Assembly (NCBI GenBank): GCA_005400705.1
Contig: GCA_005400705.1_4079.1
Strand: one strand, 5' to 3'
Source of the DNA: Escherichia coli
GTDB taxonomy: Bacteria > Pseudomonadota > Gammaproteobacteria > Enterobacterales > Enterobacteriaceae
Length of the DNA stretch: 64,000 bases
In this document: piece by piece, positions 1 through 64,000 of the stretch
Position numbering within the stretch: position 1 is the first letter of the stretch
How the letters are laid out: each line of letters starts with the position of its first letter
Notes under the pieces: generated by a model
Seen by the model: the letters and a program-made list of their open reading frames with translations, nothing else
The model's database searches: none
What the model was told of the DNA's origin: nothing
Position numbers and translations under genes: made by a program

Positions 1-440
1 TTGTTTTCAGTAAAAATGGCAACATAATATGCGTGGTTAATAACTTGCTTCATCCCAGCATCAATAACTTCCTGTGGAATATGATCAGTAACATCCAACC
101 AATCAAGGTTAGATGATGCAATATCTGGAGTACTGAATTTGTCAAATCTAGTTGAGCCACAAACTAGCACTCTATCATCATTTGTCAAAGCCACTGTGCT
201 AGTCTGCATATTAGAACTGAATGATTTAACATTACTAATGTTAGACTTGTACCAACCCTTATCAGCAGCACCCACCGTGAATCCGGTTCCCATTGATCCA
301 CTTGTACTTGTACCATAAGCCCACATCTCACCACTATATGTTAGTGCCATACAGTGGCTTCCATTTGCTTGGAAATCCTTTATACCAGTGGGAGCAACCA
401 CTGTATTCCCATAATCAAACATTCTAACAAAAGGTAACAT
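1..440 (-). CDS. RCC1-like repeat protein paralog (partial, C-terminus beyond left edge)
   Basis: ATG at 438-440 on minus strand encodes MLPFVRMFDYGN, identical to the four paralogs to the right; frame open to position 1. Confidence 0.6.
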   Translation of the reverse strand, partial: MLPFVRMFDYGNTVVAPTGIKDFQANGSHCMALTYSGEMWAYGTSTSGSMGTGFTVGAADKGWYKSNISNVKSFSSNMQTSTVALTNDDRVLVCGSTRFDKFSTPDIASSNLDWLDVTDHIPQEVIDAGMKQVINHAYYVAIFTEN

Positions 441-473
441 AACTAAAATCTCCATATAATAATTATAATGTAT

Positions 474-511
474 TTACAAAAAAATACCAGTACATATTTC
501 AGTACTGGTAT
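474..511 (-). terminator. Rho-independent terminator downstream of CDS 516-1688
   Basis: Inverted repeat ataccagtac/gtactggtat (484-511) followed on minus strand by a T-run (plus A-run 475-483). Confidence 0.5.
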
Positions 512-515
512 AATG

Positions 516-1688
516 TTATGGTAAAATAATAGCTTGTAACGAACTCATACCCAATGTTGGGACACTCGCCTGTGGTGCTGGTGCATTCACTTTTGGTGAT
601 GAAACCGCATAAGTCATTCCTGTACCCAAATCTGGATCAAAAACTACAGAACAATAATCCCCATTGTATATAAGTCCATTAGTATATCCTTGTGCACTTT
701 GAATGCATTTCGTGAACGTACCAATGTCAGTAGTGGCATTTATTAAGTTCCTCCCACGGTAGCCACAGGTGTATATGAAATTATCAACACCTATGTACAT
801 ACTCGCAGAACCAGAAGAACTACATAGATAAGACATATAAGCACGCATGTTTTTAGGAGCAACTGACAATGTACCAGCATAGAATTTATTATTCATACTC
901 GAAATATCACCATCACCCAAAGCACCAAAACTCCCCCAACCAGTACCATAATATCTCTTATCACTCAAGAATATAATACAGTTGTTATTACACATCTTGA
1001 CTTGATATATCAATGAAGGATCAACCCCAGGGAATGATTCAGTGTATGTTAGAACAGCCAGATCAGTACTAGCATTACATTGATGATATGTATTAGTACC
1101 AGCGGACAATATTGTACCATCAACTAATAGAATCCTCGAAGTGCCAGTACCAGCAATACAAGCAACAGCATTACCTGTATATATTTGTCTGAAAGTAAAG
1201 AAACCAACAGTCTTACTCCCCTGTCCACTCCAACCAGTATTATCAACACCACATGCCCATACTGAACCATCTTGCATGATCATCATTACACCATAGCGTT
1301 CTATCGAAATATAGACAATCTTCGTAGTATCAACTGCACTAAATCTAGAAGTTATATCAGTCCAAACCTTTACACTCACCGCCGTCGCACCGAAAGTAGG
1401 ATCTTCCCCTGCTATCATTATCCTACCATTGTTAGTCAGATACATTGTCTGACTATAACCAGTACTACAAAACTTAACACTATCAGTCTCTGGAACTTTT
1501 AACCACTCGTTGTAACGTGTTACGTTAGTGTTATTACCTAACTGATAATAGTTATTCATCCCAGATACATATAACACACCATCCTTTATTAAACTATAAG
1601 TCGCACTATAGTCACTACAGGTATAACGTGTACCCACAGGTCGCTCAACGACGTTCCCATAATCAAACATTCTAACAAAAGGTAACAT
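516..1688 (-). CDS. RCC1-like repeat (beta-propeller) protein paralog
   Basis: 390 aa ORF; N-terminus MLPFVRMFDYGN; repeated G-x-N-x-x-G-x-LG-x-G-like motifs (YVSGMNNYYQLGNN, YYGTGWGSFGALGDGD); SD upstream. Confidence 0.7.
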   Translation of the reverse strand: MLPFVRMFDYGNVVERPVGTRYTCSDYSATYSLIKDGVLYVSGMNNYYQLGNNTNVTRYNEWLKVPETDSVKFCSTGYSQTMYLTNNGRIMIAGEDPTFGATAVSVKVWTDITSRFSAVDTTKIVYISIERYGVMMIMQDGSVWACGVDNTGWSGQGSKTVGFFTFRQIYTGNAVACIAGTGTSRILLVDGTILSAGTNTYHQCNASTDLAVLTYTESFPGVDPSLIYQVKMCNNNCIIFLSDKRYYGTGWGSFGALGDGDISSMNNKFYAGTLSVAPKNMRAYMSYLCSSSGSASMYIGVDNFIYTCGYRGRNLINATTDIGTFTKCIQSAQGYTNGLIYNGDYCSVVFDPDLGTGMTYAVSSPKVNAPAPQASVPTLGMSSLQAIILP

Positions 1689-1724
1689 AATTAAATCTCC
1701 AAAATTAAAATAATTAGATAGTAT

Positions 1725-1761
1725 TTACAAAAAATACCAGTACATATTTCAGTACTGGTAT
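1725..1761 (-). terminator. Rho-independent terminator downstream of CDS 1769-2911
   Basis: Inverted repeat ataccagtac/gtactggtat with 8 nt loop, T-run on minus strand. Confidence 0.5.
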
Positions 1762-1768
1762 CGTAGCG

Positions 1769-2911
1769 TTAAAATGGCATCTTAACCTCTTTATATACTA
1801 ATATATCACCGGATAAACCAGGAAACGCAGAACCATTACCACATGCATATATAGTACTATCATTCCACACTGCTTGATGGTAATTGCCTATAGTACATTT
1901 ATAATTCGATAAATCAGTCACACCAGGTGTTAGTACATAATATACTGGTCCACTAGGTAAATTAAAATCAAATCTACCAAAGTAGTTCAAACCAGATGAA
2001 TAGGACTTGTCATTAGCAAATATTACAGTACCATCTTCTGTAAAAGAACTGTGAGAAATGTCTTTGAGATTGTTCACAACACCAGACGGTATTGATGTAT
2101 TCAACGTAAAGGACGTCAATGGTGCTGCACTTGGTGTGTTGTTCGCCGTGTAACCATAATATGCATAACCAGCTACATATACACTCGAATCTGAACAAAA
2201 TAAAAATGCACTCCTATAACCCAACCTAATACTCTCTATAGTCTTACTAAAAGTAACTTTAGTAAAGGTAGGAACTAAACCACTATATCCTACCCCACAT
2301 GTACCAAAATCATTCTTCCCAGTACTGTACAATTCGTTATTATTTGTAAGGTAAAATGACGCAGCAGCACCGCTATCTAAAGTACTGTAAACGTCTTTTA
2401 CATTACTCGCAATCAATTTAAATGCACTCAATACGGTAGCCGAACCATTGTTAGACAGCGTTGTTGAATCCGTGCCTTGTCCTATTGTATATAAATCTCC
2501 AGTACTAGTCAAAACAAATATACCATTAGTCGCCATAACAATTCTGTCATTCTTTAAATTAAATGAACTAAAAAGTGTACTTATATCAGTAAAGGTAGTA
2601 TAACGCCCACTCTGCCCTATACTCGATAAATTCCCACTCAAATAAACCTTATTATCATTACCAACAGCTACATAACAACCCCACCCAGCATATATCTGAT
2701 CAATGCCTTGTATCGGTATTTGTAACCATTCACTACCAGTTACCGAAGCAGTACTTCCAGTTCCAAGTTCACCAGAGTTATTAGCTCCGAATACATATAA
2801 ATTCCCACTATCCGATAAAACAACTGTATTACCAACTCCAGTTTTTATATCCTTGATACCATTCTTAGGAGCAACATTCCCATAATCAAACATTCTAACA
2901 AAAGGTAACAT
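1769..2911 (-). CDS. RCC1-like repeat protein paralog
   Basis: 380 aa ORF; N-terminus MLPFVRMFDYGN; motifs YVFGANNSGELGTGS, YLSGNLSSIGQSG; conserved 5' UTR tataatgaataaaggagg upstream. Confidence 0.7.
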   Translation of the reverse strand: MLPFVRMFDYGNVAPKNGIKDIKTGVGNTVVLSDSGNLYVFGANNSGELGTGSTASVTGSEWLQIPIQGIDQIYAGWGCYVAVGNDNKVYLSGNLSSIGQSGRYTTFTDISTLFSSFNLKNDRIVMATNGIFVLTSTGDLYTIGQGTDSTTLSNNGSATVLSAFKLIASNVKDVYSTLDSGAAASFYLTNNNELYSTGKNDFGTCGVGYSGLVPTFTKVTFSKTIESIRLGYRSAFLFCSDSSVYVAGYAYYGYTANNTPSAAPLTSFTLNTSIPSGVVNNLKDISHSSFTEDGTVIFANDKSYSSGLNYFGRFDFNLPSGPVYYVLTPGVTDLSNYKCTIGNYHQAVWNDSTIYACGNGSAFPGLSGDILVYKEVKMPF

Positions 2912-2944
2912 ATTTCCCTCCTTTATTCATTATACTATATTTAA

Positions 2945-2976
2945 TCAAAAAGAAAAGCCAGTACTTGAGTACTGGC
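2945..2976 (-). terminator. Rho-independent terminator downstream of CDS 2984-4111
   Basis: Hairpin gccagtact-tga-gtactggc (2957-2976) followed on minus strand by T-rich run. Confidence 0.5.
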
Positions 2977-2983
2977 ATAGTTT

Positions 2984-4111
2984 TCAAAAAGGTAAATCAA
3001 TTTGCTTAGTAATAATAGTATCTAACGGTATTGAACACAATGAGAAATTCTTTCCACCCGTATTTTCAGGATTATATCCATTCATCCATACATTATTACC
3101 TTCGTAAAATGTATTCCAGTATAAAGCCCCACTATATCGTGTATTCGAATTGAACGATGGAAAGTTGAATTCTTGGAATGATGTAAAATATGGAATGGAA
3201 CTTGAACTACTTCCCGTAAATGGGGTATACCCAGTTGCTATTAGTTTGTTTGTATCTGCATTAATTAAAAATACAACACTAGTCGAATAGTCCAACGAAT
3301 CAGGATGATATATATTACTCATATCACCTATAGTAAAACCAACATCAAAAACTTTACTATGTGCACCACTACCAGCAAAAGTAGTTCCAGTTGCATATAT
3401 TTTATTATCAGATGTTATCATTACAAAACCAGCACCAGAAACAAAACTGCATTTTATATCATAAGATATATCATCAAACAACGGAACAAATGTGGTTGCA
3501 TCACCCGATGTTGCTTTAACTTGAAAGCTGTTATTTGAACCTGAACCATATACAGTTCCATCGTTTTTAATCTTAAACAATGTATCGCCAAGGTAACCGC
3601 CAAATATATTATCCACATTAGTGTCAAGTACAGTCCACGCTGAAACATAATTTTTATGTCCTAAACCTAATGCACCACTTCGATTCCATCCTCTTCCATA
3701 AAGTGTTCCGTCTTTCATTAATATAAATGCTGTATAACCACATAACATTTTTTTAATTTGGGTAACATCTATACCAGTGAAATACACACCCCAGTCAGTA
3801 TATCCTTGTTGGAAAGTATCAGAATTCGTGAATGCATATGTTGAACCTGAACCATATATTTTATCACCTTTAATAACAACGGAAAACAATCCTAACCATA
3901 AGTCATCAACTTCAGTTGTGATTTGTTGAACTGCTCCTAACGATACAAACTGTGTACTTAAACCCGCATTATAGTTTGAATCTTCACCGTGTGCATATAC
4001 AGTGCCATCTTGCATTAGAAACATTTCAAGAGTGTAACTAACAACACTTTTCTTTATATTATTAACTTCGATTATATTCCCATAATCAAACATTCTAACA
4101 AAAGGTAACAT
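2984..4111 (-). CDS. RCC1-like repeat protein paralog
   Basis: 375 aa ORF; N-terminus MLPFVRMFDYGN; motifs YGRGWNRSGALGLGHK, YGSGSNNSFQ. Confidence 0.7.
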   Translation of the reverse strand: MLPFVRMFDYGNIIEVNNIKKSVVSYTLEMFLMQDGTVYAHGEDSNYNAGLSTQFVSLGAVQQITTEVDDLWLGLFSVVIKGDKIYGSGSTYAFTNSDTFQQGYTDWGVYFTGIDVTQIKKMLCGYTAFILMKDGTLYGRGWNRSGALGLGHKNYVSAWTVLDTNVDNIFGGYLGDTLFKIKNDGTVYGSGSNNSFQVKATSGDATTFVPLFDDISYDIKCSFVSGAGFVMITSDNKIYATGTTFAGSGAHSKVFDVGFTIGDMSNIYHPDSLDYSTSVVFLINADTNKLIATGYTPFTGSSSSSIPYFTSFQEFNFPSFNSNTRYSGALYWNTFYEGNNVWMNGYNPENTGGKNFSLCSIPLDTIITKQIDLPF

Positions 4112-4149
4112 AATTCCCTCCTTTATTCATTATACTTTATTTAATACAA

Positions 4150-4177
4150 ATAAGAATTCCTGTATCGAGTACTGGCA
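4150..4177 (-). terminator. Possible weak terminator hairpin downstream of CDS 4184-5332
   Basis: Imperfect inverted repeat gaattcc/ggcattc around AGTACT; less convincing than the other three. Confidence 0.25.
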
Positions 4178-4183
4178 TTCAAT

Positions 4184-5332
4184 TTATTGTAAAAAGGACA
4201 TATCTACTTCTGTATAACTAAGAATGTTTTGACCAGCAATTCCACCCATTACTACTATTGCATACCCACAATAATATAATTTCCCAGTGTCCGTAAGTAT
4301 AAGTGAACCAGAAGGTGTTCTTACCAAATTACACGAACTATTAAAAGAAGTATACGAAGGAGTATAGGAGTACTGATCAATATTATTACCAACACCTAAT
4401 TGACCACCCCTATTCGAACCAGATGCATAAAGTACTTCATCTGCTTTGACAATATGTGATGCCATGTTACCAACACATGCATATACACCATATACCCCTG
4501 TACTCAATAATGTAGGAGTCTTGTATTGAATATCAGTACTAGTAGATGTTCCACCTGTGCCAAATTCATTACCATATTGTGCTCCGTACTGCTTCCCACA
4601 TGCGTACAAATTATTATCGGACTTAATAAAAAATGTACTCTGATAACTTACATCAAAATCTATAACATCCGAAGAAATCATCGTTACCCCAGTAATCGAA
4701 GTTTGATTACCAGTACCCAACTGGTAGTAATAGTTAAAACCACAACCCCATAAAGTATTATCTTCTCGCAAATAAATGTTACCAACAGCCTTTTTAACAG
4801 ATGTTATAGTACTGACCTTCTTGAAGGTATTAAATGAATCAATGTTAGTACCATCTCCAAAGGAGGATATGTTCGATGCGTTATTAGCACCACAACAATA
4901 TAATGTCCCATCCTTCAGTACTAAATTTACCTTCATATCATTAAAACTGCTCATATACTCAATATCAGATACACTAATACCACCTGATGTTATCCACGTA
5001 GTACAGTCCGTCCATAACGTCTTCCTATCAGTTACCCCAGTAAATGCCTCCGTGTTACCAGTGATAAACACTTTACCAGTACCCTTTTCTTCATACAATT
5101 GACAATCACTACTGTTATCTTCCAATAAAACCCTCTGTACATTCTCTGCACAAAGAATAAATTTACTCGATGCTACACCTGTTCCAGTACCCCAATTCGT
5201 CGCAGAAGATGCATACAACTTATGTGTTAGTGTATCATGCAAATACATAGAACCACTAGAATATATTTTAAAACGCCCAGAGTTGGTAGGTGCTTCATTC
5301 CCATAATCAAACATTCTAACAAAAGGTAACAT
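4184..5332 (-). CDS. RCC1-like repeat protein paralog
   Basis: 382 aa ORF; N-terminus MLPFVRMFDYGN; motifs YASGSNRGGQLGVGNN, YACGKQYGAQYGNEFGTG. Confidence 0.7.
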   Translation of the reverse strand: MLPFVRMFDYGNEAPTNSGRFKIYSSGSMYLHDTLTHKLYASSATNWGTGTGVASSKFILCAENVQRVLLEDNSSDCQLYEEKGTGKVFITGNTEAFTGVTDRKTLWTDCTTWITSGGISVSDIEYMSSFNDMKVNLVLKDGTLYCCGANNASNISSFGDGTNIDSFNTFKKVSTITSVKKAVGNIYLREDNTLWGCGFNYYYQLGTGNQTSITGVTMISSDVIDFDVSYQSTFFIKSDNNLYACGKQYGAQYGNEFGTGGTSTSTDIQYKTPTLLSTGVYGVYACVGNMASHIVKADEVLYASGSNRGGQLGVGNNIDQYSYTPSYTSFNSSCNLVRTPSGSLILTDTGKLYYCGYAIVVMGGIAGQNILSYTEVDMSFLQ

Positions 5333-5370
5333 AATTCCCTCCTTTATTCATTATATCATATTTACCCCAT
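5333..5370 (-). promoter_or_regulatory. Conserved 5' UTR/promoter of the RCC1-like gene (tataat plus SD aaggaggg)
   Basis: Minus-strand tataatgaataaaggaggg immediately upstream of ATG; same block precedes the genes ending at 2911 and 4111. Confidence 0.4.
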
Positions 5371-5375
5371 AACCC

Positions 5376-5404
5376 TTGACATCCTTTCAGTACTGGTGTA
5401 CTAT
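5376..5404 (+). promoter_or_regulatory. Sigma70-like promoter for the plus-strand small-gene array
   Basis: TTGACA (5376-5381), 17 nt spacer containing AGTACT, TACTAT (5399-5404); ATG at 5430. Confidence 0.45.
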
Positions 5405-5429
5405 AGAAGGAATATAAGGAGAACTACAC

Positions 5430-5657
5430 ATGACAGCTACACTTAAGTACTACATTAATACTCTAAATGAACTAGAGTACGCGAAGTTTCTCGCGGATTG
5501 TTCGTGGCTAATAGAGCTAAAAACACATAACAGTACTGGATGTAACCTTATGCTGAACAGTGCACTTGATACCCTTGTAGTGAGTATTTTACACAGCAAC
5601 ATCTGCGTGGATAGCAATAAACAATTATCAAAAATCTTAGTACTGGTAGCTATATGA
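5430..5657 (+). CDS. Family A small protein
   Basis: 75 aa; KYYIN near N-terminus, hydrophobic tail ILVLVAI. Confidence 0.55.
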   Translation: MTATLKYYINTLNELEYAKFLADCSWLIELKTHNSTGCNLMLNSALDTLVVSILHSNICVDSNKQLSKILVLVAI

Positions 5658-5866
5658 ACACTATGAACATTAAACAGTACTACATCGATGCACTACCAAC
5701 AAAAGGTCTACGAGAAAGCCTACTGTATACACAAAATAATTTTATACACTACAAACGTTATCCTAAACTCCTGAACTCGTACAGGAATAATAACATAAGA
5801 AATGCTTTACAAGGGGTAGAAAGTATGCAATACTATTACATCCTTACCCTTTTAATCGAGTACTAA
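5654..5866 (+). CDS. Family A small protein
   Basis: 70 aa; IKQYYIDALP, tail ILTLLIEY; start overlaps previous stop. Confidence 0.6.
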   Translation: MNTMNIKQYYIDALPTKGLRESLLYTQNNFIHYKRYPKLLNSYRNNNIRNALQGVESMQYYYILTLLIEY

Positions 5867-5867
5867 T

Positions 5868-6053
5868 ATGTATAAAGAATTCTACTGTAGTAAGCTGCAC
5901 AAACAATACAGAGATTCATTTCCCAATGAACCTATGGACATGAATAGTCCCTTTTATAATTTTGACTTCAGACTGGAGACACGTTATGCAATAGAACATC
6001 AATTTCCTGAAACTAAGTACTTAGCTATCATGAACCTCATCTTTAAGTTCTAA
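5868..6053 (+). CDS. Family A small protein
   Basis: 61 aa; MYKEFY, tail IMNLIFKF. Confidence 0.6.
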   Translation: MYKEFYCSKLHKQYRDSFPNEPMDMNSPFYNFDFRLETRYAIEHQFPETKYLAIMNLIFKF

Positions 6054-6065
6054 AAGAGTACTATA

Positions 6066-6277
6066 TGAAAACTATGAACATTCATCAGTACTACTTAGAT
6101 ATTCTCCCTAAAGATGTGCAGAACATCCTTAAACAAGAATTCAGTACTTTAAAAAAACCTTAAAAGATCCGCACCGAATGTACTCATCCTGCACCAAATA
6201 AATGTAGTTGATAATATTCTACAAGGTGTACCAGGAACCGAGTACTTTAATATAGTAAGGCTAATTACATTACAATG
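6066..6277 (+). pseudogene. Family A member disrupted by stop/frameshift
   Basis: ATG 6066 gives MKTMNIHQYYLDILP then stop after about 32 aa; family-like C-terminus (YFNIVRLITLQ) continues in another frame to about 6277. Confidence 0.4.
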
Positions 6278-6460
6278 AATCATATAAGCTACTATTACCA
6301 AAAACTATCCGACCGAGACAAGTACAGCCACAACTCCCATGTATGGTACTACAAACGCGGTAGTATAAGGGACAAACAACATTACTTCTGTACTGCTATA
6401 AAAGAAACACTAACAACTAAGTACACGTACAGAGCAGTACTGAAACTTATTGATATGTAA
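6275..6460 (+). CDS. Family A small protein
   Basis: 61 aa; YYYQKL, tail VLKLIDM. Confidence 0.6.
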   Translation: MNHISYYYQKLSDRDKYSHNSHVWYYKRGSIRDKQHYFCTAIKETLTTKYTYRAVLKLIDM

Positions 6461-6470
6461 AGAGAATACT

Positions 6471-6656
6471 ATGAATACATTTGAGTACTATACAAATAAA
6501 CTATCTATGCCAGAAAGATCTCATCTCTATGTGTGGAGAAATGCGTATAAAAGCGGCAATAAACTTATACAAAGAAATTCCCTTACAGTGTGTACAAATT
6601 TAATTAAAGCAGAGTACCGCACATATATTGAAGTACTGAAACTAATCTCTATCTAA
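6471..6656 (+). CDS. Family A small protein
   Basis: Track ORF 6450-6656 trimmed to ATG 6471 (MNTFEYY); tail VLKLISI. Confidence 0.6.
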   Translation: MNTFEYYTNKLSMPERSHLYVWRNAYKSGNKLIQRNSLTVCTNLIKAEYRTYIEVLKLISI

Positions 6657-6664
6657 GGTACTCT

Positions 6665-6844
6665 ATGCAAGAATTCTATATCTATAAACTTCAGCACAAA
6701 GATAGATACAACTATAATAAATTCCAAAGGTACTACACAGTCGGGAACAAAAGAGATAAAAAACGATACTTTCTATCATGTACAGTAGAAGCACAAAACG
6801 AAAAGTACACGTACAGAGAAGTACTGAAACTCATCTCAATCTAA
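6665..6844 (+). CDS. Family A small protein
   Basis: 59 aa, hand-translated (below track cutoff): MQEFYIYKL...REVLKLISI. Confidence 0.55.
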   Translation: MQEFYIYKLQHKDRYNYNKFQRYYTVGNKRDKKRYFLSCTVEAQNEKYTYREVLKLISI

Positions 6845-6852
6845 GGAATAAT

Positions 6853-7032
6853 ATGCAAGAATACTATATAGAACACATAAGCATTAAAGACCGTTTCATG
6901 TACGACACCTTCGTGAAGTACTACAACCTGGCAACTAACAGTACTAAAAATATTAATCTCAATAGCTGCATTCATCACGCACTAACAAAAGATAATCCCT
7001 TCAGGGAAATCCTCGCACTAGCATCTGTATAA
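6853..7032 (+). CDS. Family A small protein
   Basis: Track ORF 6778-7032 trimmed to ATG 6853 (MQEYYIEH); tail ILALASV. Confidence 0.6.
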   Translation: MQEYYIEHISIKDRFMYDTFVKYYNLATNSTKNINLNSCIHHALTKDNPFREILALASV

Positions 7033-7042
7033 AGGAAACCAA

Positions 7043-7702
7043 ATGAAACTTAATGCACACAGCAAACAATACCTTAAGCACTTTAAGTACCTCAACAGTA
7101 TTCAAGCAGAATCTATTACATCTGCATATACGTATCACCCTAATGTACTAAAGAAACGAAATAAAAAGAAAAAATCCAGAAATGTTCTCGTATCTAAGAA
7201 CCTCAAATCGTACTTGAAGAAAAATAATATAGCTCTTGCTTTTATTAATATCTATAATACTGATTTAAAAGTATTGAGTACTAATACCAGCACAAAAGCA
7301 CTAAAGAATGCATCTATCTATATACACATGGATAATATCCCGTGCACTATAATTCTATCTTTCGGGAATGTATACTTCTTCGGGAATTGTAATAGCACCC
7401 ATGATATCAGTACTGCACAATTCCAAATCGGCGATATGTACTGCATGGGTTCAGAAAAAATACACGATAACATGCACTTCTTCCAAAAGCAACGTACTAA
7501 CGAAACTGATACAGTACTGCAATTCCTCAAAGAATTACAAAACAAAGAATTATCCGAGGAAGAAGAATTCATGTACAGTACTGTAATCGATAATCCAGAA
7601 CTCTATAAAAACGCGTACAATCTAACAAAACATGTACAGGAACTTATCAGTACTGATAAGAAATTTCATCACCTCATTACGTATATTTCAAACTATGTAT
7701 AA
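7043..7702 (+). CDS. Hypothetical protein with family C-like motif (EEEFMYSTVID)
   Basis: 219 aa ORF inside the family A array; lysine-rich N-terminal half; C-terminal half has a variant of the family C core. Confidence 0.55.
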   Translation: MKLNAHSKQYLKHFKYLNSIQAESITSAYTYHPNVLKKRNKKKKSRNVLVSKNLKSYLKKNNIALAFINIYNTDLKVLSTNTSTKALKNASIYIHMDNIPCTIILSFGNVYFFGNCNSTHDISTAQFQIGDMYCMGSEKIHDNMHFFQKQRTNETDTVLQFLKELQNKELSEEEEFMYSTVIDNPELYKNAYNLTKHVQELISTDKKFHHLITYISNYV

Positions 7703-7877
7703 AGAATACTACAAAGATAAAATCCCAATGCATCTACAACACCATATACCAAACGTTGCATTGGGTATCAAAGATCACGCAAAGATAATGTTCCAACAAT
7801 GTACTAAGTACACGCTCATATACGATGATAATCCATATATGCTGTACTACGTAGTAATGCTAACATTCAGGTACTAA
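7695..7877 (+). CDS. Family A small protein
   Basis: Track ORF trimmed to ATG 7695 (MYKEYY); tail VVMLTFRY. Confidence 0.6.
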   Translation: MYKEYYKDKIPMHLQHHIPNVALGIKDHAKIMFQQCTKYTLIYDDNPYMLYYVVMLTFRY

Positions 7878-7878
7878 T

Positions 7879-8058
7879 ATGAATACTTATAAAGAATTCT
7901 ACCTCTCGTACCTTAATTCCGATATAGTAACATCCAATACATTCAGTACTAAAATTATCTATAATGAATTAATGAAAGAATGTATTAAAGGTGCTATTAA
8001 CCCTAAAGATACGTATGACTTGTACTATGCAGTACTAACCCTTGTTTTCACGAAATAA
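7879..8058 (+). CDS. Family A small protein
   Basis: 59 aa hand-translated: MNTYKEFYLSYL...YAVLTLVFTK. Confidence 0.55.
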   Translation: MNTYKEFYLSYLNSDIVTSNTFSTKIIYNELMKECIKGAINPKDTYDLYYAVLTLVFTK

Positions 8059-8066
8059 CACATAAT

Positions 8067-8258
8067 ATGAATAACCACAAAGAATACTACATAGAGAAAC
8101 TCCCAATGTATCTCCAACACCTTGTACCAACAGAACCATTGGGTATAGAAAAAAACTACGAAAAAGACTACTTCATTCAGTGCACTAAATCCTCGATATA
8201 TATTGAAGACTATAATCGAGTACTGTATCACATCCTTTTACTAATATATAGGTACTAA
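8067..8258 (+). CDS. Family A small protein
   Basis: 63 aa; MNNHKEYYIEKLP, tail ILLLIYRY. Confidence 0.65.
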   Translation: MNNHKEYYIEKLPMYLQHLVPTEPLGIEKNYEKDYFIQCTKSSIYIEDYNRVLYHILLLIYRY

Positions 8259-8259
8259 T

Positions 8260-8442
8260 ATGCACAAAGAATACTACACACAATTTCTCCCCAGCATTTT
8301 TGAACACTACGCCAGATACAAAGTCCCTATGGATAACGATTTGGCAGTACTGGGATTCAATAACTGCATAGAACGAAGTATAGAAAATAGTAGTAGTTAT
8401 GACCAGCTATATAACACTATCCTACTTATATTCAGGTACTAA
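8260..8442 (+). CDS. Family A small protein
   Basis: 60 aa; MHKEYYTQFLP, tail ILLIFRY. Confidence 0.65.
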   Translation: MHKEYYTQFLPSIFEHYARYKVPMDNDLAVLGFNNCIERSIENSSSYDQLYNTILLIFRY

Positions 8443-8443
8443 T

Positions 8444-8629
8444 ATGCATAAAGAATACTACACACAATTTGTTAAAGGGAACTACAAACATGCCGTACCC
8501 AGAACCCCTTTAAATTCTCATGACCCAAGTACTATATTCTTGTTTAATGACGCAATACGTACAGTACTCAATACTAAAGATGAAGATGTGCAGTACGTAT
8601 TCTTACTATTACTTATATACAGACACTAA
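8444..8629 (+). CDS. Family A small protein
   Basis: Track ORF trimmed to ATG 8444 (MHKEYYTQF); tail LLLLIYRH. Confidence 0.65.
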   Translation: MHKEYYTQFVKGNYKHAVPRTPLNSHDPSTIFLFNDAIRTVLNTKDEDVQYVFLLLLIYRH

Positions 8630-8634
8630 CTAAT

Positions 8635-8844
8635 ATGAATAAAGAACATAAAGAATTCTACTCCAAATACATAAGCCCCTCAGAACAAATGTTTCTAAGG
8701 ACTACTCCACCTTTAAGTACTAATACATTTTTCGGCAGAGTATGCTACAATAATTGTATTCAAATGACTTTAAACGCAAACGAAGATGGTAACAGTACTA
8801 ACCTGTACTCAGGTATCATAGGTATACTATTCCTGTATGAATAA
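8635..8844 (+). CDS. Family A small protein
   Basis: 69 aa; MNKEHKEFY, tail IGILFLYE. Confidence 0.6.
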   Translation: MNKEHKEFYSKYISPSEQMFLRTTPPLSTNTFFGRVCYNNCIQMTLNANEDGNSTNLYSGIIGILFLYE

Positions 8845-9025
8845 TTACAAAGACTTCTATTTGAATACACTACCTACTGTACTTTCTCTAAGTGCTCAAT
8901 GTAAAATCCCGCTGGATAATGCTTACGCCAGATATAGCTATTCCATAACTGTTAATCGATGTATAGAGAATCATTGCAGTACTAACCAGTACTATAACAT
9001 AATCCTACTTATATTCAGGTACTAA
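8837..9025 (+). CDS. Family A small protein
   Basis: 62 aa; MNNYKDFY, tail IILLIFRY. Confidence 0.65.
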   Translation: MNNYKDFYLNTLPTVLSLSAQCKIPLDNAYARYSYSITVNRCIENHCSTNQYYNIILLIFRY

Positions 9026-9026
9026 T

Positions 9027-9209
9027 ATGAATAAAGAACATAAAGAATTCTATATACGAAAACTAACATTCGTCCCCGTAAGAATATATAAAGAATGCGA
9101 CCCAAGATTATACCTATGGCACTTCAATGAGTGCATAAAAGATTCTATATACCATAAGAACTATAAAGAACAATTGTGCTCAGTACTAACACTAGTACTA
9201 TCATATTAA
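9027..9209 (+). CDS. Family A small protein
   Basis: 60 aa; MNKEHKEFY, tail LTLVLSY. Confidence 0.6.
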   Translation: MNKEHKEFYIRKLTFVPVRIYKECDPRLYLWHFNECIKDSIYHKNYKEQLCSVLTLVLSY

Positions 9210-9224
9210 TTAATAGAGAATACT

Positions 9225-9416
9225 ATGTATAAAAACTTCTATATAAGTAAACTAAAAGAAAATGAACAAGTATGGATTAGATCTATAATTCCACTGGCAT
9301 TTAATAGATATGCATTTAACAGATGTACCGAGATTGCTATAGACCCTTATAATATTAAAGAGAATGTACAGTATAATCAGTACTACTATATCTTAATGCT
9401 TATATATAGAAAGTAA
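9225..9416 (+). CDS. Family A small protein
   Basis: 63 aa; MYKNFYISKL, tail ILMLIYRK. Confidence 0.6.
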   Translation: MYKNFYISKLKENEQVWIRSIIPLAFNRYAFNRCTEIAIDPYNIKENVQYNQYYYILMLIYRK

Positions 9417-9693
9417 TTAAACACAAGTAGACAGGGGAAGCTCCTAGTGAACAACCTTTATGTACAGGCGAATTGTTAAAATTCAGCCTGGACAAATGCG
9501 ATCACTAGGATTCTCCCCAGGCTAAACCCCGTAATCATAGGTAGTCATAAGTAATCATATATAAACATTTATATGAGCACCGTAGAATCACAGAATGATT
9601 ATATATGATTCAGTACTGATTAGTATAGACAAGATTGCTCAAGAATGCACGGAAATGTGTGTGAATGATTCAGTACTGATATCCCACTAAGTA

Positions 9694-9720
9694 GGCAGAG
9701 GAAGTCTGCCGTACTTTTTA
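9694..9720 (+). terminator. Terminator-like hairpin
   Basis: ggcag-aggaagt-ctgcc followed by gtacttttt. Confidence 0.4.
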
Positions 9721-9826
9721 GTTTCCAAGCTCCTTTTCCATTTTTCAAATTACATCAAATGTAATCAAAAGTAATCACGCAATGATTAGTACTGAATTAT
9801 TACTTTCACCTTAATTACAATTACCC

Positions 9827-9846
9827 TTTTACCCTTCGGGGTAAAA
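9827..9846 (+). other. Perfect 8 bp stem with UUCG tetraloop
   Basis: ttttaccc-ttcg-gggtaaaa; no T-run after it. Confidence 0.5.
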
Positions 9847-10054
9847 TTCCATTACCCCTTGAGGCTCCAGCAAAAAGTTGGTTAGTACTCCATCCTAAAT
9901 CTCGATCCTAAAAATTTTGGAGTACCTATGAAATAAAAGTTGGATCTTCGAAAGTTGAAATTTACGTTGGGACGTTTATGATTTGTGGGATATAATGATG
10001 TTTGTAGTCGGGTAGTTCTCAAGAATATCAGTACTGAATGATGAAAGAAAGCTA

Positions 10055-10082
10055 TTGACTTTATGATTCAGTACTGTATAAT
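10055..10082 (+). promoter_or_regulatory. Sigma70-like promoter with no ORF downstream
   Basis: TTGACT (10055-10060), 16 nt spacer containing CAGTACTG, TATAAT (10077-10082), then gttttacat; following 150 bp non-coding and ends in a T-run near 10190. Confidence 0.45.
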
Positions 10083-10420
10083 GTTTTACATAGAGAGATG
10101 AGTTGCCGCAAACAATTCATTCACTCTACTTCCTGTCGTGAGACAGTACAGAAAGATAGTTCCTCCTATGGGTGGTACATCTTTTAGAACCTCTTTTTTC
10201 GTAATATGAACAGTACTGATATTAACAGAATGGTGTCAGTACTGATTTTAATTTAATGCATTATGCCACCAGCACAAGCTGGTGGATTCCCTCTAACAGT
10301 ATTCAGTACTACATGATGGTCTTCATCCTCCTAGGGTAACATAGTGAGGGCTATGATGGCAGTACTGAATACTCCCTTTCAAAAGATAGATCTATGGTAT
10401 AGTACTGACGGATTTTGGGC

Positions 10421-10600
10421 GTAGTTACCCTGGATGGATTTTGGACGTAGATATGTCTAGCCCTCCAGAAGTCTGGAAGTAAAGATGGCTATCCATCTAG
10501 ACGGCTAAACGGCTAGATTTCTGGATGGCTGGATGGCTAGACGTTTGGACGGCTAAACGGCTAGATGGTTACACGTCTGGAAGTATAGACGGCTAAATCA
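10421..10600. repeat. Iteron-like cluster of short direct repeats
   Basis: gacggctaaacggctagat x2, gtctggaagta x2, ggattttggRcgtag x2, ctggatgg x3, ggctag x4 within 180 bp. Confidence 0.6.
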
Positions 10601-11220
10601 AAATTTTATTTTGTTTTTTCCAATAGTTCCCCTACCGCGTGGGGATAGTTTCCCCGCAGTATCTGGAGTTAGATTTTTCTGAATCTGGAATCATTATCTT
10701 ATAAACTGGGGGCAATGTCAACCGCCTGGACGGATATTTTTAAAAATTTTTTCAGTACTGAATTTTGGGCGTAACTATGCACCCGGTGGGCTTGAGTCTT
10801 TCTCGACTTGATGGAACTATTATACAGTACTGGAAAAATAAAGCAATACCCTGGAAGCAAAAAAGTTTTAATTAATTTGCTTGCTATCCTGGGCCGGACT
10901 ATGGTACTATATTTCAGTACTGAGAAAGTGCGTTTACCTGCTAGGGTGCGGGAGTGTATCCTTTTTTTATATCTTGAATTTTGGGCGTAATTCCGCACCC
11001 TCTGGGGTTTCCGCTTTCTCGCGTCTATGTAGTAATTATACGCTTTTTCAGGATCAAGTCAATACCTAAAAACAAAATAATTGAAAATAATTTAACGCGT
11101 TTAAACGGCCCGTAAAGCCCTGGAATGATTGGAATGGTGCAAATGTATAGCTTAGGTGTATTAATGCGTTAGAATGCGTCTGAGGCCGTTTTACGGGGTA
11201 TAGGGATGATTTGGTGGATT

Positions 11221-11310
11221 GATTCAGTACTGAATGATAGTACTACTATATAGAAAGATAGTTCCCCTGAATGGTTGCAGTACTGAATGATAGTTCCCCT
11301 ATATAGAAAG
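11221..11310. repeat. Two direct repeats of about 45 bp (cagtactgaatgatag...tatatagaaag)
   Basis: Near-identical tandem copies immediately upstream of the first PeSL-type promoter. Confidence 0.5.
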
Positions 11311-11340
11311 AAAACTATTTTAAAAGTATTTGTAGAAAGT

Positions 11341-11402
11341 ACTTGCAAACTAAGTTTAACGGCGTATAATGTTTTACATCGAGAGCGGGAACACTTCCCG
11401 CT
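11341..11402 (+). promoter_or_regulatory. PeSL-type cassette: sigma70-like promoter plus 5' stem-loop
   Basis: aAGTACTTGCAaact, TATAAT at 11365-11370, gttttacatc, hairpin agcgggaa-cac-ttcccgct (11384-11402). Confidence 0.6.
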
Positions 11403-11425
11403 ACATATTACGAGAGATTAAAACG

Positions 11426-11788
11426 ATGGCGACTCAAATCACTAAAATTATTGCTAACCTGGTTAACTTTCGCGACGAGATGAAAGATCTTCCGGCAGAA
11501 ACGGTAAAAATTCACATTTCAGCTTATCGGGAACTTATTGCAATGTTACCGCTTAAGCGTGAACAATACGCCGCGACCGTGATGCTTGATGCGATGATCC
11601 ATAAGATGATCGCCAGTGATTTAACGATGGTTTATCAGTATATGGGCGAAAATTTCGCGGTGTATAGTAAACCAGTACCAGGAATGGAAAGTACAGAAGT
11701 ATTACACGGTTTAAATTTAAAACAAGATGCATGGGATAATATGCCTCGTTTCCTGGTATGGGCTGACAGTGGCAAGATTTACGAATAA
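11426..11788 (+). CDS. Hypothetical protein
   Basis: Track ORF 11369-11788 trimmed to first ATG after the hairpin (11426, MATQITK); 120 aa. Confidence 0.65.
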   Translation: MATQITKIIANLVNFRDEMKDLPAETVKIHISAYRELIAMLPLKREQYAATVMLDAMIHKMIASDLTMVYQYMGENFAVYSKPVPGMESTEVLHGLNLKQDAWDNMPRFLVWADSGKIYE

Positions 11789-11799
11789 GTTTTAGAAAG

Positions 11800-11861
11800 T
11801 ACTTGCAAACTAAGTTTAAAAGCGTATAATGTTTTACATCAGGTGGGGAATAGTTCCCCAC
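11800..11861 (+). promoter_or_regulatory. PeSL-type cassette
   Basis: agtacTTGCAAact, TATAAT 11825-11830, hairpin gtggggaa-tag-ttccccac. Confidence 0.6.
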
Positions 11862-11881
11862 TATATAAGAGGATTAAAAAA

Positions 11882-12121
11882 ATGGCTAAATCAAAAATGT
11901 TCTTAGGTCACAAAAACAAAACTCATTGGAATGTAAGCCTTTGGATTAATAACGATGAGTCATTGTACCGGTTGGCCCAGGACTTTATTAACGATAGCAC
12001 TAATCGCAATGATGCGGCCCGTCATATGATGTTATTTTTAGAACAGACTGGACAAGATAAAACACCGGACGGATTCAAATATAGCACTACTGCGATCCGT
12101 GCGGCGATGGTTGGAATGTAA
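11882..12121 (+). CDS. Hypothetical protein
   Basis: ATG 11882 (MAKSKMF) after SD aagagga; 79 aa. Confidence 0.65.
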   Translation: MAKSKMFLGHKNKTHWNVSLWINNDESLYRLAQDFINDSTNRNDAARHMMLFLEQTGQDKTPDGFKYSTTAIRAAMVGM

Positions 12122-12134
12122 TAGAATATATTTA

Positions 12135-12170
12135 AAGTACTATCGCAAAAAATGATAGTACTTTATAATA
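12135..12170 (+). promoter_or_regulatory. Promoter variant with AGTACT in spacer (degenerate -35)
   Basis: aaagtactatcgcaaaaaatgatAGTACTttataatag; homologous to the promoter at 23762-23796, which has a TTGACA -35. Confidence 0.4.
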
Positions 12171-12206
12171 GTGTTTTATTCATACACAAACGATAAGGGC
12201 AACAGC

Positions 12207-12473
12207 ATGAATATTAAGTATTTTGCGACGCGTGAACAAGCTCGGATCGCCGCACGCCAGGACGGGGCAACGTTTAAAGATATGGGCGTACAATCGGAAC
12301 GTGGTAAACGTTGGGCCATTATAAAGCGTAGTACCGCCAGATCATTACAGTACTGGTTAGCGGCGTTAAAAAGTCCTGATAGTGTATCGCGTCGAGTGGT
12401 AGAAATAAAGCTCGACCGAAAGGGCAACCGCGTGACCGTGTACCGTACTAAAAAGATAGCAGTACTTGAATAA
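12207..12473 (+). CDS. Hypothetical protein; paralog of 23839-24234
   Basis: ATG 12207 (MNIKYFATREQARIAARQDGATFKDMG...DRKGNRVTVYRTKK) matches KFYATREAARIVAREEGAAFKDMG...DRKGNSVTVFSKRR. Confidence 0.65.
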   Translation: MNIKYFATREQARIAARQDGATFKDMGVQSERGKRWAIIKRSTARSLQYWLAALKSPDSVSRRVVEIKLDRKGNRVTVYRTKKIAVLE

Positions 12474-12540
12474 AAGTACTTGCATACTATGTTTAAAGGC
12501 GTATAATGTTTTACATCGAGAGCGGGAACACTTCCCGCCT
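12472..12540 (+). promoter_or_regulatory. PeSL-type cassette
   Basis: aaagtacTTGCATact, TATAAT 12502-12507, hairpin gcgggaa-cac-ttcccgc. Confidence 0.6.
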
Positions 12541-12559
12541 ATAACCTGGAGTAATAAAA

Positions 12560-12790
12560 ATGACTAATATGTATATGACTGAAGTTAAAACTGTAAAAGA
12601 TACTACCACGAATAAAACTACTTACTTACAGCGGATCTGTGGTGTCTGGCAACGTATCAGCAAAATAAAGTACTATAAATTGACATCACATGCTAACCGT
12701 TCGGATTCATTCAGTACTGAAATAAAAGGTAATAAAGTACACCAATACGGCACTTATTATTATTATAGCCTGGATGCGATTGCAGTATAA
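12560..12790 (+). CDS. Hypothetical Thr/Tyr-rich protein
   Basis: 76 aa ORF after PeSL and SD ggag. Confidence 0.6.
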   Translation: MTNMYMTEVKTVKDTTTNKTTYLQRICGVWQRISKIKYYKLTSHANRSDSFSTEIKGNKVHQYGTYYYYSLDAIAV

Positions 12791-13034
12791 GCAGTTTACA
12801 AATCTTTACAATTGCCGGTATTGACTTATTTTGTCAGTACTGGCATAATGTATTCATTGGCAGATAAGCCGTAGCCCATAGGGTGCGGGAGTGTATCTAT
12901 AGAAAAAGTAGTTTATTACAGTTACAATTGTGCACCCGGTGGGTTAGCTGTTGTCATGGGGTATATTATACCAGTACTGGATAGTGCTGTCAATACCTTT
13001 TTACTATTCAGTACTGAAAACTATTTTTAAAAAG

Positions 13035-13066
13035 TACTTGCAAACTATGTTTAAAGGCGTATAATG
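13035..13066 (+). promoter_or_regulatory. PeSL-type promoter driving a structured leader
   Basis: aaagtacTTGCAAact, TATAAT 13060-13065. Confidence 0.55.
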
Positions 13067-13070
13067 TTTT

Positions 13071-13150
13071 ACATCAGGACGGGGAACGAAATAAGTAACT
13101 TCCCGTTAAGTAGCCCAGGAGTAAGGCACACGAAAAACTCCCCTGATAAA
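13071..13150 (+). ncRNA. Conserved structured RNA element, copy 1 (candidate cis-regulatory leader or small RNA)
   Basis: caggacggggaacgaaataagtaacttcccgttaagtagcccaggagtaaggcacacgaaaaactcccctg; identical copy at 22916-22990, diverged copy about 16030-16110; two predicted stem-loops. Confidence 0.35.
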
Positions 13151-13155
13151 ATAGT

Positions 13156-13183
13156 TTGACAAATGTTTTTAAAAGCGTATAAT
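13156..13183 (+). promoter_or_regulatory. Second sigma70-like promoter after the structured element
   Basis: TTGACA 13156-13161, 16 nt, TATAAT 13178-13183. Confidence 0.5.
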
Positions 13184-13215
13184 ACTTACATCAACTACTG
13201 AATGAGGGTTACAAA

Positions 13216-13827
13216 ATGAAAACTATCACTACTACTACTTTCGTTATGGCTTTTTCTGAATTGAACGCAGAACAACAAACGTCAGCTATCGAACTGGTTC
13301 GGGATCGGGAACGTTCAAGCGGTGATGATTTCTTTTCTGAGTCAGTGATCGAGTACTATAAAGAAACAGTACTACCAGAATATGGAATTGATGACGCTGA
13401 TTTGCAATTCAGTGGTTTTTGGTCGCAGGGTGACGGTGCATCAATCAGTACTGACCACGTTGACGCTGTGAAGTTTTTACGCAAGATTAAAGCATTAACT
13501 AAGTATCGTTCTATCCGTCACCTGCTGAATGAAGATGATTTGGCGATGAGTGTAAAGCGTTCTCACTCCCACTACTCGCATGAAAACACTGTAAGCGGGT
13601 ACATTGAATCGGGGTACACTGATTTAACCGCAAAACAAGAAACGTTAGTTAATGAGCTTGAGGAACTACTCACTGAAACTATTCGTGAATTATCCCGCAA
13701 GTTGTACCGTGATTTAGAGAATGCATATGAGGATCAATTCACTACTGAAAACATTACGGCACTGATTGAGGGTAACGAATATCAATTCAATGTTATTGAT
13801 GGCGTAGTAGAATCTATCGAATATTAA
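13216..13827 (+). CDS. Hypothetical acidic protein
   Basis: 203 aa ORF; SGFWSQGDGASIS motif; family not recognised. Confidence 0.7.
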   Translation: MKTITTTTFVMAFSELNAEQQTSAIELVRDRERSSGDDFFSESVIEYYKETVLPEYGIDDADLQFSGFWSQGDGASISTDHVDAVKFLRKIKALTKYRSIRHLLNEDDLAMSVKRSHSHYSHENTVSGYIESGYTDLTAKQETLVNELEELLTETIRELSRKLYRDLENAYEDQFTTENITALIEGNEYQFNVIDGVVESIEY

Positions 13828-13844
13828 TTCAGTACTGAATCAAT

Positions 13845-13863
13845 GGCGGGAGTGGTTCCCGCC
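13845..13863 (+). promoter_or_regulatory. 5' stem-loop without adjacent promoter
   Basis: ggcggga-gtgg-ttcccgcc then SD aggag and ATG 13884. Confidence 0.45.
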
Positions 13864-13883
13864 TATAACCAGGAGTAAGCATC

Positions 13884-14117
13884 ATGATCGAACAAATTCA
13901 AACGACCACAAGCCGGAGCGGAACGAAAGTACATTACATCGCTGATACTGATAAAGGTGTACCCTATTGTGCTGTACACGTAAATACTGACGGTGACTAT
14001 TGGTTAACTGTATACGGGCGTTACTCGTTTGCTTTTAGTGCACATTGTAAGATCCTGGAAGTAGTGAAGCCTACCGGTAAGAATATCACGCCGGGAAAAT
14101 GTTTTACTAAGCACTAA
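13884..14117 (+). CDS. Hypothetical protein; paralog of 15039-15275
   Basis: 77 aa; shared GVPYCAVHVNT(D/E)G(D/N)YW(L/F)TVYG...PTGKNIT. Confidence 0.7.
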   Translation: MIEQIQTTTSRSGTKVHYIADTDKGVPYCAVHVNTDGDYWLTVYGRYSFAFSAHCKILEVVKPTGKNITPGKCFTKH

Positions 14118-14118
14118 A

Positions 14119-14185
14119 AAGTACTTGCATACTAAGTTTAAAAGCGTATAATACTTTATATCGAGGCGGGGGAATGGTTCCCGCC
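14119..14185 (+). promoter_or_regulatory. PeSL-type cassette
   Basis: aaagtacTTGCATact, TATAAT 14147-14152, hairpin ggcggggga-atgg-ttcccgcc. Confidence 0.6.
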
Positions 14186-14203
14186 TTTACTGAGGATTAT
14201 CTA

Positions 14204-14491
14204 ATGAGCAAAGTAATTAACTATACAGTACTAAGCAAGTCATTATCTATTAGCCAGTGCACCGATGGTTTTTGGCTGTACGATGAAACGCGTGGCATGA
14301 ATTTAGCTATGCGGGAGAAAACTGCTGAGGCGGCGTATTTACAAGCCCTGGAATACTACCAGGAACGTTTAAAGGAAGTAGAAAACAATTATCAAAATTT
14401 AAAAGAGAAAGTAGATAATTTCGTTTGTCAATTCGTTGACGATGACGAGGAAGACGGGCACTACTGCAACCGTTGCGGATCTTACAATTAA
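14204..14491 (+). CDS. Hypothetical protein with C-terminal Cys pair (HYCNRCGSYN)
   Basis: Track ORF 14174-14491 trimmed to ATG 14204 (MSKVINYTV); 95 aa. Confidence 0.6.
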   Translation: MSKVINYTVLSKSLSISQCTDGFWLYDETRGMNLAMREKTAEAAYLQALEYYQERLKEVENNYQNLKEKVDNFVCQFVDDDEEDGHYCNRCGSYN

Positions 14492-14554
14492 GTACTTGCA
14501 ATTAGTTTTCAGTACTGTATAATGGTTTACATCAAAGGGAGAAATGGTTCTCCC
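14490..14554 (+). promoter_or_regulatory. PeSL-type cassette
   Basis: agtacTTGCAAttagttttcAGTACTgTATAAT, hairpin gggagaa-atgg-ttctccc. Confidence 0.6.
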
Positions 14555-14573
14555 TGGTAATGAGGAAAATAAA

Positions 14574-14795
14574 ATGGCTAATATCACTACTCTTTCCCAA
14601 CTGGAAGCACTGGTTAAATCTATGCGGGAACATGCCGACAAAATCGGCGTACAAGATCCAGCCGTTTGCTTCTGCGACGAATTGAATGATGATACCCTGG
14701 TAATAGCAGAAGTCCAGGACGTTTCTAACTATTCCTCGCGTTACACTGGCGGCGTAGCAAATAAAGGTGACTTCTGTTTATACCTTACAAAATAA
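14574..14795 (+). CDS. Hypothetical protein
   Basis: ATG 14574 (MANITTLSQ) after SD gaggaaa; 73 aa. Confidence 0.65.
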   Translation: MANITTLSQLEALVKSMREHADKIGVQDPAVCFCDELNDDTLVIAEVQDVSNYSSRYTGGVANKGDFCLYLTK

Positions 14796-14796
14796 C

Positions 14797-14830
14797 AACG
14801 CGGGGAGATAATAACTCCCCGTTACTTTTT
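14797..14830 (+). terminator. Rho-independent terminator
   Basis: cggggag-ataataa-ctccccg followed by ttacttttt. Confidence 0.55.
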
Positions 14831-14959
14831 CAGTACTGAATCATTTAATAGACGGATCTCGGCACCCGGTGGGTTAGTGACTGTTTCGTCTTGATGTAGT
14901 AATTATGCCAGTACTGGATGCACTTGTCAACAATTATTTTTCAAATACTTTTTATTAAA

Positions 14960-15018
14960 ATACTTGCAATTAGTTTTTAAACGCGTATAATGTTTTGCAT
15001 AGGGGGAGCGGTTCCCCT
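14960..15018 (+). promoter_or_regulatory. PeSL-type cassette
   Basis: aatacTTGCAAttag, TATAAT 14986-14991, hairpin ggggagcggttcccc. Confidence 0.55.
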
Positions 15019-15038
15019 GGTAACTAAGGAATAATAAA

Positions 15039-15275
15039 ATGCTTGAACAAATCAAATCAACGTCTTCGAATGTAACGGGAACGGTAGCACACTTTACTAG
15101 TGATGAATCGCGGGGCGTTCCCTATTGTGCTGTACATGTAAACACTGAGGGTAACTACTGGTTTACGGTTTACGGTTCATATTCATTTGGACGGCCAGGG
15201 CATCAAAAAATTCTGGATAAAGTACAGCCAACGGGTAAAAATATCACTGCTGAAATGTTTTATAAAAAATCATAA
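15039..15275 (+). CDS. Hypothetical protein; paralog of 13884-14117
   Basis: 78 aa ORF. Confidence 0.7.
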   Translation: MLEQIKSTSSNVTGTVAHFTSDESRGVPYCAVHVNTEGNYWFTVYGSYSFGRPGHQKILDKVQPTGKNITAEMFYKKS

Positions 15276-15340
15276 AGTACTTGCAATTAGTTTTTAGTAC
15301 TGTATAATATTTTACATCGCAAGGGGGAGCGGTTCCCCCT
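15276..15340 (+). promoter_or_regulatory. PeSL-type cassette
   Basis: aagtacTTGCAAttagtttttAGTACTgTATAAT, hairpin gggggagcggttccccc. Confidence 0.6.
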
Positions 15341-15359
15341 GGTAACTAAGGATAATCAA

Positions 15360-15659
15360 ATGAAAATTGCAATCATCGCCCTGGCTTTATCTGTTTCCTC
15401 TTTCGCTGTTAATGCGTCATTAGATGTAAGTAGTGAAAAATTCATTCAGTGCACTGTTGCAATGACCGATGAAAGTACTGGCGAGATTGTTTTAAAGGAT
15501 TTAGAGATCCAGCCCGAAGCATTTAAAAACGGGCCGTTCCATGAAGAAGACGAAAAAGGTAGCACGACAATTTATTACGATGCAAGTACTAAACGCGGTT
15601 CGGTCACTGTTATGGATACTGAGAAAGTAACTCATACTGGCGTTATTAATTGCCGTTGA
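15360..15659 (+). CDS. Small secreted or periplasmic protein (predicted signal peptide)
   Basis: 99 aa; N-terminus MKIAIIALALSVSSFAVNA is signal-peptide-like. Confidence 0.65.
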   Translation: MKIAIIALALSVSSFAVNASLDVSSEKFIQCTVAMTDESTGEIVLKDLEIQPEAFKNGPFHEEDEKGSTTIYYDASTKRGSVTVMDTEKVTHTGVINCR

Positions 15660-15680
15660 TAGATACTACGGGGTAACATC

Positions 15681-15911
15681 ATGACTAAGCGAATTGTTTT
15701 ACTTAACGAAAGCAGTACTACACAACTACTTAACGCCGTGCATTATGATATTGAAACGAGCGTTAATCTTATCAGTACTGTAGTACTGTTGGACACTGGA
15801 AAGGTCGCCAATGATAAAGCGATTGCAGGTATACTAACGGATCTTGAGCCTGGTAGCAGTGCACCAATAACGTTAAATGGTAAAGTGTTTAATATTTTAC
15901 TCACTGATTAA
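15681..15911 (+). CDS. Hypothetical protein
   Basis: 76 aa ORF after short gap, followed by a terminator. Confidence 0.6.
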   Translation: MTKRIVLLNESSTTQLLNAVHYDIETSVNLISTVVLLDTGKVANDKAIAGILTDLEPGSSAPITLNGKVFNILLTD

Positions 15912-15916
15912 GTACA

Positions 15917-15945
15917 TAGCCCACCTGGTGGGCTTTTTTGTTTTT
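15917..15945 (+). terminator. Rho-independent terminator
   Basis: agcccacc-t-ggtgggct then ttttttgtttttg. Confidence 0.6.
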
Positions 15946-15992
15946 GTAGTATCGTAGTACTGAGATACTTTGAAAATAGTTTTAAAAAATAG

Positions 15993-16020
15993 TTGACATT
16001 ACCGCAGAAAAGCGTAGAAT
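15993..16020 (+). promoter_or_regulatory. Sigma70-like promoter
   Basis: TTGACA 15993-15998, 16 nt, TAGAAT 16015-16020. Confidence 0.5.
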
Positions 16021-16029
16021 GTATTACAT

Positions 16030-16110
16030 CAAGACGGGGAGCACTAAGTAGACCGCCAGTAAGTCGAACGAAAAACTGGACACGTCGAGAAAACTTTGAT
16101 ACACTAATAA
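16030..16110 (+). ncRNA. Diverged third copy of the structured leader element
   Basis: agacggggagcactaagtagaccgccagtaagtcgaacgaaaaactggacacg shares gacgggga, agtaag and acgaaaaact with the element at 13071-13150. Confidence 0.25.
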
Positions 16111-16143
16111 ACGTAAACTAAACTTTAATTGAGGATTTATAAA

Positions 16144-16626
16144 ATGGCTAATGTAAAATCATTCATCAAAGCACTGGTAGCAAATGAAACTAACGTCGCG
16201 GCAGAGATCCTGGCTGATCTGGATAACGATACCATGAAAGCGGTACGCAATAATTTTAACATCGCTTATAGTACTGCGAAAGAACTACAAGCAAATAAAG
16301 CGGCAGAAATTGAAGCGGCAAAGGCGGCCCGTGAAGCAGAACTACAAGCAACAATTGAAAGTATCCAGGCGGCAGTAGTTGGATTGGATCTGGAAGTAGT
16401 TACAGAGATGGCACAAAAAGCCCTGGCGGTTAAGTATGGGGAAGATAAGCCGGAATCTAAGCCTAAAAAATGGATTCAAAAACGTGTAGCGGTAGTACTG
16501 GACAACGGGGAAGAATATCTGATTCCGGTGCGTGGTAACTGCATTGCGGTAGTACTGGATGCGATTAACTCCAGTGGTATGACTCGCGAGGAATGGATCG
16601 AAGCTCATCGCAAAGTTGAAGCATAA
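16144..16626 (+). CDS. Hypothetical protein with N-terminal coiled-coil
   Basis: Track ORF trimmed to ATG 16144 (MANVKSF); Ala/Glu-rich heptad-like stretch AAEIEAAKAAREAELQATIESIQAA; C-terminal internal repeat VAVVLDN/IAVVLDA. Confidence 0.65.
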   Translation: MANVKSFIKALVANETNVAAEILADLDNDTMKAVRNNFNIAYSTAKELQANKAAEIEAAKAAREAELQATIESIQAAVVGLDLEVVTEMAQKALAVKYGEDKPESKPKKWIQKRVAVVLDNGEEYLIPVRGNCIAVVLDAINSSGMTREEWIEAHRKVEA

Positions 16627-16645
16627 CAATTAAAGTACTGAATCA

Positions 16646-16678
16646 CTAGCCCACCTTAAACGGTGGGCTTTTTTGTGT
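16646..16678 (+). terminator. Rho-independent terminator
   Basis: agcccacc-ttaaac-ggtgggct then ttttttgtgttt. Confidence 0.65.
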
Positions 16679-16824
16679 TTATCGTTTACCAGGCCACCAG
16701 CACCGCCTAGAAACGATTCTAACGCATTAAACTGATTATCTGATGCATTGCCCTAGCTGGTGGCGTTAAGGCTGTAAGAACGCGATTGAGAGCGTTTAAA
16801 GTATTTTGCAAAAAGTAATAAAAA

Positions 16825-16885
16825 GTACTTGCACGATTAAGAGATTAGCGTATAATGTTTTACATCGAGAGGGGGAAACGGTTCT
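16825..16885 (+). promoter_or_regulatory. PeSL-type cassette (imperfect hairpin)
   Basis: aaaagtacTTGCACgat, TATAAT 16851-16856, GC-rich gggggaaacggttctcc. Confidence 0.5.
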
Positions 16886-16911
16886 CCTTCCAAATCAAAG
16901 GAATTAAAACA

Positions 16912-17139
16912 ATGGCTATCGTAATCACTCGCGTAACTGGTACTACTGGCAATTCTTCTACTGTTGCTGTAATTACTAATAAGAAAGGTGCGGAATTGCA
17001 TTTTGCAATGGATAAATGGGCCGTTAATGAGTTCGGTCAGTGGGCAAGTGTAGCATACATTGAAACCTATCAAGTGCCGTCGATTAGTTTAACTGATTTG
17101 GGCGTTGAGCGTATCCTTTGCCTGGATGAATTAAATTAA
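16912..17139 (+). CDS. Hypothetical protein
   Basis: Track ORF 16855-17139 trimmed to ATG 16912 (MAIVITRV); 75 aa. Confidence 0.65.
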   Translation: MAIVITRVTGTTGNSSTVAVITNKKGAELHFAMDKWAVNEFGQWASVAYIETYQVPSISLTDLGVERILCLDELN

Positions 17140-17142
17140 AAA

Positions 17143-17206
17143 AGTACTTGCAAAGTAAATCAGATAAAGTATAATACATTACATCAAGGGGAGAAATGGT
17201 TCTCCC
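17143..17206 (+). promoter_or_regulatory. PeSL-type cassette
   Basis: aaagtacTTGCAAagt, TATAAT 17170-17175, hairpin gggagaa-atgg-ttctccc. Confidence 0.6.
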
Positions 17207-17225
17207 TGATAATGAGGAAACTAAT

Positions 17226-17369
17226 ATGAAAACTTGTCAATGTGGTAAAAAATCTATTACTGGTTTAAAGCGGGGCGTTGCACTTTGCCAGTACCATTAT
17301 AATTTACAAGTATGGGGTAAAGAATGGGCCGACCAGGTGGAAGCAGCAAAGAAAGCAAAAAGTAAGTAA
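17226..17369 (+). CDS. Small Cys-rich protein (possible zinc ribbon)
   Basis: 47 aa hand-translated (below track cutoff): MKTCQCGKKSITGLKRGVALCQYHYNLQVWGKEWADQVEAAKKAKSK; PeSL and SD upstream. Confidence 0.5.
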   Translation: MKTCQCGKKSITGLKRGVALCQYHYNLQVWGKEWADQVEAAKKAKSK

Positions 17370-17384
17370 AAATATTATCACAGT

Positions 17385-17420
17385 ACTATTGACATAGTTT
17401 GATAGTACTGGCATAATAGA
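17385..17420 (+). promoter_or_regulatory. Sigma70-like promoter with AGTACT flanking -35 and in spacer
   Basis: cAGTACTatTGACAtagtttgatAGTACTggCATAAT (TTGACA 17389-17394, CATAAT 17412-17417). Confidence 0.5.
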
Positions 17421-17450
17421 TTTTATCAAGACAACTAAGAGGAAATTAAA

Positions 17451-17795
17451 ATGGCTAATATCAACACTATCGCAAAACAAAATATCAACCTGTCTTCTGT
17501 TGAAGTTGTACATATTGCCGCTCGGCGTTGGTTCCAGGCTTCATATGGTAACACTTATTTCTCTTTAAGTGTAGACGTAGAAATTGATGGTAATTTTATT
17601 GAAGTAGTAAACGTGCCGTTCCAATATGGATACGGGGATCACTTTGACACTGTAGCAATGGAAGAATTTAGCAAGGTTATTAATATGGAAGATAAGGAGT
17701 TTACACGCGGATCGTACCTTTCACGTTTTTGCCGTGATAATAATATCACTGTTTACAGTTCGGTAACTGATGTTAAACGCAAAAAAGATCTTTAA
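17451..17795 (+). CDS. Hypothetical protein; paralog of 23420-23743
   Basis: 114 aa; shared C-terminus (VTDVKRKKDL vs YYDVKRKKDM) and internal GYG motifs. Confidence 0.7.
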   Translation: MANINTIAKQNINLSSVEVVHIAARRWFQASYGNTYFSLSVDVEIDGNFIEVVNVPFQYGYGDHFDTVAMEEFSKVINMEDKEFTRGSYLSRFCRDNNITVYSSVTDVKRKKDL

Positions 17796-17875
17796 TTCGC
17801 TTTACTTTATGCAGATACTTTGATATAGTGTCTGCATAGGGGAAAGAAATTAAATTAACTTAAGAGGAACGTATA

Positions 17876-18145
17876 ATGAAAAATATCAGTACTTTAATCG
17901 ATGCAGGTACACATGTTCGGCGGTCAATGGTTGCAACCAGTACTACAAAACAAGTAGCGAGCGGTTATCTTGTATTTGTGCACGATGGTAAACTCCTGGA
18001 ACGTTCAATCAATTTTGATGTTAAAAACAATTGCCGTTTTATTATCTTTCGCCGTGAACAATATAAGATCGACATTCCAGCGAAGCCCATTAGCGGTGCG
18101 TACAACGTGCAATCATTGTTTGAGCGTCAACCATACACCTATTAA
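17876..18145 (+). CDS. Hypothetical protein
   Basis: 89 aa ORF after SD aagagga. Confidence 0.6.
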   Translation: MKNISTLIDAGTHVRRSMVATSTTKQVASGYLVFVHDGKLLERSINFDVKNNCRFIIFRREQYKIDIPAKPISGAYNVQSLFERQPYTY

Positions 18146-18196
18146 TCAAAACATCGTTAGCGGTTGATTTAGGCCGCTTATATTGAGGATTATACC

Positions 18197-18469
18197 ATGA
18201 ACGTTAATCAAGTACTGAATGAGATCGAAAGCATCATTAAACCGATGAAGCGTACTGATGCTATGTTAACACCGGAAGAATGCCGCCTATATGAGCGTTA
18301 TAGCGTCGAACAAGTCCAGGCAATGGCTATGGCTACCACAGCCGTTAAACCGCCTGAGAATGCGTTACAGGACGTTACAGGGGATTATATCATCAATCCA
18401 GTACTAGGGAAGATGGCTGCAATCACCGAAGATCAACAAGACTACTTAAGCCAGTACTTAAAAGGTTAA
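18197..18469 (+). CDS. Hypothetical protein
   Basis: 90 aa ORF after SD tgagga. Confidence 0.6.
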   Translation: MNVNQVLNEIESIIKPMKRTDAMLTPEECRLYERYSVEQVQAMAMATTAVKPPENALQDVTGDYIINPVLGKMAAITEDQQDYLSQYLKG

Positions 18470-18474
18470 TTAAT

Positions 18475-18684
18475 ATGCTTACTGTACAGGATAAGATCGA
18501 CATCTTAAAGGTTAATATGTATGTGATTGATGCCGTACCTGGTAAAGTATTTGCATACGATGATAGTACTGTAAGCGATTTCTACTATAGCCAGGACGTG
18601 GGGGATCTTTCTGTACAGTCGGTTATTGAAAACGTAGTTAATGCAGCGTATGAGCATTTACTTTCAAATAGTACTTGCAATTAG
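18475..18684 (+). CDS. Hypothetical protein
   Basis: 69 aa ORF. Confidence 0.55.
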   Translation: MLTVQDKIDILKVNMYVIDAVPGKVFAYDDSTVSDFYYSQDVGDLSVQSVIENVVNAAYEHLLSNSTCN

Positions 18685-18733
18685 TTTTTAAACGCGTATA
18701 ATGTTTTACATGAAGGGGAGAAATGATTCTCCC
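18670..18733 (+). promoter_or_regulatory. PeSL-type cassette
   Basis: agtacTTGCAAttag, TATAAT 18697-18702, hairpin ggggagaa-atga-ttctcccc. Confidence 0.6.
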
Positions 18734-18753
18734 CACTAATTAAGGAATATGAA

Positions 18754-18900
18754 ATGAAAGCATCAAAAAAGAGTAATACCAAGAAAGCATGTTCACCTTT
18801 CGCTGGGGTATTCCCTTTACGTTTCGTTGATGAAGTGGTTTCCTACCCGCCGGGCCTTACTCCTGAGATGGTAGAAAGTTTGCGTAAATCTAAAAAATAG
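18754..18900 (+). CDS. Small basic protein
   Basis: 48 aa hand-translated: MKASKKSNTKKACSPFAGVFPLRFVDEVVSYPPGLTPEMVESLRKSKK; PeSL and SD aaggaa upstream. Confidence 0.5.
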   Translation: MKASKKSNTKKACSPFAGVFPLRFVDEVVSYPPGLTPEMVESLRKSKK

Positions 18901-18963
18901 TACTTGCAATTAGTTTTCAGTACTGTATAATGTTTTACATGAAGGGGAGAAATGATTCTCCCC
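18899..18963 (+). promoter_or_regulatory. PeSL-type cassette
   Basis: tacTTGCAAttagttttcAGTACTgTATAAT, hairpin ggggagaa-atga-ttctcccc. Confidence 0.6.
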
Positions 18964-18981
18964 AATAACAGGAGAAACAAA

Positions 18982-19134
18982 ATGAAACAATACAACGCTC
19001 GGTTTGATGTTACTATCGGTAACGGCAAAGGTCAATTCTCTTTCAGTACTCGCAAAAGTTATACAGAAAACTTCCTGCGTAATTGTGCACTGACCGCCGC
19101 TCAAATTAAACATTACTTTCAGGCTAAAAAATGA
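18982..19134 (+). CDS. Small protein
   Basis: ATG 18982 (MKQYNARFD) after SD caggag; 50 aa. Confidence 0.55.
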   Translation: MKQYNARFDVTIGNGKGQFSFSTRKSYTENFLRNCALTAAQIKHYFQAKK

Positions 19135-19220
19135 AATCATTAGCTTACTATAGTTCGGCCCTGGTCGGTACATTGATCGCGGCATTGTTAGTAACCTATC
19201 TATTCTTTATGGTGATTTAA
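19131..19220 (+). CDS. Small hydrophobic (single transmembrane) peptide
   Basis: 29 aa MKSLAYYSSALVGTLIAALLVTYLFFMVI; ATG overlaps previous stop (ATGA). Confidence 0.4.
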   Translation: MKSLAYYSSALVGTLIAALLVTYLFFMVI

Positions 19221-19364
19221 ATGAATCCAACAGGTTTAAATTATAAAAGTTGTTCGGCGTTTACGAAAGCAAATAAAGCGAATGCACGTAAAGCGAAAGT
19301 ACAGGAATACATCAAGCAAGGCATGACGCGAAAGGCGGCGATTCTAAAAGCTAAAAATAAATGA
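19221..19364 (+). CDS. Small basic peptide
   Basis: 47 aa MNPTGLNYKSCSAFTKANKANARKAKVQEYIKQGMTRKAAILKAKNK; ATG adjacent to previous stop. Confidence 0.4.
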   Translation: MNPTGLNYKSCSAFTKANKANARKAKVQEYIKQGMTRKAAILKAKNK

Positions 19365-19373
19365 AAAAAGTGG

Positions 19374-19401
19374 TTGACTCCGGTCAGCCATTTTGCTATT
19401 A
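19374..19401 (+). promoter_or_regulatory. Promoter inside the repeated 100 bp element (copy 1)
   Basis: TTGACT 19374-19379, 16 nt, TATTAT 19396-19401; followed by agcccacagggtgcataagtgtatc. Confidence 0.45.
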
Positions 19402-19489
19402 TATATTCATTGAGAGATAGCTCACTAGCCCACAGGGTGCATAAGTGTATCTATTATATAAGTATTGAGTACTGAAAACTATTTTTAAA

Positions 19490-19554
19490 AAGTACTTGCA
19501 AACTATCTCAATTGGCGTATAATGTTTTACATCGCAAGGGGAAACGGTTTCCCC
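19490..19554 (+). promoter_or_regulatory. PeSL-type cassette
   Basis: aaagtacTTGCAAact, TATAAT 19518-19523, hairpin ggggaaac-g-gtttcccc. Confidence 0.6.
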
Positions 19555-19574
19555 TGGTAATAAGGAAACGAATC

Positions 19575-19916
19575 ATGACTATCTCAATTGCTCAATCTAA
19601 CTTTGAAAACGAAATCATCGCCCAGGCACTGCGTTTAAATGATGGTCGGGCCGAAATTAATTACGGTTTCAATTCAGGCGGTTGCGAAAAATATCAGTAC
19701 TTTGTAACGGCTGATGGCGGTGTCCTGGGGATCAATACAGTTATTGTAAACATTCAGAAAATTAATTTCAATGATCCAGAAGATAGCCAGTTTTACATCA
19801 CGGGCGTGAACGTGAACTATGAGGATGATTATCTAACTGATGATCACACTGGCGAGAAGTTAGAAAGTGCATACGGTGAAGATGATTATCAGTCCGGTCC
19901 AGAAGATTTTGAATAA
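19575..19916 (+). CDS. Hypothetical protein
   Basis: Track ORF 19512-19916 trimmed to ATG 19575 (MTISIAQ); 113 aa. Confidence 0.65.
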   Translation: MTISIAQSNFENEIIAQALRLNDGRAEINYGFNSGGCEKYQYFVTADGGVLGINTVIVNIQKINFNDPEDSQFYITGVNVNYEDDYLTDDHTGEKLESAYGEDDYQSGPEDFE

Positions 19917-19927
19917 TATTAAAAAAT

Positions 19928-19990
19928 AGTTTGACAATAGATTATAGTACTGTATAATAAGTTACATCAAGGGGAGAAATGATTCTCCCC
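19928..19990 (+). promoter_or_regulatory. PeSL-type cassette with TTGACA -35
   Basis: tagTTTGACAatagattatAGTACTgTATAAT, hairpin ggggagaa-atga-ttctcccc. Confidence 0.6.
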
Positions 19991-20010
19991 ACTAACAAAG
20001 AGAAAACAAA

Positions 20011-20223
20011 ATGGCTAATATCTGCACTGTACTGAAAAATGCAAAACAAGTTTTATTTTCTGATCATGAAAATTTCAACAAGGATATTACGGGCGTTCGG
20101 AATATCAAAGATGTAAAAAGTGTTATGGGTATCTATTGCAATATGAAACGTGTTGGTACGTTCGGCGACAAAGTACTATACCAGGCAGGGGATTATAACT
20201 TTACATTAACCATTATCAATTAA
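20011..20223 (+). CDS. Hypothetical protein
   Basis: 70 aa ORF (MANICTVLKN). Confidence 0.65.
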   Translation: MANICTVLKNAKQVLFSDHENFNKDITGVRNIKDVKSVMGIYCNMKRVGTFGDKVLYQAGDYNFTLTIIN

Positions 20224-20237
20224 AATATATTACCAGT

Positions 20238-20272
20238 ACTATTAACAATGATTGATAGTACTGGCATAATAA
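20238..20272 (+). promoter_or_regulatory. Promoter variant
   Basis: ccAGTACTaTTAACAatgattgatAGTACTggCATAAT. Confidence 0.4.
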
Positions 20273-20314
20273 CTTTTATCAACAGTAGTTAACTTAACAA
20301 AAGAGAGAAACAAA

Positions 20315-20458
20315 ATGATCGCACTAGATTCATTCATCGACGCAGTACTGGCAAAAACTGGCGAGGATCTGACCGCAGAACAATACGCGATGATCGAACA
20401 ATGTCAGCAAAACGGTAAATCGGTGAAAGATACTGTTAAGATTATCCGCAAGATGTAA
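20315..20458 (+). CDS. Small acidic protein
   Basis: 47 aa hand-translated MIALDSFIDAVLAKTGEDLTAEQYAMIEQCQQNGKSVKDTVKIIRKM; SD aagagag. Confidence 0.45.
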   Translation: MIALDSFIDAVLAKTGEDLTAEQYAMIEQCQQNGKSVKDTVKIIRKM

Positions 20459-20461
20459 GAT

Positions 20462-20494
20462 TATAGCCCACTGGTTAACGCTGGTGGGCTATAA
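20462..20494 (+). other. Long hairpin (10 bp stem) without a T-run
   Basis: tatagcccac-tggttaacgctg-gtgggctata; contains GCTGGTGG. Confidence 0.4.
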
Positions 20495-20563
20495 TTCATT
20501 ACCCTATACAATGCCAGTACTCAACCGTTTATCTCGTTAGAATGCGTTACAGGACGTTTACCA

Positions 20564-20761
20564 ATGATTAGCATGAAATCAGTACAAAAACAAATAGAAA
20601 CATTATCAAAAATTAAACGTAAACAGTACTCGTTAGAATATACAATCAATGGTAACTATCATCTAATGAAAGAGAATAATTTTATCGTCATTGATGAATC
20701 ATTGCAAGTTATTAGTATAGTACTGAAAGCATTAATCAATGACAGAAAAAAATTAAAATAA
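20564..20761 (+). CDS. Hypothetical protein
   Basis: 65 aa ORF. Confidence 0.5.
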   Translation: MISMKSVQKQIETLSKIKRKQYSLEYTINGNYHLMKENNFIVIDESLQVISIVLKALINDRKKLK

Positions 20762-20763
20762 TC

Positions 20764-20796
20764 TATTGACAATATCCTCCAGTACTGGCATAATAC
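20764..20796 (+). promoter_or_regulatory. Sigma70-like promoter
   Basis: TTGACA 20766-20771, 17 nt spacer with ccAGTACTgg, CATAAT 20789-20794; followed by about 290 bp of ORF-free leader. Confidence 0.5.
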
Positions 20797-20859
20797 TTAC
20801 ATCAAGACGAGAACGTCACCAACCCATAGGGTGCACAAATGTAACTATATAATATCGAT

Positions 20860-20950
20860 CAATAAATGATCAAAAAAGTACTGGATCAATTTAGCATAAG
20901 GCGTATAATTCTGATCAATTCTTGATCAAAGGCAATATACGCAGTTGAAT
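20860..20950. repeat. GATC / tGATCAa cluster
   Basis: Five GATC sites within about 85 bp (cgatcaataaatgatcaa...ggatcaat...ctgatcaattcttgatcaa). Confidence 0.55.
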
Positions 20951-21090
20951 TTATATAGACAGTACAAAGGCGTTACTATCCGTGGTAATGCTGGTGGATA
21001 TGTAGTATCATATGGTTTGAATAAGATAAACACTAGTAGTATTATTGTAGCATTACAGTACTATAGTATTTTTATAATGAGGTTAAAATA

Positions 21091-21348
21091 ATGGCAGTAG
21101 GATACGCGAAAGACGGGGCCGAACAAGACGAGATTCATGCAGTGATTCAGGCCGCCGTTAACCACGCTAGAAAGCAAATTAACGCACAAAGAGAATCACT
21201 GGTACATTGCCTCGACTGCGGCGATAAAATTCCTGAGAATCGACGCCAGGCCGTTATAGGGTGCATGTATTGTATTACTTGCCAGGAGGATCATGATAGT
21301 ACTTTTAAAAGAGATCCGCGTAATTGTTGGCATAGATCTATGAGATAA
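21091..21348 (+). CDS. TraR/DksA-family C4 zinc-finger protein
   Basis: 85 aa; CLDCGDKIPENRRQAVIGCMYCITC fits CxxCG-x2-IP-x2-R...CxxC of the TraR/DksA zinc finger. Confidence 0.65.
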   Translation: MAVGYAKDGAEQDEIHAVIQAAVNHARKQINAQRESLVHCLDCGDKIPENRRQAVIGCMYCITCQEDHDSTFKRDPRNCWHRSMR

Positions 21349-21352
21349 AAAG

Positions 21353-21386
21353 TAATTGACAGTACTGAAAGATAGTGTATAATGTT
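21353..21386 (+). promoter_or_regulatory. Sigma70-like promoter
   Basis: aaTTGACAgtactgaaagatagtgTATAATgttttatatc. Confidence 0.5.
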
Positions 21387-21412
21387 TTATATCTTAACTG
21401 AGGATAGAAATC

Positions 21413-21769
21413 ATGGGAATACAACATATCACGCGTACTACTGACAATGGCGAGATCACTGGTTATCAAGTACAGGGCAAAGTAGCACAATTGCAGTACT
21501 GGTTTGTTAAACGTGGAATCATTGCACCGGATCTTGATTATGACCGTGTAGCGTTTATTGATTCTCTTTATGTTGATCCTGATAGTCGGGGCAATGGTGA
21601 AGGTAACGAATTAATGAATGCCTTTATCGATGCCGCCGATGATTCAGATTGTATCATCTTAGAATGCGATACGGGAGAAGATAACGCCTTTAATCTTAAA
21701 GAATGGTACGAAGGTTTCGGATTCGAGGTATTGATAGATAGTGAATATCCTATCATGATTTTATCATAG
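21413..21769 (+). CDS. Small GNAT-like acetyltransferase (putative)
   Basis: 118 aa; LYVDPDSRGNGEGNELMNAF resembles GNAT motif A (V-x-P-x2-RG-x-G-x-G). Confidence 0.45.
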   Translation: MGIQHITRTTDNGEITGYQVQGKVAQLQYWFVKRGIIAPDLDYDRVAFIDSLYVDPDSRGNGEGNELMNAFIDAADDSDCIILECDTGEDNAFNLKEWYEGFGFEVLIDSEYPIMILS

Positions 21770-21830
21770 TACTTGCATTTAGTTTTCAGTACTGTTATAG
21801 TACTTGCATCAAGGGGAAACATCTTCCCCT
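21768..21830 (+). promoter_or_regulatory. PeSL-type cassette with weak -10
   Basis: tagtacTTGCATttagttttcAGTACTgttatag, hairpin ggggaaac-atc-ttcccc. Confidence 0.45.
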
Positions 21831-21847
21831 ACTAAGAGGAAATAAAA

Positions 21848-22036
21848 ATGGAAAACTTATCAAGTATTTTAGTACAAGATGATTTCGGTAATCCTGGAAG
21901 TGCTATCATTGTTCGGGGTAATAAAGCAACGTTTGTTATTGCTGGTGGACCCGTACAGCGTAGCATTAAAAATAATGCTGTTACCATTAATAATGTACGC
22001 TATCGCTTAGATAAAGAATTGATTCATAAACTGTAA
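21848..22036 (+). CDS. Hypothetical protein
   Basis: 62 aa ORF after SD agagga. Confidence 0.6.
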   Translation: MENLSSILVQDDFGNPGSAIIVRGNKATFVIAGGPVQRSIKNNAVTINNVRYRLDKELIHKL

Positions 22037-22039
22037 AAA

Positions 22040-22104
22040 AGTACTGGACAATAGATTATAGTACTGTATAATAAGTTACATGAAGGGGAGAAATGATTCT
22101 CCCC
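22040..22104 (+). promoter_or_regulatory. PeSL-type cassette
   Basis: agtacTGGACAatagattatAGTACTgTATAAT, hairpin ggggagaa-atga-ttctcccc. Confidence 0.55.
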
Positions 22105-22122
22105 AGTACTGAGGAAAGAAAA

Positions 22123-22335
22123 ATGCAAGGTCAACTAATCGTTCGTAAATGGTCTGATACTAACGCTAAACCGTGGGATGTACAATACATCGGCCCCAAT
22201 GGTGAATCCAGATATCAACCAGGTGTAACGCATAGTACTGAGCAATTCGCCGCCGCTCATCGTGAACGTCTGTTACAATCAATGCAGCAAGGTTCCGGTG
22301 AAAAATTCATTCAGGATCATTGGCTGAAAGATTAA
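22123..22335 (+). CDS. Hypothetical protein
   Basis: ATG 22123 (MQGQLIVRK) after SD gaggaaag; 70 aa. Confidence 0.65.
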   Translation: MQGQLIVRKWSDTNAKPWDVQYIGPNGESRYQPGVTHSTEQFAAAHRERLLQSMQQGSGEKFIQDHWLKD

Positions 22336-22337
22336 AA

Positions 22338-22401
22338 AGTACTTGCACAGTACTGAATAAAGTGTATAATGTTTTATATCGAGAGGGGAATAGTTCCCCT
22401 C
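22338..22401 (+). promoter_or_regulatory. PeSL-type cassette
   Basis: aagtacTTGCACAGTACTGaataaagtgTATAAT, hairpin gaggggaa-tag-ttcccctc. Confidence 0.6.
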
Positions 22402-22421
22402 CTAACAAAAAGGAAAGTATA

Positions 22422-22595
22422 ATGATCCAAGTAGAATTATCAGTACTGAAAGATCTATTTTATCGGTTAGGTACTAATGGCGAGTATCCTAAAAGTGATA
22501 CCGCAAAACTTTTTGTATCACTCGACTTATGGCAACGCGAACAATTAGTAATGTCGTGGCGTAAAGGTAAAGCAGATCGCGAGGTGAAAGCATGA
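22422..22595 (+). CDS. Small protein
   Basis: ATG 22422 (MIQVELSVL) after SD aaggaa; 57 aa. Confidence 0.55.
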   Translation: MIQVELSVLKDLFYRLGTNGEYPKSDTAKLFVSLDLWQREQLVMSWRKGKADREVKA

Positions 22596-22741
22596 AAGAA
22601 TTCTTATTTGAAGTAGTGTTTCAAGGTGTCGGTAATAACCAACTGATTCGATCAAGTGGTTATAATGTTAACCAGGCATGGAATAACATTAAACAAATGT
22701 ACCCTAACGCTATCACCTATCGCAACCCGAAAGAAGTTTAA
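22592..22741 (+). CDS. Small protein
   Basis: 49 aa hand-translated MKEFLFEVVFQGVGNNQLIRSSGYNVNQAWNNIKQMYPNAITYRNPKEV; ATGA overlap with previous stop. Confidence 0.45.
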   Translation: MKEFLFEVVFQGVGNNQLIRSSGYNVNQAWNNIKQMYPNAITYRNPKEV

Positions 22742-22758
22742 AAATAATTGAAAAAGGG

Positions 22759-22787
22759 ATTGACTCCGGTCAGTCCCTTTGCTATTA
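22759..22787 (+). promoter_or_regulatory. Promoter inside the repeated 100 bp element (copy 2)
   Basis: gggaTTGACTccggtcagtccctttgcTATTAT; -35 sits in near-palindrome gggattgac/gtcagtccc. Confidence 0.5.
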
Positions 22788-22874
22788 TATACGCATAGAA
22801 ACAAATCAGCCCACCGGGTGCATAAATGTATCTATTGTTTGCTGGTGGCTAGTACTGAAAACTATTTTTAAAAA

Positions 22875-22906
22875 GTACTTGCATTGTACTTAGAATCAAG
22901 TATAAT
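22875..22906 (+). promoter_or_regulatory. PeSL-type promoter driving structured leader (copy 2)
   Basis: aaagtacTTGCATtgtacttagaatcaagTATAAT. Confidence 0.55.
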
Positions 22907-22915
22907 GTTTTACAT

Positions 22916-22990
22916 CAGGACGGGGAACGAAATAAGTAACTTCCCGTTAAGTAGCCCAGGAGTAAGGCACACGAAAAACTCCCCTGATAA
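22916..22990 (+). ncRNA. Conserved structured RNA element, copy 2
   Basis: Identical over about 90 bp to 13071-13160. Confidence 0.35.
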
Positions 22991-22996
22991 AATAGT

Positions 22997-23024
22997 TTGA
23001 CAATAGAAAGTAAACGAGTATAAT
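22997..23024 (+). promoter_or_regulatory. Second promoter after the structured element
   Basis: TTGACA 22997-23002, 16 nt, TATAAT 23019-23024. Confidence 0.5.
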
Positions 23025-23057
23025 ACTTACATCAACCACTGATAAGGAAACATTAAA

Positions 23058-23333
23058 ATGCGGATTCTACTGACAGCTAACGAAATCGAACAAGTACTGA
23101 CTACTAACCTGGAACAATGGAAACGTGATGCAGATATCCAGGCGGTTCAATGGCTTAACGATAAGTTAACGCCGGATGACTTAAGCAAGATTGTAGATCC
23201 TCAATTCTACGAAGATATCCACGACACCGCGTTAAGCGTCGAGGATGTACTTGATAAGCACTACATTGATACTGATTTACAGGTTTACGGTCGTAAAAAC
23301 TTTATCACTATCCACGACATTTACAATAATTAA
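23058..23333 (+). CDS. Hypothetical acidic protein
   Basis: 91 aa ORF after SD aaggaaa. Confidence 0.65.
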   Translation: MRILLTANEIEQVLTTNLEQWKRDADIQAVQWLNDKLTPDDLSKIVDPQFYEDIHDTALSVEDVLDKHYIDTDLQVYGRKNFITIHDIYNN

Positions 23334-23398
23334 GTATTGACAAAGTATCTTAGTACTGTATAATAGTTTACATCAAGTGAGGGGAAACGGTTCCCCTC
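23334..23398 (+). promoter_or_regulatory. PeSL-type cassette (tattgacaaagta class)
   Basis: gTATTGACAAAGTAtcttAGTACTgTATAAT, hairpin gaggggaaac-g-gttcccctc. Confidence 0.6.
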
Positions 23399-23419
23399 CT
23401 AACAAAGAGAGAAATAAAA

Positions 23420-23743
23420 ATGGCTATGATCCTTACCCAGAAAGTAGAACTGAAAATTGTAACCTCCTTTGACATTAAAGTTAATCGCTGGACTGATCGG
23501 AACGGCAATACTTACCACTCTTGCTACGTGTCTGCATTGATTGGTGATCGTTGGGAAGACCTGGGACACGAAACTTTTACATACGGTTACGGTACGCAAG
23601 GCGAATACACGGGCTTGGAGATCATTAAAGAAACCGTTATAGGTTTCAACCCGAAAGAAAAAGTTATTCACCGCATCGAAAAAGAGATTAACAAAGAAAT
23701 AACAGTTCGCTACTACGATGTAAAACGTAAGAAAGACATGTAA
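23420..23743 (+). CDS. Hypothetical protein; paralog of 17451-17795
   Basis: 107 aa ORF. Confidence 0.7.
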   Translation: MAMILTQKVELKIVTSFDIKVNRWTDRNGNTYHSCYVSALIGDRWEDLGHETFTYGYGTQGEYTGLEIIKETVIGFNPKEKVIHRIEKEINKEITVRYYDVKRKKDM

Positions 23744-23761
23744 TAGAATCCATTTAAAGTA

Positions 23762-23796
23762 CTATTTGACATTACACAGATAGTACTTTATAATAG
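23762..23796 (+). promoter_or_regulatory. Sigma70-like promoter (homolog of 12135-12170)
   Basis: aaAGTACTaTTTGACAttacacagatAGTACTtTATAAT. Confidence 0.55.
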
Positions 23797-23838
23797 ACTC
23801 TAGCTTGTAGTACTAACTTAACTAATAGGATGTATACC

Positions 23839-24234
23839 ATGATTACTAAATTCTACGCTACCCGTGAAGCTGCCCGTATTGTTGCACGCGAGGAAGGAGC
23901 AGCATTTAAAGACATGGGCAAAGATGCACCGAAAGGCCAACGCTGGGCCGTACAGTTCAAAGAGATCTCTGATATTGTGAATTCACCGGAGCCAGTACTG
24001 ACAGCAGCAGAACAGAAGAAAGCTGATGAACTGTCAGCAGTTCTTAACGCTCAAGATGACTTTATCGCGGGTTCTGATATTAAAGTTTCCGTAAATTCGA
24101 ATGCATGGACTCACGCGGATCATCTGGCTAACTTGAAGCGTCCAAGTGTACTGATTCGCAACCAACGAGAGATCCGCCACGACCGCAAGGGAAACAGTGT
24201 TACTGTATTCAGTAAACGCCGCCAGGTTATCTAA
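23839..24234 (+). CDS. Hypothetical protein; paralog of 12207-12473 with central insertion
   Basis: ATG 23839 (MITKFYATREAARIV...); 131 aa. Confidence 0.65.
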   Translation: MITKFYATREAARIVAREEGAAFKDMGKDAPKGQRWAVQFKEISDIVNSPEPVLTAAEQKKADELSAVLNAQDDFIAGSDIKVSVNSNAWTHADHLANLKRPSVLIRNQREIRHDRKGNSVTVFSKRRQVI

Positions 24235-24256
24235 TAACTTGCAGTACTAACAACAC

Positions 24257-24284
24257 GGCGGGTTCAGTTCCCGCCTTTTTTTTA
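24257..24284 (+). terminator. Rho-independent terminator
   Basis: ggcggg-ttcagtt-cccgcc then tttttttt. Confidence 0.7.
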
Positions 24285-24298
24285 TAGGATAAACTAAA

Positions 24299-24553
24299 AT
24301 GATGAAGGTACAACTATCTAAAGATAATATCTTGCGGGTACACTATAAAGCACCACAGAGAATCATCACAAAGGCCGTACAGCTTGCTAATGAGTTTATT
24401 AATGGTAGTCTATTACCCAGGAAGTTAAGCAACGGGAAACTACGTGTTATCGATGTAGACACTAACAATAGAATAGTAATTGAGAGTACTGGAAAAATTA
24501 ATCTATATGAACACCAACAATACAATAAAAAAATAAAACTAATATCACGTTGA
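24299..24553 (+). CDS. Hypothetical protein
   Basis: 84 aa ORF. Confidence 0.5.
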   Translation: MMKVQLSKDNILRVHYKAPQRIITKAVQLANEFINGSLLPRKLSNGKLRVIDVDTNNRIVIESTGKINLYEHQQYNKKIKLISR

Positions 24554-24580
24554 CAGTACTCAATTGTTTTAGTATTATGT
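24548..24580 (+). promoter_or_regulatory. Sigma70-like promoter (duplicate module A)
   Basis: TTGACAgtactcaattgttttagTATTAT; near-identical to 24824-24856. Confidence 0.5.
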
Positions 24581-24606
24581 ACACATACCAACACGGGAGA
24601 AACAAA

Positions 24607-24825
24607 ATGAAATTATCTAAAATCGAAAAGAAAACTATTGATGAAGCAGTTAAGCACGGTTATACCTTTCGTAATGATTCACATTTTACCAATTTTCAAC
24701 AAGGGTATCGTACTATTAAAAAACTAATTGACAAAGGTTTATTAGTTGAAGTCAATAACGGCAATGGCATTGAGTATCAACCAACACAGGACGCATTTTA
24801 TTTTAAGAAATATAATATTATCTAA
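24607..24825 (+). CDS. Hypothetical protein
   Basis: Track ORF 24550-24825 trimmed to ATG 24607 (MKLSKIEKK); 72 aa. Confidence 0.6.
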   Translation: MKLSKIEKKTIDEAVKHGYTFRNDSHFTNFQQGYRTIKKLIDKGLLVEVNNGNGIEYQPTQDAFYFKKYNII

Positions 24826-24856
24826 TTGACAGTACTCAAATGTTTTAGTACTATAT
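24824..24856 (+). promoter_or_regulatory. Sigma70-like promoter (duplicate module B)
   Basis: TTGACAgtactcaaatgttttagTACTAT; same leader accaacacggg(g/a)a(a/g)aaacaaaATG as at 24580-24606. Confidence 0.5.
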
Positions 24857-24883
24857 GTACATACCAACACGGGGAAAAACAAA

Positions 24884-25126
24884 ATGATTACTTTAGAAAA
24901 ACGTATCAAAGAAACTACATCGCTGGTGGAACTGTTAACAGTACTGAAATGTAAAACAACACCATTCAGCACGCCGGACTTTATTAATATGGTTGATGTT
25001 AATGGTCGCTATCGCATCACGGTCGAACAAGGAGCGGCGAAAGTATTCAGTACTAAAAACACCAAGGAAGTGATCCACGCCGTTAATGTTAAAAAAGTAG
25101 TTGCCATTGATAGTAAAGTACTGTAA
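24884..25126 (+). CDS. Hypothetical protein
   Basis: 80 aa ORF. Confidence 0.6.
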   Translation: MITLEKRIKETTSLVELLTVLKCKTTPFSTPDFINMVDVNGRYRITVEQGAAKVFSTKNTKEVIHAVNVKKVVAIDSKVL

Positions 25127-25157
25127 TATAGTTTCATTAACTCAAGGAGAACATGCA

Positions 25158-25742
25158 ATGCGTAATTATACTAAATTCATCCGTACACTGTCAGAAATGG
25201 AAACCAACAAAGAGATCCTTTCAGCTTGTCGGTTAGCTGGCCTGGAGATCATCGGTGCTGGTTCTTCCCGTATAGTATTCGCTTTAAATGATCGGTTAGT
25301 GATTAAGGTCGCGAATTGTGATGCGGGTGTAGAACAAAATGAAACTGAATGTAAGGTATGGAATTTTTTAGACTATGACCGCCCTCAGTTGAAACAGTAC
25401 TTTGCAAAGGTGCATATGCATTTATGCGATCCTGATAATATGTTTATCGTTATGGATCGGTTGAGTACTGCAAGCAAAGGCAGTGTGAAGCACGTTAACG
25501 CGTGCAATGAATTAAAGTACAATATTAAACGTAATGCCATTGAACGCCAGCACCGCTTTGCTGATGCACTACAACACGTTGATGATACCTTATCAACACT
25601 AACTATAAGAGATATCAGAAAACAGAATATCGGCCAGGATCGCAACGGCTTGATTAAAGTACTTGATTACGGTTTAACCCGCAATATCTGGAATCAGTAC
25701 TATAAAAAGCGTGATGTAAAAGCCGTAACTATAACACGATAA
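25158..25742 (+). CDS. Putative minimal protein-kinase-like protein
   Basis: Track ORF trimmed to ATG 25158 after SD aaggaga; 194 aa with kinase-like motifs in canonical order: IGAGSSRIVF, VIKV, FIVMDRL, RDIRKQN, VLDYG. Confidence 0.45.
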   Translation: MRNYTKFIRTLSEMETNKEILSACRLAGLEIIGAGSSRIVFALNDRLVIKVANCDAGVEQNETECKVWNFLDYDRPQLKQYFAKVHMHLCDPDNMFIVMDRLSTASKGSVKHVNACNELKYNIKRNAIERQHRFADALQHVDDTLSTLTIRDIRKQNIGQDRNGLIKVLDYGLTRNIWNQYYKKRDVKAVTITR

Positions 25743-25760
25743 AAAAGATTAAAAAAGGGA

Positions 25761-25789
25761 TTGACTCCGGTCAGTCCCTTTGCTATTAT
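25761..25789 (+). promoter_or_regulatory. Promoter inside the repeated 100 bp element (copy 3)
   Basis: gggaTTGACTccggtcagtccctttgcTATTAT. Confidence 0.5.
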
Positions 25790-25872
25790 ATATGCATGAA
25801 AACAATCTAACCCACCGGGTGCATAAATGTATCTATTATATAAGTATTCAGTACTGAAAACTATTTTTAAAA

Positions 25873-25937
25873 AGTACTTGCATACTATCTCAATTCGCGT
25901 ATAATGTTTTATATCGAGAGGGGGAAATGGTTCTCCC
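25873..25937 (+). promoter_or_regulatory. PeSL-type cassette
   Basis: aaagtacTTGCATact, TATAAT 25900-25905, GC-rich hairpin agggggaa-atgg-ttctccct. Confidence 0.6.
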
Positions 25938-25959
25938 TGGTACATTAAGGAATAAAATC

Positions 25960-26367
25960 ATGACTACTACCAATCAAGCTCGGAACATCACCAACGATAA
26001 AAATCATGCTGCAATGGTCGCTGGATACATTGAAGCTATGCAATTCAGTACTGTATACAATGAGAACGGCGATTACCTGGAAGATTATGAATTATCAGAG
26101 CAAGCCCATCAAGCGGCAGTGATTGCATGTTCACGTTTCCTTGCTGTACATGGTGAAGATATGGAAACAGTACAAAAACACCATAATCCTGATTATACTT
26201 ATAATCATGCAGGTCATGATCTCTTTCTTACTCGCGAAGGTCACGGCACTGGCTTTTGGGATCGTGATATCGGTCACTATGACGATGTATTCACTAAGTA
26301 CTGCGAAGAAATCAACGTTTGCGATCCCTATGTAGGCGATGATAATCTAATCTATATGGGCGAATAA
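25960..26367 (+). CDS. Hypothetical protein (His/Asp-rich)
   Basis: Track ORF 25927-26367 trimmed to ATG 25960 (MTTTNQARN); 135 aa. Confidence 0.65.
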   Translation: MTTTNQARNITNDKNHAAMVAGYIEAMQFSTVYNENGDYLEDYELSEQAHQAAVIACSRFLAVHGEDMETVQKHHNPDYTYNHAGHDLFLTREGHGTGFWDRDIGHYDDVFTKYCEEINVCDPYVGDDNLIYMGE

Positions 26368-26369
26368 AA

Positions 26370-26432
26370 GTATTTGACAAAGTATATCAGTACTGTATAA
26401 TAGTTTACATCAAGGGGAGAATAGTTCTCCCC
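26370..26432 (+). promoter_or_regulatory. PeSL-type cassette (tattgacaaagta class)
   Basis: TATTTGACAAAGTAtatcAGTACTgTATAAT, hairpin ggggagaa-tag-ttctcccc. Confidence 0.6.
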
Positions 26433-26456
26433 ACACCAATAAAAGGAAACAAAATT

Positions 26457-26729
26457 ATGTCCAGCTACTCCGCTACTATGATCATTAAAGATATGAACGG
26501 TAATCCTACTTCTGCTGGTGGATCATTTGGAAATATTAACTTAGATGGGCGGTTATCCATGCAATCAGCCATTGATGCAGCGAAAGAAGTTTTTAAGAAT
26601 GAATGTACTGTAAGTAAGCTGGATTATATGGGATTCGCTATCGAGAAAACTAATCGTTTTGTGAACTACAAAAATCCACTGATGATCGATACTAACCTGA
26701 AAGCAAACGAAGTGGAATACTTATTATGA
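26457..26729 (+). CDS. Hypothetical protein
   Basis: 90 aa ORF after SD aaaggaaa. Confidence 0.65.
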   Translation: MSSYSATMIIKDMNGNPTSAGGSFGNINLDGRLSMQSAIDAAKEVFKNECTVSKLDYMGFAIEKTNRFVNYKNPLMIDTNLKANEVEYLL

Positions 26730-26917
26730 CAGTTGAAGAAGTTAAAAAAGTACTGGCAGTACTACGCTATCATAATCATTGTAAGGTGAAGAATGATCCT
26801 GATTATGTTGATTCATCCCTGGAGGAAGACACCTTAAACGCGATAAGCCATATGCAAACATTAGCAAAGCGTATGACCGAAAAGAATAGGCCGGACTATA
26901 TCGGAAATAAAATTTAA
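26726..26917 (+). CDS. Hypothetical protein
   Basis: 63 aa ORF; ATGA overlap with previous stop. Confidence 0.55.
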   Translation: MTVEEVKKVLAVLRYHNHCKVKNDPDYVDSSLEEDTLNAISHMQTLAKRMTEKNRPDYIGNKI

Positions 26918-26918
26918 A

Positions 26919-26986
26919 AAGTACTTGCATTGTAGTTAGATTAACGTATAATGTTTTATATCGAGAGGGGGAAATGGTTTCCCCTC
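26919..26986 (+). promoter_or_regulatory. PeSL-type cassette
   Basis: aaagtacTTGCATtgtag, TATAAT 26947-26952, hairpin gagggggaaa-tg-gtttcccctc. Confidence 0.6.
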
Positions 26987-27004
26987 AAGTCCAGGAGATA
27001 CACC

Positions 27005-27268
27005 ATGAACGCTATTGAAATCACTATCAATGCACACGTATACGACAACGTAGTACTGCAAACTACTATGACCGCTAACGATACCAGTACTTTGCGGAAT
27101 ACTGTTATTAGTGCTGTATGTGCCGCTATCGGTGATGTCGCCCTGGAAAATGCAAAACACGTAAACGATGGTTTCACTATGTGCAAACGTGATAACGCAA
27201 AACATATCATCGTAGAAGGTTACGGCGGTGTAGAATATAATGTTTATATGAAAAAAGTACTTGCATAG
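27005..27268 (+). CDS. Hypothetical protein
   Basis: Track ORF 26951-27268 trimmed to ATG 27005 (MNAIEITINA); 87 aa; 3' end overlaps next promoter. Confidence 0.65.
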   Translation: MNAIEITINAHVYDNVVLQTTMTANDTSTLRNTVISAVCAAIGDVALENAKHVNDGFTMCKRDNAKHIIVEGYGGVEYNVYMKKVLA

Positions 27269-27317
27269 TACTGAATAAAGCGTATAATGTTTTGCATAGG
27301 GGGAGATATCCTCCCCC
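27255..27317 (+). promoter_or_regulatory. PeSL-type cassette
   Basis: aaagtacTTGCATAGTACTGaataaagcgTATAAT, hairpin gggggag-atatc-ctccccc. Confidence 0.6.
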
Positions 27318-27335
27318 ACTAAAAGGAGTATTAAA

Positions 27336-27560
27336 ATGGCTAACTTTGATGAACTGATGCGGGAAGTAGCTAACCTGGCAGAAGAGAAGAAATCATTCGA
27401 TTCTATCTATAACACCGCTCACCGTGATTCAGTACTGGCATGTAACCAGGATCAAAAAGATGAACTAATCGCCACATATCATGAAGCATGGAAGTACTAC
27501 CGACAATGGGAGAAAGAAGAAAGCGAGTCTACCATCGAAGGTATCAATAATCTAATCTAA
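27336..27560 (+). CDS. Hypothetical acidic protein
   Basis: 74 aa ORF after SD aaaggag. Confidence 0.65.
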   Translation: MANFDELMREVANLAEEKKSFDSIYNTAHRDSVLACNQDQKDELIATYHEAWKYYRQWEKEESESTIEGINNLI

Positions 27561-27577
27561 AAGTTTTATTTCAGTAC

Positions 27578-27612
27578 TATTGACATAGCTTGATAGTACT
27601 GATATGATAACT
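27578..27612 (+). promoter_or_regulatory. Sigma70-like promoter (same class as 17385-17420)
   Basis: cAGTACTaTTGACAtagcttgatAGTACTgaTATGAT. Confidence 0.5.
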
Positions 27613-27635
27613 TTACTAACTAAAGGGGAAACATA

Positions 27636-27893
27636 ATGGAACAGTTCACACAATATCGGGTAAATCCAATTGCTACAGCCTACGTAGAAGACCATAAAAC
27701 GTTACCAGTACTGCAACCAGTTAAAGGCCGTATCTATCGTGGCCTTGCCTGGGATACGGCCCAGGATGGATATAAAACCGTCGCCGTGGGGATGTATTGC
27801 GGGAATGGTGAATGGTTTGATCCTAACAATCCGATTGCACTTGACAGTACTGAAAAAATGAAATGGTCCGACTACATCGAAGATATTTCATAA
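27636..27893 (+). CDS. Hypothetical protein
   Basis: 85 aa ORF after SD aagggga. Confidence 0.65.
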   Translation: MEQFTQYRVNPIATAYVEDHKTLPVLQPVKGRIYRGLAWDTAQDGYKTVAVGMYCGNGEWFDPNNPIALDSTEKMKWSDYIEDIS

Positions 27894-27897
27894 AAAC

Positions 27898-27962
27898 TAT
27901 TTGACAGTACTAACCAGTAATGTATAATGTTTTACATAGAGCGGGGGAATAGTTCTCCCGCC
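27898..27962 (+). promoter_or_regulatory. PeSL-type cassette
   Basis: TTGACAgtactaaccagtaatgTATAAT, hairpin gcggggga-atag-ttctcccgc. Confidence 0.6.
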
Positions 27963-27983
27963 AATAGTTTGGAGTAAAACATT

Positions 27984-28184
27984 ATGTCTATCGCTATCGC
28001 CCTGGTTGAAGTACTGAAAGAAGCTAAAGCCAACCTTATCGATGTACAGATTAAGGAATTGCAAAACGGCTTAATCGGCTGTACTTGTACCGCTGGTGGA
28101 GCGGCAGACTATCGAGAACACGAATCACTCGAATCACTGGTTCGGTATCTTACCATGATCGTTGATGATTGGAGAATCATCTAA
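27984..28184 (+). CDS. Hypothetical protein
   Basis: 66 aa ORF after SD ggag. Confidence 0.6.
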   Translation: MSIAIALVEVLKEAKANLIDVQIKELQNGLIGCTCTAGGAADYREHESLESLVRYLTMIVDDWRII

Positions 28185-28205
28185 CAAAAAAGAATAAAAA
28201 AGGGA

Positions 28206-28234
28206 TTGACTCAGGTCAGTCCCTTTGCTATTAT
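28206..28234 (+). promoter_or_regulatory. Promoter inside the repeated 100 bp element (copy 4)
   Basis: gggaTTGACTcaggtcagtccctttgcTATTAT. Confidence 0.5.
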
Positions 28235-28343
28235 ATACGCATAGACAAAAACTAGCCCACAGGGTGCATAAGTGTATCCAAAATATATAGTTAATAACGG
28301 TGAGTAACTATCTGCTGGTGGAGTGAAAACTATTAATAAAAAA

Positions 28344-28378
28344 AGTATTGACAAAGTATATCAGTACTGCGATAATGT
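28344..28378 (+). promoter_or_regulatory. Sigma70-like promoter (tattgacaaagta class)
   Basis: gTATTGACAAAGTAtatcAGTACTgcGATAAT. Confidence 0.5.
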
Positions 28379-28429
28379 ATCTCGTAGGGCGGCAATGGTG
28401 CGACGGCCCACAAAGTTAGGAGATTCAAA

Positions 28430-28762
28430 ATGACTACTTCAATCGCTATCGTTAAAGCTTTCATCCGTACTAATGTTTCCTCTGTATTCATCGACGGCCT
28501 CGACCGTAACGTAGAATACTCAATCATTATCGCACAAACGGCAAACGGTTCTCGGTACATCCTGAATGATAGTGAAGCAAATCACTACTACTTCACTAAA
28601 GCCACTGGCTTTAAACGCATCGATGCTGATGTAGTATACGCTAAGATGAATAAGCTGGTAGACAAGATTAACGCGAAAGGTACTATCGATTTACAGTACT
28701 GGACCGAAACCGATCCAGAATATGGATCACACCGCTACCTGAATCCAGGTATCAAAATGTAA
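28430..28762 (+). CDS. Hypothetical protein
   Basis: 110 aa ORF after SD aggag. Confidence 0.65.
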   Translation: MTTSIAIVKAFIRTNVSSVFIDGLDRNVEYSIIIAQTANGSRYILNDSEANHYYFTKATGFKRIDADVVYAKMNKLVDKINAKGTIDLQYWTETDPEYGSHRYLNPGIKM

Positions 28763-28763
28763 A

Positions 28764-28831
28764 AAGTACTTGCATAGTACTTAGATTCATGTATAATGTT
28801 TTACATAGAGAGGGGGAAATGGTTCTCCCTC
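28764..28831 (+). promoter_or_regulatory. PeSL-type cassette
   Basis: aaaagtacTTGCATAGTACTtagattcatgTATAAT, hairpin gagggggaa-atgg-ttctccctc. Confidence 0.6.
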
Positions 28832-28851
28832 CTAAATTAAGGAGTTTTATC

Positions 28852-29253
28852 ATGACCTTCTCAATCACTTCCTTCGCTGACGTTTTAGTACTGGCTCGGA
28901 CTTTTGGTAAAGATGCACTGGAGTACGCTGTAAGTAATGGCACTATCCAACCGGAACAGTGCCGCATCATTGGAAACTGCAAACGTTGGGCGGTATCCAA
29001 TACTATTGCACTGGAAAACTTCAACGATGGCAACAATGAATATTCTGTTGATGCAGTATTCGAAGCCGTAGACCTGGGCGGTATCTATAACACTAACCTG
29101 AATGATGTGCGTATCGTTCGCACTGGCTTCGGTGCTTATGATGTATCTATCCGTGAAGCTATGGACAAGGGATACATTAGCAAGGACCAGTTAGCTTACA
29201 TCATGCAGCAAACTAAGGAGCGTAACGAAGCCCGTACTATCTTAGGGTTGTAA
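28852..29253 (+). CDS. Hypothetical protein
   Basis: Track ORF 28789-29253 trimmed to ATG 28852 (MTFSITSF); 133 aa. Confidence 0.65.
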   Translation: MTFSITSFADVLVLARTFGKDALEYAVSNGTIQPEQCRIIGNCKRWAVSNTIALENFNDGNNEYSVDAVFEAVDLGGIYNTNLNDVRIVRTGFGAYDVSIREAMDKGYISKDQLAYIMQQTKERNEARTILGL

Positions 29254-29277
29254 GCGTTACACATCACCAAACATCAT

Positions 29278-29297
29278 AGGCCGCCTTGTAGCGGCCT
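29278..29297 (+). terminator. Hairpin, possible weak terminator
   Basis: aggccgc-cttgta-gcggcct; no clear T-run. Confidence 0.3.
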
Positions 29298-29321
29298 TAA
29301 CTATATCAGGAGTACATACAC

Positions 29322-29531
29322 ATGATCTATACAGTATATAGCGTTCTAGGTACTATTGCAGGCGTACACGATAACGTCGATAGTGCTATGCGTACAGTAC
29401 TGCAACAGGTTCCACTAAAGCCTAAGACCATTAAGCAGATGACAGCACGACTAACCAGGGCGACGGCTGGCGTGGAAGTATGGCAGGACTATGGGGATAC
29501 ACAGATAATCGTAAGCGTAACGAAGGATTAA
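29322..29531 (+). CDS. Hypothetical protein
   Basis: 69 aa ORF after SD caggag. Confidence 0.6.
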   Translation: MIYTVYSVLGTIAGVHDNVDSAMRTVLQQVPLKPKTIKQMTARLTRATAGVEVWQDYGDTQIIVSVTKD

Positions 29532-29566
29532 TGCGTAAAAGGATTTAGTACTGATTCAGAAAAAAG

Positions 29567-29628
29567 TCAAGGCGTTTTTAAAATTATGCGTTAAAAAAAT
29601 GCATAGGTAATCCCTTGACTTTTTTGAA
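29567..29628. other. 14 bp inverted repeat flanking a 30 nt loop
   Basis: gaaaaaagtcaagg ... ccttgacttttttg. Confidence 0.4.
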
Positions 29629-29722
29629 ATAAAAGGGATTGGACTATGGCAAAATGCGTAGGGGGGCTAAAGTGCGGGTAACTTAGCGACTTCGATAAAA
29701 GGGTATTACGAATAAAATGTTA

Positions 29723-29750
29723 TTGACTTTTTATATAAATCGTATAAAAT
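29723..29750 (+). promoter_or_regulatory. Candidate promoter at head of family B array
   Basis: TTGACT 29723-29728 then tataaaat; spacer 14-16 nt depending on which -10 hexamer is used. Confidence 0.35.
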
Positions 29751-29780
29751 ATGATTGATAATAATTTTAAGGGAGTCCCT

Positions 29781-29978
29781 GTGCGTATTTTAACTCAAGC
29801 AGAACACCACGAAAGACTTATCAATAACATGGCTATGATAATGTATAAGTCCCATGAACGTGGTATTGCCTATAAGCGTGAATTAGTACTGGAACTATTC
29901 ATTGGAACTAACTTTCAGGAAAGGTATGTCAACGATTGGATTTGGTATTTAATTGAAGATATAACGAGTAAACTATGA
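29781..29978 (+). CDS. Family B small protein
   Basis: Track ORF 29751-29978; start moved to GTG 29781 after SD aagggag because ATG 29751 abuts the -10; core IGTNFQERYV. Confidence 0.5.
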   Translation: MRILTQAEHHERLINNMAMIMYKSHERGIAYKRELVLELFIGTNFQERYVNDWIWYLIEDITSKL

Positions 29979-30169
29979 TAATTTTAACTAAAAAAGAATA
30001 TCAAGAACTGTTACGTAAAAACTACGTAAAGATTTACAATACAGACACACACGTAGAACGAATGGAGTTATACCTTTTGATTACATTGGGAACTAACTAT
30101 CAGGAAAGATGGGTGATTCAATATATGGATACATTGAAAAATAAAATATTGTCCACGAGGAAACAATGA
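29975..30169 (+). CDS. Family B small protein
   Basis: 64 aa; core LGTNYQERWV. Confidence 0.65.
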   Translation: MIILTKKEYQELLRKNYVKIYNTDTHVERMELYLLITLGTNYQERWVIQYMDTLKNKILSTRKQ

Positions 30170-30375
30170 AAATCATAACACACAGACAAGCATTGGGTCG
30201 TATGGTGAAGTATCTTGAATTGATGGTGTCTATACCAAAGAGCTTACCAAAAACTGAAAGAGCGATACATTCAGCAGAGTATCGTCTGTTAGCAGTACTG
30301 AATACTAACTACCAAGATGAATATGTTGACGATTGGATTCTATCATTAATAGAAGATATAAAGAGTAAACTATGA
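30166..30375 (+). CDS. Family B small protein
   Basis: 69 aa; core LNTNYQDEYV. Confidence 0.65.
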   Translation: MKIITHRQALGRMVKYLELMVSIPKSLPKTERAIHSAEYRLLAVLNTNYQDEYVDDWILSLIEDIKSKL

Positions 30376-30584
30376 TTTTTTTAACACCAGAAGAATATAA
30401 GATACGTTTTGTTTCTGTCCAGAATAAAATCTTAATTATATACAATTCAAATGCAGACCTTAACTTATCAAGGGTATTAGAAAAAGATTTACTTATGGGT
30501 GCATTTTTGGATACAGACTTTCAGGAGTATTATGTAGGGGAATACTTAATTGCACTCAAGAATTATATTAAGAGTAAACTATGA
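30372..30584 (+). CDS. Family B small protein
   Basis: 70 aa; core LDTDFQEYYV. Confidence 0.65.
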   Translation: MIFLTPEEYKIRFVSVQNKILIIYNSNADLNLSRVLEKDLLMGAFLDTDFQEYYVGEYLIALKNYIKSKL

Positions 30585-30796
30585 ATATCATTGCAAACTC
30601 AAATCAATATACCGAACGCGTCGCTGCAAGACAACTTGAAATTCTCATAGTATACGAAGAGACTTCTGATTTAAACTTAGCCGAGGTATTGGAAAATGAT
30701 ATACTATTGGGTGCATTCCTCGGCACAGACTATCAGGAGCACTTCTTGAATGAGTATATAATTGCACTCCAGAAATACATTAAGAGCAAACTATGA
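30581..30796 (+). CDS. Family B small protein
   Basis: 71 aa; core LGTDYQEHFL. Confidence 0.65.
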   Translation: MNIIANSNQYTERVAARQLEILIVYEETSDLNLAEVLENDILLGAFLGTDYQEHFLNEYIIALQKYIKSKL

Positions 30797-31029
30797 AACA
30801 TTTAAGTAATTCCGAGAAGAATAAAATTATCGTTGCTGCAATAAACAAATATTTTACACTTCCTCACACAGAAGGTTTATGTGTAAGAGAACACAGGATA
30901 AACACCACCGATATACGCATGATGGCTGTACTGGGGACTAACTTTCAGAAGGAGTATGTTGATGCACACATTACCGCACTGATGAACTTTATAATGGGAA
31001 AGGTAAATGAAACACTTAACACTAGATGA
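30793..31029 (+). CDS. Family B small protein
   Basis: 78 aa; core LGTNFQKEYV. Confidence 0.65.
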   Translation: MKHLSNSEKNKIIVAAINKYFTLPHTEGLCVREHRINTTDIRMMAVLGTNFQKEYVDAHITALMNFIMGKVNETLNTR

Positions 31030-31264
31030 ATATGAAACTATAGTCCGTAAACTAACCCCTATAGCAAGGATAGTCTACGATGACCCCAGCCTTACATGGA
31101 ACCAAATGCGAGCTAAAGTTAATGAGCTATGGTTGCTGTACTTTATGGGAACGCAATATCAAGATAAGTTTTGCACAGAATATGTCGAACAATTAATGAA
31201 TGTTATACAGGATAAACTAGATGATTATTGGCTCGCAAAACATGAAGACTTTATCAGGAGTTGA
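31007..31264 (+). CDS. Family B small protein
   Basis: 85 aa; core MGTQYQDKFC. Confidence 0.6.
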   Translation: MKHLTLDEYETIVRKLTPIARIVYDDPSLTWNQMRAKVNELWLLYFMGTQYQDKFCTEYVEQLMNVIQDKLDDYWLAKHEDFIRS

Positions 31265-31493
31265 GTATCAAACTGCCCTATTCTCTTTAATCCATACCCT
31301 TAGAAAAAACAATGCCTTACATGGTGCACCTGAAGTGGATGTTATCAACGGTGAACTTTATCTGATGAAATTCATTGGAACAAACTATCAAGATCTGTTC
31401 ATTCAACGATACCTATCAGCATTAAGAAACCAAATCCAATATAAAACCATCAAGGCCAAAAAAGAATGGAATAAACAATGCGACACAGACTAA
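31221..31493 (+). CDS. Family B small protein (start uncertain, 31221 or 31242)
   Basis: core IGTNYQDLFI. Confidence 0.55.
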   Translation: MIIGSQNMKTLSGVEYQTALFSLIHTLRKNNALHGAPEVDVINGELYLMKFIGTNYQDLFIQRYLSALRNQIQYKTIKAKKEWNKQCDTD

Positions 31494-31729
31494 ATCACAA
31501 AATGTATTGTAAACTATTGCAGACACTGGCACAGAAACACTATGACACGGTATCTGAAATATTACCCTATGATATCATGCGTTTACTTCACTGTGAGGCC
31601 GAGATGCTTGTACTGATGACAGGCACAGATAAAAAAGCAATTGCCAAATCAATAGATATGTTCATCGAAGCACAATGTCAACACATTAGAACCGAGATAT
31701 GGAGGCGAGAGAATGATAACCCTAAATGA
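31478..31729 (+). CDS. Family B-like small protein (degenerate core)
   Basis: 83 aa; core TGTDKKAIAK. Confidence 0.5.
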   Translation: MRHRLNHKMYCKLLQTLAQKHYDTVSEILPYDIMRLLHCEAEMLVLMTGTDKKAIAKSIDMFIEAQCQHIRTEIWRRENDNPK

Positions 31730-31928
31730 GTATCAGTATCATTGGAGGTTACAAGCTATAAGAAGGAAAGTTGTTAGTATTTCTTTAGACAAGTCTATTG
31801 CACAAGAGGACAAATGTGTTATAATAGCTGAAATGAAGTTGGGTGTTTTCGTAGGGACAAACTATCAAAACATCTACACTGACGTATTGTTAAGTGTCTT
31901 ACGTAACAAGGTGATATCAAAAGAATGA
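31713..31928 (+). CDS. Family B small protein
   Basis: 71 aa; core VGTNYQNIYT. Confidence 0.65.
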   Translation: MITLNEYQYHWRLQAIRRKVVSISLDKSIAQEDKCVIIAEMKLGVFVGTNYQNIYTDVLLSVLRNKVISKE

Positions 31929-32143
31929 GAAAATTACAAGGCTTTGAATACATCAGGCTCCTGAAAACATGTGGCAGCAGAAGGAGAATGATATCAAGCG
32001 ATAAGAGCATCTCTATTGACCTGAAGCACGCAATGAAAGCTGAACTCTATGTAGGAGCACTATTGGGGACAAACTATCAACAAATGTATGTAGACCTATG
32101 GATTGATGCATTAGTCAAGGAGGTCCAAAGTAAATGCAAATGA
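31925..32143 (+). CDS. Family B small protein
   Basis: 72 aa; core LGTNYQQMYV. Confidence 0.65.
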   Translation: MRKLQGFEYIRLLKTCGSRRRMISSDKSISIDLKHAMKAELYVGALLGTNYQQMYVDLWIDALVKEVQSKCK

Positions 32144-32352
32144 TTAATTTAAGTAAAGATGAATTTTATGTTCTACTGGCGAAAACTTATTCATTACGCA
32201 AGGCCGTTTATGATAGTCACATTATTGAACCAACAAAGAAGTTGATTTTAGTATCTGAGATAAAGATGCTTTCAGTCTTAGGAACAAACTACCAAGAGAA
32301 TGCTGTACTGTTGTTAATTGATGCCCTCAAGAGAGAGATACAAAGTAAATGA
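32134..32352 (+). CDS. Family B small protein
   Basis: 72 aa; core LGTNYQENAV. Confidence 0.65.
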   Translation: MQMINLSKDEFYVLLAKTYSLRKAVYDSHIIEPTKKLILVSEIKMLSVLGTNYQENAVLLLIDALKREIQSK

Positions 32353-32588
32353 TTCATTTATCTTACCATGATTATCAAAAACGTTTAAATGCATCAAGGG
32401 ATATAAGAATTCAAATCTTCAATAACAAAAAATTGAAACCTGACACCAGAAGAATCAAAATAATCGAAGCAGAGTTATGCAACTTCCTGGGGACGAACTA
32501 TCAGGCAGGTAAGGTAAAAAACTATCTTAGAGAACTCATGAATTGTATCGAAAATAAATGCGATGCTTTGGAGGATAAAAATGATTAA
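32349..32588 (+). CDS. Family B small protein
   Basis: 79 aa; core LGTNYQAGKV. Confidence 0.65.
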   Translation: MIHLSYHDYQKRLNASRDIRIQIFNNKKLKPDTRRIKIIEAELCNFLGTNYQAGKVKNYLRELMNCIENKCDALEDKND

Positions 32589-32838
32589 TTTAAATTCTGA
32601 TGAATATCATGAACGCATGGCTAAAATCTCAACTAAACGAAATGAAATCTATCACAACCCAGAAATTCAACACAGTAAGAAAATGATTATGATGCGTGAG
32701 TTAAAGTTGGGTGTATTCTTAGGAACAAACTATCAAGAACCAGAGGTCCAACGCGTATTAAATGAATTACTAATGGAAATCAGAGGTAAGCTTTACTTTC
32801 ATCAAATGACCCAACCACTGAGGTGTACTGTGAAATGA
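32581..32838 (+). CDS. Family B small protein
   Basis: Track ORF trimmed to ATG 32581 after SD ggagga; core LGTNYQEPEV. Confidence 0.65.
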   Translation: MINLNSDEYHERMAKISTKRNEIYHNPEIQHSKKMIMMRELKLGVFLGTNYQEPEVQRVLNELLMEIRGKLYFHQMTQPLRCTVK

Positions 32839-33050
32839 TCAACATCACATTACAAGAAAGATTCATCCGAATCAACTATGCAATTTCCAAATTAGATGCT
32901 ACAATAGGATTTCAAAGTCTACCGTTCAAAACCAGAATGATATTAGAGTGCGAAGCCAGGTTAGGTGTACTGTTAGGGACGCAACACCAACAACGATATG
33001 TGGAAATCTGGATTGATCTTTTAACCCAAAATGCACATGAGAGAATGTAA
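32835..33050 (+). CDS. Family B small protein
   Basis: Track start 32823 is GTG; ATG 32835 overlaps previous stop; core LGTQHQQRYV. Confidence 0.6.
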   Translation: MINITLQERFIRINYAISKLDATIGFQSLPFKTRMILECEARLGVLLGTQHQQRYVEIWIDLLTQNAHERM

Positions 33051-33281
33051 ATGCAAAATGAAATGATATACTTAACACATGATGAATTTCAAGAGAAGAT
33101 GTTAAAAGCCAATAACATTACTCTTAAGTTCGTTCCAAATCAATCAATATATGAAATGTCTGCGAATGTATTGTTTGAGAAGCTACCATACGTTCTTGGA
33201 ACTGATAAACAAGAATTTATGGTTCAAAATATGATTGAGCATCTTGCAATGAGTATTATGGAAAAAGTAAATGCAAAATGA
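33051..33281 (+). CDS. Family B small protein
   Basis: 76 aa; core LGTDKQEFMV. Confidence 0.6.
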   Translation: MQNEMIYLTHDEFQEKMLKANNITLKFVPNQSIYEMSANVLFEKLPYVLGTDKQEFMVQNMIEHLAMSIMEKVNAK

Positions 33282-33531
33282 AATGAAATACTTAACATAT
33301 AATGAATACGTCGAGAGATTAGTTAGTGCCAAGAGATATGCCAATCAACTTCCTAATGATCCAAACCAAACCCCAGAGGAAAAGAATGCGGAAGCTCTAT
33401 TCCAAGCACTACCATACCTTCTTGGAACTGATAGGCAGGAGTATCACGTTGAACGTATAATTAAATCTCTTAAAATCACTATTAAGGAAAAAGTAAATGC
33501 AAAAGGAAATGATATACTTAACAGACGATGA
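33271..33531 (+). CDS. Family B small protein
   Basis: 86 aa; core LGTDRQEYHV. Confidence 0.6.
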   Translation: MQNEMKYLTYNEYVERLVSAKRYANQLPNDPNQTPEEKNAEALFQALPYLLGTDRQEYHVERIIKSLKITIKEKVNAKGNDILNRR

Positions 33532-33754
33532 GTTAAAAGAACGATTAATTAAATCCAGAAAACTTACAAATCAACTTCCAAACGACACAAACAAGTCACC
33601 TGCCGAAAGGAGTGCAGAAGTTTTATACATTCAACTCATGTACTTTCTTGGAACTGACAGACAAGAGTATTACATTGAAAGTATGCTTCGATATCTTAAA
33701 TTCTCTATAAAGGAAAAGATACATGCTCAAGAATTTAAAAATCCTAACAGCTAA
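33497..33754 (+). CDS. Family B small protein
   Basis: 85 aa; core LGTDRQEYYI. Confidence 0.6.
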   Translation: MQKEMIYLTDDELKERLIKSRKLTNQLPNDTNKSPAERSAEVLYIQLMYFLGTDRQEYYIESMLRYLKFSIKEKIHAQEFKNPNS

Positions 33755-33980
33755 TGAATATCATAAGATTGTAATGGAAACTAATAGTGCTTACGCTAAA
33801 AAATCAAACCCAAAGTATATACTGGAACACACATTTGAAGAACGTCAATTAGCTCTAGTTGAAGCAAAACTTCTTGCACTATTAGGAACAAACTATCAGG
33901 AAGAATACAATAGAAAACTAATATACCTTTTAACTAAACACATCAGGAAAAGAAAAAAGCATGAAACACTTGACAGATGA
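33723..33980 (+). CDS. Family B small protein
   Basis: 85 aa; core LGTNYQEEYN. Confidence 0.6.
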   Translation: MLKNLKILTANEYHKIVMETNSAYAKKSNPKYILEHTFEERQLALVEAKLLALLGTNYQEEYNRKLIYLLTKHIRKRKKHETLDR

Positions 33981-34191
33981 TGAACATGGGCTTATAGTAA
34001 TGGATGTAATCAACATCGAATTCAAAAAGTTGATACGCTACCGTTGTTATGAAGATAAGCAACTCGTTCTAGCAGAACAGAAGTTGTTTCGACTCTTAAA
34101 CACAAACTACCAAGCACAATACGAAGAATCGTATATGTACCTTTTGGCGAGGAAAGCAAAAAGAGATTATGAAAATTTTAAGCCACGATAA
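33961..34191 (+). CDS. Family B small protein
   Basis: 76 aa; core LNTNYQAQYE. Confidence 0.6.
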   Translation: MKHLTDDEHGLIVMDVINIEFKKLIRYRCYEDKQLVLAEQKLFRLLNTNYQAQYEESYMYLLARKAKRDYENFKPR

Positions 34192-34384
34192 ACAAACAGA
34201 ATTGTTAATCTTTAATACAAGTAAATTCTTAAACATAACATTGTCTGATATAGATGAGGATGAAAAAGAGTTACTTAGAGCAGATTTAAGAGTTCTTTTA
34301 TATATTGGAACTAACTTCCAAGAGCAATTCGTTGAGGACTACATCGATGAACTTAAAGAATCTGTACTGAGAACATGCAAATGA
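34169..34384 (+). CDS. Family B small protein
   Basis: 71 aa; core IGTNFQEQFV. Confidence 0.65.
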   Translation: MKILSHDKQTELLIFNTSKFLNITLSDIDEDEKELLRADLRVLLYIGTNFQEQFVEDYIDELKESVLRTCK

Positions 34385-34626
34385 AAATCCTTTCACCAAG
34401 TGAATACCACGAACTATTAAGTAGTTTAATTCTAAAATTGTATATAGCAAAGACCACAGATTTACCAGATGAAGAAAAAAATATTCTAATGAGTGAAATC
34501 TATGTTAATTCTACCCTAGGGACTAACTATCAAGAATGTAATATTAATGATTACATCAAAGAACTAAAAAGGTTTATCCAATGCAAATGCGAATCATTAC
34601 CGGAGAAGAATACCGAACAATCATAA
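34375..34626 (+). CDS. Family B small protein
   Basis: 83 aa; core LGTNYQECNI. Confidence 0.65.
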   Translation: MQMKILSPSEYHELLSSLILKLYIAKTTDLPDEEKNILMSEIYVNSTLGTNYQECNINDYIKELKRFIQCKCESLPEKNTEQS

Positions 34627-34823
34627 ATGGACTGTTTTTGAAGTTATTTGCCATTAACACATCAAAACTACCAGATACGGATAAAATTATTAAGTTAAAT
34701 GAAATCTACGTTCAAGCAACTCTAGGAACTAACTATCAAGAAGCCAATGTTTATAATTACATTAATACACTTAAAAGGGTAATACAATTAAAATGCACAG
34801 ACAGCACATACACAAACCCCTAG
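34581..34823 (+). CDS. Family B small protein
   Basis: 80 aa; core LGTNYQEANV. Confidence 0.65.
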   Translation: MQMRIITGEEYRTIINGLFLKLFAINTSKLPDTDKIIKLNEIYVQATLGTNYQEANVYNYINTLKRVIQLKCTDSTYTNP

Positions 34824-35023
34824 GAACAGCAGAATACATTGAACTAATGGCAGCAAACTTCTCATCCTTTCAGAAACTGATGCAAGAATCAAATAATGAT
34901 TTAGAATATCATATCAAAAGTTCAGATTTAAGATTGTTACTCACTCTAGGAACAGACAGTCAGTACAAATTCGTACAGGAGCATATTAGAGCACTTTTAA
35001 ATGGCATCAGGAATAAACTATGA
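34793..35023 (+). CDS. Family B small protein
   Basis: 76 aa; core LGTDSQYKFV. Confidence 0.6.
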   Translation: MHRQHIHKPLGTAEYIELMAANFSSFQKLMQESNNDLEYHIKSSDLRLLLTLGTDSQYKFVQEHIRALLNGIRNKL

Positions 35024-35235
35024 AGGTAATATCAAACCAAGAGTACTTGGCACTATTCAGAAAAAATAGTCAAGAATTTCTGAATCTTGATACAAGAACT
35101 GATATAAGTGAACTTGAAAAAAATCTTTTGCGTTCAGAGATGATAGTACTGACACTCTTAGGAACACAGCACCAAGAGAGAACTGTTAATTCACACATAG
35201 GGATTCTTATACAGATAGTACAGGAAAAGATATGA
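35020..35235 (+). CDS. Family B small protein
   Basis: 71 aa; core LGTQHQERTV. Confidence 0.65.
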   Translation: MKVISNQEYLALFRKNSQEFLNLDTRTDISELEKNLLRSEMIVLTLLGTQHQERTVNSHIGILIQIVQEKI

Positions 35236-35453
35236 GAATCATAACACAACAAGATATTCTTAAGTTCACAAGGGTTCATGCATCTGAATTTGATGCTATA
35301 TTATCAAAAAGTTACAACAACCCTTATACAGAAGATGTACACTACAGTGAATTATGGGTGTATATACTTTTAGGTACAGATCATCAAGAGCAAGCAGTAC
35401 AGAAGTATTTGTTAGCGTTAAGTACTGCTACTGCTAATGGAGTATGTGTTTAA
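35232..35453 (+). CDS. Family B small protein
   Basis: 73 aa; core LGTDHQEQAV. Confidence 0.65.
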   Translation: MRIITQQDILKFTRVHASEFDAILSKSYNNPYTEDVHYSELWVYILLGTDHQEQAVQKYLLALSTATANGVCV

Positions 35454-35697
35454 TATGAAAGTACTGACAGAATTAGAAATGTATCATAGATTTAATAAGT
35501 ACTATCATTTACTTAAACCTATACAGAGGATTAAGTGTCCCTTTGTAGTGAAACAGGTATTAATTTATGAGCATAAGTTATTTGTATCATTAGGTACGAA
35601 TGAACAAGAGTATTATTTGAAGTTGTACTTAATTACTTTAATTGAATTGATTAATTACAAAACTCAGAAAGCGAAGAAATCTAAAAATGAAAACTAA
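35437..35697 (+). CDS. Family B small protein
   Basis: 86 aa; core LGTNEQEYYL. Confidence 0.6.
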   Translation: MEYVFNMKVLTELEMYHRFNKYYHLLKPIQRIKCPFVVKQVLIYEHKLFVSLGTNEQEYYLKLYLITLIELINYKTQKAKKSKNEN

Positions 35698-36028
35698 AAT
35701 TCAACTCAGGGTATACATATCGTATGAAAATATATACGTTAAAAGTAGTCTATGTAAAGATGTAATGGACTACAAAGGTAAACCATTCACAGTTACTTAC
35801 AGTTTAACAGGAGGTTTATATATCTCTTTTGCTAATTACGAAAATAATATGTACGAACACATTGACATTGAAGATTTAAGTACTTTATCACCAGAGGAAT
35901 ACTTCCAGGAATCATTAGTATGGGATTTAGAGTTCCCTATGCCATTAGTACATAAGATGATAGTACTAATGAAAGAATCTAAACAGGAGCCTAATAGTGC
36001 TTATGAAGAACACATTATTGAGTATTAA
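35687..36028 (+). CDS. Family C protein (embedded in family B array)
   Basis: 113 aa; core EEYFQESLVWD. Confidence 0.65.
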   Translation: MKTKIQLRVYISYENIYVKSSLCKDVMDYKGKPFTVTYSLTGGLYISFANYENNMYEHIDIEDLSTLSPEEYFQESLVWDLEFPMPLVHKMIVLMKESKQEPNSAYEEHIIEY

Positions 36029-36040
36029 GAGTACTGATAT

Positions 36041-36256
36041 ATGAAAAGATTATCATACAAAGATTACAGTAAACTTATCAGTACTTTACAACCAGAAATT
36101 AGAAGAATTAATTATCTTCCTATATCTAACGAAGAACGTGTAGTACTGAAAAATGAGTTAATCTTAAAACGCACAGTAGGTACTAACTATCAAGATAATA
36201 GTGTTCGCGATTTAATTAGAGGGTTAATGATCACAATAAAGGCCAAGTGCTATTGA
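36041..36256 (+). CDS. Family B small protein
   Basis: 71 aa; core VGTNYQDNSV. Confidence 0.65.
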   Translation: MKRLSYKDYSKLISTLQPEIRRINYLPISNEERVVLKNELILKRTVGTNYQDNSVRDLIRGLMITIKAKCY

Positions 36257-36262
36257 CAGTAC

Positions 36263-36291
36263 TTGACGGAGCTTTTCATTACTGATATAGT
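36263..36291 (+). promoter_or_regulatory. Internal sigma70-like promoter
   Basis: TTGACG 36263-36268, 17 nt, TATAGT 36286-36291. Confidence 0.4.
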
Positions 36292-36320
36292 GCATCAACG
36301 TTAATCATAGGGTACAGATT

Positions 36321-36566
36321 ATGTTAAAATTTTTAAATTTCCTTATCGTCTTGTGTATTGTTCTTGGAATTGCACCGTTTGTATTAGCGTATCTGGATTC
36401 AGATGAAATGCAGAAGATGAATTGCACAAAGACAGGACAGAGTAGAGAAGAGACGGTTATGATGCCTGTAACGGTTATTGTGAATAACATACCAATTACG
36501 AACATGATTCCTACCCTAACGACAACGTACCAGTACTCTTGTGCTGACGGAGAGAGGTGGAGATGA
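36321..36566 (+). CDS. Small membrane protein
   Basis: 81 aa; hydrophobic N-terminus MLKFLNFLIVLCIVLGIAPFVLAYL. Confidence 0.55.
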   Translation: MLKFLNFLIVLCIVLGIAPFVLAYLDSDEMQKMNCTKTGQSREETVMMPVTVIVNNIPITNMIPTLTTTYQYSCADGERWR

Positions 36567-36874
36567 AATTTAATATAGCAAAAACATCGAGTATATGTAT
36601 TTTTGGTTATTCCTATGAATTGGGTGATATTGACATTCTATTGTACAAAACGAATGGTGTTATGCATTTCAAGTACCAGGATGAAGAGGCAGACAATTAT
36701 CTTTTACCTAATTTAGTACAAATGCAGGAAGAGGAATTATTCCAGTACAGCTTAATATACGACATTGATATTTGCACGATGCCAGTATTAATTAGTATTC
36801 AAAAAGTGATGCTCGATATGTATGATAAGCTAATACAAGGTATGTCAGGGAGGATCATTGAAATCGATATATAA
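36557..36874 (+). CDS. Family C protein
   Basis: 105 aa; core EELFQYSLIYD. Confidence 0.65.
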   Translation: MEMKFNIAKTSSICIFGYSYELGDIDILLYKTNGVMHFKYQDEEADNYLLPNLVQMQEEELFQYSLIYDIDICTMPVLISIQKVMLDMYDKLIQGMSGRIIEIDI

Positions 36875-37070
36875 GAATTTACCTAATGAATATTTGTTGA
36901 AGTACAAAGAGTTTATTAAAGATGTATATGTAGATCCTTTTAATATCAAATTTGCAGAGTTCGAAGTATCATTTTATCTAGGGACAATAGTACAGGACCA
37001 ATACGTTGATAATCTAATAAGGTGTTTGAAAAAGGAGATACAATGCAGACCCAAATGTACAAAAAAATAA
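36858..37070 (+). CDS. Family B small protein
   Basis: 70 aa; core LGTIVQDQYV. Confidence 0.6.
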   Translation: MKSIYKNLPNEYLLKYKEFIKDVYVDPFNIKFAEFEVSFYLGTIVQDQYVDNLIRCLKKEIQCRPKCTKK

Positions 37071-37306
37071 ACTGTTATTTGTATGCATCAAAGTACAGGG
37101 ATTTTTGTTTACGAGGGGGAGAGGAAGATTTTGCTCTGAGATTATCGGAATTTAATATGTTATTTTATCTTGGTACATCAGTACAAGAAGAAATGGTACA
37201 GAAATTTATCAATCACCTTGTACAAAAAATTAATATGCAAATTTTGATGCTTGAGTTACAGAATGAGATAAACAAATATGAACCCAACAATAGTACAGGA
37301 TCTTAA
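37043..37306 (+). CDS. Family B small protein
   Basis: Track ORF trimmed to ATG 37043 after SD aaaggag; core LGTSVQEEMV. Confidence 0.6.
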   Translation: MQTQMYKKINCYLYASKYRDFCLRGGEEDFALRLSEFNMLFYLGTSVQEEMVQKFINHLVQKINMQILMLELQNEINKYEPNNSTGS

Positions 37307-37667
37307 ACAAGTAATATTCCTTTTGAATACAAGAAGTGAAATGTATACAGAGTTTAAAGAGATTAATGCATTTTATCAGAATTTTGTAATTCAAGAGTTC
37401 AGTGATTTAATTACAGATGCATTATTTGAATTATCGGAAAAATACAAAGGAACAGAGTTCAGTGTTAAAAATGTATTACGTTCTTTATCAACGCGTATAA
37501 TAAAATTAGATCATTTCAAATTTGAAAATAAAGATTTATTCAGTCACAATCCAAGTACAGCTTTATATTTTATTCCTGATTCAGACAAAAATCATCCTAT
37601 TCATTACGGATGGATTTTGTCGTACATAGTACAAGGAAAGGAGTATCCTATTAAATGGAACGATTAG
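37278..37667 (+). CDS. Hypothetical protein
   Basis: 129 aa ORF, no family motif. Confidence 0.5.
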   Translation: MNPTIVQDLKQVIFLLNTRSEMYTEFKEINAFYQNFVIQEFSDLITDALFELSEKYKGTEFSVKNVLRSLSTRIIKLDHFKFENKDLFSHNPSTALYFIPDSDKNHPIHYGWILSYIVQGKEYPIKWND

Positions 37668-37815
37668 GGCGATTAGATTATTACACAATTAATACAAATT
37701 ATTTGTTGCGTAATATAAAATCCGATTACAAAATATGGATAAAGAACAGAGATAGTATGTGTTATGAATTTTATTTAGATTATGCCATCAAACGCTTTTT
37801 AAGAGAAGAACATTA

Positions 37816-38007
37816 ATGCACACACCGCACAAAGAGCACAAAAATACAAAAACGATAAATGTTTTAAATGATTCTTTATTGGTGAGTATAAATTTATATT
37901 ATAAAATTCATTTAAATGGTGGTATTGAAAATTTTAGTTATTATTTGAGTGCAATATCGCAAGAGCATTTAATATACCAAGATCATTTATTGCACCCGAA
38001 TCCATAA
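37816..38007 (+). CDS. Hypothetical small protein
   Basis: 63 aa ORF, low complexity. Confidence 0.3.
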   Translation: MHTPHKEHKNTKTINVLNDSLLVSINLYYKIHLNGGIENFSYYLSAISQEHLIYQDHLLHPNP

Positions 38008-38015
38008 GGCGAATT

Positions 38016-38561
38016 ATGAATGAGATAGAATTATTAGCACACAAGATTAGTACAATAATGCTTATCCTAAATAACAACCATCCTATATCGCAGATAGATG
38101 GAATCCTGAGTCAGAGGACAGGTGGTAGTTTATATTTGACATTAACAGAGGTTATCGCAAGGAATTACATTGATATTGAAATCGAGAACAGTGATGCATC
38201 AGGAAAGGTTGATGTAGGTGCATTAATCAGTTCAAATCCAGTATCAGCATCCCCATTGACCAAAGGTGTTAGTACAGGATTCGAAGGGTATTTGTGGTAC
38301 AATACCAATGATGATTATTTTATATATCAGCATTCCAATACAAATTATGATGAAGACAAATTTCAGTTCATAGACCCTTATGATGAAGCTGAAGTATTTC
38401 AAAAATCATTAATCACAAAACCGCATGAGATGATGTATCTAATGTTATTCAGTACAATGCATTTGAATCCATTAATTAAAGGTTTAAAATTTTATATTCA
38501 ATTAAATTTAGTCCATGTAGTTTATGATTTATTAATGCAAGGATATAGTTATGAAGTATAA
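38016..38561 (+). CDS. Family C protein
   Basis: 181 aa; core EAEVFQKSLITK. Confidence 0.65.
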   Translation: MNEIELLAHKISTIMLILNNNHPISQIDGILSQRTGGSLYLTLTEVIARNYIDIEIENSDASGKVDVGALISSNPVSASPLTKGVSTGFEGYLWYNTNDDYFIYQHSNTNYDEDKFQFIDPYDEAEVFQKSLITKPHEMMYLMLFSTMHLNPLIKGLKFYIQLNLVHVVYDLLMQGYSYEV

Positions 38562-38862
38562 AATGATGTATACCCCAGATATGATTTATGTTGAATTAGA
38601 AGATGATGACGATGGGTGGAATTTGATTTATTCAAGAAGTTCAGGTTGGTACATGGCACATTTAAATGATTCGATAGTTACAGATTATTTTGTAGATTTC
38701 AATACATTATCCGATGAAGAATTGTTCCAACAGCAATTAGTGATTGACACGGGTGGTTATGATGTCTTATTATTAAAAAAGATACAAAAAGCTGTTATTG
38801 ATTTTAAGCCCATGATATGGCAAAGGAAATATTATGACCTCGAAGTACCATACCAGCAATGA
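38551..38862 (+). CDS. Family C protein
   Basis: 103 aa; core EELFQQQLVID. Confidence 0.65.
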   Translation: MKYKMMYTPDMIYVELEDDDDGWNLIYSRSSGWYMAHLNDSIVTDYFVDFNTLSDEELFQQQLVIDTGGYDVLLLKKIQKAVIDFKPMIWQRKYYDLEVPYQQ

Positions 38863-39400
38863 AATTCAGTACACCTACGCTAATGCAATCCTTATGGGAC
38901 AAAAGTTAGCTTGTATTGTTGCAGCCTTATATAATGCCCAGAAATATCACAAGCGTCATTTCCACAAATGTATTGGTATTATTCCATCGAAGTACAATAC
39001 ATATATTGCGTGCACGAGTCATTTTGATAAACGATTCAATACACCTGATACCCCAAATGCCAGTAGTGTTATTGGTCTTTTGGATTTCGCACCTGGTGCT
39101 GTTATTGGAAAGAATGATTTAGAGTACACATGGTATAATAAAAATGCCCCGTTAGTAATGGGAAAATATGATACAGAAACGAATAAAACAATAGAGTACA
39201 ATACATATAAATCAGAGGAAGAATTTTTCCAAGGTTCATTGCTTGTACCAGTGCGTTTGTTGTTTTATAATGTCCTTATTAGTACAGTACACAATAGTCC
39301 ATTACACAAGAATCACAAAATTAATTTCAATTTTTGTGCTTATGCGATTGATGGTGTGTATGAGTGTTTAATGGAGGTATTGAGCTATGAAGCTGAATAA
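38834..39400 (+). CDS. Family C protein
   Basis: 188 aa; core EEFFQGSLLVP. Confidence 0.65.
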   Translation: MTSKYHTSNEIQYTYANAILMGQKLACIVAALYNAQKYHKRHFHKCIGIIPSKYNTYIACTSHFDKRFNTPDTPNASSVIGLLDFAPGAVIGKNDLEYTWYNKNAPLVMGKYDTETNKTIEYNTYKSEEEFFQGSLLVPVRLLFYNVLISTVHNSPLHKNHKINFNFCAYAIDGVYECLMEVLSYEAE

Positions 39401-39728
39401 TACATTTGATATTAATAAGTTAAGAGAATGGTTTTATAGTATTGAAATTGAAGCCATCCCGTATCATAGATATGAACAATATAATTTAACCAGTATTGAT
39501 ATCCGTGAGTTGTACGCGTATTATCAAAGTGCATTAGAGATGCATAAGTTATTTTTGAGTACAGATTTTGTTATAAATTACAATTTTGAGGAATTTAATA
39601 ATTATAATTTAGTACAGAAATATGTAGTAGCAAAGTACATGTACCTTCAAGGAATTACAAGTAATTTGGAATTCAATACAGTCCTGGCTTTAGTTGAGGT
39701 AATTTTATGCAGTACATGTATGATTTAG
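39387..39728 (+). CDS. Hypothetical protein
   Basis: 113 aa ORF; no clear family core. Confidence 0.5.
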   Translation: MKLNNTFDINKLREWFYSIEIEAIPYHRYEQYNLTSIDIRELYAYYQSALEMHKLFLSTDFVINYNFEEFNNYNLVQKYVVAKYMYLQGITSNLEFNTVLALVEVILCSTCMI

Positions 39729-40213
39729 AGTTTAGTTTAGATGCTGCCTTTAAATTTGTTCACAAGATAGAAACAATATACAGTACATTATGTGCAATAC
39801 AATCAGTATCATCTGAGTTTGATGTTGGTGAAAAATATCAGGTATGGAATAATACATTTCTAAACAAAGAACGTTGCTCTACGGGGTTTAATATTTTAAC
39901 ATTTAACCCCAGCAATTGTTACCCAGAGAAGCATGAACGTTATCCGAATGACGACATGTGGTTTGATTACACAAAAGATGGTGATATGTCATCCCTTGTA
40001 GTTCCTGATGATTTTAATGCCGAAGATTTAACGAAAGAGTGGTGGTTTCAACAGAATTTAGTACACGATGATATTGATTTATTTTTTTATGTAGTATTTA
40101 AAATGCTTTACCACAACAATATATTAAAAGATAGTGTGTTTTTTTCATGTCTATATATTGATGATTTGTACAATGAAATCCAAATCAACATGCCCAGAAC
40201 GCCTGTATCGTAA
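39707..40213 (+). CDS. Family C protein
   Basis: 168 aa; core KEWWFQQNLVHDD. Confidence 0.65.
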   Translation: MQYMYDLEFSLDAAFKFVHKIETIYSTLCAIQSVSSEFDVGEKYQVWNNTFLNKERCSTGFNILTFNPSNCYPEKHERYPNDDMWFDYTKDGDMSSLVVPDDFNAEDLTKEWWFQQNLVHDDIDLFFYVVFKMLYHNNILKDSVFFSCLYIDDLYNEIQINMPRTPVS

Positions 40214-40239
40214 GATATGGGCTTTTTTCGTTTTGGTAT

Positions 40240-40268
40240 TGACAAAGAAGTGCAAAGCTGTTATCATG
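40240..40268 (+). promoter_or_regulatory. Internal sigma70-like promoter (tattgacaaag class)
   Basis: gTATTGACAAAGaagtgcaaagctgtTATCAT; preceded by gggcttttttcg. Confidence 0.5.
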
Positions 40269-40295
40269 TGTAATCATTTTAAAGGAGAACATATA

Positions 40296-40817
40296 GTGAG
40301 TTTCATAATCCCAAGTACATACGAAGATGCATCAAGTGCAGTGTATAAGGTTCATTATATTTTTAATTTAATTATTAGTGCATCAAAAAATAAAATGTAT
40401 GCACCTCTTGTGAAATATGATAAAAATGAGGAAATTTTTGTTAGCACAGAACAAACGATTTTTCCATATTTCAAAGAAGATAGATTGTGGTTCATGCATT
40501 CAGTCGCATTACAAAGATATAATATAACAAGGTCCAATGAGCATGATTATTTGGATATACAATTAGATCAACCCGATATTGGAGAGGATGAATATTTTCA
40601 GTACAGCACAGTACACCACCATGAAGATATCTTTGCTGCTATGCTTATTGCTAAATTGAACACCGTTGATTTGGAGCAGCACAAATACAATAATAAATCA
40701 TGTAAGATCATAATCCCTGCATTCATTGCTCTTTATGATTACATTGTGCATAACAAAAAAGATGATACATATGCTTTCAATGAAGAGTATTTGAATTTTT
40801 TTAAGGAGAACATATGA
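40296..40817 (+). CDS. Family C protein (probable GTG start)
   Basis: Track ORF 40134-40817; ATG 40266 lies in the -10; in-frame GTG 40296 follows SD aaaggag; core DEYFQYSTVHHHE. Confidence 0.5.
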   Translation: MSFIIPSTYEDASSAVYKVHYIFNLIISASKNKMYAPLVKYDKNEEIFVSTEQTIFPYFKEDRLWFMHSVALQRYNITRSNEHDYLDIQLDQPDIGEDEYFQYSTVHHHEDIFAAMLIAKLNTVDLEQHKYNNKSCKIIIPAFIALYDYIVHNKKDDTYAFNEEYLNFFKENI

Positions 40818-41341
40818 GCAGTGAAGTGCTGAAATCAATGACATTCAATGAAATTGGTGCATTTAAAGATAAGATCATTGATTGCATTGAATACATGATT
40901 TGTAGTAATATCGAAAGTATTGAGATATTTAACAAGACAAATCGCTCTTACCATATGATGTACATTGCAAACAATAATGGTATCATTCCATTTATTTCGG
41001 ATAGTACAATATGGTACGCATGTGATACGAAAAAAACCACAATAGGTTTACATTCATTTGAGACACATTATGATCTAATTATTCCTGAACATTGTATGCA
41101 AGAAGAAGAATATTTTCAAATGCAATGTATACATTCACCATTAGTGTTGTTTAGTTTATATATTATACCTTATATCACCAAATGTGTTCATGAGAATAAA
41201 GCTCCGTGGAATCATGAATTTGTATCGTTGAAGTTATTGTATAATGTATTAGTAGAATATTATGATTACAGGCACAATGGTACAATCAGTGATGTATGGG
41301 ATTTTGAATCGCTAAGGGTGAAAACATACACAGGTGAATGA
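40814..41341 (+). CDS. Family C protein
   Basis: 175 aa; core EEEYFQMQCIHS. Confidence 0.65.
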   Translation: MSSEVLKSMTFNEIGAFKDKIIDCIEYMICSNIESIEIFNKTNRSYHMMYIANNNGIIPFISDSTIWYACDTKKTTIGLHSFETHYDLIIPEHCMQEEEYFQMQCIHSPLVLFSLYIIPYITKCVHENKAPWNHEFVSLKLLYNVLVEYYDYRHNGTISDVWDFESLRVKTYTGE

Positions 41342-41957
41342 TATGACCAGAATTAAAATGTATGATTTGATGCAGTACAGTAAAATTGCCATTCCAGTGC
41401 TTAATAAAGTGCTGGATGCATTCATTGCCAAATACCCTGAGAATTCAGTGTTATGTATTCCATTTAGTGTTCCAGATAAAGATGATATATTCCAAGTGAA
41501 TGTCAGTACACGTGGTATTACATTGCAGCAGAAATACATGGATACGGAATATTATGGAATAAAGTTGGATTCAGTACAGGGTTCAAAATCAGCCTATGAT
41601 TTTTTTGTTCCTAATAATATAGAGTCATGGGAAACAAACATTTCAAAGAAAGATGAAAATGATGTTCCTATTAGTGGTGTGTTCAACAATAAAGTTTTTT
41701 ATTATTACGAAACCGACAAATTCCCTGAAGAGTTATATTACAATTCAGAAATGAATGAAGATGTAGATGCATTCATGTTTCAATTATCGTTAGTACATGA
41801 TATCATTGATGTTCAAGAGTTAAGAGCAGAAATCAATTTAGCTAAAGAGTTATCGGACATGCTGCCACCGTTTAGTATGCTTTTTTGTGAAGGAGGTTAT
41901 TTTTCAAAAGAAGTGTTTGAACATTTCGTAGATGTTGTAAAAGGGTTGGATATATAG
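41334..41957 (+). CDS. Family C protein
   Basis: 207 aa; core DAFMFQLSLVHD. Confidence 0.65.
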   Translation: MNDMTRIKMYDLMQYSKIAIPVLNKVLDAFIAKYPENSVLCIPFSVPDKDDIFQVNVSTRGITLQQKYMDTEYYGIKLDSVQGSKSAYDFFVPNNIESWETNISKKDENDVPISGVFNNKVFYYYETDKFPEELYYNSEMNEDVDAFMFQLSLVHDIIDVQELRAEINLAKELSDMLPPFSMLFCEGGYFSKEVFEHFVDVVKGLDI

Positions 41958-41958
41958 T

Positions 41959-42153
41959 ATGCTTACAGTTGATGTTAAACAAAAATACCGTAAGTTTGAT
42001 TGGTTCACCGACAGTTTCCAGCTTGAATTATTACATTTGAATATCTGTGAAACATTATGTGCAGAAACACAAGATGAATTTGATGATAGAGTGCTTCACA
42101 TCGTAGTTCTTTCTTGCTTTAAACATTTTGGTTATTTTTTCGGACAGAATTGA
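41959..42153 (+). CDS. Hypothetical small protein (possible truncated family C)
   Basis: 64 aa; DSFQLELLHLN. Confidence 0.4.
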   Translation: MLTVDVKQKYRKFDWFTDSFQLELLHLNICETLCAETQDEFDDRVLHIVVLSCFKHFGYFFGQN

Positions 42154-42161
42154 GGTAAAAA

Positions 42162-42680
42162 ATGCATCAACACAAGCATCATTCATATGATTTTGCAATT
42201 AACATTATGAAGTTCATTCGAGCGTTGGAGGATGGGAAGCTTAGTCATAAGTACACCAAAGTGGGTGACAATTGGTTCAGAAATGATGATGATGAGTTCA
42301 GAAGTCATAAGATTGTTTACAGCAATAATTACAGTGCCAATTACCTACAAGATGTAGTGATGTGTTTTGAATACGTGTTACAGTTCAGGGGTTCCATCAG
42401 TCCTGAGCTAAGAGAACACATGTACATTCGATACCTACCAATGCTTAAGGATGAGAAATCAATATTCAATTCAGTACACCACAGAGTACGAGAGAGAACA
42501 TTCAGAGATATTTTGGAAGATGAAGCTGCCTATTTTCAGCAATCATTGATTGATGCTCCTGATGTGTTACAGATGCAGAATTTGTATAATGTATTAGATG
42601 CGAACATCGATACGGATATCTTTTTTTCCTTAAGTGATTATGAAACATTTTTGGAAGATTTAAAGGAAATAGGATTATGA
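42162..42680 (+). CDS. Family C protein
   Basis: 172 aa; core EAAYFQQSLIDA. Confidence 0.65.
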   Translation: MHQHKHHSYDFAINIMKFIRALEDGKLSHKYTKVGDNWFRNDDDEFRSHKIVYSNNYSANYLQDVVMCFEYVLQFRGSISPELREHMYIRYLPMLKDEKSIFNSVHHRVRERTFRDILEDEAAYFQQSLIDAPDVLQMQNLYNVLDANIDTDIFFSLSDYETFLEDLKEIGL

Positions 42681-43021
42681 GTAGATTTTCAGTTTATATA
42701 GTAAACGTCAGTAAAGATGGTAGTTTAATTGAATTTGATGTAGTTGATAACAATGATAATTCATATGGTATTAAGGTACAGGACAATGATGTACAGTTCA
42801 GTACAAGGACAAATTTTGAGAATCCAGTCCAAGTTCCGAATTTCATAGAAGATGAAGCTGCACGATTCCAATACGAAACGGCCTTTGATAATTTAGCGAT
42901 GCATATTATTATGCAAGAAAGTTTAGTTCAATTGCTTCAGGTATTCAGACAAAATATATATGTACATGAAGTGTCGATTAATGGCATTCAAAGTTCCGTT
43001 TTGTTCGGTACAAATATGTAA
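42677..43021 (+). CDS. Family C protein
   Basis: 114 aa; core EAARFQYETAFD. Confidence 0.6.
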   Translation: MSRFSVYIVNVSKDGSLIEFDVVDNNDNSYGIKVQDNDVQFSTRTNFENPVQVPNFIEDEAARFQYETAFDNLAMHIIMQESLVQLLQVFRQNIYVHEVSINGIQSSVLFGTNM

Positions 43022-43031
43022 GGAAAGTACA

Positions 43032-43586
43032 ATGAGTTCAATGAGTTTATTAGATACATTAGAAAAAGACAGAAGTGCCATTAAGAGATTAAAAAATCTT
43101 GTCCAGAGCATTGCGAACAACGCTGAGAAGTTCAGTGACAATCTTAGTATAGGTGATATAACCAGTACAGGAATAAAATCCCTGAAGTCAGATTTATTAA
43201 TTCATAAGGAAGATAAATTATTATTTGTATTGAGTTCAGATTTAATGGTTGCAAGTAATGGTTTCAATTCGATATCAACACAAGATGGTAGCACAGGATT
43301 ATATCTATCACAGGGTGTCCAGACGAACGAACAGAAGTGTTTTAGTTCAGGAGTACAGAATCCCTTTAAGTTCAGTACAGAACAAGCTACAGAGCTTTTA
43401 GAGGCTTCAGAAGAGATGTTATTTCAGTACAAAACGGTTCATACAGATTTTGAATTACGATGCATGTACGCTGTTAAGCATTATGTTCAGGAGTTCGAGG
43501 ATTTAAGTTATCTTTTAGTTCGAACGAATACAAAGAACATTGGTGCATTAGAAGATTACATTTCAAAAGTTGTTAAAGGTTGTTAA
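43032..43586 (+). CDS. Family C protein
   Basis: Track ORF 42960-43586 trimmed to ATG 43032 after SD aaggaaag; core EEMLFQYKTVHTD. Confidence 0.6.
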   Translation: MSSMSLLDTLEKDRSAIKRLKNLVQSIANNAEKFSDNLSIGDITSTGIKSLKSDLLIHKEDKLLFVLSSDLMVASNGFNSISTQDGSTGLYLSQGVQTNEQKCFSSGVQNPFKFSTEQATELLEASEEMLFQYKTVHTDFELRCMYAVKHYVQEFEDLSYLLVRTNTKNIGALEDYISKVVKGC

Positions 43587-43749
43587 AGGGTGCTGATGAA
43601 AGAGTTATTTGAAGAACAGTTCGATACATATGTGGATAATATTCTTTATTCTAGCCGTGCTAGTCAACGAGGAAATCGTGCTTACAACATAGATTACCTA
43701 TTAACGGTGCTGAGTTCACAGTACACCTACGCTGTACAGAGGACATATT

Positions 43750-43953
43750 ATGAATAATTTTAGAGATGTTGCAAAGGAGAAGTTCAAGTGCAGTTTAGAT
43801 TACGGTTTAAATGATTTTCTTACATGCACAATGTACAGGAATGATGATTATGAGCAATCCGTAATTTCGTTGCACAGATATTTCGAAATAATTTACGCAA
43901 GATATCTTAGAAGGTTAGATGGGATAGGGGATTGGAATTATGATTACGTTTGA
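43750..43953 (+). CDS. Hypothetical small protein
   Basis: 67 aa ORF. Confidence 0.45.
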   Translation: MNNFRDVAKEKFKCSLDYGLNDFLTCTMYRNDDYEQSVISLHRYFEIIYARYLRRLDGIGDWNYDYV

Positions 43954-44164
43954 AGAGCCGGAAGTGGTATATTGCTTTAGTGTGAAAGGTTTTGAATACA
44001 TGATGGATTCGATTTTGAAGGATACATATTTGGTTCAGATTGCAGTTACAGATAATACAGATAATGCATTACAGCGTGTAATGAATATGTACGAGAAGAC
44101 AAGTCGAAGGCTTTGTGCAATGAAAAGGATTGAAGAAATCAAGGTTTCTAGGCTGAATAAATAG
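43940..44164 (+). CDS. Hypothetical small protein
   Basis: 74 aa ORF. Confidence 0.45.
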   Translation: MITFEEPEVVYCFSVKGFEYMMDSILKDTYLVQIAVTDNTDNALQRVMNMYEKTSRRLCAMKRIEEIKVSRLNK

Positions 44165-44364
44165 AGACGTTTCATTTTGACAGGCCGCAGGGGGGTCAAA
44201 AAAATTTCCGCTGAAAAACATGCTAAGGTATATGTTTAATATAAAGTTTTATATTGTGTTTTTCAGAGTACAGTTTATGTTTCCTGAAACAAAAAAAAAA
44301 TACCCCGCCACCGAACGTGCTCCTTATATTGGAGTTTACCTTATTAATTATAGTAGAGATTAAG

Positions 44365-44742
44365 ATGGAAATAAAATATAATGAATTTTGTGCAAGGACA
44401 TGGATGTACACTGGTGAGTTAGTTACGCACTCTAACTTATACAAGGGTGATTTAAACTACGCTAGGGACAAGATTTTAAAGTACTGGAATGCTGACTTTT
44501 ATTTGATGGATTTTAGTACTGGGTTTAGGGGTAAAGCAACCGAGATGTTGGACTATACAGTACTTGATGATGCTGCACTGTTTCAGGAGGCATTAGTATT
44601 TGATAAGAAGTACATCTGTACATTAGAAGAGATGATTGAATTACAGCGTAGAATTAAATGTATTCACAGGGAATGTATAGATATCTGGTGCAGTACTGGT
44701 GAAGTTGATTTTTGTAATCATTTCAATCTAGGGGAAGTGTGA
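44365..44742 (+). CDS. Family C protein
   Basis: Track ORF 44254-44742 trimmed to ATG 44365 (MEIKYNEF); core DAALFQEALVFDKKYICT. Confidence 0.6.
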   Translation: MEIKYNEFCARTWMYTGELVTHSNLYKGDLNYARDKILKYWNADFYLMDFSTGFRGKATEMLDYTVLDDAALFQEALVFDKKYICTLEEMIELQRRIKCIHRECIDIWCSTGEVDFCNHFNLGEV

Positions 44743-45098
44743 TGGAATTTGATTTTTTAATATCAGTACATTCTTTTAAGCACAGTTTTCAGTACTTTTG
44801 TAATTTAAACAAAGGTGATTTAATGCACAGTGCGAATGAGTATATTCATTTTACTGATGGTAAATTCTCATTTATTGATTACAGTTCATTAGATTTTCCA
44901 TACACTGATATGCCGGACTATACATTGATGGATGCTGGTGAACTATTTCAAGCTGCATTAGTATTTGACAAGAAGTACATCTGTACATTTGAAGAAGTAA
45001 TTACTATACAAAATGAAATGAAGGTGTATGCATCGTTGAATAAACCTAATGAATGTATTAATCAAGAATACAAATTCAATATAGGAATTCCAAAATGA
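44739..45098 (+). CDS. Family C protein
   Basis: 119 aa; core GELFQAALVFDKKYICT. Confidence 0.7.
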   Translation: MMEFDFLISVHSFKHSFQYFCNLNKGDLMHSANEYIHFTDGKFSFIDYSSLDFPYTDMPDYTLMDAGELFQAALVFDKKYICTFEEVITIQNEMKVYASLNKPNECINQEYKFNIGIPK

Positions 45099-45454
45099 CA
45101 TATGATTATTCTATGTACTATTATAAGTTACCTAAAGGATGGGACTTGTGCTGTAATCTTATTAAGGGAGACTCGGAACATGAGTTGAGTTTATATATGC
45201 ACTACAAAGATTCTTGTTTTAAATTTATTCATGTATTACATGATGGCTATGACTATGAATCTGAGAGTCTTATAGATTATACAGTACTGGACGATGGTGA
45301 ACTATTTCAGGAAGCATTAGTGTTTGATAAGAATAAGTACTCCTGTACATTTGAAGAAATGGTTTCTTTGCAAAATGAAATGAAGAGATTTGAAAAAGAA
45401 AACGTATTTAATCCATCCCCATCAAGAACGAATAATTATTATTTCAATATATGA
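45095..45454 (+). CDS. Family C protein
   Basis: 119 aa; core GELFQEALVFDKNKYSCT. Confidence 0.7.
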   Translation: MTYDYSMYYYKLPKGWDLCCNLIKGDSEHELSLYMHYKDSCFKFIHVLHDGYDYESESLIDYTVLDDGELFQEALVFDKNKYSCTFEEMVSLQNEMKRFEKENVFNPSPSRTNNYYFNI

Positions 45455-45463
45455 GATTATAAA

Positions 45464-45958
45464 ATGACATTACAGAGTTCATTGGAAAAAGCAAAGAAGA
45501 TTCATGAGTACATGAATATGGCAAAAGAAGGTTCAGTTTACGGTGTTTTCAAAGACACAAGTACTCAATATTATGTGCCGGATAACCTCCTTTATAATGA
45601 CTGCTCAGATACAGAAACGTGCGTACTGGATACAGAAACGTGCATACTAGATACCGACCCTAATGATTATGAATGTTTCATTGATATGCATAATGAGTAC
45701 ATGGTCTATATTAATGATGCAGATATTACCATATACAGTACTGACTGCGATTCCGATGACATTATAATTCCGAGTGAAGTACTAGAAGGTCAGTGGGATA
45801 GTGAAGAGTATTACTTCCAACAAAGTACTGTTTACGATGATGAAGTACTTGAAGTATTAGTTATTATGTGGTACTTTAAAAGTATTGGTTCTGGGAACTT
45901 CTATTTCGATTACAGATACGTAACGAAAACTGTAGATAACGGTATTAACAGGGGTTGA
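45464..45958 (+). CDS. Family C protein
   Basis: 164 aa; core EEYYFQQSTVYDDEVLEVLVIMWYFK. Confidence 0.7.
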   Translation: MTLQSSLEKAKKIHEYMNMAKEGSVYGVFKDTSTQYYVPDNLLYNDCSDTETCVLDTETCILDTDPNDYECFIDMHNEYMVYINDADITIYSTDCDSDDIIIPSEVLEGQWDSEEYYFQQSTVYDDEVLEVLVIMWYFKSIGSGNFYFDYRYVTKTVDNGINRG

Positions 45959-45959
45959 A

Positions 45960-46430
45960 ATGAGTTTAGAAAGAGCATTAGAGATTGCGAAGTTAATTGA
46001 TTTATGCAGCAAAGAAATTGTATCAAATTGTCTCAATGGATATCTATTCAAGGAAGGTAAATCATATTGTCGAATGATATACGATGACAGTAGTGAATAT
46101 ATCCATATGTATGAAGAAAACTTAGATGATTCTGACATAGTACTCACAGGATGTGATGTTAATTTGGAAGATAATTACATGTACTTCTGCCGTGATGCTG
46201 ATATTTTAATCCAAGATTCATTAATTCAAACAGGTGCACCAGAGGTATATCTTCCGTATTCAGTACTGGATAATAACTGGGGTAGTGAAGATTACTATTT
46301 CCAGCAGAGTACTATATATAATGAAGATATACTTGACAAACTTGTTATTTCTTGGTACTTTCATAACACGGATTATAGTAGCTTCTACATAGACTTGGAT
46401 CTACTAAGAGTACTTAAAGAGGATATATGA
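45960..46430 (+). CDS. Family C protein
   Basis: 156 aa; core EDYYFQQSTIYNEDILDKLVISWYF. Confidence 0.7.
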   Translation: MSLERALEIAKLIDLCSKEIVSNCLNGYLFKEGKSYCRMIYDDSSEYIHMYEENLDDSDIVLTGCDVNLEDNYMYFCRDADILIQDSLIQTGAPEVYLPYSVLDNNWGSEDYYFQQSTIYNEDILDKLVISWYFHNTDYSSFYIDLDLLRVLKEDI

Positions 46431-46867
46431 GTTTAGAAAAAGCACTAGAACTAGCCAACAAAATACATCAGTACCATGATAAAATAAAAAGTGGGTTCTA
46501 TGCTGATAAAGTACATGCATATGGGAATGAATATTACCTCACTGGAGTAAAGAGATACTCTAATGATATTTTACTTATGGGTCATGATAAAGACAATAAT
46601 ATACAGTACTCTTCATGTAGTCAATATACTAGTTTTATGGTATATATTCCTGGTACTAAGATTACTTTTGACACATCAAATACACCTGTTGACTTCGGAG
46701 TACTTGATGGCCCGTGGGGTACTGAAGAGTATTACTTCCAACAGAGTCTCATTTTTAACCAAGAAATGCTTGATTCCTTGGTTGTGTTGTGGTACTTTAA
46801 GGAATTGAATTTTGAACCATTCTTTCTTGACTGGGGATCATGTGAGTATTTAATTTCAGGGGAATAA
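46427..46867 (+). CDS. Family C protein
   Basis: 146 aa; core EEYYFQQSLIFNQEMLDSLVVLWYFK. Confidence 0.7.
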   Translation: MSLEKALELANKIHQYHDKIKSGFYADKVHAYGNEYYLTGVKRYSNDILLMGHDKDNNIQYSSCSQYTSFMVYIPGTKITFDTSNTPVDFGVLDGPWGTEEYYFQQSLIFNQEMLDSLVVLWYFKELNFEPFFLDWGSCEYLISGE

Positions 46868-46869
46868 TA

Positions 46870-47358
46870 ATGTCATTACAAAGTGCATTGAAAGAAGCAA
46901 AGAAAATTCATGAGTACATGATTATGGTACAGGAAGGTTCAGTACCAGGTGTATACAAAACATCAGATACGGAATTCTTCGTTAAGGATAGAGATGATTA
47001 TGACGAATCAGAGGTATGTGCAGAAACATTAGTACTGCACACTGATACTGGTGACAGTGATAACTGTGAATATCATATGTACAACCAGTACATTAGTTAT
47101 TGCCGTAATGAAGATATTACCATCTACAACACAGATAGTGATGCTGATGACACTATCATTCCTTATTCAGTACTGGAAGGTCAGTGGGATAGTGAAGAAT
47201 ATTACTTCCAGAATAGTACTATCTACAATGAAGAAGAACTGGATGTTATTGTGATTATGTGGTATTTCAAAAGTATTGACTCCAGTAGTTTCTATTTTGA
47301 TTATGAATATGTAGAGAATACAGTAGGAGAAGGTAATGTCATTACAAAGTGCTCTTGA
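46870..47358 (+). CDS. Family C protein
   Basis: 162 aa; core EEYYFQNSTIYNEEELDVIVIMWYFK. Confidence 0.7.
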   Translation: MSLQSALKEAKKIHEYMIMVQEGSVPGVYKTSDTEFFVKDRDDYDESEVCAETLVLHTDTGDSDNCEYHMYNQYISYCRNEDITIYNTDSDADDTIIPYSVLEGQWDSEEYYFQNSTIYNEEELDVIVIMWYFKSIDSSSFYFDYEYVENTVGEGNVITKCS

Positions 47359-47788
47359 AAAAGCAAAAGAACTACATGGATACTTTGAAGATATAAAGGC
47401 CGGAAAGTTCAAAGAAGTGTACAAAGCCGAGAACGGTAACTACTACAAAGATGAAATGTATAATAACTCCGTTAGTGTAAGGGTTATTCTTGGGTTGAAT
47501 TCCAATAGTCCTATATCGTTTTCTGAATACAATAGAGATGCAGAATTTATTAGTTATGTTGAAAATGGTAGCATTCGTTTTATTAATAGACAAAAACCAT
47601 TAATTTTGAATTATGAAGTACTGAATGGTCCGTGGAATAGTGAAGAGTATTACTTCCAAAACAGTACTGTATATGATGATGAAGTACTTGAAGCATTAGT
47701 TATTATGTGGTACTTCAAGAGTGTTAGCTGTCCTCGATTTTATTTGGATTTCGAAGATCTTCGTAAAGATCCAGAAGGTATAGAATGA
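47336..47788 (+). CDS. Family C protein
   Basis: 150 aa; core EEYYFQNSTVYDDEVLEALVIMWYFK. Confidence 0.7.
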   Translation: MSLQSALEKAKELHGYFEDIKAGKFKEVYKAENGNYYKDEMYNNSVSVRVILGLNSNSPISFSEYNRDAEFISYVENGSIRFINRQKPLILNYEVLNGPWNSEEYYFQNSTVYDDEVLEALVIMWYFKSVSCPRFYLDFEDLRKDPEGIE

Positions 47789-48099
47789 AAAACTTATTCA
47801 GTGTTCAGTACGTTCCTGGTGAAATTGGTTTATTGTATCTATTTGACCATGATAATTCATTATTACTAGTAGTGAAGAAATGCCAAGCTAGTTCGTTTGT
47901 TGAATACATTCACGATAGTGAATACATTCCTGATTTCCTAGAGTGTGATTATCACGATGAACATGAATCATTTATTTTTCAGGAATCACTCGTTTGGAAT
48001 AAGTCTATTAACTTCTTTACGTTAATTGAATTACAAAAGCAGGTGAAGTATCATTGGGATTACTTAATTACACAGGATTACATTGAGATAGAAATATAA
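47785..48099 (+). CDS. Family C protein
   Basis: 104 aa; core ESFIFQESLVWN. Confidence 0.65.
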   Translation: MKNLFSVQYVPGEIGLLYLFDHDNSLLLVVKKCQASSFVEYIHDSEYIPDFLECDYHDEHESFIFQESLVWNKSINFFTLIELQKQVKYHWDYLITQDYIEIEI

Positions 48100-48407
48100 T
48101 GACTAAAAATGAATTTGATTCACTTTGTACGGTTTATAATTCATTGACAGAAATACCTGACTTTATTAATTACATTTCAGCTTTAAATCAAATTATGCAT
48201 AGTTTTGAACAATCGTTTGAAGAGAAATATGCAGGTAGAAAAGTTCTATGTCATATGTCAATGTACTTGGGAGATGGTGAGCCTTACACTACCAGTACTA
48301 CATGTGAAATAAAAAAATATAATATATTATTGGGGACAATAGAATTCAAGGTATCCAATGGTGGTAGTTATATGTACTTTAGAGATGGAGTGGTTGAATT
48401 ATTATGA
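48099..48407 (+). CDS. Hypothetical protein
   Basis: 102 aa ORF without family core. Confidence 0.5.
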   Translation: MTKNEFDSLCTVYNSLTEIPDFINYISALNQIMHSFEQSFEEKYAGRKVLCHMSMYLGDGEPYTTSTTCEIKKYNILLGTIEFKVSNGGSYMYFRDGVVELL

Positions 48408-48853
48408 GTTACGAAAGTGCAATCAAGAAAGCAAATGATATTCTAAAAGTTGTTAAGTTCTTCAAAGAAAATCCTGAATACTTAGCTGATGAAAACCATG
48501 ATCACGATGAGAGATTGAGACGAAAAATTGTTTCTTTATTTGACACTAATGCAGATAATTATAGTCTAATTGAGTTAGCATACGATTATATTTCATTGAA
48601 CCGAAACGGAAATTTAGTTAATATAGAAAGACATGAGAGTGAAGAATCTTTTAAAATTTCAGACATTTTATCCCTGAGTACTGAAGAAGGGTACTTCCAG
48701 GGTAGTACTGTTTATGAACAAGGAACACTTGACAATCTATGCACATTCAGTGTAATATATCAGAAATCAGTACTGGATGTATTTTATCTTGACACTGCTG
48801 AACTGGATACACTAACCAATTTTGTTACTACTGAAGAGGCCACATTCGAGTGA
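48404..48853 (+). CDS. Family C protein
   Basis: 149 aa; core EEGYFQGSTVYE. Confidence 0.65.
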   Translation: MSYESAIKKANDILKVVKFFKENPEYLADENHDHDERLRRKIVSLFDTNADNYSLIELAYDYISLNRNGNLVNIERHESEESFKISDILSLSTEEGYFQGSTVYEQGTLDNLCTFSVIYQKSVLDVFYLDTAELDTLTNFVTTEEATFE

Positions 48854-49386
48854 TGAAAGTTAACATCAATGACTTTGATGCATTACAAGATTTATCAAAA
48901 AAGATTCGTATCATCGTACCAGTACTAAAAAAATGCAGTACTGGTTTAATTGATCCTAGTACTGTTGTTAATGAGAAGTACAATTTTCATCGTGTATTAC
49001 AGGGTACAGGTGCATTTCAGAAGTGTGATGTACGTGAGAAACACGTAATTGATACATCATTGTTTTCTATTGGTGCACCTGTGTCGAATAATTCTATTTT
49101 CTTGGATAACGCAGGAAATATTCAACAATTAACATTTAAGAAAAGGAAAAAGAACAATAACATTGGTGTGTACGCGATGAAGTGGGGGCAACCTGATTTG
49201 AAGCGTGAAATTCACATCCCTAAGTACAATTACAATGCATTTGACGAACAGTGTTTTCAACTATCGTGTACTGACCCTGACTATGCAATCATTCAGTTCT
49301 ATATGGAATTGCAGATAGCATTTAATAGTAATTTGTATATTAACTTATTGGCGATGAACATCGATGAAGTATTCAAAAACATTTAA
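48850..49386 (+). CDS. Family C-like protein
   Basis: 178 aa; core DEQCFQLSCTD. Confidence 0.55.
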   Translation: MMKVNINDFDALQDLSKKIRIIVPVLKKCSTGLIDPSTVVNEKYNFHRVLQGTGAFQKCDVREKHVIDTSLFSIGAPVSNNSIFLDNAGNIQQLTFKKRKKNNNIGVYAMKWGQPDLKREIHIPKYNYNAFDEQCFQLSCTDPDYAIIQFYMELQIAFNSNLYINLLAMNIDEVFKNI

Positions 49387-49582
49387 TCGAATTGAATACA
49401 TGAGAACTGTGAGTGCAGTGTGGGATATATGGTTCACTACTAAACCAAAAATGGATTACCATGACTTTAAGCTATTGTTCTTCATTGGCTCTAACAAACA
49501 GGATGTTGCAATGAAGGGTTATATTCAGCACTTACAGGAACTAATACAGAAGAGGGTTAATGAAAATAATAGACCAAGATGA
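49364..49582 (+). CDS. Family B small protein (embedded in family C array)
   Basis: 72 aa; core IGSNKQDVAM. Confidence 0.55.
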   Translation: MKYSKTFNRIEYMRTVSAVWDIWFTTKPKMDYHDFKLLFFIGSNKQDVAMKGYIQHLQELIQKRVNENNRPR

Positions 49583-49751
49583 TATTGCTAAACTATTCAA
49601 TATATATTCTACTAGAATGATGCAAACAGACTCATATAGTACTGAATTCAAAGAGTTGAAAGTACTGATGTACTTGGGAACCCAATATCAGGAACAAGTT
49701 ATTTTGGAATATATTAATTCGTTGAAGAAGGATATCCGTTATGTACGATGA
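49560..49751 (+). CDS. Family B small protein (embedded in family C array)
   Basis: 63 aa; core LGTQYQEQVI. Confidence 0.6.
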   Translation: MKIIDQDDIAKLFNIYSTRMMQTDSYSTEFKELKVLMYLGTQYQEQVILEYINSLKKDIRYVR

Positions 49752-50301
49752 TTTAGATCTTGCGTTTGAACGTATGGTAATTTTAATGCAATGTGCAGAA
49801 ATGCATGAAACAATCCGTCGCACCAAAGGGATTGAATATACAAGTAAACTATTCTCATACGAAAGTCGTCGAGGGATGGATCATTTTTACTGCACTGATT
49901 GTTCAAAGTTTTCAGTACTGAAATATTATCATCCTACTGTTTCCAATAATAGTTTAATATCCACATATGATGGTGATCTGTTTAGTGTAATGTATGACAC
50001 ATTACATCCATCAATTTCAATCTATAAAGATTGCGATAGTAGTTTATCGTATATAATTGAAGATTACTTATCTCCTAATACTGAAGAGAATATTTTTCAG
50101 AACAGTGTGTTGCATGATGAATTAAGTATAAAATGCATCTATATGTTCAATAAGTTAAAAGAGTACGCCGATAATAATTACTTCATTGATGATTTAGCGG
50201 TATTGTCTGTTTCCGTTTTTAATACAAATGATATTGATATGAAATACTATAATGAGATTTGTAAAGTACATCATATGTATAAGGAACTATTATGTCAATA
50301 A
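49741..50301 (+). CDS. Family C protein
   Basis: 186 aa; core EENIFQNSVLHD. Confidence 0.65.
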   Translation: MYDDLDLAFERMVILMQCAEMHETIRRTKGIEYTSKLFSYESRRGMDHFYCTDCSKFSVLKYYHPTVSNNSLISTYDGDLFSVMYDTLHPSISIYKDCDSSLSYIIEDYLSPNTEENIFQNSVLHDELSIKCIYMFNKLKEYADNNYFIDDLAVLSVSVFNTNDIDMKYYNEICKVHHMYKELLCQ

Positions 50302-50894
50302 ATGCAAATAAATGTTGTAGTGCAAATGTGCATTTGTTTTTTAAGAAATTAGCAAATGATATTATATATATGCAGGAAATGATTTATCACAAACGAGCGG
50401 ATTTAGAAAAAGCATTAGTACAGTTCTCATTTATGCTTGATGGTGATATATTTCTAGAGAGTGATGCATTGCGAATAGTATTAGACAAAAATGCTAAAAG
50501 ATTTTTATTTCATATAGATAATAAATTATGTTCCTCCGTATGTCGTACTTTTTATAATCGTGATTCGGACTTATATCAATTCCTTTATTCCAAAGGTGCA
50601 GTAGAAGCATCATATGGTGATGGTTATGCCCTAGGAAAGAGTATTCCATTTATGAAATCATTTAAAATAGAACACATCAGTACTGATGAAGATGCAATGT
50701 TCACAAATGATATAACTATGGGACGTGAAGATGCAATGCGATATATTACAAATTCTATGCATACATTCTTTCAACGAACAGAATTTGATAATGTATATAT
50801 ATCAAATGTAAATATTTTCAATGACCTGTGTCAGTACTTGAGAAGTGTTTGTGACTTCGATGAAAGTTATTGTAAGCTATACACTGAGGTATAA
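50292..50894 (+). CDS. Hypothetical protein (degenerate family C core)
   Basis: 200 aa; DEDAMFTNDITMG at the expected position. Confidence 0.5.
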   Translation: MSINANKCCSANVHLFFKKLANDIIYMQEMIYHKRADLEKALVQFSFMLDGDIFLESDALRIVLDKNAKRFLFHIDNKLCSSVCRTFYNRDSDLYQFLYSKGAVEASYGDGYALGKSIPFMKSFKIEHISTDEDAMFTNDITMGREDAMRYITNSMHTFFQRTEFDNVYISNVNIFNDLCQYLRSVCDFDESYCKLYTEV

Positions 50895-50899
50895 AACAA

Positions 50900-51262
50900 A
50901 TGAACACATTAAGTATTACATACTATACAACTAAAAAATTAGTTACTTGTTTAATATCTTTGAAGACAAACCATGATGATATGTTTGATATGGCTGCATA
51001 TGAATTAGAATTATCAGAAGATGGCTTCAAGAGCTATGAATTATATAGCTATGTCCGTGAAGATGTAATTGACACTACACTAATGCAAGAGGATGAGTTA
51101 TTCCAAGAAAGTTTAGTATGGGATAATAAGTACGATTGTAACTTTGATTTCTTATGTTTAATCCAGAAAGAAATGAAAAGAATCTTTGATAATTATCCAA
51201 TCAAACGTTTCAGTACTGCACCTGAGCAATATAAAAGGATTATATTCACCTATGAAGATTGA
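50900..51262 (+). CDS. Family C protein
   Basis: 120 aa; core DELFQESLVWDNKYDCNF. Confidence 0.65.
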   Translation: MNTLSITYYTTKKLVTCLISLKTNHDDMFDMAAYELELSEDGFKSYELYSYVREDVIDTTLMQEDELFQESLVWDNKYDCNFDFLCLIQKEMKRIFDNYPIKRFSTAPEQYKRIIFTYED

Positions 51263-51629
51263 ATTTGAAGTTATTACATATAGTATAGGTGATGGTATCC
51301 GTTGCTATGTACAAGCAAGGCATATGGTTCCTGATGATAAACTGTCACCCAAAAGCTTCTGTATCACACAAGATCTCTTAGATATCAACGGAGAGTACAA
51401 GTACATATATTATCTTACTAAGGGTTATTGTAGTACACGTGGTTTTAATATTGTAGCTGTTTCTAGAGATGAAATTGATGATTTAACTGAGTACGGGGAA
51501 GAAGAGATGTTCCAGTACAGTACTGTTTTTAATGAACTGGATGTGTTTCTGTTACGAAAAATACAACACATTATGCAAAAATGTTTGCATCATAAGAGAG
51601 GTATTGTATGCGACGTGAATCTGAATTAG
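51252..51629 (+). CDS. Family C protein
   Basis: Track ORF 51186-51629 trimmed to ATG 51252 (MKIEFEV); core EEMFQYSTVFNE. Confidence 0.6.
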   Translation: MKIEFEVITYSIGDGIRCYVQARHMVPDDKLSPKSFCITQDLLDINGEYKYIYYLTKGYCSTRGFNIVAVSRDEIDDLTEYGEEEMFQYSTVFNELDVFLLRKIQHIMQKCLHHKRGIVCDVNLN

Positions 51630-51949
51630 TTAAAGTAATGTACGCTACTCATATTAAACTACTACTTGTTAAATTTGATTATAATAAAAAACATAATGAT
51701 TTCTATACTTTAATTCGTGATGAAAATACATTCTCCTTGCGATGCAACAATATACCCTTGAAGATAAATGATTTTACTTCACTTGACGAGGGGGAATTAT
51801 TTCAAGAATCATTAGTTTTTAATAGTAATATAAAAATTGATATAGAAGTTATTAAAAAATACCAGATTCTATTGAACAAAATTATGAATTGTTATCCATG
51901 TGAAATAGGTGGTCATATGCAGTTCAAATCAAAAATGTATGAATTATGA
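51608..51949 (+). CDS. Family C protein
   Basis: 113 aa; core GELFQESLVFNS. Confidence 0.65.
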   Translation: MRRESELVKVMYATHIKLLLVKFDYNKKHNDFYTLIRDENTFSLRCNNIPLKINDFTSLDEGELFQESLVFNSNIKIDIEVIKKYQILLNKIMNCYPCEIGGHMQFKSKMYEL

Positions 51950-52493
51950 GGTTTATATGTTAGATAAAAAAATGAACTCTGGAACCCAATATAATCATCT
52001 TAAGTTGGATACATTCGAATCAGCTATCAGTACAGCACAAGATATAATTGATATTATCAAGTTCATTAAAGAAGATAAGTTCAAATGTTTGAAAATACTA
52101 AATCGTTCAATGTACCGTGATAAAAATATTCATGTATCAGTACGTAGACCGAAAGATCAAGAAAGTGGGAGAGATTTCTATAACAACAGTGAGCAGTTCG
52201 AATGTGAATATGATCCAGAATTTAGAGGTGGTTTCATGTGTTACTGTATGAAGGATACCTCACACATTGAGATACGTTCATCGAAAGGTGGCATACGTAC
52301 ATTAGAGTTTATTGATATAGTTTTAAATCAGGAATACTACTTTCAACTATCATTATTGTTTCCTGCATACGATTTAGGAGTTCTATTCATGTATAAGTAC
52401 TTTTATGAGCACTGGAATGAAGACTTCTATCTGGACTTAGAAGATTACCAATTAGTTTGGAAAGAAATGGTAAAACTTCGCAACCCATCTTGA
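51909..52493 (+). CDS. Family C protein
   Basis: 194 aa; core QEYYFQLSLLFP. Confidence 0.6.
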   Translation: MVICSSNQKCMNYEVYMLDKKMNSGTQYNHLKLDTFESAISTAQDIIDIIKFIKEDKFKCLKILNRSMYRDKNIHVSVRRPKDQESGRDFYNNSEQFECEYDPEFRGGFMCYCMKDTSHIEIRSSKGGIRTLEFIDIVLNQEYYFQLSLLFPAYDLGVLFMYKYFYEHWNEDFYLDLEDYQLVWKEMVKLRNPS

Positions 52494-52519
52494 CACCCTC
52501 CGATTCTTTGTGATATAAT
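52490..52519 (+). promoter_or_regulatory. Internal sigma70-like promoter within an inverted repeat
   Basis: TTGACA 52490-52495, 18 nt, TATAAT 52514-52519; tgtgatataa (52508-52517) pairs with ttatatcaca (52541-52550). Confidence 0.45.
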
Positions 52520-52552
52520 CTCTTTATATTAATTGTAAAGGGTTATATCACA

Positions 52553-53035
52553 ATGTCCAAAGACCTATCATTTAGCAATGCACAAAAAATCGCACAAAAT
52601 ATCATTAAACTTCATAAGTTCCTTTTAACAGTTAAAGAGAATATAATTCTCCCACGATGCACACTTTATGCGTACAAAAATTATTTGTCAATGAATAGCA
52701 ATTTGTTGCATACTACAGATGAGAATTTCTGTGGTATTCGTGTACTTGACGATGCACCAACAGGGGATTTTATCTCATATTGTTTCCATACATCTGATAG
52801 TTTTAAGTACTATCATCCTAGATTTAATGATGATGAATATGAATATGACACATTTAATGTTAGATCAGAAGAAGAATTCTTCCAGTACAGTACTTTGTAC
52901 AATGAGAGAATCGTGTTTAGTTCTACAATTTTTACAGTACTTAAAGATGAACTCAATGACGCAGATGATAGATTCTATATGGATTTAAACTTCGTAGATG
53001 AAATCATTGAGTACATGGAGAAAAATGGTCTATGA
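52553..53035 (+). CDS. Family C protein
   Basis: 160 aa; core EEEFFQYSTLYNE. Confidence 0.65.
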   Translation: MSKDLSFSNAQKIAQNIIKLHKFLLTVKENIILPRCTLYAYKNYLSMNSNLLHTTDENFCGIRVLDDAPTGDFISYCFHTSDSFKYYHPRFNDDEYEYDTFNVRSEEEFFQYSTLYNERIVFSSTIFTVLKDELNDADDRFYMDLNFVDEIIEYMEKNGL

Positions 53036-53514
53036 TTACAACAGAATATGATTACGATGGTGTTTTAGAATTTGCATCTAACATTCATCGCATTGCAAAG
53101 GAGTTCAGAAGTCCCCAACCTTTCGGTGGAATGCCTTTTGGTGGAATGTTCCAATATGACCAATTCAGTTCAACCAAAGGAAGACTTGCCTTTAAAAATA
53201 ATAAGGGCAATCAAGTATATGCTGAGTTCTTTGACGATAATGACTTTCACTACAGAGCTGAATATATTTCATATTGTCAAGGGTCTGATTTGAAGATTAA
53301 CATTGATACATTTAGAGATTCAGTGTTTATCCCTTATAGTGAGTTAGTTTTCATGACAGAAGAAATGTACTTCCAAGGGTCTTGTATTCATGATGCAAAA
53401 GTACTTAATGCTATATTACTTTATGGTGCACTACTTCATCATTACAAATACAAACAACGATTCTTTATAGATTTAGTTGTATACCATCAATGCGTGGATT
53501 ATTTGAATGCATAA
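53032..53514 (+). CDS. Family C protein
   Basis: 160 aa; core EEMYFQGSCIHD. Confidence 0.65.
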   Translation: MITTEYDYDGVLEFASNIHRIAKEFRSPQPFGGMPFGGMFQYDQFSSTKGRLAFKNNKGNQVYAEFFDDNDFHYRAEYISYCQGSDLKINIDTFRDSVFIPYSELVFMTEEMYFQGSCIHDAKVLNAILLYGALLHHYKYKQRFFIDLVVYHQCVDYLNA

Positions 53515-53869
53515 TACAACAACAATTCAGTACATGACGGATGGCAATGATTGCTTTGCTTCAAGATATGAATTCATCAAGAACCATTTCGTAACCTATA
53601 TCCCTGAATATAATCAGTTTTATCTACAGATTTACCAAAATGATTCATATATGAATGAGATATATTCTGAAATAAAAATCCCTGATTATAGTACTTTATC
53701 AGAAGAGGAATTGTTTCAGGAGAGCACTGTCAATACTGAAGATGTGTACGAACTAATGGAATACCAGAAGGTACTTAAATATTTCCATGAAGTTCAGGAT
53801 ATACAAATGGATAGTGTTAAAACGTGGAATTATAACACATACGAGGTAAATTATGTTCGAAATGATTAA
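53507..53869 (+). CDS. Family C protein
   Basis: 120 aa; core EELFQESTVNTE. Confidence 0.65.
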   Translation: MHNTTTIQYMTDGNDCFASRYEFIKNHFVTYIPEYNQFYLQIYQNDSYMNEIYSEIKIPDYSTLSEEELFQESTVNTEDVYELMEYQKVLKYFHEVQDIQMDSVKTWNYNTYEVNYVRND

Positions 53870-54266
53870 AATTATGCAACGATGCATTGTTGACCAACAT
53901 GGAATATATGGATATAGTTTAAGTGCAGCTATTGACAAAAACAAAACAACCTATGTAAGATATAATGCAGTACTTGGATTTGATATATTCATTGATGCTA
54001 ACAATAAAATCAAACAAGCTAAGGATGTGTCTATAATGACCCCTGACGAGTTATTTCAGTACAGCTTAGTTCTGCCCACCTGTATTGATTTACAACGCCT
54101 AGGAGCTATACAGAAGGTTTTACGCGAACATAAAGTACAACCAAATAAAATTACACACATCCCAGAAACATTCTACAAACCAATAGAAGTAGAAACACCT
54201 GATTATATGTTAAGTGATGATGAGTTCTACAAGAAACACTTCCCTGGTAAAGTTTGGAGAGAATAA
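53853..54266 (+). CDS. Family C protein
   Basis: 137 aa; core DELFQYSLVLP. Confidence 0.65.
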   Translation: MFEMIKIMQRCIVDQHGIYGYSLSAAIDKNKTTYVRYNAVLGFDIFIDANNKIKQAKDVSIMTPDELFQYSLVLPTCIDLQRLGAIQKVLREHKVQPNKITHIPETFYKPIEVETPDYMLSDDEFYKKHFPGKVWRE

Positions 54267-54748
54267 TGAACAGAAAGTACAGAGAAACTATGAAGTTCGC
54301 TAAGGAGTGTTTAGAGACAGTTGATTTCATTTTCGATAACAAAGACTCATTGGGTCGCCACTTCGTAATTACAAAGAAAGAAGATAAGAGATACAAATGT
54401 CAACGATTAGGATACAGTATTGAGTTCTCCTTAATGATTGACGGAATGATAAACTCCTTATATGAATGTGGTAAGACTGATTACATTTCATTTAGATCAT
54501 GGAGTGAAGGTATCATGTTCTTGAGAACAAATGGAGTTATATATCCTTTTATTGATGATTTATCAGAAGAAAGTTACTTTCAAAATACTTTAATTTACAC
54601 AGAAAAAGAACTCAAGATGCTATTCATTATGTCGTACTTTAAAAAGTACTGCAAATTTAAATCATTAGCTTTTGAGATTTCTGCAATGAAAGTATTCATT
54701 AAAAATGTAAAAGAATTAAAGAGGATTTACGATGTACATAGAAAATGA
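54254..54748 (+). CDS. Family C protein
   Basis: 164 aa; core EESYFQNTLIYTE. Confidence 0.65.
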   Translation: MERIMNRKYRETMKFAKECLETVDFIFDNKDSLGRHFVITKKEDKRYKCQRLGYSIEFSLMIDGMINSLYECGKTDYISFRSWSEGIMFLRTNGVIYPFIDDLSEESYFQNTLIYTEKELKMLFIMSYFKKYCKFKSLAFEISAMKVFIKNVKELKRIYDVHRK

Positions 54749-55274
54749 TAATGTAAAATGCATTACTGACATTTGTATAAAATTAATGAAAATTTTCATT
54801 AACCCAAAATACAAGACTCGTTCTTTACGTCATAACATTGATGATCATTGTGTAATTACTATTCTAGGTAGTATGCTTGATGTAAAATACGATGGTAAAT
54901 TGTTATTCGGTGTCCGAGAAGAGAAGATAGATGATGCATTCTTTTCCTGTAAAGATAAATTTGAACCTTCTGATTATAAAGTAATTATTCGTGATGATAG
55001 CATCTACATTAGTAGTGATTATTCAAATTACTTCGATAAAATATACACTGAAAACGTTGACTACCATTATGAAATGATAGATTTACCAGTAACAGACATT
55101 GATATGGAGAGAATCAAATTTTCATTATCAGATAATGAGTACTTAGGTATACAAACATATTATTCACTACAAGGAAAGATTCCACCTGCTATGTATATAA
55201 GGATTGAGATTGGTAATGTATTCAATGATAAGGTTATATCAATTGCTGATAAAATATTGAGGGTTGAATTATGA
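54732..55274 (+). CDS. Hypothetical protein (degenerate family C)
   Basis: 180 aa ORF in array, no FQ core. Confidence 0.5.
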   Translation: MYIENDNVKCITDICIKLMKIFINPKYKTRSLRHNIDDHCVITILGSMLDVKYDGKLLFGVREEKIDDAFFSCKDKFEPSDYKVIIRDDSIYISSDYSNYFDKIYTENVDYHYEMIDLPVTDIDMERIKFSLSDNEYLGIQTYYSLQGKIPPAMYIRIEIGNVFNDKVISIADKILRVEL

Positions 55275-55834
55275 ATATCAATGATTACCAATTTCATAGG
55301 CTTGAATTTCGTCATTGTGTTGCATTTGCAAAAACATTGATGTGCATCATTGACACTCTTTCATCCAAACAATTTCGTAAGGATAATGATTTATTTCTGA
55401 AAAAAGGTCGTGTAACATCAACTGATATCGGTATTGAACTATTTGTTGATATCAGTGTTGATACCGGAGACAGTACAAGGGTTGGTTGTATAGGTCATAT
55501 TGGTACACATTGCTTCACATGGAATCCAAATACAAGTCAAGTGCGAATTGATTATAGAAATTCACGTTGGGTTGATCTTAGTACTGAATCAGATTTAGAA
55601 TCAGCTATGTTCCAGCTAAGTTTAATTCATAATCCTAATGAACTTCTTTACATTATTACTTTCAGTTATCTGTTACAAAACTACGATAATCCATCAGGGT
55701 TTTTCATGGAATCGGATATAGAAGAAATTATGGCAGTGTTTCCTAGTTTAAAGGATATTCTGGAAGAAAAAGATTTCTATGAAGACTTCAGAGATTTATA
55801 CGACATGCACTTGGAGTTATTTAAGAATGGATAA
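55271..55834 (+). CDS. Family C protein
   Basis: 187 aa; core ESAMFQLSLIHN. Confidence 0.65.
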   Translation: MNINDYQFHRLEFRHCVAFAKTLMCIIDTLSSKQFRKDNDLFLKKGRVTSTDIGIELFVDISVDTGDSTRVGCIGHIGTHCFTWNPNTSQVRIDYRNSRWVDLSTESDLESAMFQLSLIHNPNELLYIITFSYLLQNYDNPSGFFMESDIEEIMAVFPSLKDILEEKDFYEDFRDLYDMHLELFKNG

Positions 55835-56345
55835 AGATGATATTCTAATTAGACTAATTAATAGTTTAATAAAGTTCTCAAATAATGATGTCGATACATA
55901 CAAAGTAGGGGATATTGAATTTAAATCATTTGGTATGTACGGTGAGGATAAAACATATTATGCGTCAATGAAATTTCAAGATTTTCACGAGATGTTAATA
56001 TCGTTATCATATGAAGATGTTGATCCAAGATGGAGTTCCAGTATTTCACTATCGAGAATGGTAATTCGTAGTAAGCATCGTTATATTTCGTCAAAGAATA
56101 CTCCTAACTTGATTAATATTGTGTTGAATGAAAATACAAATCCCCTATCTAAACATGATATCGTACCGTTAACCGATGAAGTTCTTTTTCAATTGAGTAC
56201 CATTTGTGATGAAGATGTGATATCATGTATGAAAATTTATGAGAAGGTTGGGAGTGATATTCCCATGAACTATTACCTAACTATAGATGGAACGTACCTT
56301 CGAGATGAGGTTCTAGCGTACATTGACAGTGTTTTACCAAAATAA
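55827..56345 (+). CDS. Family C protein
   Basis: Track ORF 55779-56345 trimmed to ATG 55827 (MDKDDILIRL); core DEVLFQLSTICDE. Confidence 0.6.
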   Translation: MDKDDILIRLINSLIKFSNNDVDTYKVGDIEFKSFGMYGEDKTYYASMKFQDFHEMLISLSYEDVDPRWSSSISLSRMVIRSKHRYISSKNTPNLINIVLNENTNPLSKHDIVPLTDEVLFQLSTICDEDVISCMKIYEKVGSDIPMNYYLTIDGTYLRDEVLAYIDSVLPK

Positions 56346-56368
56346 AGACCCGTATGGGTCTTTTTGTG
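56346..56368 (+). terminator. Rho-independent terminator inside the family C array
   Basis: agaccc-gtat-gggtct then ttttgtgttt. Confidence 0.6.
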
Positions 56369-56375
56369 TTTATGG

Positions 56376-56404
56376 CTTTACAAGAGCATTCAGGTGTGTT
56401 ATAC
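56376..56404 (+). promoter_or_regulatory. Internal sigma70-like promoter
   Basis: TTTACA 56376-56381, 17 nt, TATACT 56399-56404; SD ggagg before ATG 56433. Confidence 0.4.
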
Positions 56405-56432
56405 TTGATTTTAAATAGAGTTGGAGGAATCT

Positions 56433-56999
56433 ATGAGTACTGAATTAATTAAAGAAGTCACATTACTTCTGAAGCATTGTTTTAAGTTCATTCCTGATAC
56501 TGGTTCCCGCCAGTACATTAAAGTCAATGAGAAATATAACATCAATATCCTTGCATCCGAAACTGCAAGCAGTTATGCTAACATTGAGTTGGATTCTGAA
56601 GAAAAATATACAGTATTACAAATCATATCAGATGTACAACGTAAACAAGATTATCGTTCTTCATTTTACAACGATCATCTGTGTGTTTGCTCAAACTTCA
56701 GTGAGAATAAAATTGTGTATACGAATTTATACACACATGAAGTGATTGATACATATAATTATAAAATTTCATCTGATGAATACAATGTTCTAATGTTCAA
56801 CGCAAACCTTTTGTATGATGCCAGTACTGTACGCTGTTTAGAGTTAGCATATAAAATTCCAAAGATCATGGAAAGAAAAGATTTGATTCACTTTAAAACT
56901 ATTTTAAAATACAGTACAAAAGAATTAGAGGATTTAGTACAGGCTCTTAAGAATTTCATTAATGAACATGTACCTGTTAAATTCGAGGATGCACAATGA
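56433..56999 (+). CDS. Family C-like protein (degenerate core)
   Basis: Track ORF trimmed to ATG 56433 (MSTELIKE) after SD ggagg; DEYNVLMFNANLLYD. Confidence 0.55.
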   Translation: MSTELIKEVTLLLKHCFKFIPDTGSRQYIKVNEKYNINILASETASSYANIELDSEEKYTVLQIISDVQRKQDYRSSFYNDHLCVCSNFSENKIVYTNLYTHEVIDTYNYKISSDEYNVLMFNANLLYDASTVRCLELAYKIPKIMERKDLIHFKTILKYSTKELEDLVQALKNFINEHVPVKFEDAQ

Positions 57000-57580
57000 A
57001 CCATATCAGAACTAAAATTTTGAGACTCATGCATGACATTGCAGAACTTTCAGAGATTCATGACATTACGGAAATTGTTGAATTTGATAATTATCGACTG
57101 AAAATTGAAAACAAATCCAAACATCGTTTTGGTTCAGTTCAGTTGGATGTATATAAAACTTATGAATTTTCTAAAAAAATTAAAAGTTCATGGGATACGA
57201 TTACTATGTACATTCGCACATCCAGAAATCGTGAACGTATTGGTTCTATTTCTTATAATATGGTATTTGCGAATGCATTACATGAAAAAATGAATAAAAT
57301 TGTAGAATCTAATTTCAGTGAAGATGATGGTTTTATTGGTTTGGAAGTTCCACCAGAATTAGACCAAAGTGAAGATATTCGAGATGCATTCATTTTCCAG
57401 AAATCATTGTTGGACAATTACAAAGAATTCGAGTACTTAATGCTTTGTTACGATACTGCAAAAGTTCTTGATTGTGGTGAACTAGTTATGTACAATGATT
57501 TTATCAATTGCAAGACTGATGTTCTGAATACACTACTTCAAAATATAGAATCTGTTAAGGAAAAATATGAACGCTTATAG
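56996..57580 (+). CDS. Family C protein
   Basis: 194 aa; core RDAFIFQKSLLDN. Confidence 0.65.
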   Translation: MNHIRTKILRLMHDIAELSEIHDITEIVEFDNYRLKIENKSKHRFGSVQLDVYKTYEFSKKIKSSWDTITMYIRTSRNRERIGSISYNMVFANALHEKMNKIVESNFSEDDGFIGLEVPPELDQSEDIRDAFIFQKSLLDNYKEFEYLMLCYDTAKVLDCGELVMYNDFINCKTDVLNTLLQNIESVKEKYERL

Positions 57581-58145
57581 TTATATGACAGAACGCCATC
57601 AGTTATTATATGATATCAGTAAAAAAATGCTATCAATTGTTGGTAGTGCGAAAGAAATTGAAAAACAATCTCTCATCCGTGATGTAGCAATTTCATCTAA
57701 ATGTTGGTCAAATGAATATTACGACCACGGTATTCTTACTATTTCTGGGGCCAGAAATATTTGTATTGTAAAAAATAAAAGTAAAAGTAATGAAGAGTGT
57801 GAGATTAGAACCGATATACAAATTAAGGATGATGGAAGTTTTTCACATCACCCATTCCATATTAGTACTGTTGGTGTTTTATATAATATTAAAGTTCTAT
57901 TCGGTGATGAAGAGTATGTGTTAAAAGCTATCAATCCAGATTCAAGTACAGTTGAAGAAGAACTGTTCCAGATGAGCACTGTTATACCTGAAGAGGTTCT
58001 TAGTACTGTTATTTTTTGTAGTTTAATTTATCATGAATACAAAAAGAACCAGTTCGATTTCCACATGTTAGGAACGTACATCTTCAATAATTTGAATGTA
58101 GATCGTTTAAAAGCATTAAATTCAGCAATGGATAAGGTGCTATAA
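57567..58145 (+). CDS. Family C protein
   Basis: 192 aa; core EEELFQMSTVIPE. Confidence 0.65.
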   Translation: MNAYSYMTERHQLLYDISKKMLSIVGSAKEIEKQSLIRDVAISSKCWSNEYYDHGILTISGARNICIVKNKSKSNEECEIRTDIQIKDDGSFSHHPFHISTVGVLYNIKVLFGDEEYVLKAINPDSSTVEEELFQMSTVIPEEVLSTVIFCSLIYHEYKKNQFDFHMLGTYIFNNLNVDRLKALNSAMDKVL

Positions 58146-58573
58146 TGACAAGAGATGATTGTTTGTACATATGGGATATAATTGAAACTACACTTTCAAA
58201 TCCAGAAAATTATAAAACACAAAAAAGACAACGACACAAAACATGGATAGATTTGTTCGTTGAGGACATACACGCAGTGACTATTTGGGATTCACCGAGG
58301 ACATCAGCATCTACTCTGTTGGACAATGAATGCATTGATTGTATTAATTCCACTTTTCATCTCCACGGTACTACAATTTTTGGTACATTTCTGGATATTG
58401 AAAGTAAAGATGATATTGATTCACTTGCGTTACAATACCAAGTACTGTATAATACTAAATTAATTTACGATTTAGTACTAGCTTCTTATGTGTATAAATT
58501 AATGATGAAATATAATCATATTTCTGTTTCAGTTTATACTAAGGATATTCTTTCATTAAGAGACAAAACATGA
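58145..58573 (+). CDS. Family C-like protein (degenerate core)
   Basis: 142 aa; SLALQYQVLYN. Confidence 0.5.
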   Translation: MTRDDCLYIWDIIETTLSNPENYKTQKRQRHKTWIDLFVEDIHAVTIWDSPRTSASTLLDNECIDCINSTFHLHGTTIFGTFLDIESKDDIDSLALQYQVLYNTKLIYDLVLASYVYKLMMKYNHISVSVYTKDILSLRDKT

Positions 58574-59079
58574 GTTTATTAAATGCACGCGAATTGGTTG
58601 AGATGTATGAGATTTTGTCTTCATATAAAAATTCTCATGGAGATGTGATTCTCGACAAAAAGTTCCATGTCAGTGTTGAAAATATATCAAATATAGATAT
58701 GATTTCTTTGGTGGAAAGTAATAAGTCAGGTCTTGAACGCGATATCATGCGTTTGATTTATATTCCCAAACCATCATATACTAATGATAGTTCAATTAGT
58801 AATGAGACATTCATGTATAGTCCTGGTACGGATTCTACTATAGTATCGCTGTCCAATAAATCAATGGGTACTTTCCAATTCATCTATACCAGTACTGATA
58901 ACATTGAAGAAATTGAATTTCAAAACAATACATTAAGTCCATGTAGTAGTGTTATAACCTTTATGTCATATCTATGGTCAACTAAAACAAGTGCTGTTGT
59001 ATATAGTTCAAATTATACACAAGATAGTATTGTTGAATCATATAAAGTTCTAAAGGAATACTATGAAAATAACAAATGA
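58570..59079 (+). CDS. Family C protein
   Basis: 169 aa; core EEIEFQNNTLSP. Confidence 0.6.
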   Translation: MSLLNARELVEMYEILSSYKNSHGDVILDKKFHVSVENISNIDMISLVESNKSGLERDIMRLIYIPKPSYTNDSSISNETFMYSPGTDSTIVSLSNKSMGTFQFIYTSTDNIEEIEFQNNTLSPCSSVITFMSYLWSTKTSAVVYSSNYTQDSIVESYKVLKEYYENNK

Positions 59080-59644
59080 TTTTATTAAAAGTGTAGTACA
59101 CCCTATGCTTAGTATTATGAAAAAAATACAGAATCTACCGGAAGATAACGATTACAAGTTTAATCGTTTTGATTCAGATGTGTTTTGTATTGAAATTGAA
59201 ATTAATAACAATCGCAATTTACATTTAAAATTCAAAGAATCGTCAAGTCCGTACTACAACTTTGATATGAATTTTAAAATAGATACTGACATTGAAGAAA
59301 ACGTAATATCAAATCATACTAGCAAAAATGGTTTTATGCATAGAACTACTATGTACAATAATAAAAATAGTATTATATCTAAATGGAATCATCAATTCAC
59401 TAAAATTTGTGAAATTGTATATAGTGATTTTGGTGAAGAGAATTACTTTCAGTTAAGTACAATTCATGAACTTCCACCGTATGATTATGTTAAAACATGG
59501 TTTGATATTCATAATATAATTGATGATGCAATCAAACTTCCATTTGGTGTGTCAATATCATATACTGCTCCTAAAACATTTGTTTTTACTGAAGATATGA
59601 TTATGAAAAAGATATGGGCAATTATCCCACTTATGATGGATTAA
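59063..59644 (+). CDS. Family C protein
   Basis: 193 aa; core EENYFQLSTIHE. Confidence 0.65.
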   Translation: MKITNDFIKSVVHPMLSIMKKIQNLPEDNDYKFNRFDSDVFCIEIEINNNRNLHLKFKESSSPYYNFDMNFKIDTDIEENVISNHTSKNGFMHRTTMYNNKNSIISKWNHQFTKICEIVYSDFGEENYFQLSTIHELPPYDYVKTWFDIHNIIDDAIKLPFGVSISYTAPKTFVFTEDMIMKKIWAIIPLMMD

Positions 59645-59658
59645 ATTCGTACCAGGGG

Positions 59659-59687
59659 TTGACTCTGGTATTTTTGTATGATACATT
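59659..59687 (+). promoter_or_regulatory. Candidate internal promoter
   Basis: TTGACT 59659-59664, 17 nt, TACATT 59682-59687; overlapping inverted repeat accag/ctggt. Confidence 0.3.
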
Positions 59688-59705
59688 GTCCTAAAGGAGA
59701 ATTTT

Positions 59706-60257
59706 ATGAACTACAATCATGATCTTTTTACATTATGTGCATCCAAATGTGTTGATGGATGGACAGATAAAATCAATACCATAATTCATCGATATCTGGT
59801 CTTTAGTTCTCGTGCACGAAGTGAGGGGGCTATGGATTTCAAATATACACTATCTATTGATGGTGTAACTATCCATGCAGACGAAGAACGTCTGAGCATT
59901 AATTTGTATGATTCCTGTGTATTTGCTATTCACCAAAAGATGGGGAAAGGATGGGGTTGTAATAACATTAACTCAAAAGCTATCTTTTGGGTTGGTCACC
60001 ACCAGACAGTACTTGATCCTTCAATCAAATCTAATCTTTTATCCGATAATATGGTTTATGATTTATTGTACTCCGAAGAACAACATTTTCAGTTAAGTAC
60101 ATTACATGATCTGGCACAGTACGAGGATTGTTACAAAACATTAGAACTATGCCATTCCCTTGAACTTAAAGATAAATTGATACAAGTTTACCCTTCATTC
60201 TTTCATGAAGAAGTACAAAGTACACTAGATCATATTTTATATGGATACGATAAATGA
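59706..60257 (+). CDS. Family C protein
   Basis: 183 aa; core EEQHFQLSTLHD. Confidence 0.65.
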   Translation: MNYNHDLFTLCASKCVDGWTDKINTIIHRYLVFSSRARSEGAMDFKYTLSIDGVTIHADEERLSINLYDSCVFAIHQKMGKGWGCNNINSKAIFWVGHHQTVLDPSIKSNLLSDNMVYDLLYSEEQHFQLSTLHDLAQYEDCYKTLELCHSLELKDKLIQVYPSFFHEEVQSTLDHILYGYDK

Positions 60258-60856
60258 GAAAAAGTTATCAAGAAGCTATTGACTTAATTCGTGAAGTTAT
60301 CAAGGTGGCTCCTGCTGCTATTGAGTTCAAGAAGTCCATATACAAGAAGTATGGTTCAATGTCGAGTATGTGCTTTCAAAAGAAACGTAGAGCATTCACT
60401 ACCCAGTACTGGAATGATTCTATCATCCTGAGCAATGAGACTCAGCGTATTTTAACACTAGAATCTGAACCTAATGAGTACGGGGAAGGGAACATTTGTG
60501 TACCTGATTATGATGAAATTAACTTCAACTGCGGTGATTTTGAAACAACATTATTACTTCATGAGGGTTATCCAGAAGGTGATGTATTAGCTGAGTACAA
60601 TCCAAAAACTAAAATTCTCAAAAGAGGAATCCAGTTCACTATTAATAACAAAGATGATGTTCAAGCAGCACTGATGCAACTGAGTACAAGTGAACCTATC
60701 ACTATTAGTGTAGAAGAGTTATGGGGAATTATTTCAGTACTCAATGAGTGCTATAAAGTAAAATCATTGCGTAAACACAGCATTATATTACATACCAATA
60801 TGGCAAATATAAAATGTAAGCACATTCAAGAAATGGTGGTTCCAGATGGACTTTAA
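60254..60856 (+). CDS. Family C-like protein
   Basis: 200 aa; core QAALMQLSTSEP. Confidence 0.55.
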   Translation: MRKSYQEAIDLIREVIKVAPAAIEFKKSIYKKYGSMSSMCFQKKRRAFTTQYWNDSIILSNETQRILTLESEPNEYGEGNICVPDYDEINFNCGDFETTLLLHEGYPEGDVLAEYNPKTKILKRGIQFTINNKDDVQAALMQLSTSEPITISVEELWGIISVLNECYKVKSLRKHSIILHTNMANIKCKHIQEMVVPDGL

Positions 60857-61430
60857 AGAAATTGAAAGTAAATTAAAGTACTTCAAAGATATCAAACTTC
60901 TTTGGGAAAAGTATAAAGTTGATTACAATTTCAGTGATGATGACACTGTAAAAACAATTGAGATTAATATCAAAATCAAGTTCAAGAATAATAATTATGG
61001 TGAAGTAACCTTAAATCATACTGGTATATCACTCAAGGACTATGATGGTTCAACACTCGCATATTTTGACTTCACACCAGAACCAGGTGAAACACTACTT
61101 AGTGAGATAAATTCCTATGACATGGAAGTGTTCGGCGGGAATCCGTTACTGTTCCGACTTTCTGAAGATTGGAGTGAAGAATACTACACTTACAAAGATG
61201 GTGTAGTACTTGACATTAATGGTGAAGTTGTGAATGACTTGGAAGAACGCTTGTTCCAAGAATTGTGTGTTTCAAATACTTCATATGCATACAATCATAT
61301 CCTTGACATGTTTGATTTATATAGTAAAATAGATGCTGAAATGAATGCACATGGTATTCATTATCTTACAATCAACGACTATGCTCAACTTGAAACTGTA
61401 GTGAAAGCATTGACTAAAGTACTGAAATAG
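60846..61430 (+). CDS. Family C protein
   Basis: 194 aa; core EERLFQELCVSN. Confidence 0.6.
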   Translation: MDFKEIESKLKYFKDIKLLWEKYKVDYNFSDDDTVKTIEINIKIKFKNNNYGEVTLNHTGISLKDYDGSTLAYFDFTPEPGETLLSEINSYDMEVFGGNPLLFRLSEDWSEEYYTYKDGVVLDINGEVVNDLEERLFQELCVSNTSYAYNHILDMFDLYSKIDAEMNAHGIHYLTINDYAQLETVVKALTKVLK

Positions 61431-61439
61431 GAATGAAAT

Positions 61440-61853
61440 ATGAAACTGTATCATGCGAGTACTGTAAAAATTGATAACTTTTATATCCCGTATGGTGGTC
61501 TTCATATGGGAGGTAAACACAGTGCTTTGGAAGCTGCATTACGCAAGCTCAGAAGTCCACTGAACGTAGTAGACGCATGTACAGTATACTTGCATACCTT
61601 AGAAGTTGATGTTGATAACGTGCTTCTGTGTGAAGATTTAGGCAGTGATGATGAGTGGCGTTCACTTATTGAGAATTGCACTGCTCAAGGTTATGATGCT
61701 GTTCAGTACAAAAATGATTACGAGCCAGACAATGTTCCTAGTTTTATGATTTGGGATGCATCTAAAGTTCGCATCATTGAAGTTGATGCTATGCATATGG
61801 ATGAAGCTGAAATGATTATCGAAGATTTTCTTGATGAATATGAAGGTGTATAA
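61440..61853 (+). CDS. Hypothetical protein
   Basis: 137 aa ORF without family core. Confidence 0.5.
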   Translation: MKLYHASTVKIDNFYIPYGGLHMGGKHSALEAALRKLRSPLNVVDACTVYLHTLEVDVDNVLLCEDLGSDDEWRSLIENCTAQGYDAVQYKNDYEPDNVPSFMIWDASKVRIIEVDAMHMDEAEMIIEDFLDEYEGV

Positions 61854-62371
61854 TGATTGAACCTATGACAGTACTAGCACGTACTAAATTATTATTGAGG
61901 ATTGGTGAGATATTCACTGATATTTTGTACAGTGGGATTGATATACTTGAATTAGGCATTAAGCAACCGTGGGAATTAACCAAGTTCTCTGCGTTCCATC
62001 GTTTATCCTATAAAGGGGAAACGGTTCTTGACTTGAACCCCAAAGCCAGATTCATGGACTATGCAGCTTTATATGGAACATGTGGAGGAATAACAAATGA
62101 TTTCAAAGAAATTAAAGTTCAAACAGCGTCACATGAATTTAATGATTTATTATATCCAGAATTTAAGTTAACAGAAGAATCATTCTTCCAGTACTCATTG
62201 ATTTTAAAAGATCTTAATGATTTAGAGTACTACAAAGAGTTAGTAGATATTTTTATTAATACACGACTTTCAAAAGATATTGTGATATTCTGGTATACAG
62301 AGCATGTTACGGAGGAATTGCTTACTGAATTTCTTCTAAATATGACAGCTATAAAGGAGAAGTTATGTTAG
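61853..62371 (+). CDS. Family C protein
   Basis: 172 aa; core EESFFQYSLILKD. Confidence 0.65.
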   Translation: MIEPMTVLARTKLLLRIGEIFTDILYSGIDILELGIKQPWELTKFSAFHRLSYKGETVLDLNPKARFMDYAALYGTCGGITNDFKEIKVQTASHEFNDLLYPEFKLTEESFFQYSLILKDLNDLEYYKELVDIFINTRLSKDIVIFWYTEHVTEELLTEFLLNMTAIKEKLC

Positions 62372-62838
62372 ATATTTTAGGAAACATCGACACTGCAAAT
62401 TATTTTATTCAAGATGCATTGTTTAATACAGTACAACAAGGTTTAGAAGTTCACCACAATGTTTATCAGGGTGATGGATATTTTGTTGATATTATCGAGA
62501 CACGTAAAAATACATTTAATGTTAACATTACGACGCTTGGAAGACAGAACATTGCACGAATTTTAGTAAGTAAAGATGAAATAGTACTGAGATACAGTGC
62601 TAAGTTTATGTTGACTTATAAGAAAAAAACTGATATGTTCAGTACTAATTTATTTGATGAGCCATTTGACCTTGAAGATATTGAAGCTACTTTCTTTACT
62701 CAAAGTACTATGGTAAAATACACTGATGTTCAATTTTCTGCTGATGTAATGTCAGAAACATTACAAATGATCAAGGTATTATTTTATGCATTTGAGCAAT
62801 TTAGAGAAGAAAGAAACAAGGTTAACAACCACAGATGA
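62365..62838 (+). CDS. Family C-like protein
   Basis: 157 aa; core EATFFTQSTMVKY. Confidence 0.55.
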   Translation: MLDILGNIDTANYFIQDALFNTVQQGLEVHHNVYQGDGYFVDIIETRKNTFNVNITTLGRQNIARILVSKDEIVLRYSAKFMLTYKKKTDMFSTNLFDEPFDLEDIEATFFTQSTMVKYTDVQFSADVMSETLQMIKVLFYAFEQFREERNKVNNHR

Positions 62839-63199
62839 ACTAATAGAGGCGATCACTAAGGAGTCAAAATACCATAAAGGTATTCGTCTATACTTTATAG
62901 ATACTGGTTCGATGGAAGGTACATACATTTATGGTTCACAATCGTTGTCTTATGATGCAATGCCAAATAAACATGTTAAAATCTTTTTAGGTTCAAGTAA
63001 TAAAACTTTCTTGACAATTAATGATAGCAGTGTTATTATGAATTCGTTGGGTCATGATAAGGTGGAAATTGATCTAAACACGCTGGAGGATATTGATTTT
63101 TTTCAATACGAGTGTTTAGGTGTTGACTTACATGGCATTAGTAGCGATATGATAAAATCATTAATCAAATATTTCGAAGGTGTTCATAAATGTATCTAA
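62786..63199 (+). CDS. Family C-like protein (start uncertain)
   Basis: 137 aa; core DIDFFQYECLGVD; 52 nt overlap with previous ORF. Confidence 0.5.
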   Translation: MHLSNLEKKETRLTTTDELIEAITKESKYHKGIRLYFIDTGSMEGTYIYGSQSLSYDAMPNKHVKIFLGSSNKTFLTINDSSVIMNSLGHDKVEIDLNTLEDIDFFQYECLGVDLHGISSDMIKSLIKYFEGVHKCI

Positions 63200-63687
63200 C
63201 TAAATCAATGAAAAATTCATTTGATAAAATCAAGAGTTGTCTTGATGGAGAAAATATTACAAGTGTTACACAAACTGCTGACCAAATTCAAAGCAGTTCA
63301 AGTGATTGCACTGTTATTTTTGGTTTACATAGTCTGCGTTTATCAATAGTAAATAATATTGACAACACTGCTATTGTAATCACACCATGCAATATTCAAA
63401 ATGAGAATGGTGTATATCTTCATCACATGGGAACAGTATTTCACATTTTCAATTCAAACGAAAACATTGTTAAGGAATACAATACTCTTAATATTGATTC
63501 AGGTGAATTATTTCAAATGAGTACTTTGTACTCATGTAATTTTACAGATACTTCATGTATTTTGCCATTTTTCTTGGAAATTATTAAGAAAATGGAAAAT
63601 TTAAAACGTGAATACAATAAAGAAATGGTTCCTGAAGCTATATTAAATATTACTAATGCTATAGAGAAGTATAATGCAGTGACTTAA
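63190..63687 (+). CDS. Family C protein
   Basis: 165 aa; core GELFQMSTLYS. Confidence 0.65.
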   Translation: MYLTKSMKNSFDKIKSCLDGENITSVTQTADQIQSSSSDCTVIFGLHSLRLSIVNNIDNTAIVITPCNIQNENGVYLHHMGTVFHIFNSNENIVKEYNTLNIDSGELFQMSTLYSCNFTDTSCILPFFLEIIKKMENLKREYNKEMVPEAILNITNAIEKYNAVT

Positions 63688-63729
63688 TAAAAACGCACAT
63701 GGAGTGCATTAGAAGATCAAGGATAGATC

Positions 63730-64000
63730 ATGGAGATTAAAACTGTTGAAAATGGGAAAATTGATGACATTTTAGAGTTGGACGCATTCAAAGTTCATGA
63801 TATAATGTTTAATGTGAAGGACATTATTCAATGTCTATTTTTGTGTAGCAAGACAATGCATGATTTTTTTCACAACCCAAATACTAACGTTTTTATACTA
63901 ACAATCAGTACTGAAAACTCGTTTATCATGGGTATGCCTATGAGTACAAATGAACAATATATTGATTGTGTTATTCGTAATAACGATAGTATTACGCCAC
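63730..64000 (+). CDS. Hypothetical protein (partial, continues beyond right edge)
   Basis: ATG 63730 (MEIKTVENGKIDD...) open to end of window, hand-translated with no stop. Confidence 0.5.
   Translation, partial: MEIKTVENGKIDDILELDAFKVHDIMFNVKDIIQCLFLCSKTMHDFFHNPNTNVFILTISTENSFIMGMPMSTNEQYIDCVIRNNDSITP

Follow-up and report, generated by a model that had tools for sequence, protein, structure and literature searches.

The locus described here lies in a 64,000-nt stretch of DNA, referred to below as the window, which belongs to an Asteriusvirus (121Q/PBECO4-like) jumbo coliphage. It comprises two small early-type genes, one for a 65-aa protein and the other for an 85-aa zinc-finger protein, and between them a 330-bp cassette, which carries promoter sequences, a cluster of GATC sites and a further gene for a 48-aa protein (Table 1). 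Segment 20400-21800 of the window has matches in 42 phage records, with Escherichia phage vB_EcoM_JNE01 (98.9%) at the top, followed by fEgEco12, 121Q, PBECO4 and others. All of the matching phages are jumbo myoviruses of the genus Asteriusvirus, with a genome size of about 350 kb. In vB_Ec-M-J, the homologous stretch is found at 11.7-13.1 kb within an annotated direct terminal repeat of 21,525 bp, and a terminal repeat of 20,993 bp has been experimentally confirmed for fEgEco12 (PMC13070987). Being located within the direct terminal repeat, the locus therefore belongs to an early-type region that is present in two copies per virion genome, and it sits ~11 kb inside the ~21-kb repeat, away from either end. 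The repeat contains about 50 very small early-type genes, most of them equipped with their own TTGACA/TATAAT sigma-70 promoter, and represents a mosaic of recombining promoter modules. For genome-wide motif counts, the complete genome of 121Q (348 kb) was assembled.

Table 1. Features identified at the zinc-finger gene locus and in the cassette upstream of it (positions are those of the window).
Feature	Position	Strand	Evidence or remarks
Upstream early gene, 65 aa	20564..20761	+	ORF list; phrog_36844, E 2.7e-46
10-bp direct repeat TTAAAATAAT, left copy	20753..20762	+	Bounds the cassette; indel boundary exactly here
Optional 330-bp cassette: promoter(s), GATC dyads, 48-aa gene	20763..21092	+	Alignment of relatives
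Promoter P1, TTGACA, 17-nt spacer, (TG)G-CATAAT	20766..20794	+	11/12 consensus, with upstream TG
Conserved box AACCCAYNGGGTGCAYAAATGTA	20818..20843	+	~25-30 nt downstream of P1; one of eight paralogous units
27-nt direct repeat TATAAT-N3-GATCAAT-N3-TGATCAAA, first copy	20848..20874	+	Repeat analysis
Dyad 1, GATCAATAAATGATC, GATC sites 1+2	20857..20871		Centre ~52 bp upstream of the predicted P2 start
Promoter P2 (inferred), TGGATC, 16-nt spacer, TATAAT	20882..20909	+	Same register as paralogous modules
27-nt direct repeat TATAAT-N3-GATCAAT-N3-TGATCAAA, second copy	20904..20930	+	Repeat analysis
Dyad 2, GATCAATTCTTGATC, GATC sites 4+5	20913..20927		About -4 to +12 of the predicted P2 start, operator position
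48-aa gene, TTG start (GTG in PBECO4 type)	20945..21091	+	phrog_38664, E 3.7e-31; homologous to 121Q gp293
10-bp direct repeat TTAAAATAAT, right copy	21083..21092	+	Bounds the cassette
TraR/DksA-family C4 zinc-finger gene, 85 aa	21091..21348	+	PF01258, phrog_54, structure matches

The TraR/DksA-type C4 zinc finger that had been predicted at 21091 was confirmed by profile search, in which the 85-aa product matched PF01258 (zf-dskA_traR) with 36.9 bits against a cut-off of 24.9 and phrog_54 with an E-value of 8e-19. The cysteines follow the pattern CxxC-X17-CxxC (C40/C43/C61/C64, i.e., C40-LD-C43 ... C61-IT-C64), and they align to those of YbiI. The top matches among solved structures were YbiI of E. 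coli (2kgo; E-value, 2.4e-11) and TraR of the F plasmid (6n57_M; E-value, 5e-6), the latter being the TraR chain from RNA polymerase complexes. Based on this similarity to TraR chains, the 85-aa protein may bind in the secondary channel of RNA polymerase and alter initiation. The gene is a known member of its family, and DksA-like annotation is already found in several GenBank relatives; it thus adds nothing new, and the useful part of the analysis concerns the DNA upstream of it, where a supposed leader has to be corrected to a dispensable cassette and a GATC cluster can be refined to a dyad.

The segment upstream of the zinc-finger gene was originally described as an untranslated leader of 290 bp belonging to that gene. 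This description had to be abandoned, since 20945-21091 is occupied by a conserved 48-codon gene and the segment as a whole is an optional cassette. Among related phage records, 27 contain the cassette and at least seven do not, three of these absences having been checked at the sequence level. A more sensitive search revealed seven Asteriusvirus records whose matches cover only half of 20700-21360 and are split into two parts, with ~330 bp of the query between them, and the alignment of 13 relatives demonstrated that phAPEC6, G17 and UE-S1 are without exactly 330 bp. The repeat TTAAAATAAT occurs in three copies in the window, two of which are located at the cassette ends and one elsewhere. 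In phAPEC6, G17 and UE-S1, the stop codon of the 65-aa gene overlaps the start of the zinc-finger gene (TAATG), and in the window it is the stop codon of the 48-aa gene that overlaps the zinc-finger ATG (TAATG). Sister phages thus possess a zinc-finger gene, which is presumably expressed, in the absence of the cassette, and this argues against the segment being the leader of that gene.

Nucleotide substitutions in the 48-aa gene are distributed over the three codon positions as 1:2:11 in comparison with Turkey3 and as 1:2:8 in comparison with 121Q. Its frame remains open, and the encoded protein is still similar, in the PBECO4-type allele, the DNA of which has strongly diverged. The codon-position pattern, the frame kept open across the diverged allele and the overlap of stop codon and zinc-finger ATG show that 20945-21091 is a real, coding gene. 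Consequently, about 144 nt, and not 290, remain untranslated between the predicted P1 start and this gene. Neither the window nor 121Q yielded a paralogue of the 48-aa protein.

The promoter predicted at 20764-20796 was found as TTGACA (20766-20771) and CATAAT (20789-20794) separated by 17 nt, with 11 of 12 positions matching the consensus and a predicted transcription start at ~20801. As seen in the alignment, this promoter (P1) is kept in all of the cassette-bearing relatives. At least eight units composed of a promoter and a box are found in the window (+ strand, five; - strand, three), and in each of them a sigma-70 promoter is followed 25-30 nt later by the invariant core ACCCAYNGGGTGC; this family includes the first 90 nt of the cassette. 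In four of the paralogues on the + strand, the unit is followed by another promoter (TTGCAx-16-TATAAT), after which come a 5' hairpin, a ribosome-binding site and a gene. A putative second promoter of the cassette, P2, was placed at 20882-20909 because of the register that it shares with these four modules. It is preceded by an A-tract, and the paralogous promoter at the same position and spacing reads TTGCAA-16-TATAAT. The -35 hexamer of P2 is TTGATC in the PBECO4-type phages, and in the window it is weak, matching at 3/6 positions and falling below the scan threshold of 4/6. The TATAAT hexamer opening the first copy of the 27-nt repeat (20848) is without a recognisable -35. The two genes are not separated from P1 or P2 by any predicted terminator.

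The GATC sites of the cassette start at 20857, 20868, 20884, 20913 and 20924; the number of five sites given in the original prediction was correct, but they span 71 bp and not the stated 85 bp or so. All five read GATCAA on the + strand, and the tGATCAa form attributed to several of them is present as three TGATCAA. In total, 144 GATC were counted in the window, compared with 198 expected from dinucleotide shuffles, and the next densest cluster of five GATC there extends over 245 bp. When the window was simulated 300 times with an order-3 Markov model, five GATC never fell within 71 bp, the smallest span being 85 bp. In the 121Q genome, GATC is two-fold depleted (620 observed, about 1100-1180 expected); no five-GATC cluster of this genome is as dense as the homologous one, the next spanning 210 bp, and only there do GATCAA pairs lie closer than 123 bp. 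When all 256 tetramers were considered, however, the cluster ranked 11th by scan p-value (about 0.003), and the terminal repeat of 121Q is the most GATC-rich part of that genome, with 49 sites per 10 kb where the genome averages about 18. The suggestion that GATC exceeds its local expectation is therefore upheld by the simulations and by the density of the cluster but weakened by this rank and by the GATC-rich repeat, so that the tetramer count alone is only moderately significant. The signal of the cluster depends on GATC having been picked beforehand and on an extended motif, and it is the latter that carries it.

Four of the five GATC sites form two 15-bp dyads, GATCA-N5-TGATC, one in each copy of the 27-nt repeat, and the remaining one, GATC site 3 (20884-20887), is a half-site, a lone GATCA (20884-20888) within the -35 hexamer of P2. 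The dyad copies are partly non-independent, as they may share ancestry via the 27-nt duplication. Within the 64-kb window, the exact dyad is confined to the two copies in the cluster, and a single further match appears when one mismatch is allowed. The 121Q genome contains three dyads, all of them intergenic, where an order-3 Markov model predicts 0.2; a count of three was not reached in any of 60 simulations. The third is found at 121Q position 215908, between a terminator hairpin and gene 467. Its arms, GATCA and TGATC, are invariant in 121Q, PBECO4, fEgEco12 and the cassette-less phAPEC6, while the 5-nt spacer varies among these four phages and is always composed of A/T (AAAAA, TATTT or AAAAT). 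A scan of IMG/VR with the 27-nt unit returned 121Q itself as the sole match.

Comparison with the diverged PBECO4-type allele revealed that dyad 1 is identical there at 14 of 15 positions, whereas dyad 2 is missing. The PBECO4-type allele contains two adjacent dyads, GATCAAAAAATGATC-T-GATCAATACTTGATC, and none downstream of P2; the right arm of the second dyad supplies the TTGATC -35 hexamer of P2. Since exactly two dyads were found in each of the cassette-bearing phages examined, the different place of the second dyad in the two lineages suggests turnover of sites with their number maintained. Between the TATAAT hexamers, dyad 1 together with the GATCAATTT half-site is identical at 23 of 24 positions, compared with 12 of 26 for the other bases (Fisher p = 1.3e-4, which is optimistic since the motif was defined after the data had been seen). 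When only the GATC letters shared with PBECO4 are considered, 12 of 12 are kept, against 23 of 38 other positions (p = 0.01). The inner flanks of the GATC sites are always A and T and the outer flanks are variable; the symmetry axis therefore coincides with the dyad centre, as would be the case for a dimer. The 15-bp dyad is thus conserved and statistically over-represented, and it is annotated in no record. Nothing usable was found in the literature on promoters or transcriptomes of Asteriusvirus or on the CAGTACTG motif.

Taken as a whole, the dyad array may be an unannotated operator or nucleoid-protein site, perhaps a methylation-sensitive one. Our preferred reading, to which we give a little less than an even chance, is that the dyads are operator-type sites of a dimeric DNA-bending protein, most likely Fis, that would modulate P2. 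It is favored because the 5-bp arms are invariant and lie one helical turn apart, the A/T spacer is free to vary, the sites turn over and their locations are linked to promoters. The original idea of a protein-binding array gains support from the dyad structure, the 23/24 conservation, the constant number of dyads and the recurrence of an intergenic dyad elsewhere in the genome; both the binding of a protein and its identity as Fis are inferred. The cassette lies between two early genes that are otherwise translationally coupled, and under this reading the bending protein, most likely Fis of the host, would occupy the dyads within the tandem early promoters, at one site upstream (about -52) and at the other either over the start (window type) or over the -35 hexamer (PBECO4 type). 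The bound protein would modulate initiation at the internal promoter P2, and the expression of the 48-aa gene and of the TraR-like gene would thereby be tuned to the growth state of the host. The GATC content would then be a consequence of the half-site sequence, though it makes the sites methylatable by Dam.

According to the literature, the 15-bp consensus of Fis is GNtYAaWWWtTRaNC, with GNTYAAAWTTTRANC as a high-affinity form (PMC2816674, PMC6907758). The dyads agree with the former at 12-13 of the 13 specified positions and with the latter at 10-12 of 13. All of the dyads (GATCA ... TGATC) satisfy the core of G-7 ... C+7 with Y-4 A-3 / T+3 R+4. The centre consists of A/T only in dyad 1, in the first PBECO4 dyad and at the third site, and contains one C in dyad 2 and in the second PBECO4 dyad. 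A central C is expected from published work to weaken the binding of Fis. The generic Fis consensus GNTYAWWWWWTRANC is not enriched in 121Q (three matches, about 3.7 expected), and the excess of dyads is specific to GATCA arms, a restriction that is unnecessary for Fis. Given the two-fold avoidance of GATC in 121Q, such arm specificity points to a reader sensitive to GATC itself, which counts against Fis. A host global protein, on the other hand, would explain why just three of the many promoters of 121Q are associated with a dyad.

Among the alternatives, a Dam/SeqA methylation switch is unlikely, though the likeliest of them. In that case, GATC itself would be functional, P2 being sensitive to methylation either directly or via SeqA bound to hemimethylated pairs, and the expression of the small gene and of the TraR-like gene would differ among incoming, replicating and remethylated phage DNA. 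Precedents for such control are IS10 pIN, Mu mom and lambda pR with SeqA. A switch of this kind would account for the retention of five sites in 71 bp despite the genome-wide depletion of GATC, for the complete conservation of the shared GATC letters, and for an excess limited to GATCA arms rather than extending to generic Fis-type arms; moreover, one GATC lies inside the -35 hexamer of P2 in both lineages. SeqA is said, with reference to work by Brendler and Austin from 1999, to require paired GATC on one helix face; two or more GATC within 31 bp are looked for in such targets, and the locus has two pairs, the sites of each being 11 bp apart and thus on one face. The relative 121Q also encodes a Dam-family methyltransferase (gp417; PF05869, 110.8 bits, NPPY motif), the gene for which is located ~4.5 kb past the window end. 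What speaks against the switch is that the inner flank is conserved in every arm (GATCA/TGATC) and the outer one is variable, as expected for a dimer on 5-bp half-sites and not for a reader of four bases. Strict consensus scans of 20600-21100 were negative for DnaA, IHF, FNR, CRP, OxyR, Lrp, H-NS, oriC 13-mers and the T4 late promoter, and OxyR and Lrp are the usual partners of Dam switches. In the fEgEco12 paper, digests with ClaI and other enzymes are reported, none of the enzymes being Dam-diagnostic.

A combination of the two preceding readings, which we consider improbable, would make the GATCA-W5-TGATC dyads operators at which occupancy by a host or phage dimer and Dam methylation are mutually exclusive. 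The lytic jumbo phage would thereby possess an epigenetic timer that tells incoming, replicating and remethylated genomes apart and gates a TraR-like modifier of the host RNA polymerase, with the same reader acting at an unlinked second promoter (121Q 215908). Slightly less improbable, yet still hard to favor, is that the cluster arose as a by-product of the 27-nt duplication of a unit composed of a -10 and the sequence downstream of it, and of module recombination, the apparent dyads being generated by the palindromic nature of GATC. Four of the five GATC do lie within two copies of one 27-nt repeat, the terminal repeat is such a mosaic, its high GATC density leaves the cluster marginally significant against the local rate, ten other tetramers rank above GATC, and the cassette is dispensable. 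A by-product would not, however, be expected to leave dyad 1 and the half-site as conserved islands in a remainder that is about 46% identical between the lineages, to be accompanied by a second dyad placed elsewhere in the PBECO4 lineage, or to recur at an unlinked third site, where four phages share invariant arms but differ in the spacer; nor does it account for three dyads where 0.2 are expected.

The dyads might also act at the RNA level, as 5'-proximal hairpins (GAUCA-loop-UGAUC) of the P1 and P2 transcripts serving as an mRNA stabiliser or a processing signal, a possibility that we find very doubtful. In the paralogous modules, a GC-rich hairpin directly follows the -10 hexamer of P2; dyad 2 starts at the predicted P2 start, both dyads begin 3 nt after a TATAAT, and invariant stems with variable loops would suit a hairpin as well. 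The fold of dyad 1 (-4.1 kcal/mol) has a z of -4.0, but the two hairpins are weak (-4.1 and -5.7 kcal/mol), and z is just -0.95 for the dyad 2 segment and -1.95 for the whole leader. Furthermore, PBECO4 is without a hairpin after P2, its second dyad being upstream of the -10 and thus outside P2 transcripts, the third dyad directly follows a terminator, and an Rfam search of 15000-27000 (E <= 1) returned nothing relevant. A replication origin or packaging signal built of methylatable GATC repeats, of the oriC, P1 oriR or P1 pac type, is extremely improbable. The AT-rich intergenic segment with clustered (T)GATCA, unique in the genome, bears a superficial resemblance to such elements, but the scans detected neither DnaA boxes nor oriC-type 13-mers, and the role is effectively refuted because at least seven viable sister phages are without the whole cassette and the site is located far from the ends of the terminal repeat.

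Several other candidates were considered and rejected. A general repressor of early shut-off would be expected at many of the promoters of 121Q, only three of which have a dyad. The Fur box and P1 pac, both compared by eye, were discarded on the grounds of spacing and location. SlmA was rejected as a reader of the over-represented AGTACT motif, as the flanks of that motif are C/G-reversed with respect to GTGAGTACTCAC.

If the methylation-sensitive reading is true, the locus would represent a rare instance of a strictly lytic phage under epigenetic control; otherwise, the dyads would be an ordinary operator or nucleoid-protein site. Either way, the dyad offers a candidate handle on how a jumbo phage may couple the expression of a TraR-like factor to host physiology (via Fis) or to methylation.

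Similar to Fis sites in sigma-70 promoters, e.g., those upstream of rrn P1, the dyads of the cassette span 15 bp, have G at -7, C at +7 and an A/T-rich centre, and are located upstream of and overlapping a strong-type early promoter. They differ from usual Fis sites in that all of the arms are the single variant GATCA and two of the dyads (dyad 2 and the second one of PBECO4) have a central C. With Dam-sensitive promoters and SeqA clusters (IS10 pIN, Mu mom, pap, agn43, lambda pR, oriC, P1 oriR), the locus shares clustered regulatory GATC, a GATC in a promoter hexamer and same-face pairs, along with a Dam+ host and a Dam-family gene in the relative 121Q. It departs from them in having no OxyR or Lrp consensus, in its fifth conserved base and in being situated in the early region of a lytic jumbo phage. 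P1 pac likewise contains repeated TGATCA hexamers that are Dam targets, but the cluster is non-terminal, dispensable and arranged differently. The 85-aa protein resembles F-plasmid TraR, YbiI and the TraR/DksA-like proteins of phages in its CxxC-X17-CxxC of PF01258, in the acidic nature of its N-terminal segment and in its small size. Those TraR features reportedly support binding in the RNA polymerase secondary channel, as described by Gopalkrishnan et al. in 2017; the nearest solved relative of the 85-aa protein, however, is YbiI, whose own role is not clear.

In T4-type phages, genes are shuffled by means of promoter-early stem-loop (PeSL) cassettes (PMC2839356, PMC4122927). The locus resembles that system in its series of small non-essential genes that all have a strong sigma-70-like promoter of their own, in the pairing of a stem-loop with a promoter in neighbouring modules (19367-19402 and 22753-22788), and in the gain or loss of a promoter-plus-ORF unit among close relatives. 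The cassette is not classed as PeSL because its indel is bounded by the 10-bp gene-junction repeat TTAAAATAAT and not by PeSL repeats, and because its P1 is without a stem-loop. The setting differs as well, being the long direct terminal repeat of a Rak2-like jumbo phage, and the cassette illustrates how units are gained and lost within the early gene array of Asteriusvirus terminal repeats.

The palindrome AGTACT is strongly over-represented in the window, where 278 copies were counted vs. about 21.5 expected, and the sequence CAGTACTG occurs 71 times vs. 0.6 expected. A similar excess was observed in the complete genome of phage 121Q (pieces L018–L024), with 903 copies of AGTACT vs. 118 expected, and CAGTAC is the top over-represented hexamer of this genome (9.5-fold). 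The density of AGTACT is highest in the terminal repeat, the ~21-kb direct repeat enclosing the locus; long ORFs are also enriched, about 6-fold and in all three codon phases. The palindrome is plentiful in loci of the more distant phages fENko-Kae01 and EJP2, and it is not abundant in a T4-like phage. Within promoters, AGTACT is found at constant offsets, 27 and 7 nt upstream of TATAAT. No wider consensus around the palindrome was found, and its identity as a SlmA site was rejected because the motif does not fit.

The analysis of the window revealed a family of eight units, each consisting of a sigma-70 promoter followed 25–30 nt downstream by the invariant core ACCCAYNGGGTGC(AY)AA, termed the box. 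Three of the eight units are oriented opposite to all of the genes nearby. No match to this family was found in Rfam; the units may represent short non-coding transcripts, or the box may be a regulatory element acting at the protein or RNA level. Inside the cassette, the optional 330-bp insert, a candidate leftward promoter uses as its −35 hexamer the second GATCAA read on the opposite strand. Transcription from this predicted promoter would yield an RNA antisense to the leader of P1, the first promoter of the cassette, and to its box.

Features located in the window and in related genomes (window coordinates unless indicated)
Feature	Position	Strand	Remark
AGTACT, examples	20719, 20781, 20877, 21057, 21298, 21361		spread over whole window
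Promoter + box	10778–10834	−	
Promoter + box	12917–12995	−	
Promoter + box	14862–14930	−	
Promoter + box	19374–19450	+	
Promoter + box	20766–20843	+	in cassette
Promoter + box	22760–22830	+	
Promoter + box	25761–25831	+	
Promoter + box	28206–28276	+	
Candidate leftward promoter	20844–20873	−	TTGATC-18-TATAGT; consensus match 9/12 only
Composite hairpin-promoter	19367–19402		terminator-like hairpin + promoter hexamers
Composite hairpin-promoter	22753–22788		terminator-like hairpin + promoter hexamers
Imperfect tandem array	10496–10595		8-bp period, CTARACGG
GNAT acetyltransferase gene	21413–21769		downstream of zinc-finger gene
Third dyad, GATCA-W5-TGATC	121Q 215908–215922		L022:15908–15922
Third-dyad counterparts	about 174–195		loci L025, L026, L027 of other phages

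In the 121Q genome, GATC is depleted about two-fold (620 copies vs. 1091–1182 expected), the depletion being weakest in the terminal-repeat early region, with 49 sites per 10 kb vs. a mean of about 18. This phage encodes two methyltransferases, a Dam-family N6-adenine enzyme (gp417) and a C5-cytosine enzyme (gp91). The single GATC dyad of 121Q outside the cassette, a third copy of this symmetric site, is flanked by a terminator and gene 467. Among the four phages compared, including the cassette-less phAPEC6, the arms of the third dyad are invariant and its spacer is variable.

The GNAT acetyltransferase gene is a further variable unit: PBECO4, G17 and the Salmonella SD phages carry a small gene unrelated to it in its place. 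The tandem array, which also scored at periods of 16, 24 and 48, gives rise to the strongest tetramer clusters of the window (GGCT, CGGC and CTAG). Judging from coordinates mapped to fEgEco12, it would lie inside the terminal repeat, about 0.9 kb from the left boundary inferred for this repeat.

Both composite hairpin-promoters have a 12-bp stem, the 5′ arm of which holds a TTGACT −35 hexamer, with TATTAT following downstream. Both are similar to PeSL, the promoter-terminator motifs described for T4-type phages (PMC4122927).

Follow-up and report, generated by a model that had tools for sequence, protein, structure and literature searches.

The 194-residue product of a small jumbo-phage gene appears, on balance and with somewhat better than even confidence, to be a Hanks-type (eukaryotic-like) protein kinase cut to its ATP-binding and catalytic half, the activity being predicted. 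This confidence is a joint one, covering kinase identity, phosphotransfer from Mg-ATP, early transcription by the host RNA polymerase and a role in host takeover or counter-defence. The kinase reading of the product is supported by profile searches, by an AlphaFold2 (AF2) model and by conservation.

The gene and its family

The gene occupies positions 25158 to 25742 on the plus strand of a DNA stretch of 64,000 nucleotides (the window), which derives from an Asteriusvirus (121Q/PBECO4-type) jumbo coliphage. It is a genuine gene of this phage, with an open reading frame (ORF list and translation) that runs from ATG at 25158 to TAA at 25740-25742, and the opposite strand is riddled with stop codons (Table 1). 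The same 585-nt extent is found in the deposited records of ph0011, fEgEco12, Sharanji and vB_Ec-M-J. In phAPEC6 and UB the protein is identical while the nucleotides are 97.6% and 97.1% identical, respectively, all differences being synonymous, and dN/dS values of 0.03-0.18 indicate purifying selection. Neither tblastn nor the family HMM detected a paralogue within the window.

The protein matches PHROG 4301, labelled "unknown function", over its full length (E = 7.9e-42, residues 3-188 against profile positions 13-185 of 225). This family amounts to 2,069 clusters at 50% identity and has no Pfam model. Identity to the 194-aa protein is 92-100% within Asteriusvirus and 36-41% over the full length among the Rak2-like orthologues, which include RaK2 H6X4G3 (TM 0.85 to the RaK2 model). 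The family alignment on which the counts below are based, A3, holds 126 sequences with 20-45% identity. Larger relatives show fusions to GNAT plus DUF5661, tandem copies and a weak YrbL match, from which no clear functional pointer emerges.

Some database records already label members of the family as kinases, and the family receives a passing mention in one paper. The orthologue of K64-1 is labelled 'protein kinase' and those of Munch, SE_PL and Muenster 'putative protein kinase'; the majority of the GenBank records of the family, among which the Sharanji orthologue is gp063, read 'hypothetical protein'. A literature search on phage minimal kinases, the RaK2 kinase and Asteriusvirus transcriptomes returned nothing on the family. 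A scan of bacterial genomes with the close-subfamily profile found no relative, and there is a weak indication that the family may be restricted to phages.

Table 1. Features of the kinase gene and its surroundings in the window.
Feature	Position	Strand	Basis
Predicted sigma-70-type promoter, TTGACA-17-TACTAT	24826..24854	+	consensus scan, 10/12 matches
80-aa ORF directly upstream of the kinase gene	24884..25126	+	ORF list
Ribosome-binding site AAGGAG, 8 nt upstream of ATG	25144..25149	+	direct sequence reading
CDS, truncated protein-kinase-like protein, 194 aa	25158..25742 (stop codon included)	+	ORF, PHROG 4301, AF2
Residues 1-28, N-terminal extension before the kinase core, helices 4-12 and 17-26	25158..25241	+	AF2 secondary structure
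Glycine-rich loop G33-A-G35-S36-S37-R38	25254..25271	+	between beta1 (30-35) and beta2 (38-42), AF2
K50, predicted ATP-anchoring lysine of beta3 (VAIK-type)	25305..25307	+	invariant 126/126; strand 47-52
E64, alphaC glutamate in the family-specific Q60-N61-x-x-E64	25347..25349	+	invariant 126/126; helix 55-73
F96-L102 (FIVMDRL), beta5 and start of hinge	25443..25463	+	strand 96-100; aligned with beta5/hinge of MKK4/MKK7
Catalytic loop D152-I-R-K-Q-N157 (DxxxxN), then invariant G159	25611..25628	+	aligned to HRDIKPSN of MKK4
D170-Y-G172, DFG-equivalent, predicted Mg-binding	25665..25673	+	aligned to DFG of MKK4, MKK7 and PknB-type kinases
C-terminal tail, residues 175-194: short helix 175-182, then variable basic end	25680..25739	+	AF2
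Repeated 38-nt element, 12 nt past the stop codon	25754..25791	+	3 copies in the window, 0 expected

Motifs and profile matches

The five motifs of the original prediction all occur in the translation and in the order claimed for them (IGAGSSRIVF at 32-41, VIKV at 48-51, FIVMDRL at 96-102, RDIRKQN at 151-157 and VLDYG at 168-172). Judged from sequence, this match is well beyond chance, because PHROG 4301 is matched at E = 8e-42 in round figures, the top PDB profile matches are exclusively kinases, and the motif residues coincide with conserved columns among the 126 family sequences.

Profile searches, which had been named as a check on the kinase assignment, turned up kinases both in Pfam (Pkinase) and in the PDB (MKK4, MKK7 and STK24). 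The best Pfam matches of the protein, Pkinase (PF00069, clan CL0016; E = 0.002, 17.9 bits against a gathering cut-off of 31.7) and PK_Tyr_Ser-Thr, are both sub-threshold, and none of the 126 relatives rises above the curated Pfam threshold for any kinase family. Every match in a PDB sequence search with the 194-aa protein is a kinase, and the top of the family-profile search against PDB sequences consists of protein kinases only; MKK4 is found at E = 1.6e-4 with a 14-sequence profile and at 3e-6 with a 36-sequence profile, and the alignment of MKK7 to the family profile spans the G-loop to the DFG. PADLOC reported weak matches to PD-T4-6 models.

The glycine-rich loop sits where GxGxxG is expected, as G33-x-G35-S-S-R38, and is a variant of that motif in which the third glycine is replaced by an invariant arginine (R38 in 126/126, S36 in 124/126, G35 in 120/126). 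K50 provides the lysine of subdomain II and E64 the glutamate of subdomain III, the latter aligned with the alphaC glutamate of STK24 and preceded by Q60 (123/126) and N61 (125/126). The DFG of subdomain VII is present as DYG, with D170 in 125 sequences, Y or F at position 171 in 120 and G172 in all 126. The catalytic-loop/DFG region has a Hanks-like sequence (D-I-[RK]-x-x-N...I-K-[VL]-x-D-[FY]-G), and the position two residues after the catalytic aspartate is basic in 99 of the 126 sequences (about 80%). Compared with the canonical (H)RDxKxxN, the histidine is absent and the residue before D152 varies, being G in 71 of 126. The catalytic loop originally proposed as RDIRKQN stands in part: D152 is kept family-wide (123/126, with G159 in 126/126), conservation of N157 is confined to the close subfamily (S in 52, N in 40, T in 17 and Q in 13 sequences family-wide), and neither the R of 'RD' nor 'RK' is conserved in the family. 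Outside the core, F7, C24 and L29 are conserved near the N-terminus and Y181-Y182 in the tail (Y182 in 102/126). GxGSSR, QNxxE and the YY tail are signatures of the family's own.

Predicted fold and truncation

Structure prediction, the other check proposed, returned a kinase-type fold, with a pLDDT of 94.9 for the AF2 model built from 126 homologues. An earlier run on a 14-sequence alignment, in which the C-terminal half was poor (pLDDT 63), was replaced by this one. The model is bilobal, with a five-stranded N-lobe including alphaC, followed by hinge, alphaD, alphaE, catalytic loop, beta7-beta8 and the DFG-like DYG. The motifs take their expected places: the G-loop joins beta1 to beta2, beta3 carries K50, alphaC carries E64 and beta5, leading into the hinge, carries FIVMD; D152-N157 follows alphaE and DYG follows beta8. 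Fold searches with the model matched kinase-fold structures, including RIO kinases, Bud32/PRPK and NleH2 (4lrk; rank 42 in Foldseek, E = 5e-3).

The fold had been described as compressed into a short protein, but it is truncated instead. The protein runs from subdomain I to subdomain VII and stops 24 residues past the DFG aspartate D170; subdomains VIII-XI are lacking, and with them the activation segment, the APE motif and alphaF-alphaI. A single 8-residue helix follows the DYG. This shortness is native to the family, whose members have a median length of 216 aa (range 191-272), and some relatives terminate 1-4 residues after the DYG. Longer relatives have an alphaD-alphaE insert.

Predicted promoters and neighbouring genes

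The gene is located inside a direct terminal repeat of about 21 kb, amid perfect sigma-70 consensus promoters. Perfect TTGACA-N16-18-TATAAT sites number 10 in the window, compared with 0.22 expected, and 8 of these are on the plus strand between 13 and 28 kb. The orthologues of vB_Ec-M-J, fEgEco12 and Muenster are likewise within the direct terminal repeat, which in fEgEco12 measures 20,993 bp, as confirmed by digestion (PMC13070987). Because of the terminal-repeat position and the perfect consensus promoters, early expression of the kinase gene is likely.

The promoter at 24826 likely heads a two-gene unit of the 80-aa ORF and the kinase gene, which are probably co-transcribed. The repeated element behind the stop codon forms a 12-bp hairpin whose 5' arm carries a -35-like TTGACT, followed by TATTAT, and it probably marks the kinase unit's 3' end as well as the promoter for the unit that follows. 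The DNA downstream of the stop codon contains this hairpin/promoter element and another gene, and no remainder of a kinase.

The 80-aa ORF has no Pfam match and does not resemble the gene that lies upstream of the L005 homologue. I also considered it as a ParE-like partner and rejected this, as it has no similarity to the ParE-like gene, which sits two genes further upstream. Among 85 related loci, no neighbour gene is conserved family-wide. One sub-clade of the family is linked to an RNA-repair module, which is absent from the window.

Proposed mechanism and alternatives

The gene would be transcribed by host RNA polymerase at the onset of infection. Mg-ATP would be held between K50/E64 and D170, and D152 would act as the catalytic base in transferring the gamma-phosphate to Ser or Thr, possibly Tyr, in host or phage proteins. 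Without the half of the C-lobe that positions peptides, the active site may be open and poorly selective, as reported for T7 gp0.7, or full activity may come from a partner protein or from self-association, comparable to the action of E2~ubiquitin on OspG. The product is probably an early-made kinase that phosphorylates proteins of the infected cell (an activity that is predicted), and its role is likely host takeover or counter-defence.

Alternatively, the protein could be an ATP-binding or ATPase switch that regulates a bound host or phage partner with little or no phosphotransfer, comparable to Bud32 in KEOPS or to RIO. I consider this unlikely, as the catalytic-loop/DFG sequence is Hanks-like and the basic residue kept in most members at the +2 position is that of true protein kinases. 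Moreover, OspG and NleH phosphorylate proteins with an equal truncation, and the 85 related loci revealed no conserved partner gene.

A small-molecule kinase resembling the aminoglycoside phosphotransferases (APH), with a metabolite, nucleotide, signalling molecule or antibiotic-like compound as its target, is quite unlikely. The substrate-binding C-terminal helical subdomain of the APH type is missing, and the protein combines a glycine-rich loop with an ePK-like catalytic loop and DFG. The sequence profiles of the protein and its family match protein kinases, and gave no match to APH or choline kinases.

That the gene is a functionless decayed fragment, a pseudogene or remnant of a full-length kinase gene, might be read from an end point at only two-thirds of the canonical kinase domain and from the many 'hypothetical protein' labels, but it is effectively refuted by the conservation data: length is kept (191-272 aa) over 126 diverse relatives and 2,069 clusters, the catalytic residues are invariant, the low dN/dS and the synonymous differences in phAPEC6 and UB speak against it, and the ORF is complete, has a good ribosome-binding site and is followed by no kinase remainder.

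It is equally hard to believe that the protein is the jumbo-phage form of T7K (the T7 gp0.7 kinase) reported from G17- and Munch-type phages, even though both are short phage kinases from regions with host-type promoters and T7-like kinases occur among the BFVD structural matches of the model (TMq about 0.55, which is moderate). Orthology is rejected, since an hhalign profile comparison with T7 gp0.7 gives a probability of 0.5%, neither PHROG 2828 nor PHROG 15752 is matched, the motif is DYG and not DPx, and this phage group has its T7K homologue in a separate gene, Sharanji gp144.

Significance

Under the preferred reading as a truncated protein kinase, Asteriusvirus and Rak2-type jumbo phages carry, besides their T7K-like gene, a second kinase that is not related to it and is smaller still. 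It belongs to a very large family that the curated libraries leave unnamed, and it keeps the catalytic residues without the alphaF-alphaI scaffold usually deemed essential. If active, the protein would set the minimum of the kinase fold that phosphotransfer requires, and would offer both a tractable model of 194 residues and a new class of candidates for enzymes of host takeover or anti-defence; should it prove inactive by itself, the activator would be a new host-phage interface. The advance is modest, in that patchy prior annotation is confirmed and sharpened, and alignment A3 could seed a Pfam-style family.

A bolder suggestion, which I put forward tentatively and with more doubt than belief, is that the family represents the smallest natural protein-kinase catalytic unit. 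It would have lost everything from alphaF onward, with an invariant arginine in place of the third G-loop glycine, and yet phosphorylate proteins through self-association or a borrowed host C-lobe or activator. Jumbo phages would supply it from the terminal repeat in the first wave of infection, possibly against defences, alongside the separate T7K-like kinase. As a corollary, effector kinases such as SteC may have taken their N-lobe from the phage pool.

Comparison with known kinases

RIO kinases and Bud32/PRPK, which are among the structural matches of the model, are small kinase folds without a classical activation loop. However, they keep C-lobe helices of the alphaF-alphaI type, their catalytic loops do not have the basic +2 residue, and they gave no sequence-profile match to the 194-aa protein or its family.

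The truncation point of the phage protein matches that of the type III effectors OspG from Shigella and NleH1/NleH2 from E. coli, and OspG has a size of about 196 aa. In OspG and NleH subdomains VIII-XI are absent, and yet both are catalytically active (review PMC12756638). Unlike the phage protein, which is presumably cytoplasmic, these effectors act in eukaryotic cells after secretion, and the activator of OspG, E2~ubiquitin, is not known from bacteria. A specific sequence link was not seen, as OspG and NleH are absent from the best 60 PDB matches of each of three family profiles (maximum E-value 1).

The best PDB match of the 126-sequence profile is Salmonella SteC (8JBI, chain 8jbi_D; E = 5.6e-5). 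The alignment covers the helices before the G-loop, the G-loop itself, and K256 and E272 of SteC, which correspond to K50 and E64 (PMC13395416 for SteC). The likeness is limited to the N-lobe, and SteC has in addition a large N-terminal regulatory domain. It also retains alphaF and an activation segment that contains S379, and its activity is lost in constructs that stop at 375-377 (PMC13395416). A region equivalent to the S379 segment and alphaF is absent from the 194-aa phage protein.

T7K (T7 gp0.7) is an early, promiscuous anti-defence kinase, and a recent result identifies T7K and JSS1_004 as broad counter-defence weapons of phages (PMC13645617). It differs from the 194-aa protein at the DYG position, where it has DPV or DPx, and the T7 version adds a C-terminal DNA-binding shut-off domain. 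Its homologue in this phage group, Sharanji gp144 (223 aa; BLASTP E = 4e-8 to T7K, PHROG 15752 at 4e-97), is likewise short and ends about 17 residues past the DFG-equivalent. About 46 kb separate gp144 from the Sharanji orthologue of the 194-aa gene, and it maps outside the window, and a phmmer search with T7 gp0.7 found no T7K-like gene among the window ORFs. The two kinases are not redundant copies, because both genes occur in the same phages, and a very remote common origin inside the kinase superfamily is possible. Like T7K, the 194-aa protein would be a phage-encoded kinase from an early region driven by host promoters, and T7K provides a functional model for its possible role.

Results

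The motifs from which the original prediction read a kinase are confirmed, being present in the 194-aa product exactly as described (IGAGSSRIVF at residues 32-41, VIKV at 48-51, FIVMDRL at 96-102, RDIRKQN at 151-157 and VLDYG at 168-172); the opposite strand is closed in the frame of the gene. Over 3 kb, the window shows 90-93% nucleotide identity to the Asteriusvirus jumbo coliphages 121Q, PBECO4, slurp01 and phAPEC6, and the records of ph0011, fEgEco12, Sharanji and vB_Ec-M-J have the same CDS of 585 nt.

As a single sequence, the protein matches Pfam Pkinase (E=0.002; 17.9 bits, below the cut-off of 31.7) and PK_Tyr_Ser-Thr (E=0.003, also sub-threshold), and its PDB matches are all protein kinases, aligned across the catalytic loop and DFG (e.g. 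rDIrkqNIgqDRnGlIKvlDyGl against MKK4). Successive searches yielded 13, then 38, then 519 homologues, nearly all of 190-240 aa and nearly all without Pfam assignment, and with an exhaustive HMM search the family grew to 2,069 cluster representatives at E<=1e-3, 243 of them at E<=1e-10. A family profile of 14 sequences matched MKK4 in the PDB at 1.6e-4 and aligned with MKK7 from the G-loop to DFG, and one of 36 sequences matched MKK4 at 3e-6, so that the profile searches proposed at the outset do retrieve kinases. With 126 sequences the top PDB match was SteC, an effector kinase of Salmonella, over its N-lobe (8JBI, E=5.6e-5), K50 aligning with SteC K256 and E64 with SteC E272, residues that are given the corresponding roles of ATP-anchoring Lys and alphaC Glu (PMC13395416). 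All family members score below the curated thresholds of the Pfam kinase families, and the family is PHROG 4301 (E=8e-42), labelled 'unknown function'.

In the 126-sequence alignment, where identity to the query is 20-45% outside close orthologues, R38, K50, E64, G159 and G172 are invariant, and G35, S36, S37, Q60, N61, D152 (123/126) and D170 (125/126) nearly so. By this conservation, K50, E64, D152 and D170 are the predicted ATP-anchoring Lys, alphaC Glu, catalytic Asp and Mg-binding Asp. In RDIRKQN, the Arg before the Asp is not conserved (Gly in 71/126), and Asn157 is conserved in the close subfamily only, the position being S, N, T or Q family-wide. Specific to the family are GxGSSR, with the third G-loop Gly replaced by an invariant Arg, a QNxxE motif within alphaC, an invariant Gly two residues past the Asn position, and a YY pair in the tail.

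From a shallow alignment AlphaFold2 modelled well the N-lobe alone (pLDDT 63); with 126 sequences the model was confident throughout (pLDDT 94.9, pTM 0.90). The predicted fold assignment holds, given the elements of this model (Table) and the fold searches: the Foldseek matches listed include Lpg2603, APH(2''), Rio2, p38, NleH2 and PRPK, and full-length matches in the viral library are the RaK2 orthologue (TM 0.85), the PBECO4 'Protein kinase domain-containing protein', two CBB proteins and RP12, T7-type 'protein kinase' entries reaching a TM of about 0.55. The fold had been described as compressed, but it is truncated instead: Hanks subdomains I-VII are present, and VIII-XI (activation segment/APE, alphaF, alphaG-alphaI) are absent. 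Being short is a trait of the whole family, whose members have a median of 216 aa and range from 191 to 272, and some complete relatives end 1-4 residues past DYG.

Table. Location of features in the window, in the kinase model and in Sharanji
Feature	Location	Strand	Remarks
Kinase CDS	25158-25742	+	194 codons + stop
Ribosome-binding site AAGGAG	8 nt before ATG	+	read from sequence
80-aa ORF	24884-25126	+	between promoter and kinase gene
Promoter, 10/12 consensus	24826-24854	+	ahead of 80-aa ORF, then kinase gene
Perfect sigma-70 promoters	12965-28000, e.g. 19931, 21356, 22997, 23337, 23766, 26374, 27901; also 52490	mainly +	consensus scan
38-nt element AAAGGGATTGACTCCGGTCAGTCCCTTTGCTATTATAT	22753-22790, 25754-25791, 28199-28236	+	3 copies, 0-1 mismatch, 0 expected by chance
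84-aa ORF, ParE-like toxin domain PF24732	24299-24553	+	E=3e-10; among small early genes
Near-identical promoter-leader modules (2)	24550-24610, 24826-24886	+	head consecutive small genes
Repeated intergenic module	~25880-25945, ~26936-27000, ~27897-27960		peptide PFPPLDIKHYT shared in minus-strand ORF translations
Sharanji gp144	OR545507.1 66182-66856 (locus L093 22183-22857)	-	T7K-like; 'hypothetical protein' in record
Two N-terminal helices	residues 4-12, 17-26		AF2 model
beta1; G-loop; beta2	30-35; between; 38-42		AF2 model
beta3	47-52		AF2 model; carries K50
alphaC	55-73		AF2 model; carries E64
Short helix	76-81		AF2 model
beta5 (FIVMD) and hinge	96-100 (beta5)		AF2 model
alphaD; alphaE	109-120; 130-145		AF2 model
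Catalytic loop	152-157		AF2 model
beta7; beta8	158-160; 166-168		AF2 model
DYG	170-172		AF2 model
Terminal short helix	175-182		AF2 model; then protein end

The genes of this area are all small and all on the + strand. Perfect TTGACA-N16-18-TATAAT sites number 10 in the window against 0.22 expected by chance, and eight of these fall in the 13-28 kb region on the + strand. In vB_Ec-M-J the orthologue lies within the direct terminal repeat as annotated (1-21,525), in fEgEco12 (g044, 16,161-16,745) within a repeat of 20,993 bp that was confirmed by experiment, and in Muenster within the PhageTerm repeat. From the promoter enrichment and the terminal-repeat position, it is reasonable to infer that host RNA polymerase transcribes the kinase gene early. 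As the gene is in a direct terminal repeat of ~21 kb, each packaged genome would carry two copies; records such as G17, JP4, WPEC3 and BF17 hold both. Several perfect promoters have an AGTACTG motif directly 5' of their -10 box, suggesting a promoter family specific to the phage.

One copy of the 38-nt element starts 12 nt past the kinase stop codon. The element folds into a 12-bp hairpin with a -35-like TTGACT in its 5' arm, and a TG-extended TATTAT comes next; it may combine a transcript-end or processing hairpin with a promoter, and is not a classical intrinsic terminator, as it has no T-run. The near-identical promoter-leader modules give similar read-through translations, LTVLNCFSIMYTYQHG and LTVLKCFSTICTYQHG, so a copy of one promoter and 5' leader appears to stand ahead of each small gene. 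The first copy of the intergenic module, the sole one read on the + strand, has a TATAAT box and then a conserved leader, GTTTTATATCGAGAGGGGGAAATGG, containing the ribosome-binding site of the next gene. The PF24732 domain is also found directly 5' of a 52%-identical kinase homologue in a metagenomic locus (L005, 5745-5996), in an array of small same-strand genes.

Rak2-like jumbo phages infecting Klebsiella, Salmonella and Erwinia have orthologues at 36-41% identity, and phages of Yersinia and Pectobacterium have weaker ones; a limited scan of bacterial species-representative genomes found none of the close subfamily. No neighbour gene is family-wide among 85 related loci. Gene surroundings differ among the more distant relatives. 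In two of these, L003 (gene 6001-6684) and L004 (6001-6672), which come from contigs of 189 kb and 346 kb, a T4-type major capsid gene (Gp23) lies a few genes 5' of the kinase-like gene, a structural-gene neighbourhood as opposed to the early-gene setting in the window. L007 has DNA methyltransferases and a SAM synthetase, and L009 lies near an ART-PolyVal gene. A sub-clade of 21 of the 85 loci (7 of 46 groups at 60% identity; L032, L033-L035, L037-L040, L051, L062, L063, L081 and others) has an RNA-repair module downstream. Its AAA_33 plus tRNA_lig_CPD protein is in most cases encoded on the strand of the kinase-like gene, 25 nt to 2.6 kb 3' of it, and in 12 of the 21 a T4-type RNA ligase gene comes after; NUDIX genes recur. 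Modules of this kind counter anticodon nucleases; the window lacks this one.

Unusual larger relatives are P0140 (693 aa), P0141 (923), P0147 (969), P0234 (2130), P0244 (3248) and P0097/P0110 (396). Some have 2-6 separate domain-profile stretches per polypeptide, possibly tandem copies, or the domain within a very large protein, and others are fused to GNAT acetyltransferase and DUF5661. Tandem duplicate genes occur in several loci (e.g. L023 5525-6148, L027 5534-6145).

Discussion

Four Asteriusvirus records label the orthologue a kinase, namely ph0011, fEgEco12 ('PRP4'), Turkey3 ('PknA') and Turkey5, the remaining ones having 'hypothetical protein'; the orthologues of K64-1, Munch, SE_PL and Muenster are '(putative) protein kinase', and UniProt gives that of PBECO4 as 'Protein kinase domain-containing protein'. 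In the Sharanji paper (PMC11895373), the orthologue gp063 (WNN14351.1) is mentioned as 'another protein kinase ... function is unknown'. Literature searches turned up no experiments on members of the family.

The kinase interpretation is supported. The protein almost certainly has a kinase-superfamily fold with an intact catalytic set, and the best explanation, a fairly probable one, is that it is active as a protein kinase early in infection. That the protein is an ATPase-type switch seems unlikely, the catalytic loop having a basic residue at +2 in 99/126 sequences, like true protein kinases; that it is a small-molecule kinase seems slightly less likely still. A decayed kinase remnant is essentially refuted, as dN/dS of 0.03-0.18 among Asteriusvirus orthologues, and a protein 100% identical in phAPEC6 and UB despite gene identities of 97.6% and 97.1%, respectively, indicate purifying selection.

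The protein is uncurated, but its kind is already known, that of minimal Hanks-type kinases and phage early kinases, and is not new; what gives it value is how extremely it is truncated, how large its unnamed family is, and the bearing that phage kinases currently have on counter-defence. OspG and NleH share the architecture without subdomains VIII-XI and are yet active, OspG requiring E2~ubiquitin (PMC12756638); specific closeness to them was found neither in sequence, among the best 60 PDB matches per family profile, nor in structure, by Foldseek. SteC has a similar N-lobe but retains the activation segment and alphaF, and SteC constructs cut 13-15 residues past the DFG-equivalent are inactive (PMC13395416), which is the main caution against assuming that the phage protein is active by itself.

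Orthology to the T7 gp0.7 kinase (T7K) is essentially refuted by an hhalign probability of 0.5%, the lack of a T7K PHROG match, and the motif DYG where T7K has DPx. The T7K homologue reported for these jumbophages is another gene, Sharanji gp144 (223 aa; BLASTP 4e-8 to T7K, PHROG 15752 4e-97), which maps outside the window, so these phages carry two unrelated minimal kinases. Sharanji gp144 is also truncated, ending about 17 residues past its DFG-equivalent (ITDPLS). T7 gp0.7, an early, hyper-promiscuous, self-inactivating, anti-defence kinase (PMC13645617), is the functional model for the window kinase, not a homologue.

Follow-up and report, generated by a model that had tools for sequence, protein, structure and literature searches.

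Giant viruses carry lineage-specific gene expansions, such as the MGF360/505 genes of ASFV and the ankyrin/PRANC genes of poxviruses. Among phages, Bacillus phage G encodes a zinc-ribbon family of roughly 35 copies (Iyer et al. 2021, PMC7824862). These expansions comprise dozens of tandem small-domain paralogs in one viral lineage, with a presumed function in regulation or in interaction with the host. Here we examined an array of likewise numerous tandem small-domain paralogs in a jumbo coliphage; in contrast to the families above, its fold is unrelated, the number and order of its copies vary unusually little, and divergence among the paralogs is extreme. In the same lineage and region, phage 121Q was read in a single sentence as carrying a tandem duplication (Hua et al. 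2017, mBio, PMC5646251), a statement repeated in a 2026 review (PMC13282480); that account neither defines a family nor mentions a motif, a structure or a function.

A single-strand array of FQ-motif genes

The window, that is the whole stretch of 64,000 nucleotides that was analysed, belongs to an Asteriusvirus jumbo coliphage with 96% identity to phage 121Q. We defined family membership with a local HMM built from the motif core and run on 574 six-frame open reading frames (ORFs). The search yields 44 members, all on the + strand, and no further match among the 574 ORFs even at E<=10, the other strand and the other frames being empty. In a leave-one-out test 38 of the 44 members kept E<1e-3. 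Of the 54 ORFs of at least 95 aa on the + strand within 35,687-63,687, 44 belong to the family, and these cover 21.5 of the array's 28 kb. The genes lie head to tail with ATGA-type 4-nt overlaps at 22 junctions, giving a lineage-specific tandem multigene family of one-domain paralogs on one strand. The original prediction of a very large, tightly packed tandem paralog family is thus borne out, including the outlying ORFs at 35687 and 36557, which are members by HMM and leave-one-out; its estimate of about 50 copies gives way to a firm figure of 44.

The core motif is [ST]-E-E-x-[YLF]-F-Q-x-S-[TL]-[VIL]-[YH]. It is real in the called frame: the pattern E..FQ.S has 21 occurrences over the three + frames, inside called ORFs, and none over the three - frames. 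Over 247 relatives, F is conserved in 99%, Q in 100% and E-E in 78-79%, while these proteins are elsewhere only about 20% identical. The core had been described as invariant; its conservation stands, but not strict invariance, since the ORF at 60254 has MQ and some members have A, N, Q or K in place of S. Codons at the motif are mixed (TTT/TTC 20/18, CAA/CAG 22/22, Ser AGY 21 versus TCN 10), and therefore selection acts on the protein, not on the DNA.

Adjoining the array is another array of small genes, marked by LGTNYQE (28 copies, 29.7-37.3 kb) and unrelated to the FQ-motif family (hhalign probability 0.1%). The wording "very similar" used by Hua et al. suits this neighbour at least as well (PMC5646251).

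FQ-motif genes and associated sites. Coordinates refer to the window; evidence is given in brackets.
35,687-63,687, +, FQ-motif array, ~28 kb, 44 members (HMM)
35687..36028, +, member, short form, 113 aa, SPEEYFQESLVWD (HMM E 1.7e-14; leave-one-out 3e-09)
36557..36874, +, member, short form, 105 aa (HMM, leave-one-out)
38016..38561, +, member, long form, 181 aa (HMM, leave-one-out; phrog_19795)
38551..38862, +, member, short form, 103 aa (HMM, leave-one-out)
38834..39400, +, member, 188 aa (HMM, leave-one-out)
39707..40213, +, member, 168 aa, with a terminator-like hairpin (40201-40222) at the 3' end (HMM, leave-one-out)
40134..40817, +, member, called start too early, true start probably after the promoter-like site 40239-40267 (HMM, leave-one-out; 121Q gene 354 is 501 nt)
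40814..41341, +, member, 175 aa (HMM, leave-one-out)
41334..41957, +, member, 207 aa (HMM, leave-one-out)
42162..42680, +, member, 172 aa (HMM, leave-one-out)
42677..43021, +, divergent short-form member, 114 aa, RFQYE (HMM 2.7e-09; leave-one-out only 0.012)
42960..43586, +, member, start probably later than called (HMM, leave-one-out)
44177-44205, promoter-like site upstream of member 44254
44254..44742, +, member, first of a short-form trio, start probably near 44362 (HMM, leave-one-out)
44739..45098, +, member, second of the trio (HMM, leave-one-out)
45095..45454, +, member, third of the trio (HMM, leave-one-out)
45464..45958, +, member, modelled long form, 164 aa, motif S113-D125 (AlphaFold pLDDT 81.9, pTM 0.78)
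45960..46430, +, member, YYFQ sub-cluster (HMM, leave-one-out)
46427..46867, +, member, YYFQ sub-cluster (HMM, leave-one-out)
46870..47358, +, member, YYFQ sub-cluster, closest paralog of 45464
47336..47788, +, member, YYFQ sub-cluster (HMM, leave-one-out)
47785..48099, +, member, short form, 104 aa (HMM, leave-one-out)
48404..48853, +, member, 149 aa, TEEGYFQGS (HMM, leave-one-out)
48850..49386, +, divergent member, 178 aa (HMM 3.5e-15; leave-one-out 0.39)
49741..50301, +, member, 186 aa (HMM, leave-one-out)
50900..51262, +, member, modelled short form, 120 aa (AlphaFold pLDDT 84.3, pTM 0.77)
51186..51629, +, member, start probably near 51255 (HMM, leave-one-out)
51608..51949, +, member, short form, 113 aa (HMM, leave-one-out)
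51909..52493, +, member, 194 aa as called (HMM, leave-one-out)
52490..52519, +, perfect σ70-type promoter-like site in an intergenic gap, TTGACA-18-TATAAT with TG (12/12 matches)
52553..53035, +, member, 160 aa; identity of the allele 94% to EC.P1, 58% to 121Q (HMM)
53032..53514, +, member, 160 aa, TEEMYFQGS (HMM, leave-one-out)
53507..53869, +, member, short form, 120 aa (HMM, leave-one-out)
53853..54266, +, member, 137 aa (HMM, leave-one-out)
54254..54748, +, member, 164 aa (HMM, leave-one-out)
55271..55834, +, member, 187 aa (HMM, leave-one-out; phrog_22855)
55779..56345, +, member, 188 aa, contains EVLFQ (HMM)
56344-56363, terminator-like hairpin, then promoter-like site 56377-56405, both 3' of member 55779
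56996..57580, +, member, 194 aa (HMM, leave-one-out)
57567..58145, +, member, 192 aa (HMM, leave-one-out)
58570..59079, +, divergent member, EFQNN (HMM 3.2e-13; leave-one-out 0.0024)
59063..59644, +, member, 193 aa; terminator-like hairpin 59649-59671 lies 3' of it (HMM)
59706..60257, +, divergent member, 183 aa (HMM, leave-one-out)
60254..60856, +, member, 200 aa, MQ replacing FQ (HMM 6.6e-12; leave-one-out 0.11)
60846..61430, +, divergent member, 194 aa (HMM, leave-one-out)
61853..62371, +, member, 172 aa (HMM, leave-one-out)
62786..63199, +, possible degenerate member, FFQYEC
63190..63687, +, last member, 165 aa; the 121Q array ends at the same point (HMM)
7043..7702, +, probable distant member, EEEFMYSTVID (M for Q), located away from the array

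Age and conservation of the copies

Sequence comparison indicates that the copies are anciently diverged paralogs. The closest pair (45464 and 46870) is 57% identical, and BLASTP detects only 47 of 946 pairs. The sub-cluster at 45464-47788, at first taken for a recent duplication, is not recent, because its members are 31-58% identical and have counterparts in phage A4. Syntenic arrays occur in relatives: the 121Q locus has 45 members, EC.P1 has 48, A4 has 43 and Klebsiella phage RaK2 has 28; the family is restricted to one lineage, and its copy number differs between RaK2 and the coliphages (43-48). Copies are retained as positional orthologs and their order is conserved between lineages in which a flanking gene is merely 40% identical. 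Same-position alleles are 54 to 100% identical in a mosaic pattern. All ORFs are intact, and dN/dS of 0.21-0.36 with no bin >1, falling to a minimum of 0.10-0.19 at the motif, indicates purifying selection. As each copy is kept as a positional ortholog under such selection, each appears non-redundant.

These data make it very unlikely that the array is functionless filler, in which duplicates enlarged the genome to fill a bigger capsid, as Hua et al. 2017 suggested for the 121Q arrays. The intact frames and a dN/dS of 0.2-0.35 argue against it, as do retention of the motif while the paralogs fell to about 20% identity and synteny of the array across genera.

Fold and motif

The family is predicted to be one compact single-domain protein of about 105-200 aa. 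AlphaFold models of two members (pLDDT 82 and 84, pTM 0.78 and 0.77), built on shallow paralog-only alignments of 31 and 13 sequences, display an antiparallel β-sheet platform under a helical hairpin, with an N-terminal helix added in long forms. In both models the first hairpin helix and the following turn carry the motif, which is helical with a block-mean pLDDT of 97-98. We found no support for a fixed core fused to almost unrelated, hypervariable N-terminal domains: the N-terminal halves are divergent yet alignable, with elements in common; profile matches and BFVD structural matches span the full length; both models are single compact domains; and between orthologs dN/dS is 0.26 in the N-terminal and 0.21 in the C-terminal part, with no bin >1.

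BFVD structural matches are other family members, with TM-scores up to 0.74; our search of solved structures gave no convincingly similar one. Among the closest known systems compared with the FQ-motif fold are the MHC class I-like α1α2 platform and further sheet-plus-two-helix domains, namely HFE, UL18, cowpox OMCP, the RNA polymerase β lobe and the polo box. Most members are acidic, with a pI of 4-5.7. This fits DNA-mimic anti-restriction proteins of the Ocr/ArdA type, a candidate we rejected, there being no structural or sequence match to known mimics.

TEV NIa protease recognises ENLYFQ/S and rhinovirus 3C protease LEVLFQ/GP, and both sites have a short E-x-x-[YL]-F-Q string in common with the family motif. 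We therefore considered whether the E-x-x-[YL]-F-Q/x-S core is a processing site cut by a 3C/NIa-like protease; the resemblance to the TEV site was noted from the start, as probably coincidental. Two members, 48404 and 53032, fit the full consensus E-x-x-Y-x-Q-[GS], and 55779 contains EVLFQ. However, only these 2 of 44 fit; in most members the residue after FQ (P1') is one of Y, L, N, Q and E; and the motif is helical and buried within a compact domain instead of lying in a linker that is exposed and extended or disordered. Moreover, tblastn with TEV protease found no match in 50,697 phage records, and the head protease annotated in the related phage phAPEC6 combines prohead core scaffold and protease rather than being of 3C type. 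Processing at the motif is thus hardly credible.

The conserved residues admit other roles. The invariant hairpin (its E-E...Q...D side) might dock all paralogs on one partner, for example RNA polymerase, a protease of the host or an enzyme of the phage, while the variable sheet recruits different substrates, as in the F-box/BTB families of large eukaryotic viruses. Such adaptors are favoured by the motif's conservation in otherwise so divergent proteins, by its having the lowest dN/dS, and by polar conserved residues, which are unusual in a purely structural core. But known adaptor domains, when searched, gave no similarity, and exposure of the motif residues is read from helical periodicity only; we regard this explanation as unlikely. 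Alternatively, the cluster of E-E, Q, S, Y/H and D/N could bind a small molecule, nucleotide signal or metal, the proteins being sponges or enzymes, which we consider quite improbable.

Relatives in databases and literature

Pfam returned no match at E<=0.1 for 10 members, and when 31 members were searched at E<=5 no family recurred; the NCBIfam profile search gave noise only, and the PDB sequence profile search gave 0 matches at E<=10. Likewise, no Pfam or NCBIfam profile of the SUKH/Imm immunity or anti-restriction families matched at or near curated threshold. Public copies are all annotated as hypothetical proteins, in keeping with the original failure to recognise the family, and no description in databases or literature unites them or names the motif. 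PHROGs 9317, 12674, 19795, 13866, 15629, 22855, 31297, 35972 and 38467 contain members, all under "unknown function"; the family is scattered over many PHROGs with weak cross-hits. Among 1.84 billion representatives, 137 clusters match, mostly at full length, and the named ones are all 121Q-like, A4, JNE01, RaK2, K64-1 or Muenster phages. The family is thus confined to the RaK2-like jumbo phages that infect enterobacteria.

Transcription context, virions and proposed role

Immediately upstream of the array is a block of promoters of early type, at least 24 in number, and host RNA polymerase therefore probably transcribes it early, a timing read from promoter consensus. The genes would be translationally coupled in a few operons with σ70-consensus promoters and intrinsic terminators. 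The few intergenic gaps in the array hold such promoters and terminators; promoter-like sites overall are not above shuffled expectation, and only their placement in gaps is suggestive. Phage PA5oct, of the same clade, relies on the RNA polymerase of its host, and most of its early genes encode uncharacterized proteins (PMC7318152).

Mass spectrometry of phAPEC6 virions identified 62 proteins, and the phAPEC6 orthologs, gp402c-gp466c, are all missing from that set. From these orthologs we conclude that the family proteins are not virion components. This largely refutes packaged internal head or ejection proteins, of which T4 internal proteins and phiKZ inner-body paralogs are examples; although phAPEC6 has an inner body and jumbo phages can package paralogous internal proteins, we consider packaging highly unlikely.

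The proteins might instead serve the phage internally, for example by assisting sets of phage proteins, or compartments of replication or assembly, in a chaperone-like or scaffolding capacity. The stable copy number (43-48), conserved order and purifying selection beside so divergent a flanking gene resemble housekeeping more than an arms race. Yet absence from phAPEC6 virions, the sufficiency of 28 copies in RaK2 and the mosaic of same-position alleles, atypical of core machinery, leave such a role doubtful.

We tentatively favour, as a plausible reading, that the paralogs are binding proteins made early and acting inside the cell, as a fixed repertoire for host takeover or counter-defence. 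The conserved hairpin would be the fold's invariant core and might also provide a common contact surface, the divergent sheet and loops would give every paralog its own target, and the paralogs jointly would make up a fixed set of host-takeover or counter-defence factors. An effector role fits because the proteins are non-virion and the transcription context is of early type. Against it, purifying selection and stable copy number, with no ω bin >1, are unusual for an arms-race arsenal, and the conserved polar E, E, Q, S and D/N could mark a ligand-binding or catalytic site instead.

Two ORFs lie at the edge of the family. The variant at 7043, originally listed with the members, is a probable degenerate member only: hhalign aligns its motif and next helix (37 columns, probability 50%, E 1.6e-4). 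For the ORF at 62786 hhalign gives a probability of 24%, and a phage A4 ORF whose core (LDGDLFQYECIGLN) is nearly identical is accepted by the HMM at 7e-06.

A large tandem family with one conserved protein motif

A profile of the core region matches 44 ORFs, all on the + strand and all within 35,687-63,687, confirming the large tandem family with a common motif that the original prediction described (here the FQxS family, core [ST]EEx[YLF]FQxS; ORFs are named by start coordinate). Searching the 574 six-frame ORFs of the window with the core profile gave no further match, even at E<=10. In leave-one-out profiles 38 of the 44 members kept E<1e-3, the weak ones being 42677, 48850, 58570, 59706, 60254 and 60846. 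Members account for 44 of the 54 + strand ORFs of at least 95 aa in the interval and occupy 21.5 of its 28 kb; they form an array almost without gaps, with 4-nt ATGA-type overlaps at 22 gene junctions. Scanning all six frames for the pattern E..FQ.S gave 21 occurrences, every one of them in a + strand frame and none on the - strand. The frame counts and the core-profile search rule out a chance or wrong-frame artefact.

Of the predicted outliers, 35687 and 36557 are members. By sequence comparison, ORF 7043 is probably a degenerate member (hhalign probability 50%), and 62786 is a possible one (24%). The ten interspersed non-member ORFs (at least 95 aa) were checked with single-sequence and ortholog-profile hhalign and with PHROG cross-matches; a trace of kinship appeared only in 62786 and perhaps in 58145 (7%), and none in 37278, 39387, 48099, 50292, 54732 or 61440.

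We derived motif statistics from a pool of window members, the arrays of phages RaK2 and A4, and 137 database representatives (247 of 252 sequences used). The core reads [T/S] 62%, E 79%, E 78%, any residue, [Y 42%/L 19%/F 9%], F 99%, Q 100%, any residue, S 87%, [T 49%/L 44%], [V/I/L] 92%, [Y 43%/H 22%], [D/N] 49%, with an acidic and then a hydrophobic stretch C-terminal to it. Codons at the motif are mixed (TTT/TTC 20/18; CAA/CAG 22/22; serine AGY 21 vs TCN 10), and therefore conservation acts on the protein, not on a DNA element. A DNA-level repeat or recombination signal at the motif is excluded by the mixed synonymous codons together with the use of both serine codon families.

The array is old, syntenic and under purifying selection

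Over a 12 kb piece of the array, identity to Escherichia phage 121Q is 96.4%. About 35 further Asteriusvirus jumbo coliphages, among them PBECO4, Sharanji, phAPEC6, G17 and EC.P1, reach 85-95%, and some Salmonella phages match within the same range. In all these phages the array genes are annotated "hypothetical protein". The 121Q array ends, as in the window, with the ortholog of 63190-63687. Relatives carry the array in syntenic position, upstream of a shared set of conserved genes and a dam methylase. Its member counts are 45 for the 121Q locus, 48 for EC.P1, 43 for A4, a divergent coliphage, and 28 for the Klebsiella phage RaK2. Among 1.84 billion representative proteins, only 137 clusters match the family profile. 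Nearly all are about 110-210 aa long, apart from a few short fragments, and the named ones come from 121Q-like phages, JNE01, A4, RaK2, K64-1, Muenster, or ~350 kb contigs labelled E. coli. In A4 (locus L005) a 1.4 kb gene annotated 'methyl-accepting chemotaxis protein' interrupts the array mid-way (37,131-38,543), and an HNH endonuclease lies close to its end; the window has no counterpart of either gene.

Paralogs have diverged widely: BLASTP at E<1e-3 detects 47 of the 946 window pairs, and the closest pair shares 57% identity. The YYFQ sub-cluster (45464-47788), earlier taken to be recently duplicated, does not look so, as its copies are 31-58% identical and have four counterparts in A4. 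Positional orthologs are kept and their allele identity is mosaic, most genes being 95-100% identical to 121Q. Within this 121Q-like region, five consecutive members (52,553-54,748) are 93-100% identical to EC.P1 and 58-86% to 121Q, and 52553 is 100% identical to vB_Ec-M-J; this mosaic points to recombinational allele exchange within the array.

Measured against EC.P1 orthologs, dN/dS comes to 0.26 in the N-terminal and 0.21 in the C-terminal part; the corresponding values for 121Q are 0.36 and 0.32. Across 10-codon bins, ω reaches its minimum (0.10-0.19) at the motif and its maximum (0.35-0.73) in the stretch immediately upstream. No positive selection was seen between orthologs, gene-wide or regionally, no bin exceeding 1, and the N-terminal hypervariability of the original prediction is thus not found at this level. 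These substitution rates mark the members as functional genes kept by purifying selection rather than as hypervariable cassettes. That the array is filler DNA we regard as very improbable.

Members are predicted to share a single fold

The idea of a fixed core fused to unrelated N-terminal halves did not hold. An alignment of 31 long-form members reveals common elements from end to end, namely N-terminal helix (S-L-x-x-A-φ-x-x-A-x-x-I), strand "Y-I-S-Y", motif, hydrophobic helix, strand "F-Y-L-D" and C-terminal helix. Database representatives likewise match mostly over their full length, and AlphaFold runs on paralog alignments gave confident single-domain models. The long-form model (45464, 164 aa; pLDDT 81.9, pTM 0.78) has a helix at 3-22, six strands, the motif helix at 114-120 (blocks of mean pLDDT 97-98), a turn, a helix at 126-140, a strand and a helix. 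The short-form model (50900, 120 aa; pLDDT 84.3, pTM 0.77) has five strands, a helix at 64-77 carrying the motif, a helix at 82-98 and a last strand. Both layouts suggest a β-sheet platform under a helical hairpin, with the N-terminal helix extra in the long forms. The S/T followed by E-E at the start of the motif helix resembles, we infer, an N-capping box. That the motif forms a ligand or catalytic site seems decidedly improbable to us.

The motif also recalls sites of TEV/3C-like proteases; 55779 contains EVLFQ, resembling the rhinovirus 3C site LEVLFQ. Cleavage is disfavoured by the helical and buried motif context in the models, by variability at P1' and by the lack of a TEV-like protease, as tblastn with TEV protease gave no match in a phage collection (50,697 records). 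We give processing at the motif next to no credence, in keeping with the earlier view that the likeness is probably coincidental.

No known domain was matched in Pfam, NCBIfam or PDB sequence profile searches, and members are spread over many PHROGs of "unknown function". Structure matches in BFVD are only to uncharacterised proteins, mostly of 121Q, RaK2, SP27, GAP32, Serratia phage BF and Yersinia phage fHe-Yen9-03; the significant ones (E<=0.001) are other family members, matched over full length with TM-scores up to 0.74. In the literature on 121Q, PBECO4, Sharanji, phAPEC6, Asteriusvirus and RaK2 and in jumbo-phage reviews, we found tandem arrays mentioned in a single sentence, and no paper defining the family, its motif or its fold. 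That sentence notes '>30 very similar genes' in 121Q, with the array meant left unspecified (Hua et al. 2017, PMC5646251), and is echoed in a 2026 review (PMC13282480). In line with the suspicion that the family may be undescribed, this is a real protein family, apparently undescribed, in already sequenced phages.

Expression context and virion status

Predicted transcription signals within the array are as follows.

36263, promoter-like site
40201-40222, terminator, paired with a promoter at 40239-40267
44177, promoter-like site
52490-52519, σ70 consensus promoter (12/12) with TG extension, in an intergenic gap
56344-56363, terminator, paired with a promoter at 56377-56405
59649-59671, terminator

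The total of promoter-like sites is not above shuffled expectation, and therefore only their placement in gaps is informative. Directly upstream (10,044-29,759), a strong early promoter of σ70 type, AAAAAGTACTTGCA-N17-GTATAATGTTTTACAT, is repeated in at least 24 copies. The last copy precedes the LGTNYQE array, a neighbouring tandem family of small genes, which leads into the FQxS family. Downstream of most copies come a GC-rich hairpin (GGGGGAAAtGGTTCTCCCC), next a Shine-Dalgarno sequence and ATG, and the units give rise to false ORF starts, for example 'MFYIERGK'. As a conserved part of the 5'-UTR, the hairpin may serve in regulation or RNA stability. In PA5oct, of the same clade, host RNA polymerase is needed and early genes encode mostly uncharacterized proteins (PMC7318152).

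Mass spectrometry of phAPEC6 virions detected 62 proteins (PMC7247149), and the phAPEC6 orthologs (gp402c-gp466c) are not among them, which rules out a virion component; that members are packaged internal proteins is accordingly extremely improbable. Members are mostly acidic (pI 4-5.7).

Possible functions of the family

Together the results establish a single-domain, lineage-restricted, anciently expanded, selectively maintained, non-virion family whose helical motif is nearly invariant. It is a further case of lineage-specific paralog expansion, a phenomenon known in giant viruses. We tentatively favour, at somewhat below an even chance, a repertoire of host-takeover or counter-defence binders: host polymerase would transcribe the array early, and members would act by intracellular binding, each paralog on a different target. 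A hub-adaptor variant is unlikely, and so is a phage-internal role. Quite unlikely, in our estimate, is a modular targeting system built on a fold not recognised before, in which the invariant [ST]EExYFQxS hairpin would plug all paralogs into one shared host or phage machine (e.g. protease, RNA polymerase) and some 45 sheet surfaces would each capture a different host protein. If so, RaK2-like jumbo phages would own a hard-wired set of inhibitors or substrate adaptors, the equivalent in bacterial viruses of what the F-box, BTB and MGF families are in giant eukaryotic viruses.

The array spends 28 kb, about 8% of a 350 kb genome, on a single protein family, which is absent from the domain databases, lacks a convincing structural relative and is "hypothetical" in all public copies examined here. 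Merging more than ten separate PHROGs offers a practical way into a large portion of jumbo-phage dark matter, and the family now has its motif defined, a model of its fold, and positional orthologs in both Asteriusvirus and Alcyoneusvirus. Were members binders of host targets, they would be a source of dozens of new inhibitors or adaptors acting on proteins of E. coli and Klebsiella, and could help explain host-range differences among therapeutic jumbo phages. Were the motif purely structural, the family would still be useful as an example of how far sequences can diverge while the scaffold stays fixed. We find the family of moderate interest, and of greater interest should the conserved hairpin turn out to be a docking module.

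Neighbouring features in the window

The LGTNYQE family has 28 genes of 64-94 aa (29,751-35,697 and 37,022-37,306) with the core L-G-T-[ND]-[YF]-Q-E. Kinship with the FQxS family is ruled out (hhalign probability 0.1%), and it is probably the LGTNYQE family that better suits the "very similar" remark on 121Q. A run of 8-bp periodic repeats (GGAyGGCT / AGACGGCT) at 10,435-10,594 coincides with a coding-strand switch from - to + and a GC skew sign change; it could be a replication origin or iteron array. A unit of about 100-120 nt is present in four copies.

19,331-19,458, first copy
22,717-22,839, second copy
25,718-25,840, third copy
28,163-28,285, fourth copy

In each copy a separate promoter (TTGACTCCGGTCAGyCCCTTTGCTATTATAT) is followed by a conserved segment (CCCACmGGGTGCATAAaTGTATC) with no obvious ORF; the copies may be small RNA genes. 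On the - strand at 516-5,332 lie four paralogs (375-390 aa) whose N-termini (MLPFVRMFDYGN) are nearly identical. They seem to be the counterparts of phAPEC6 proteins annotated as DNA-condensation or chromosome-condensation-domain proteins, and several proteins with such an annotation were detected in phAPEC6 virions (PMC7247149).
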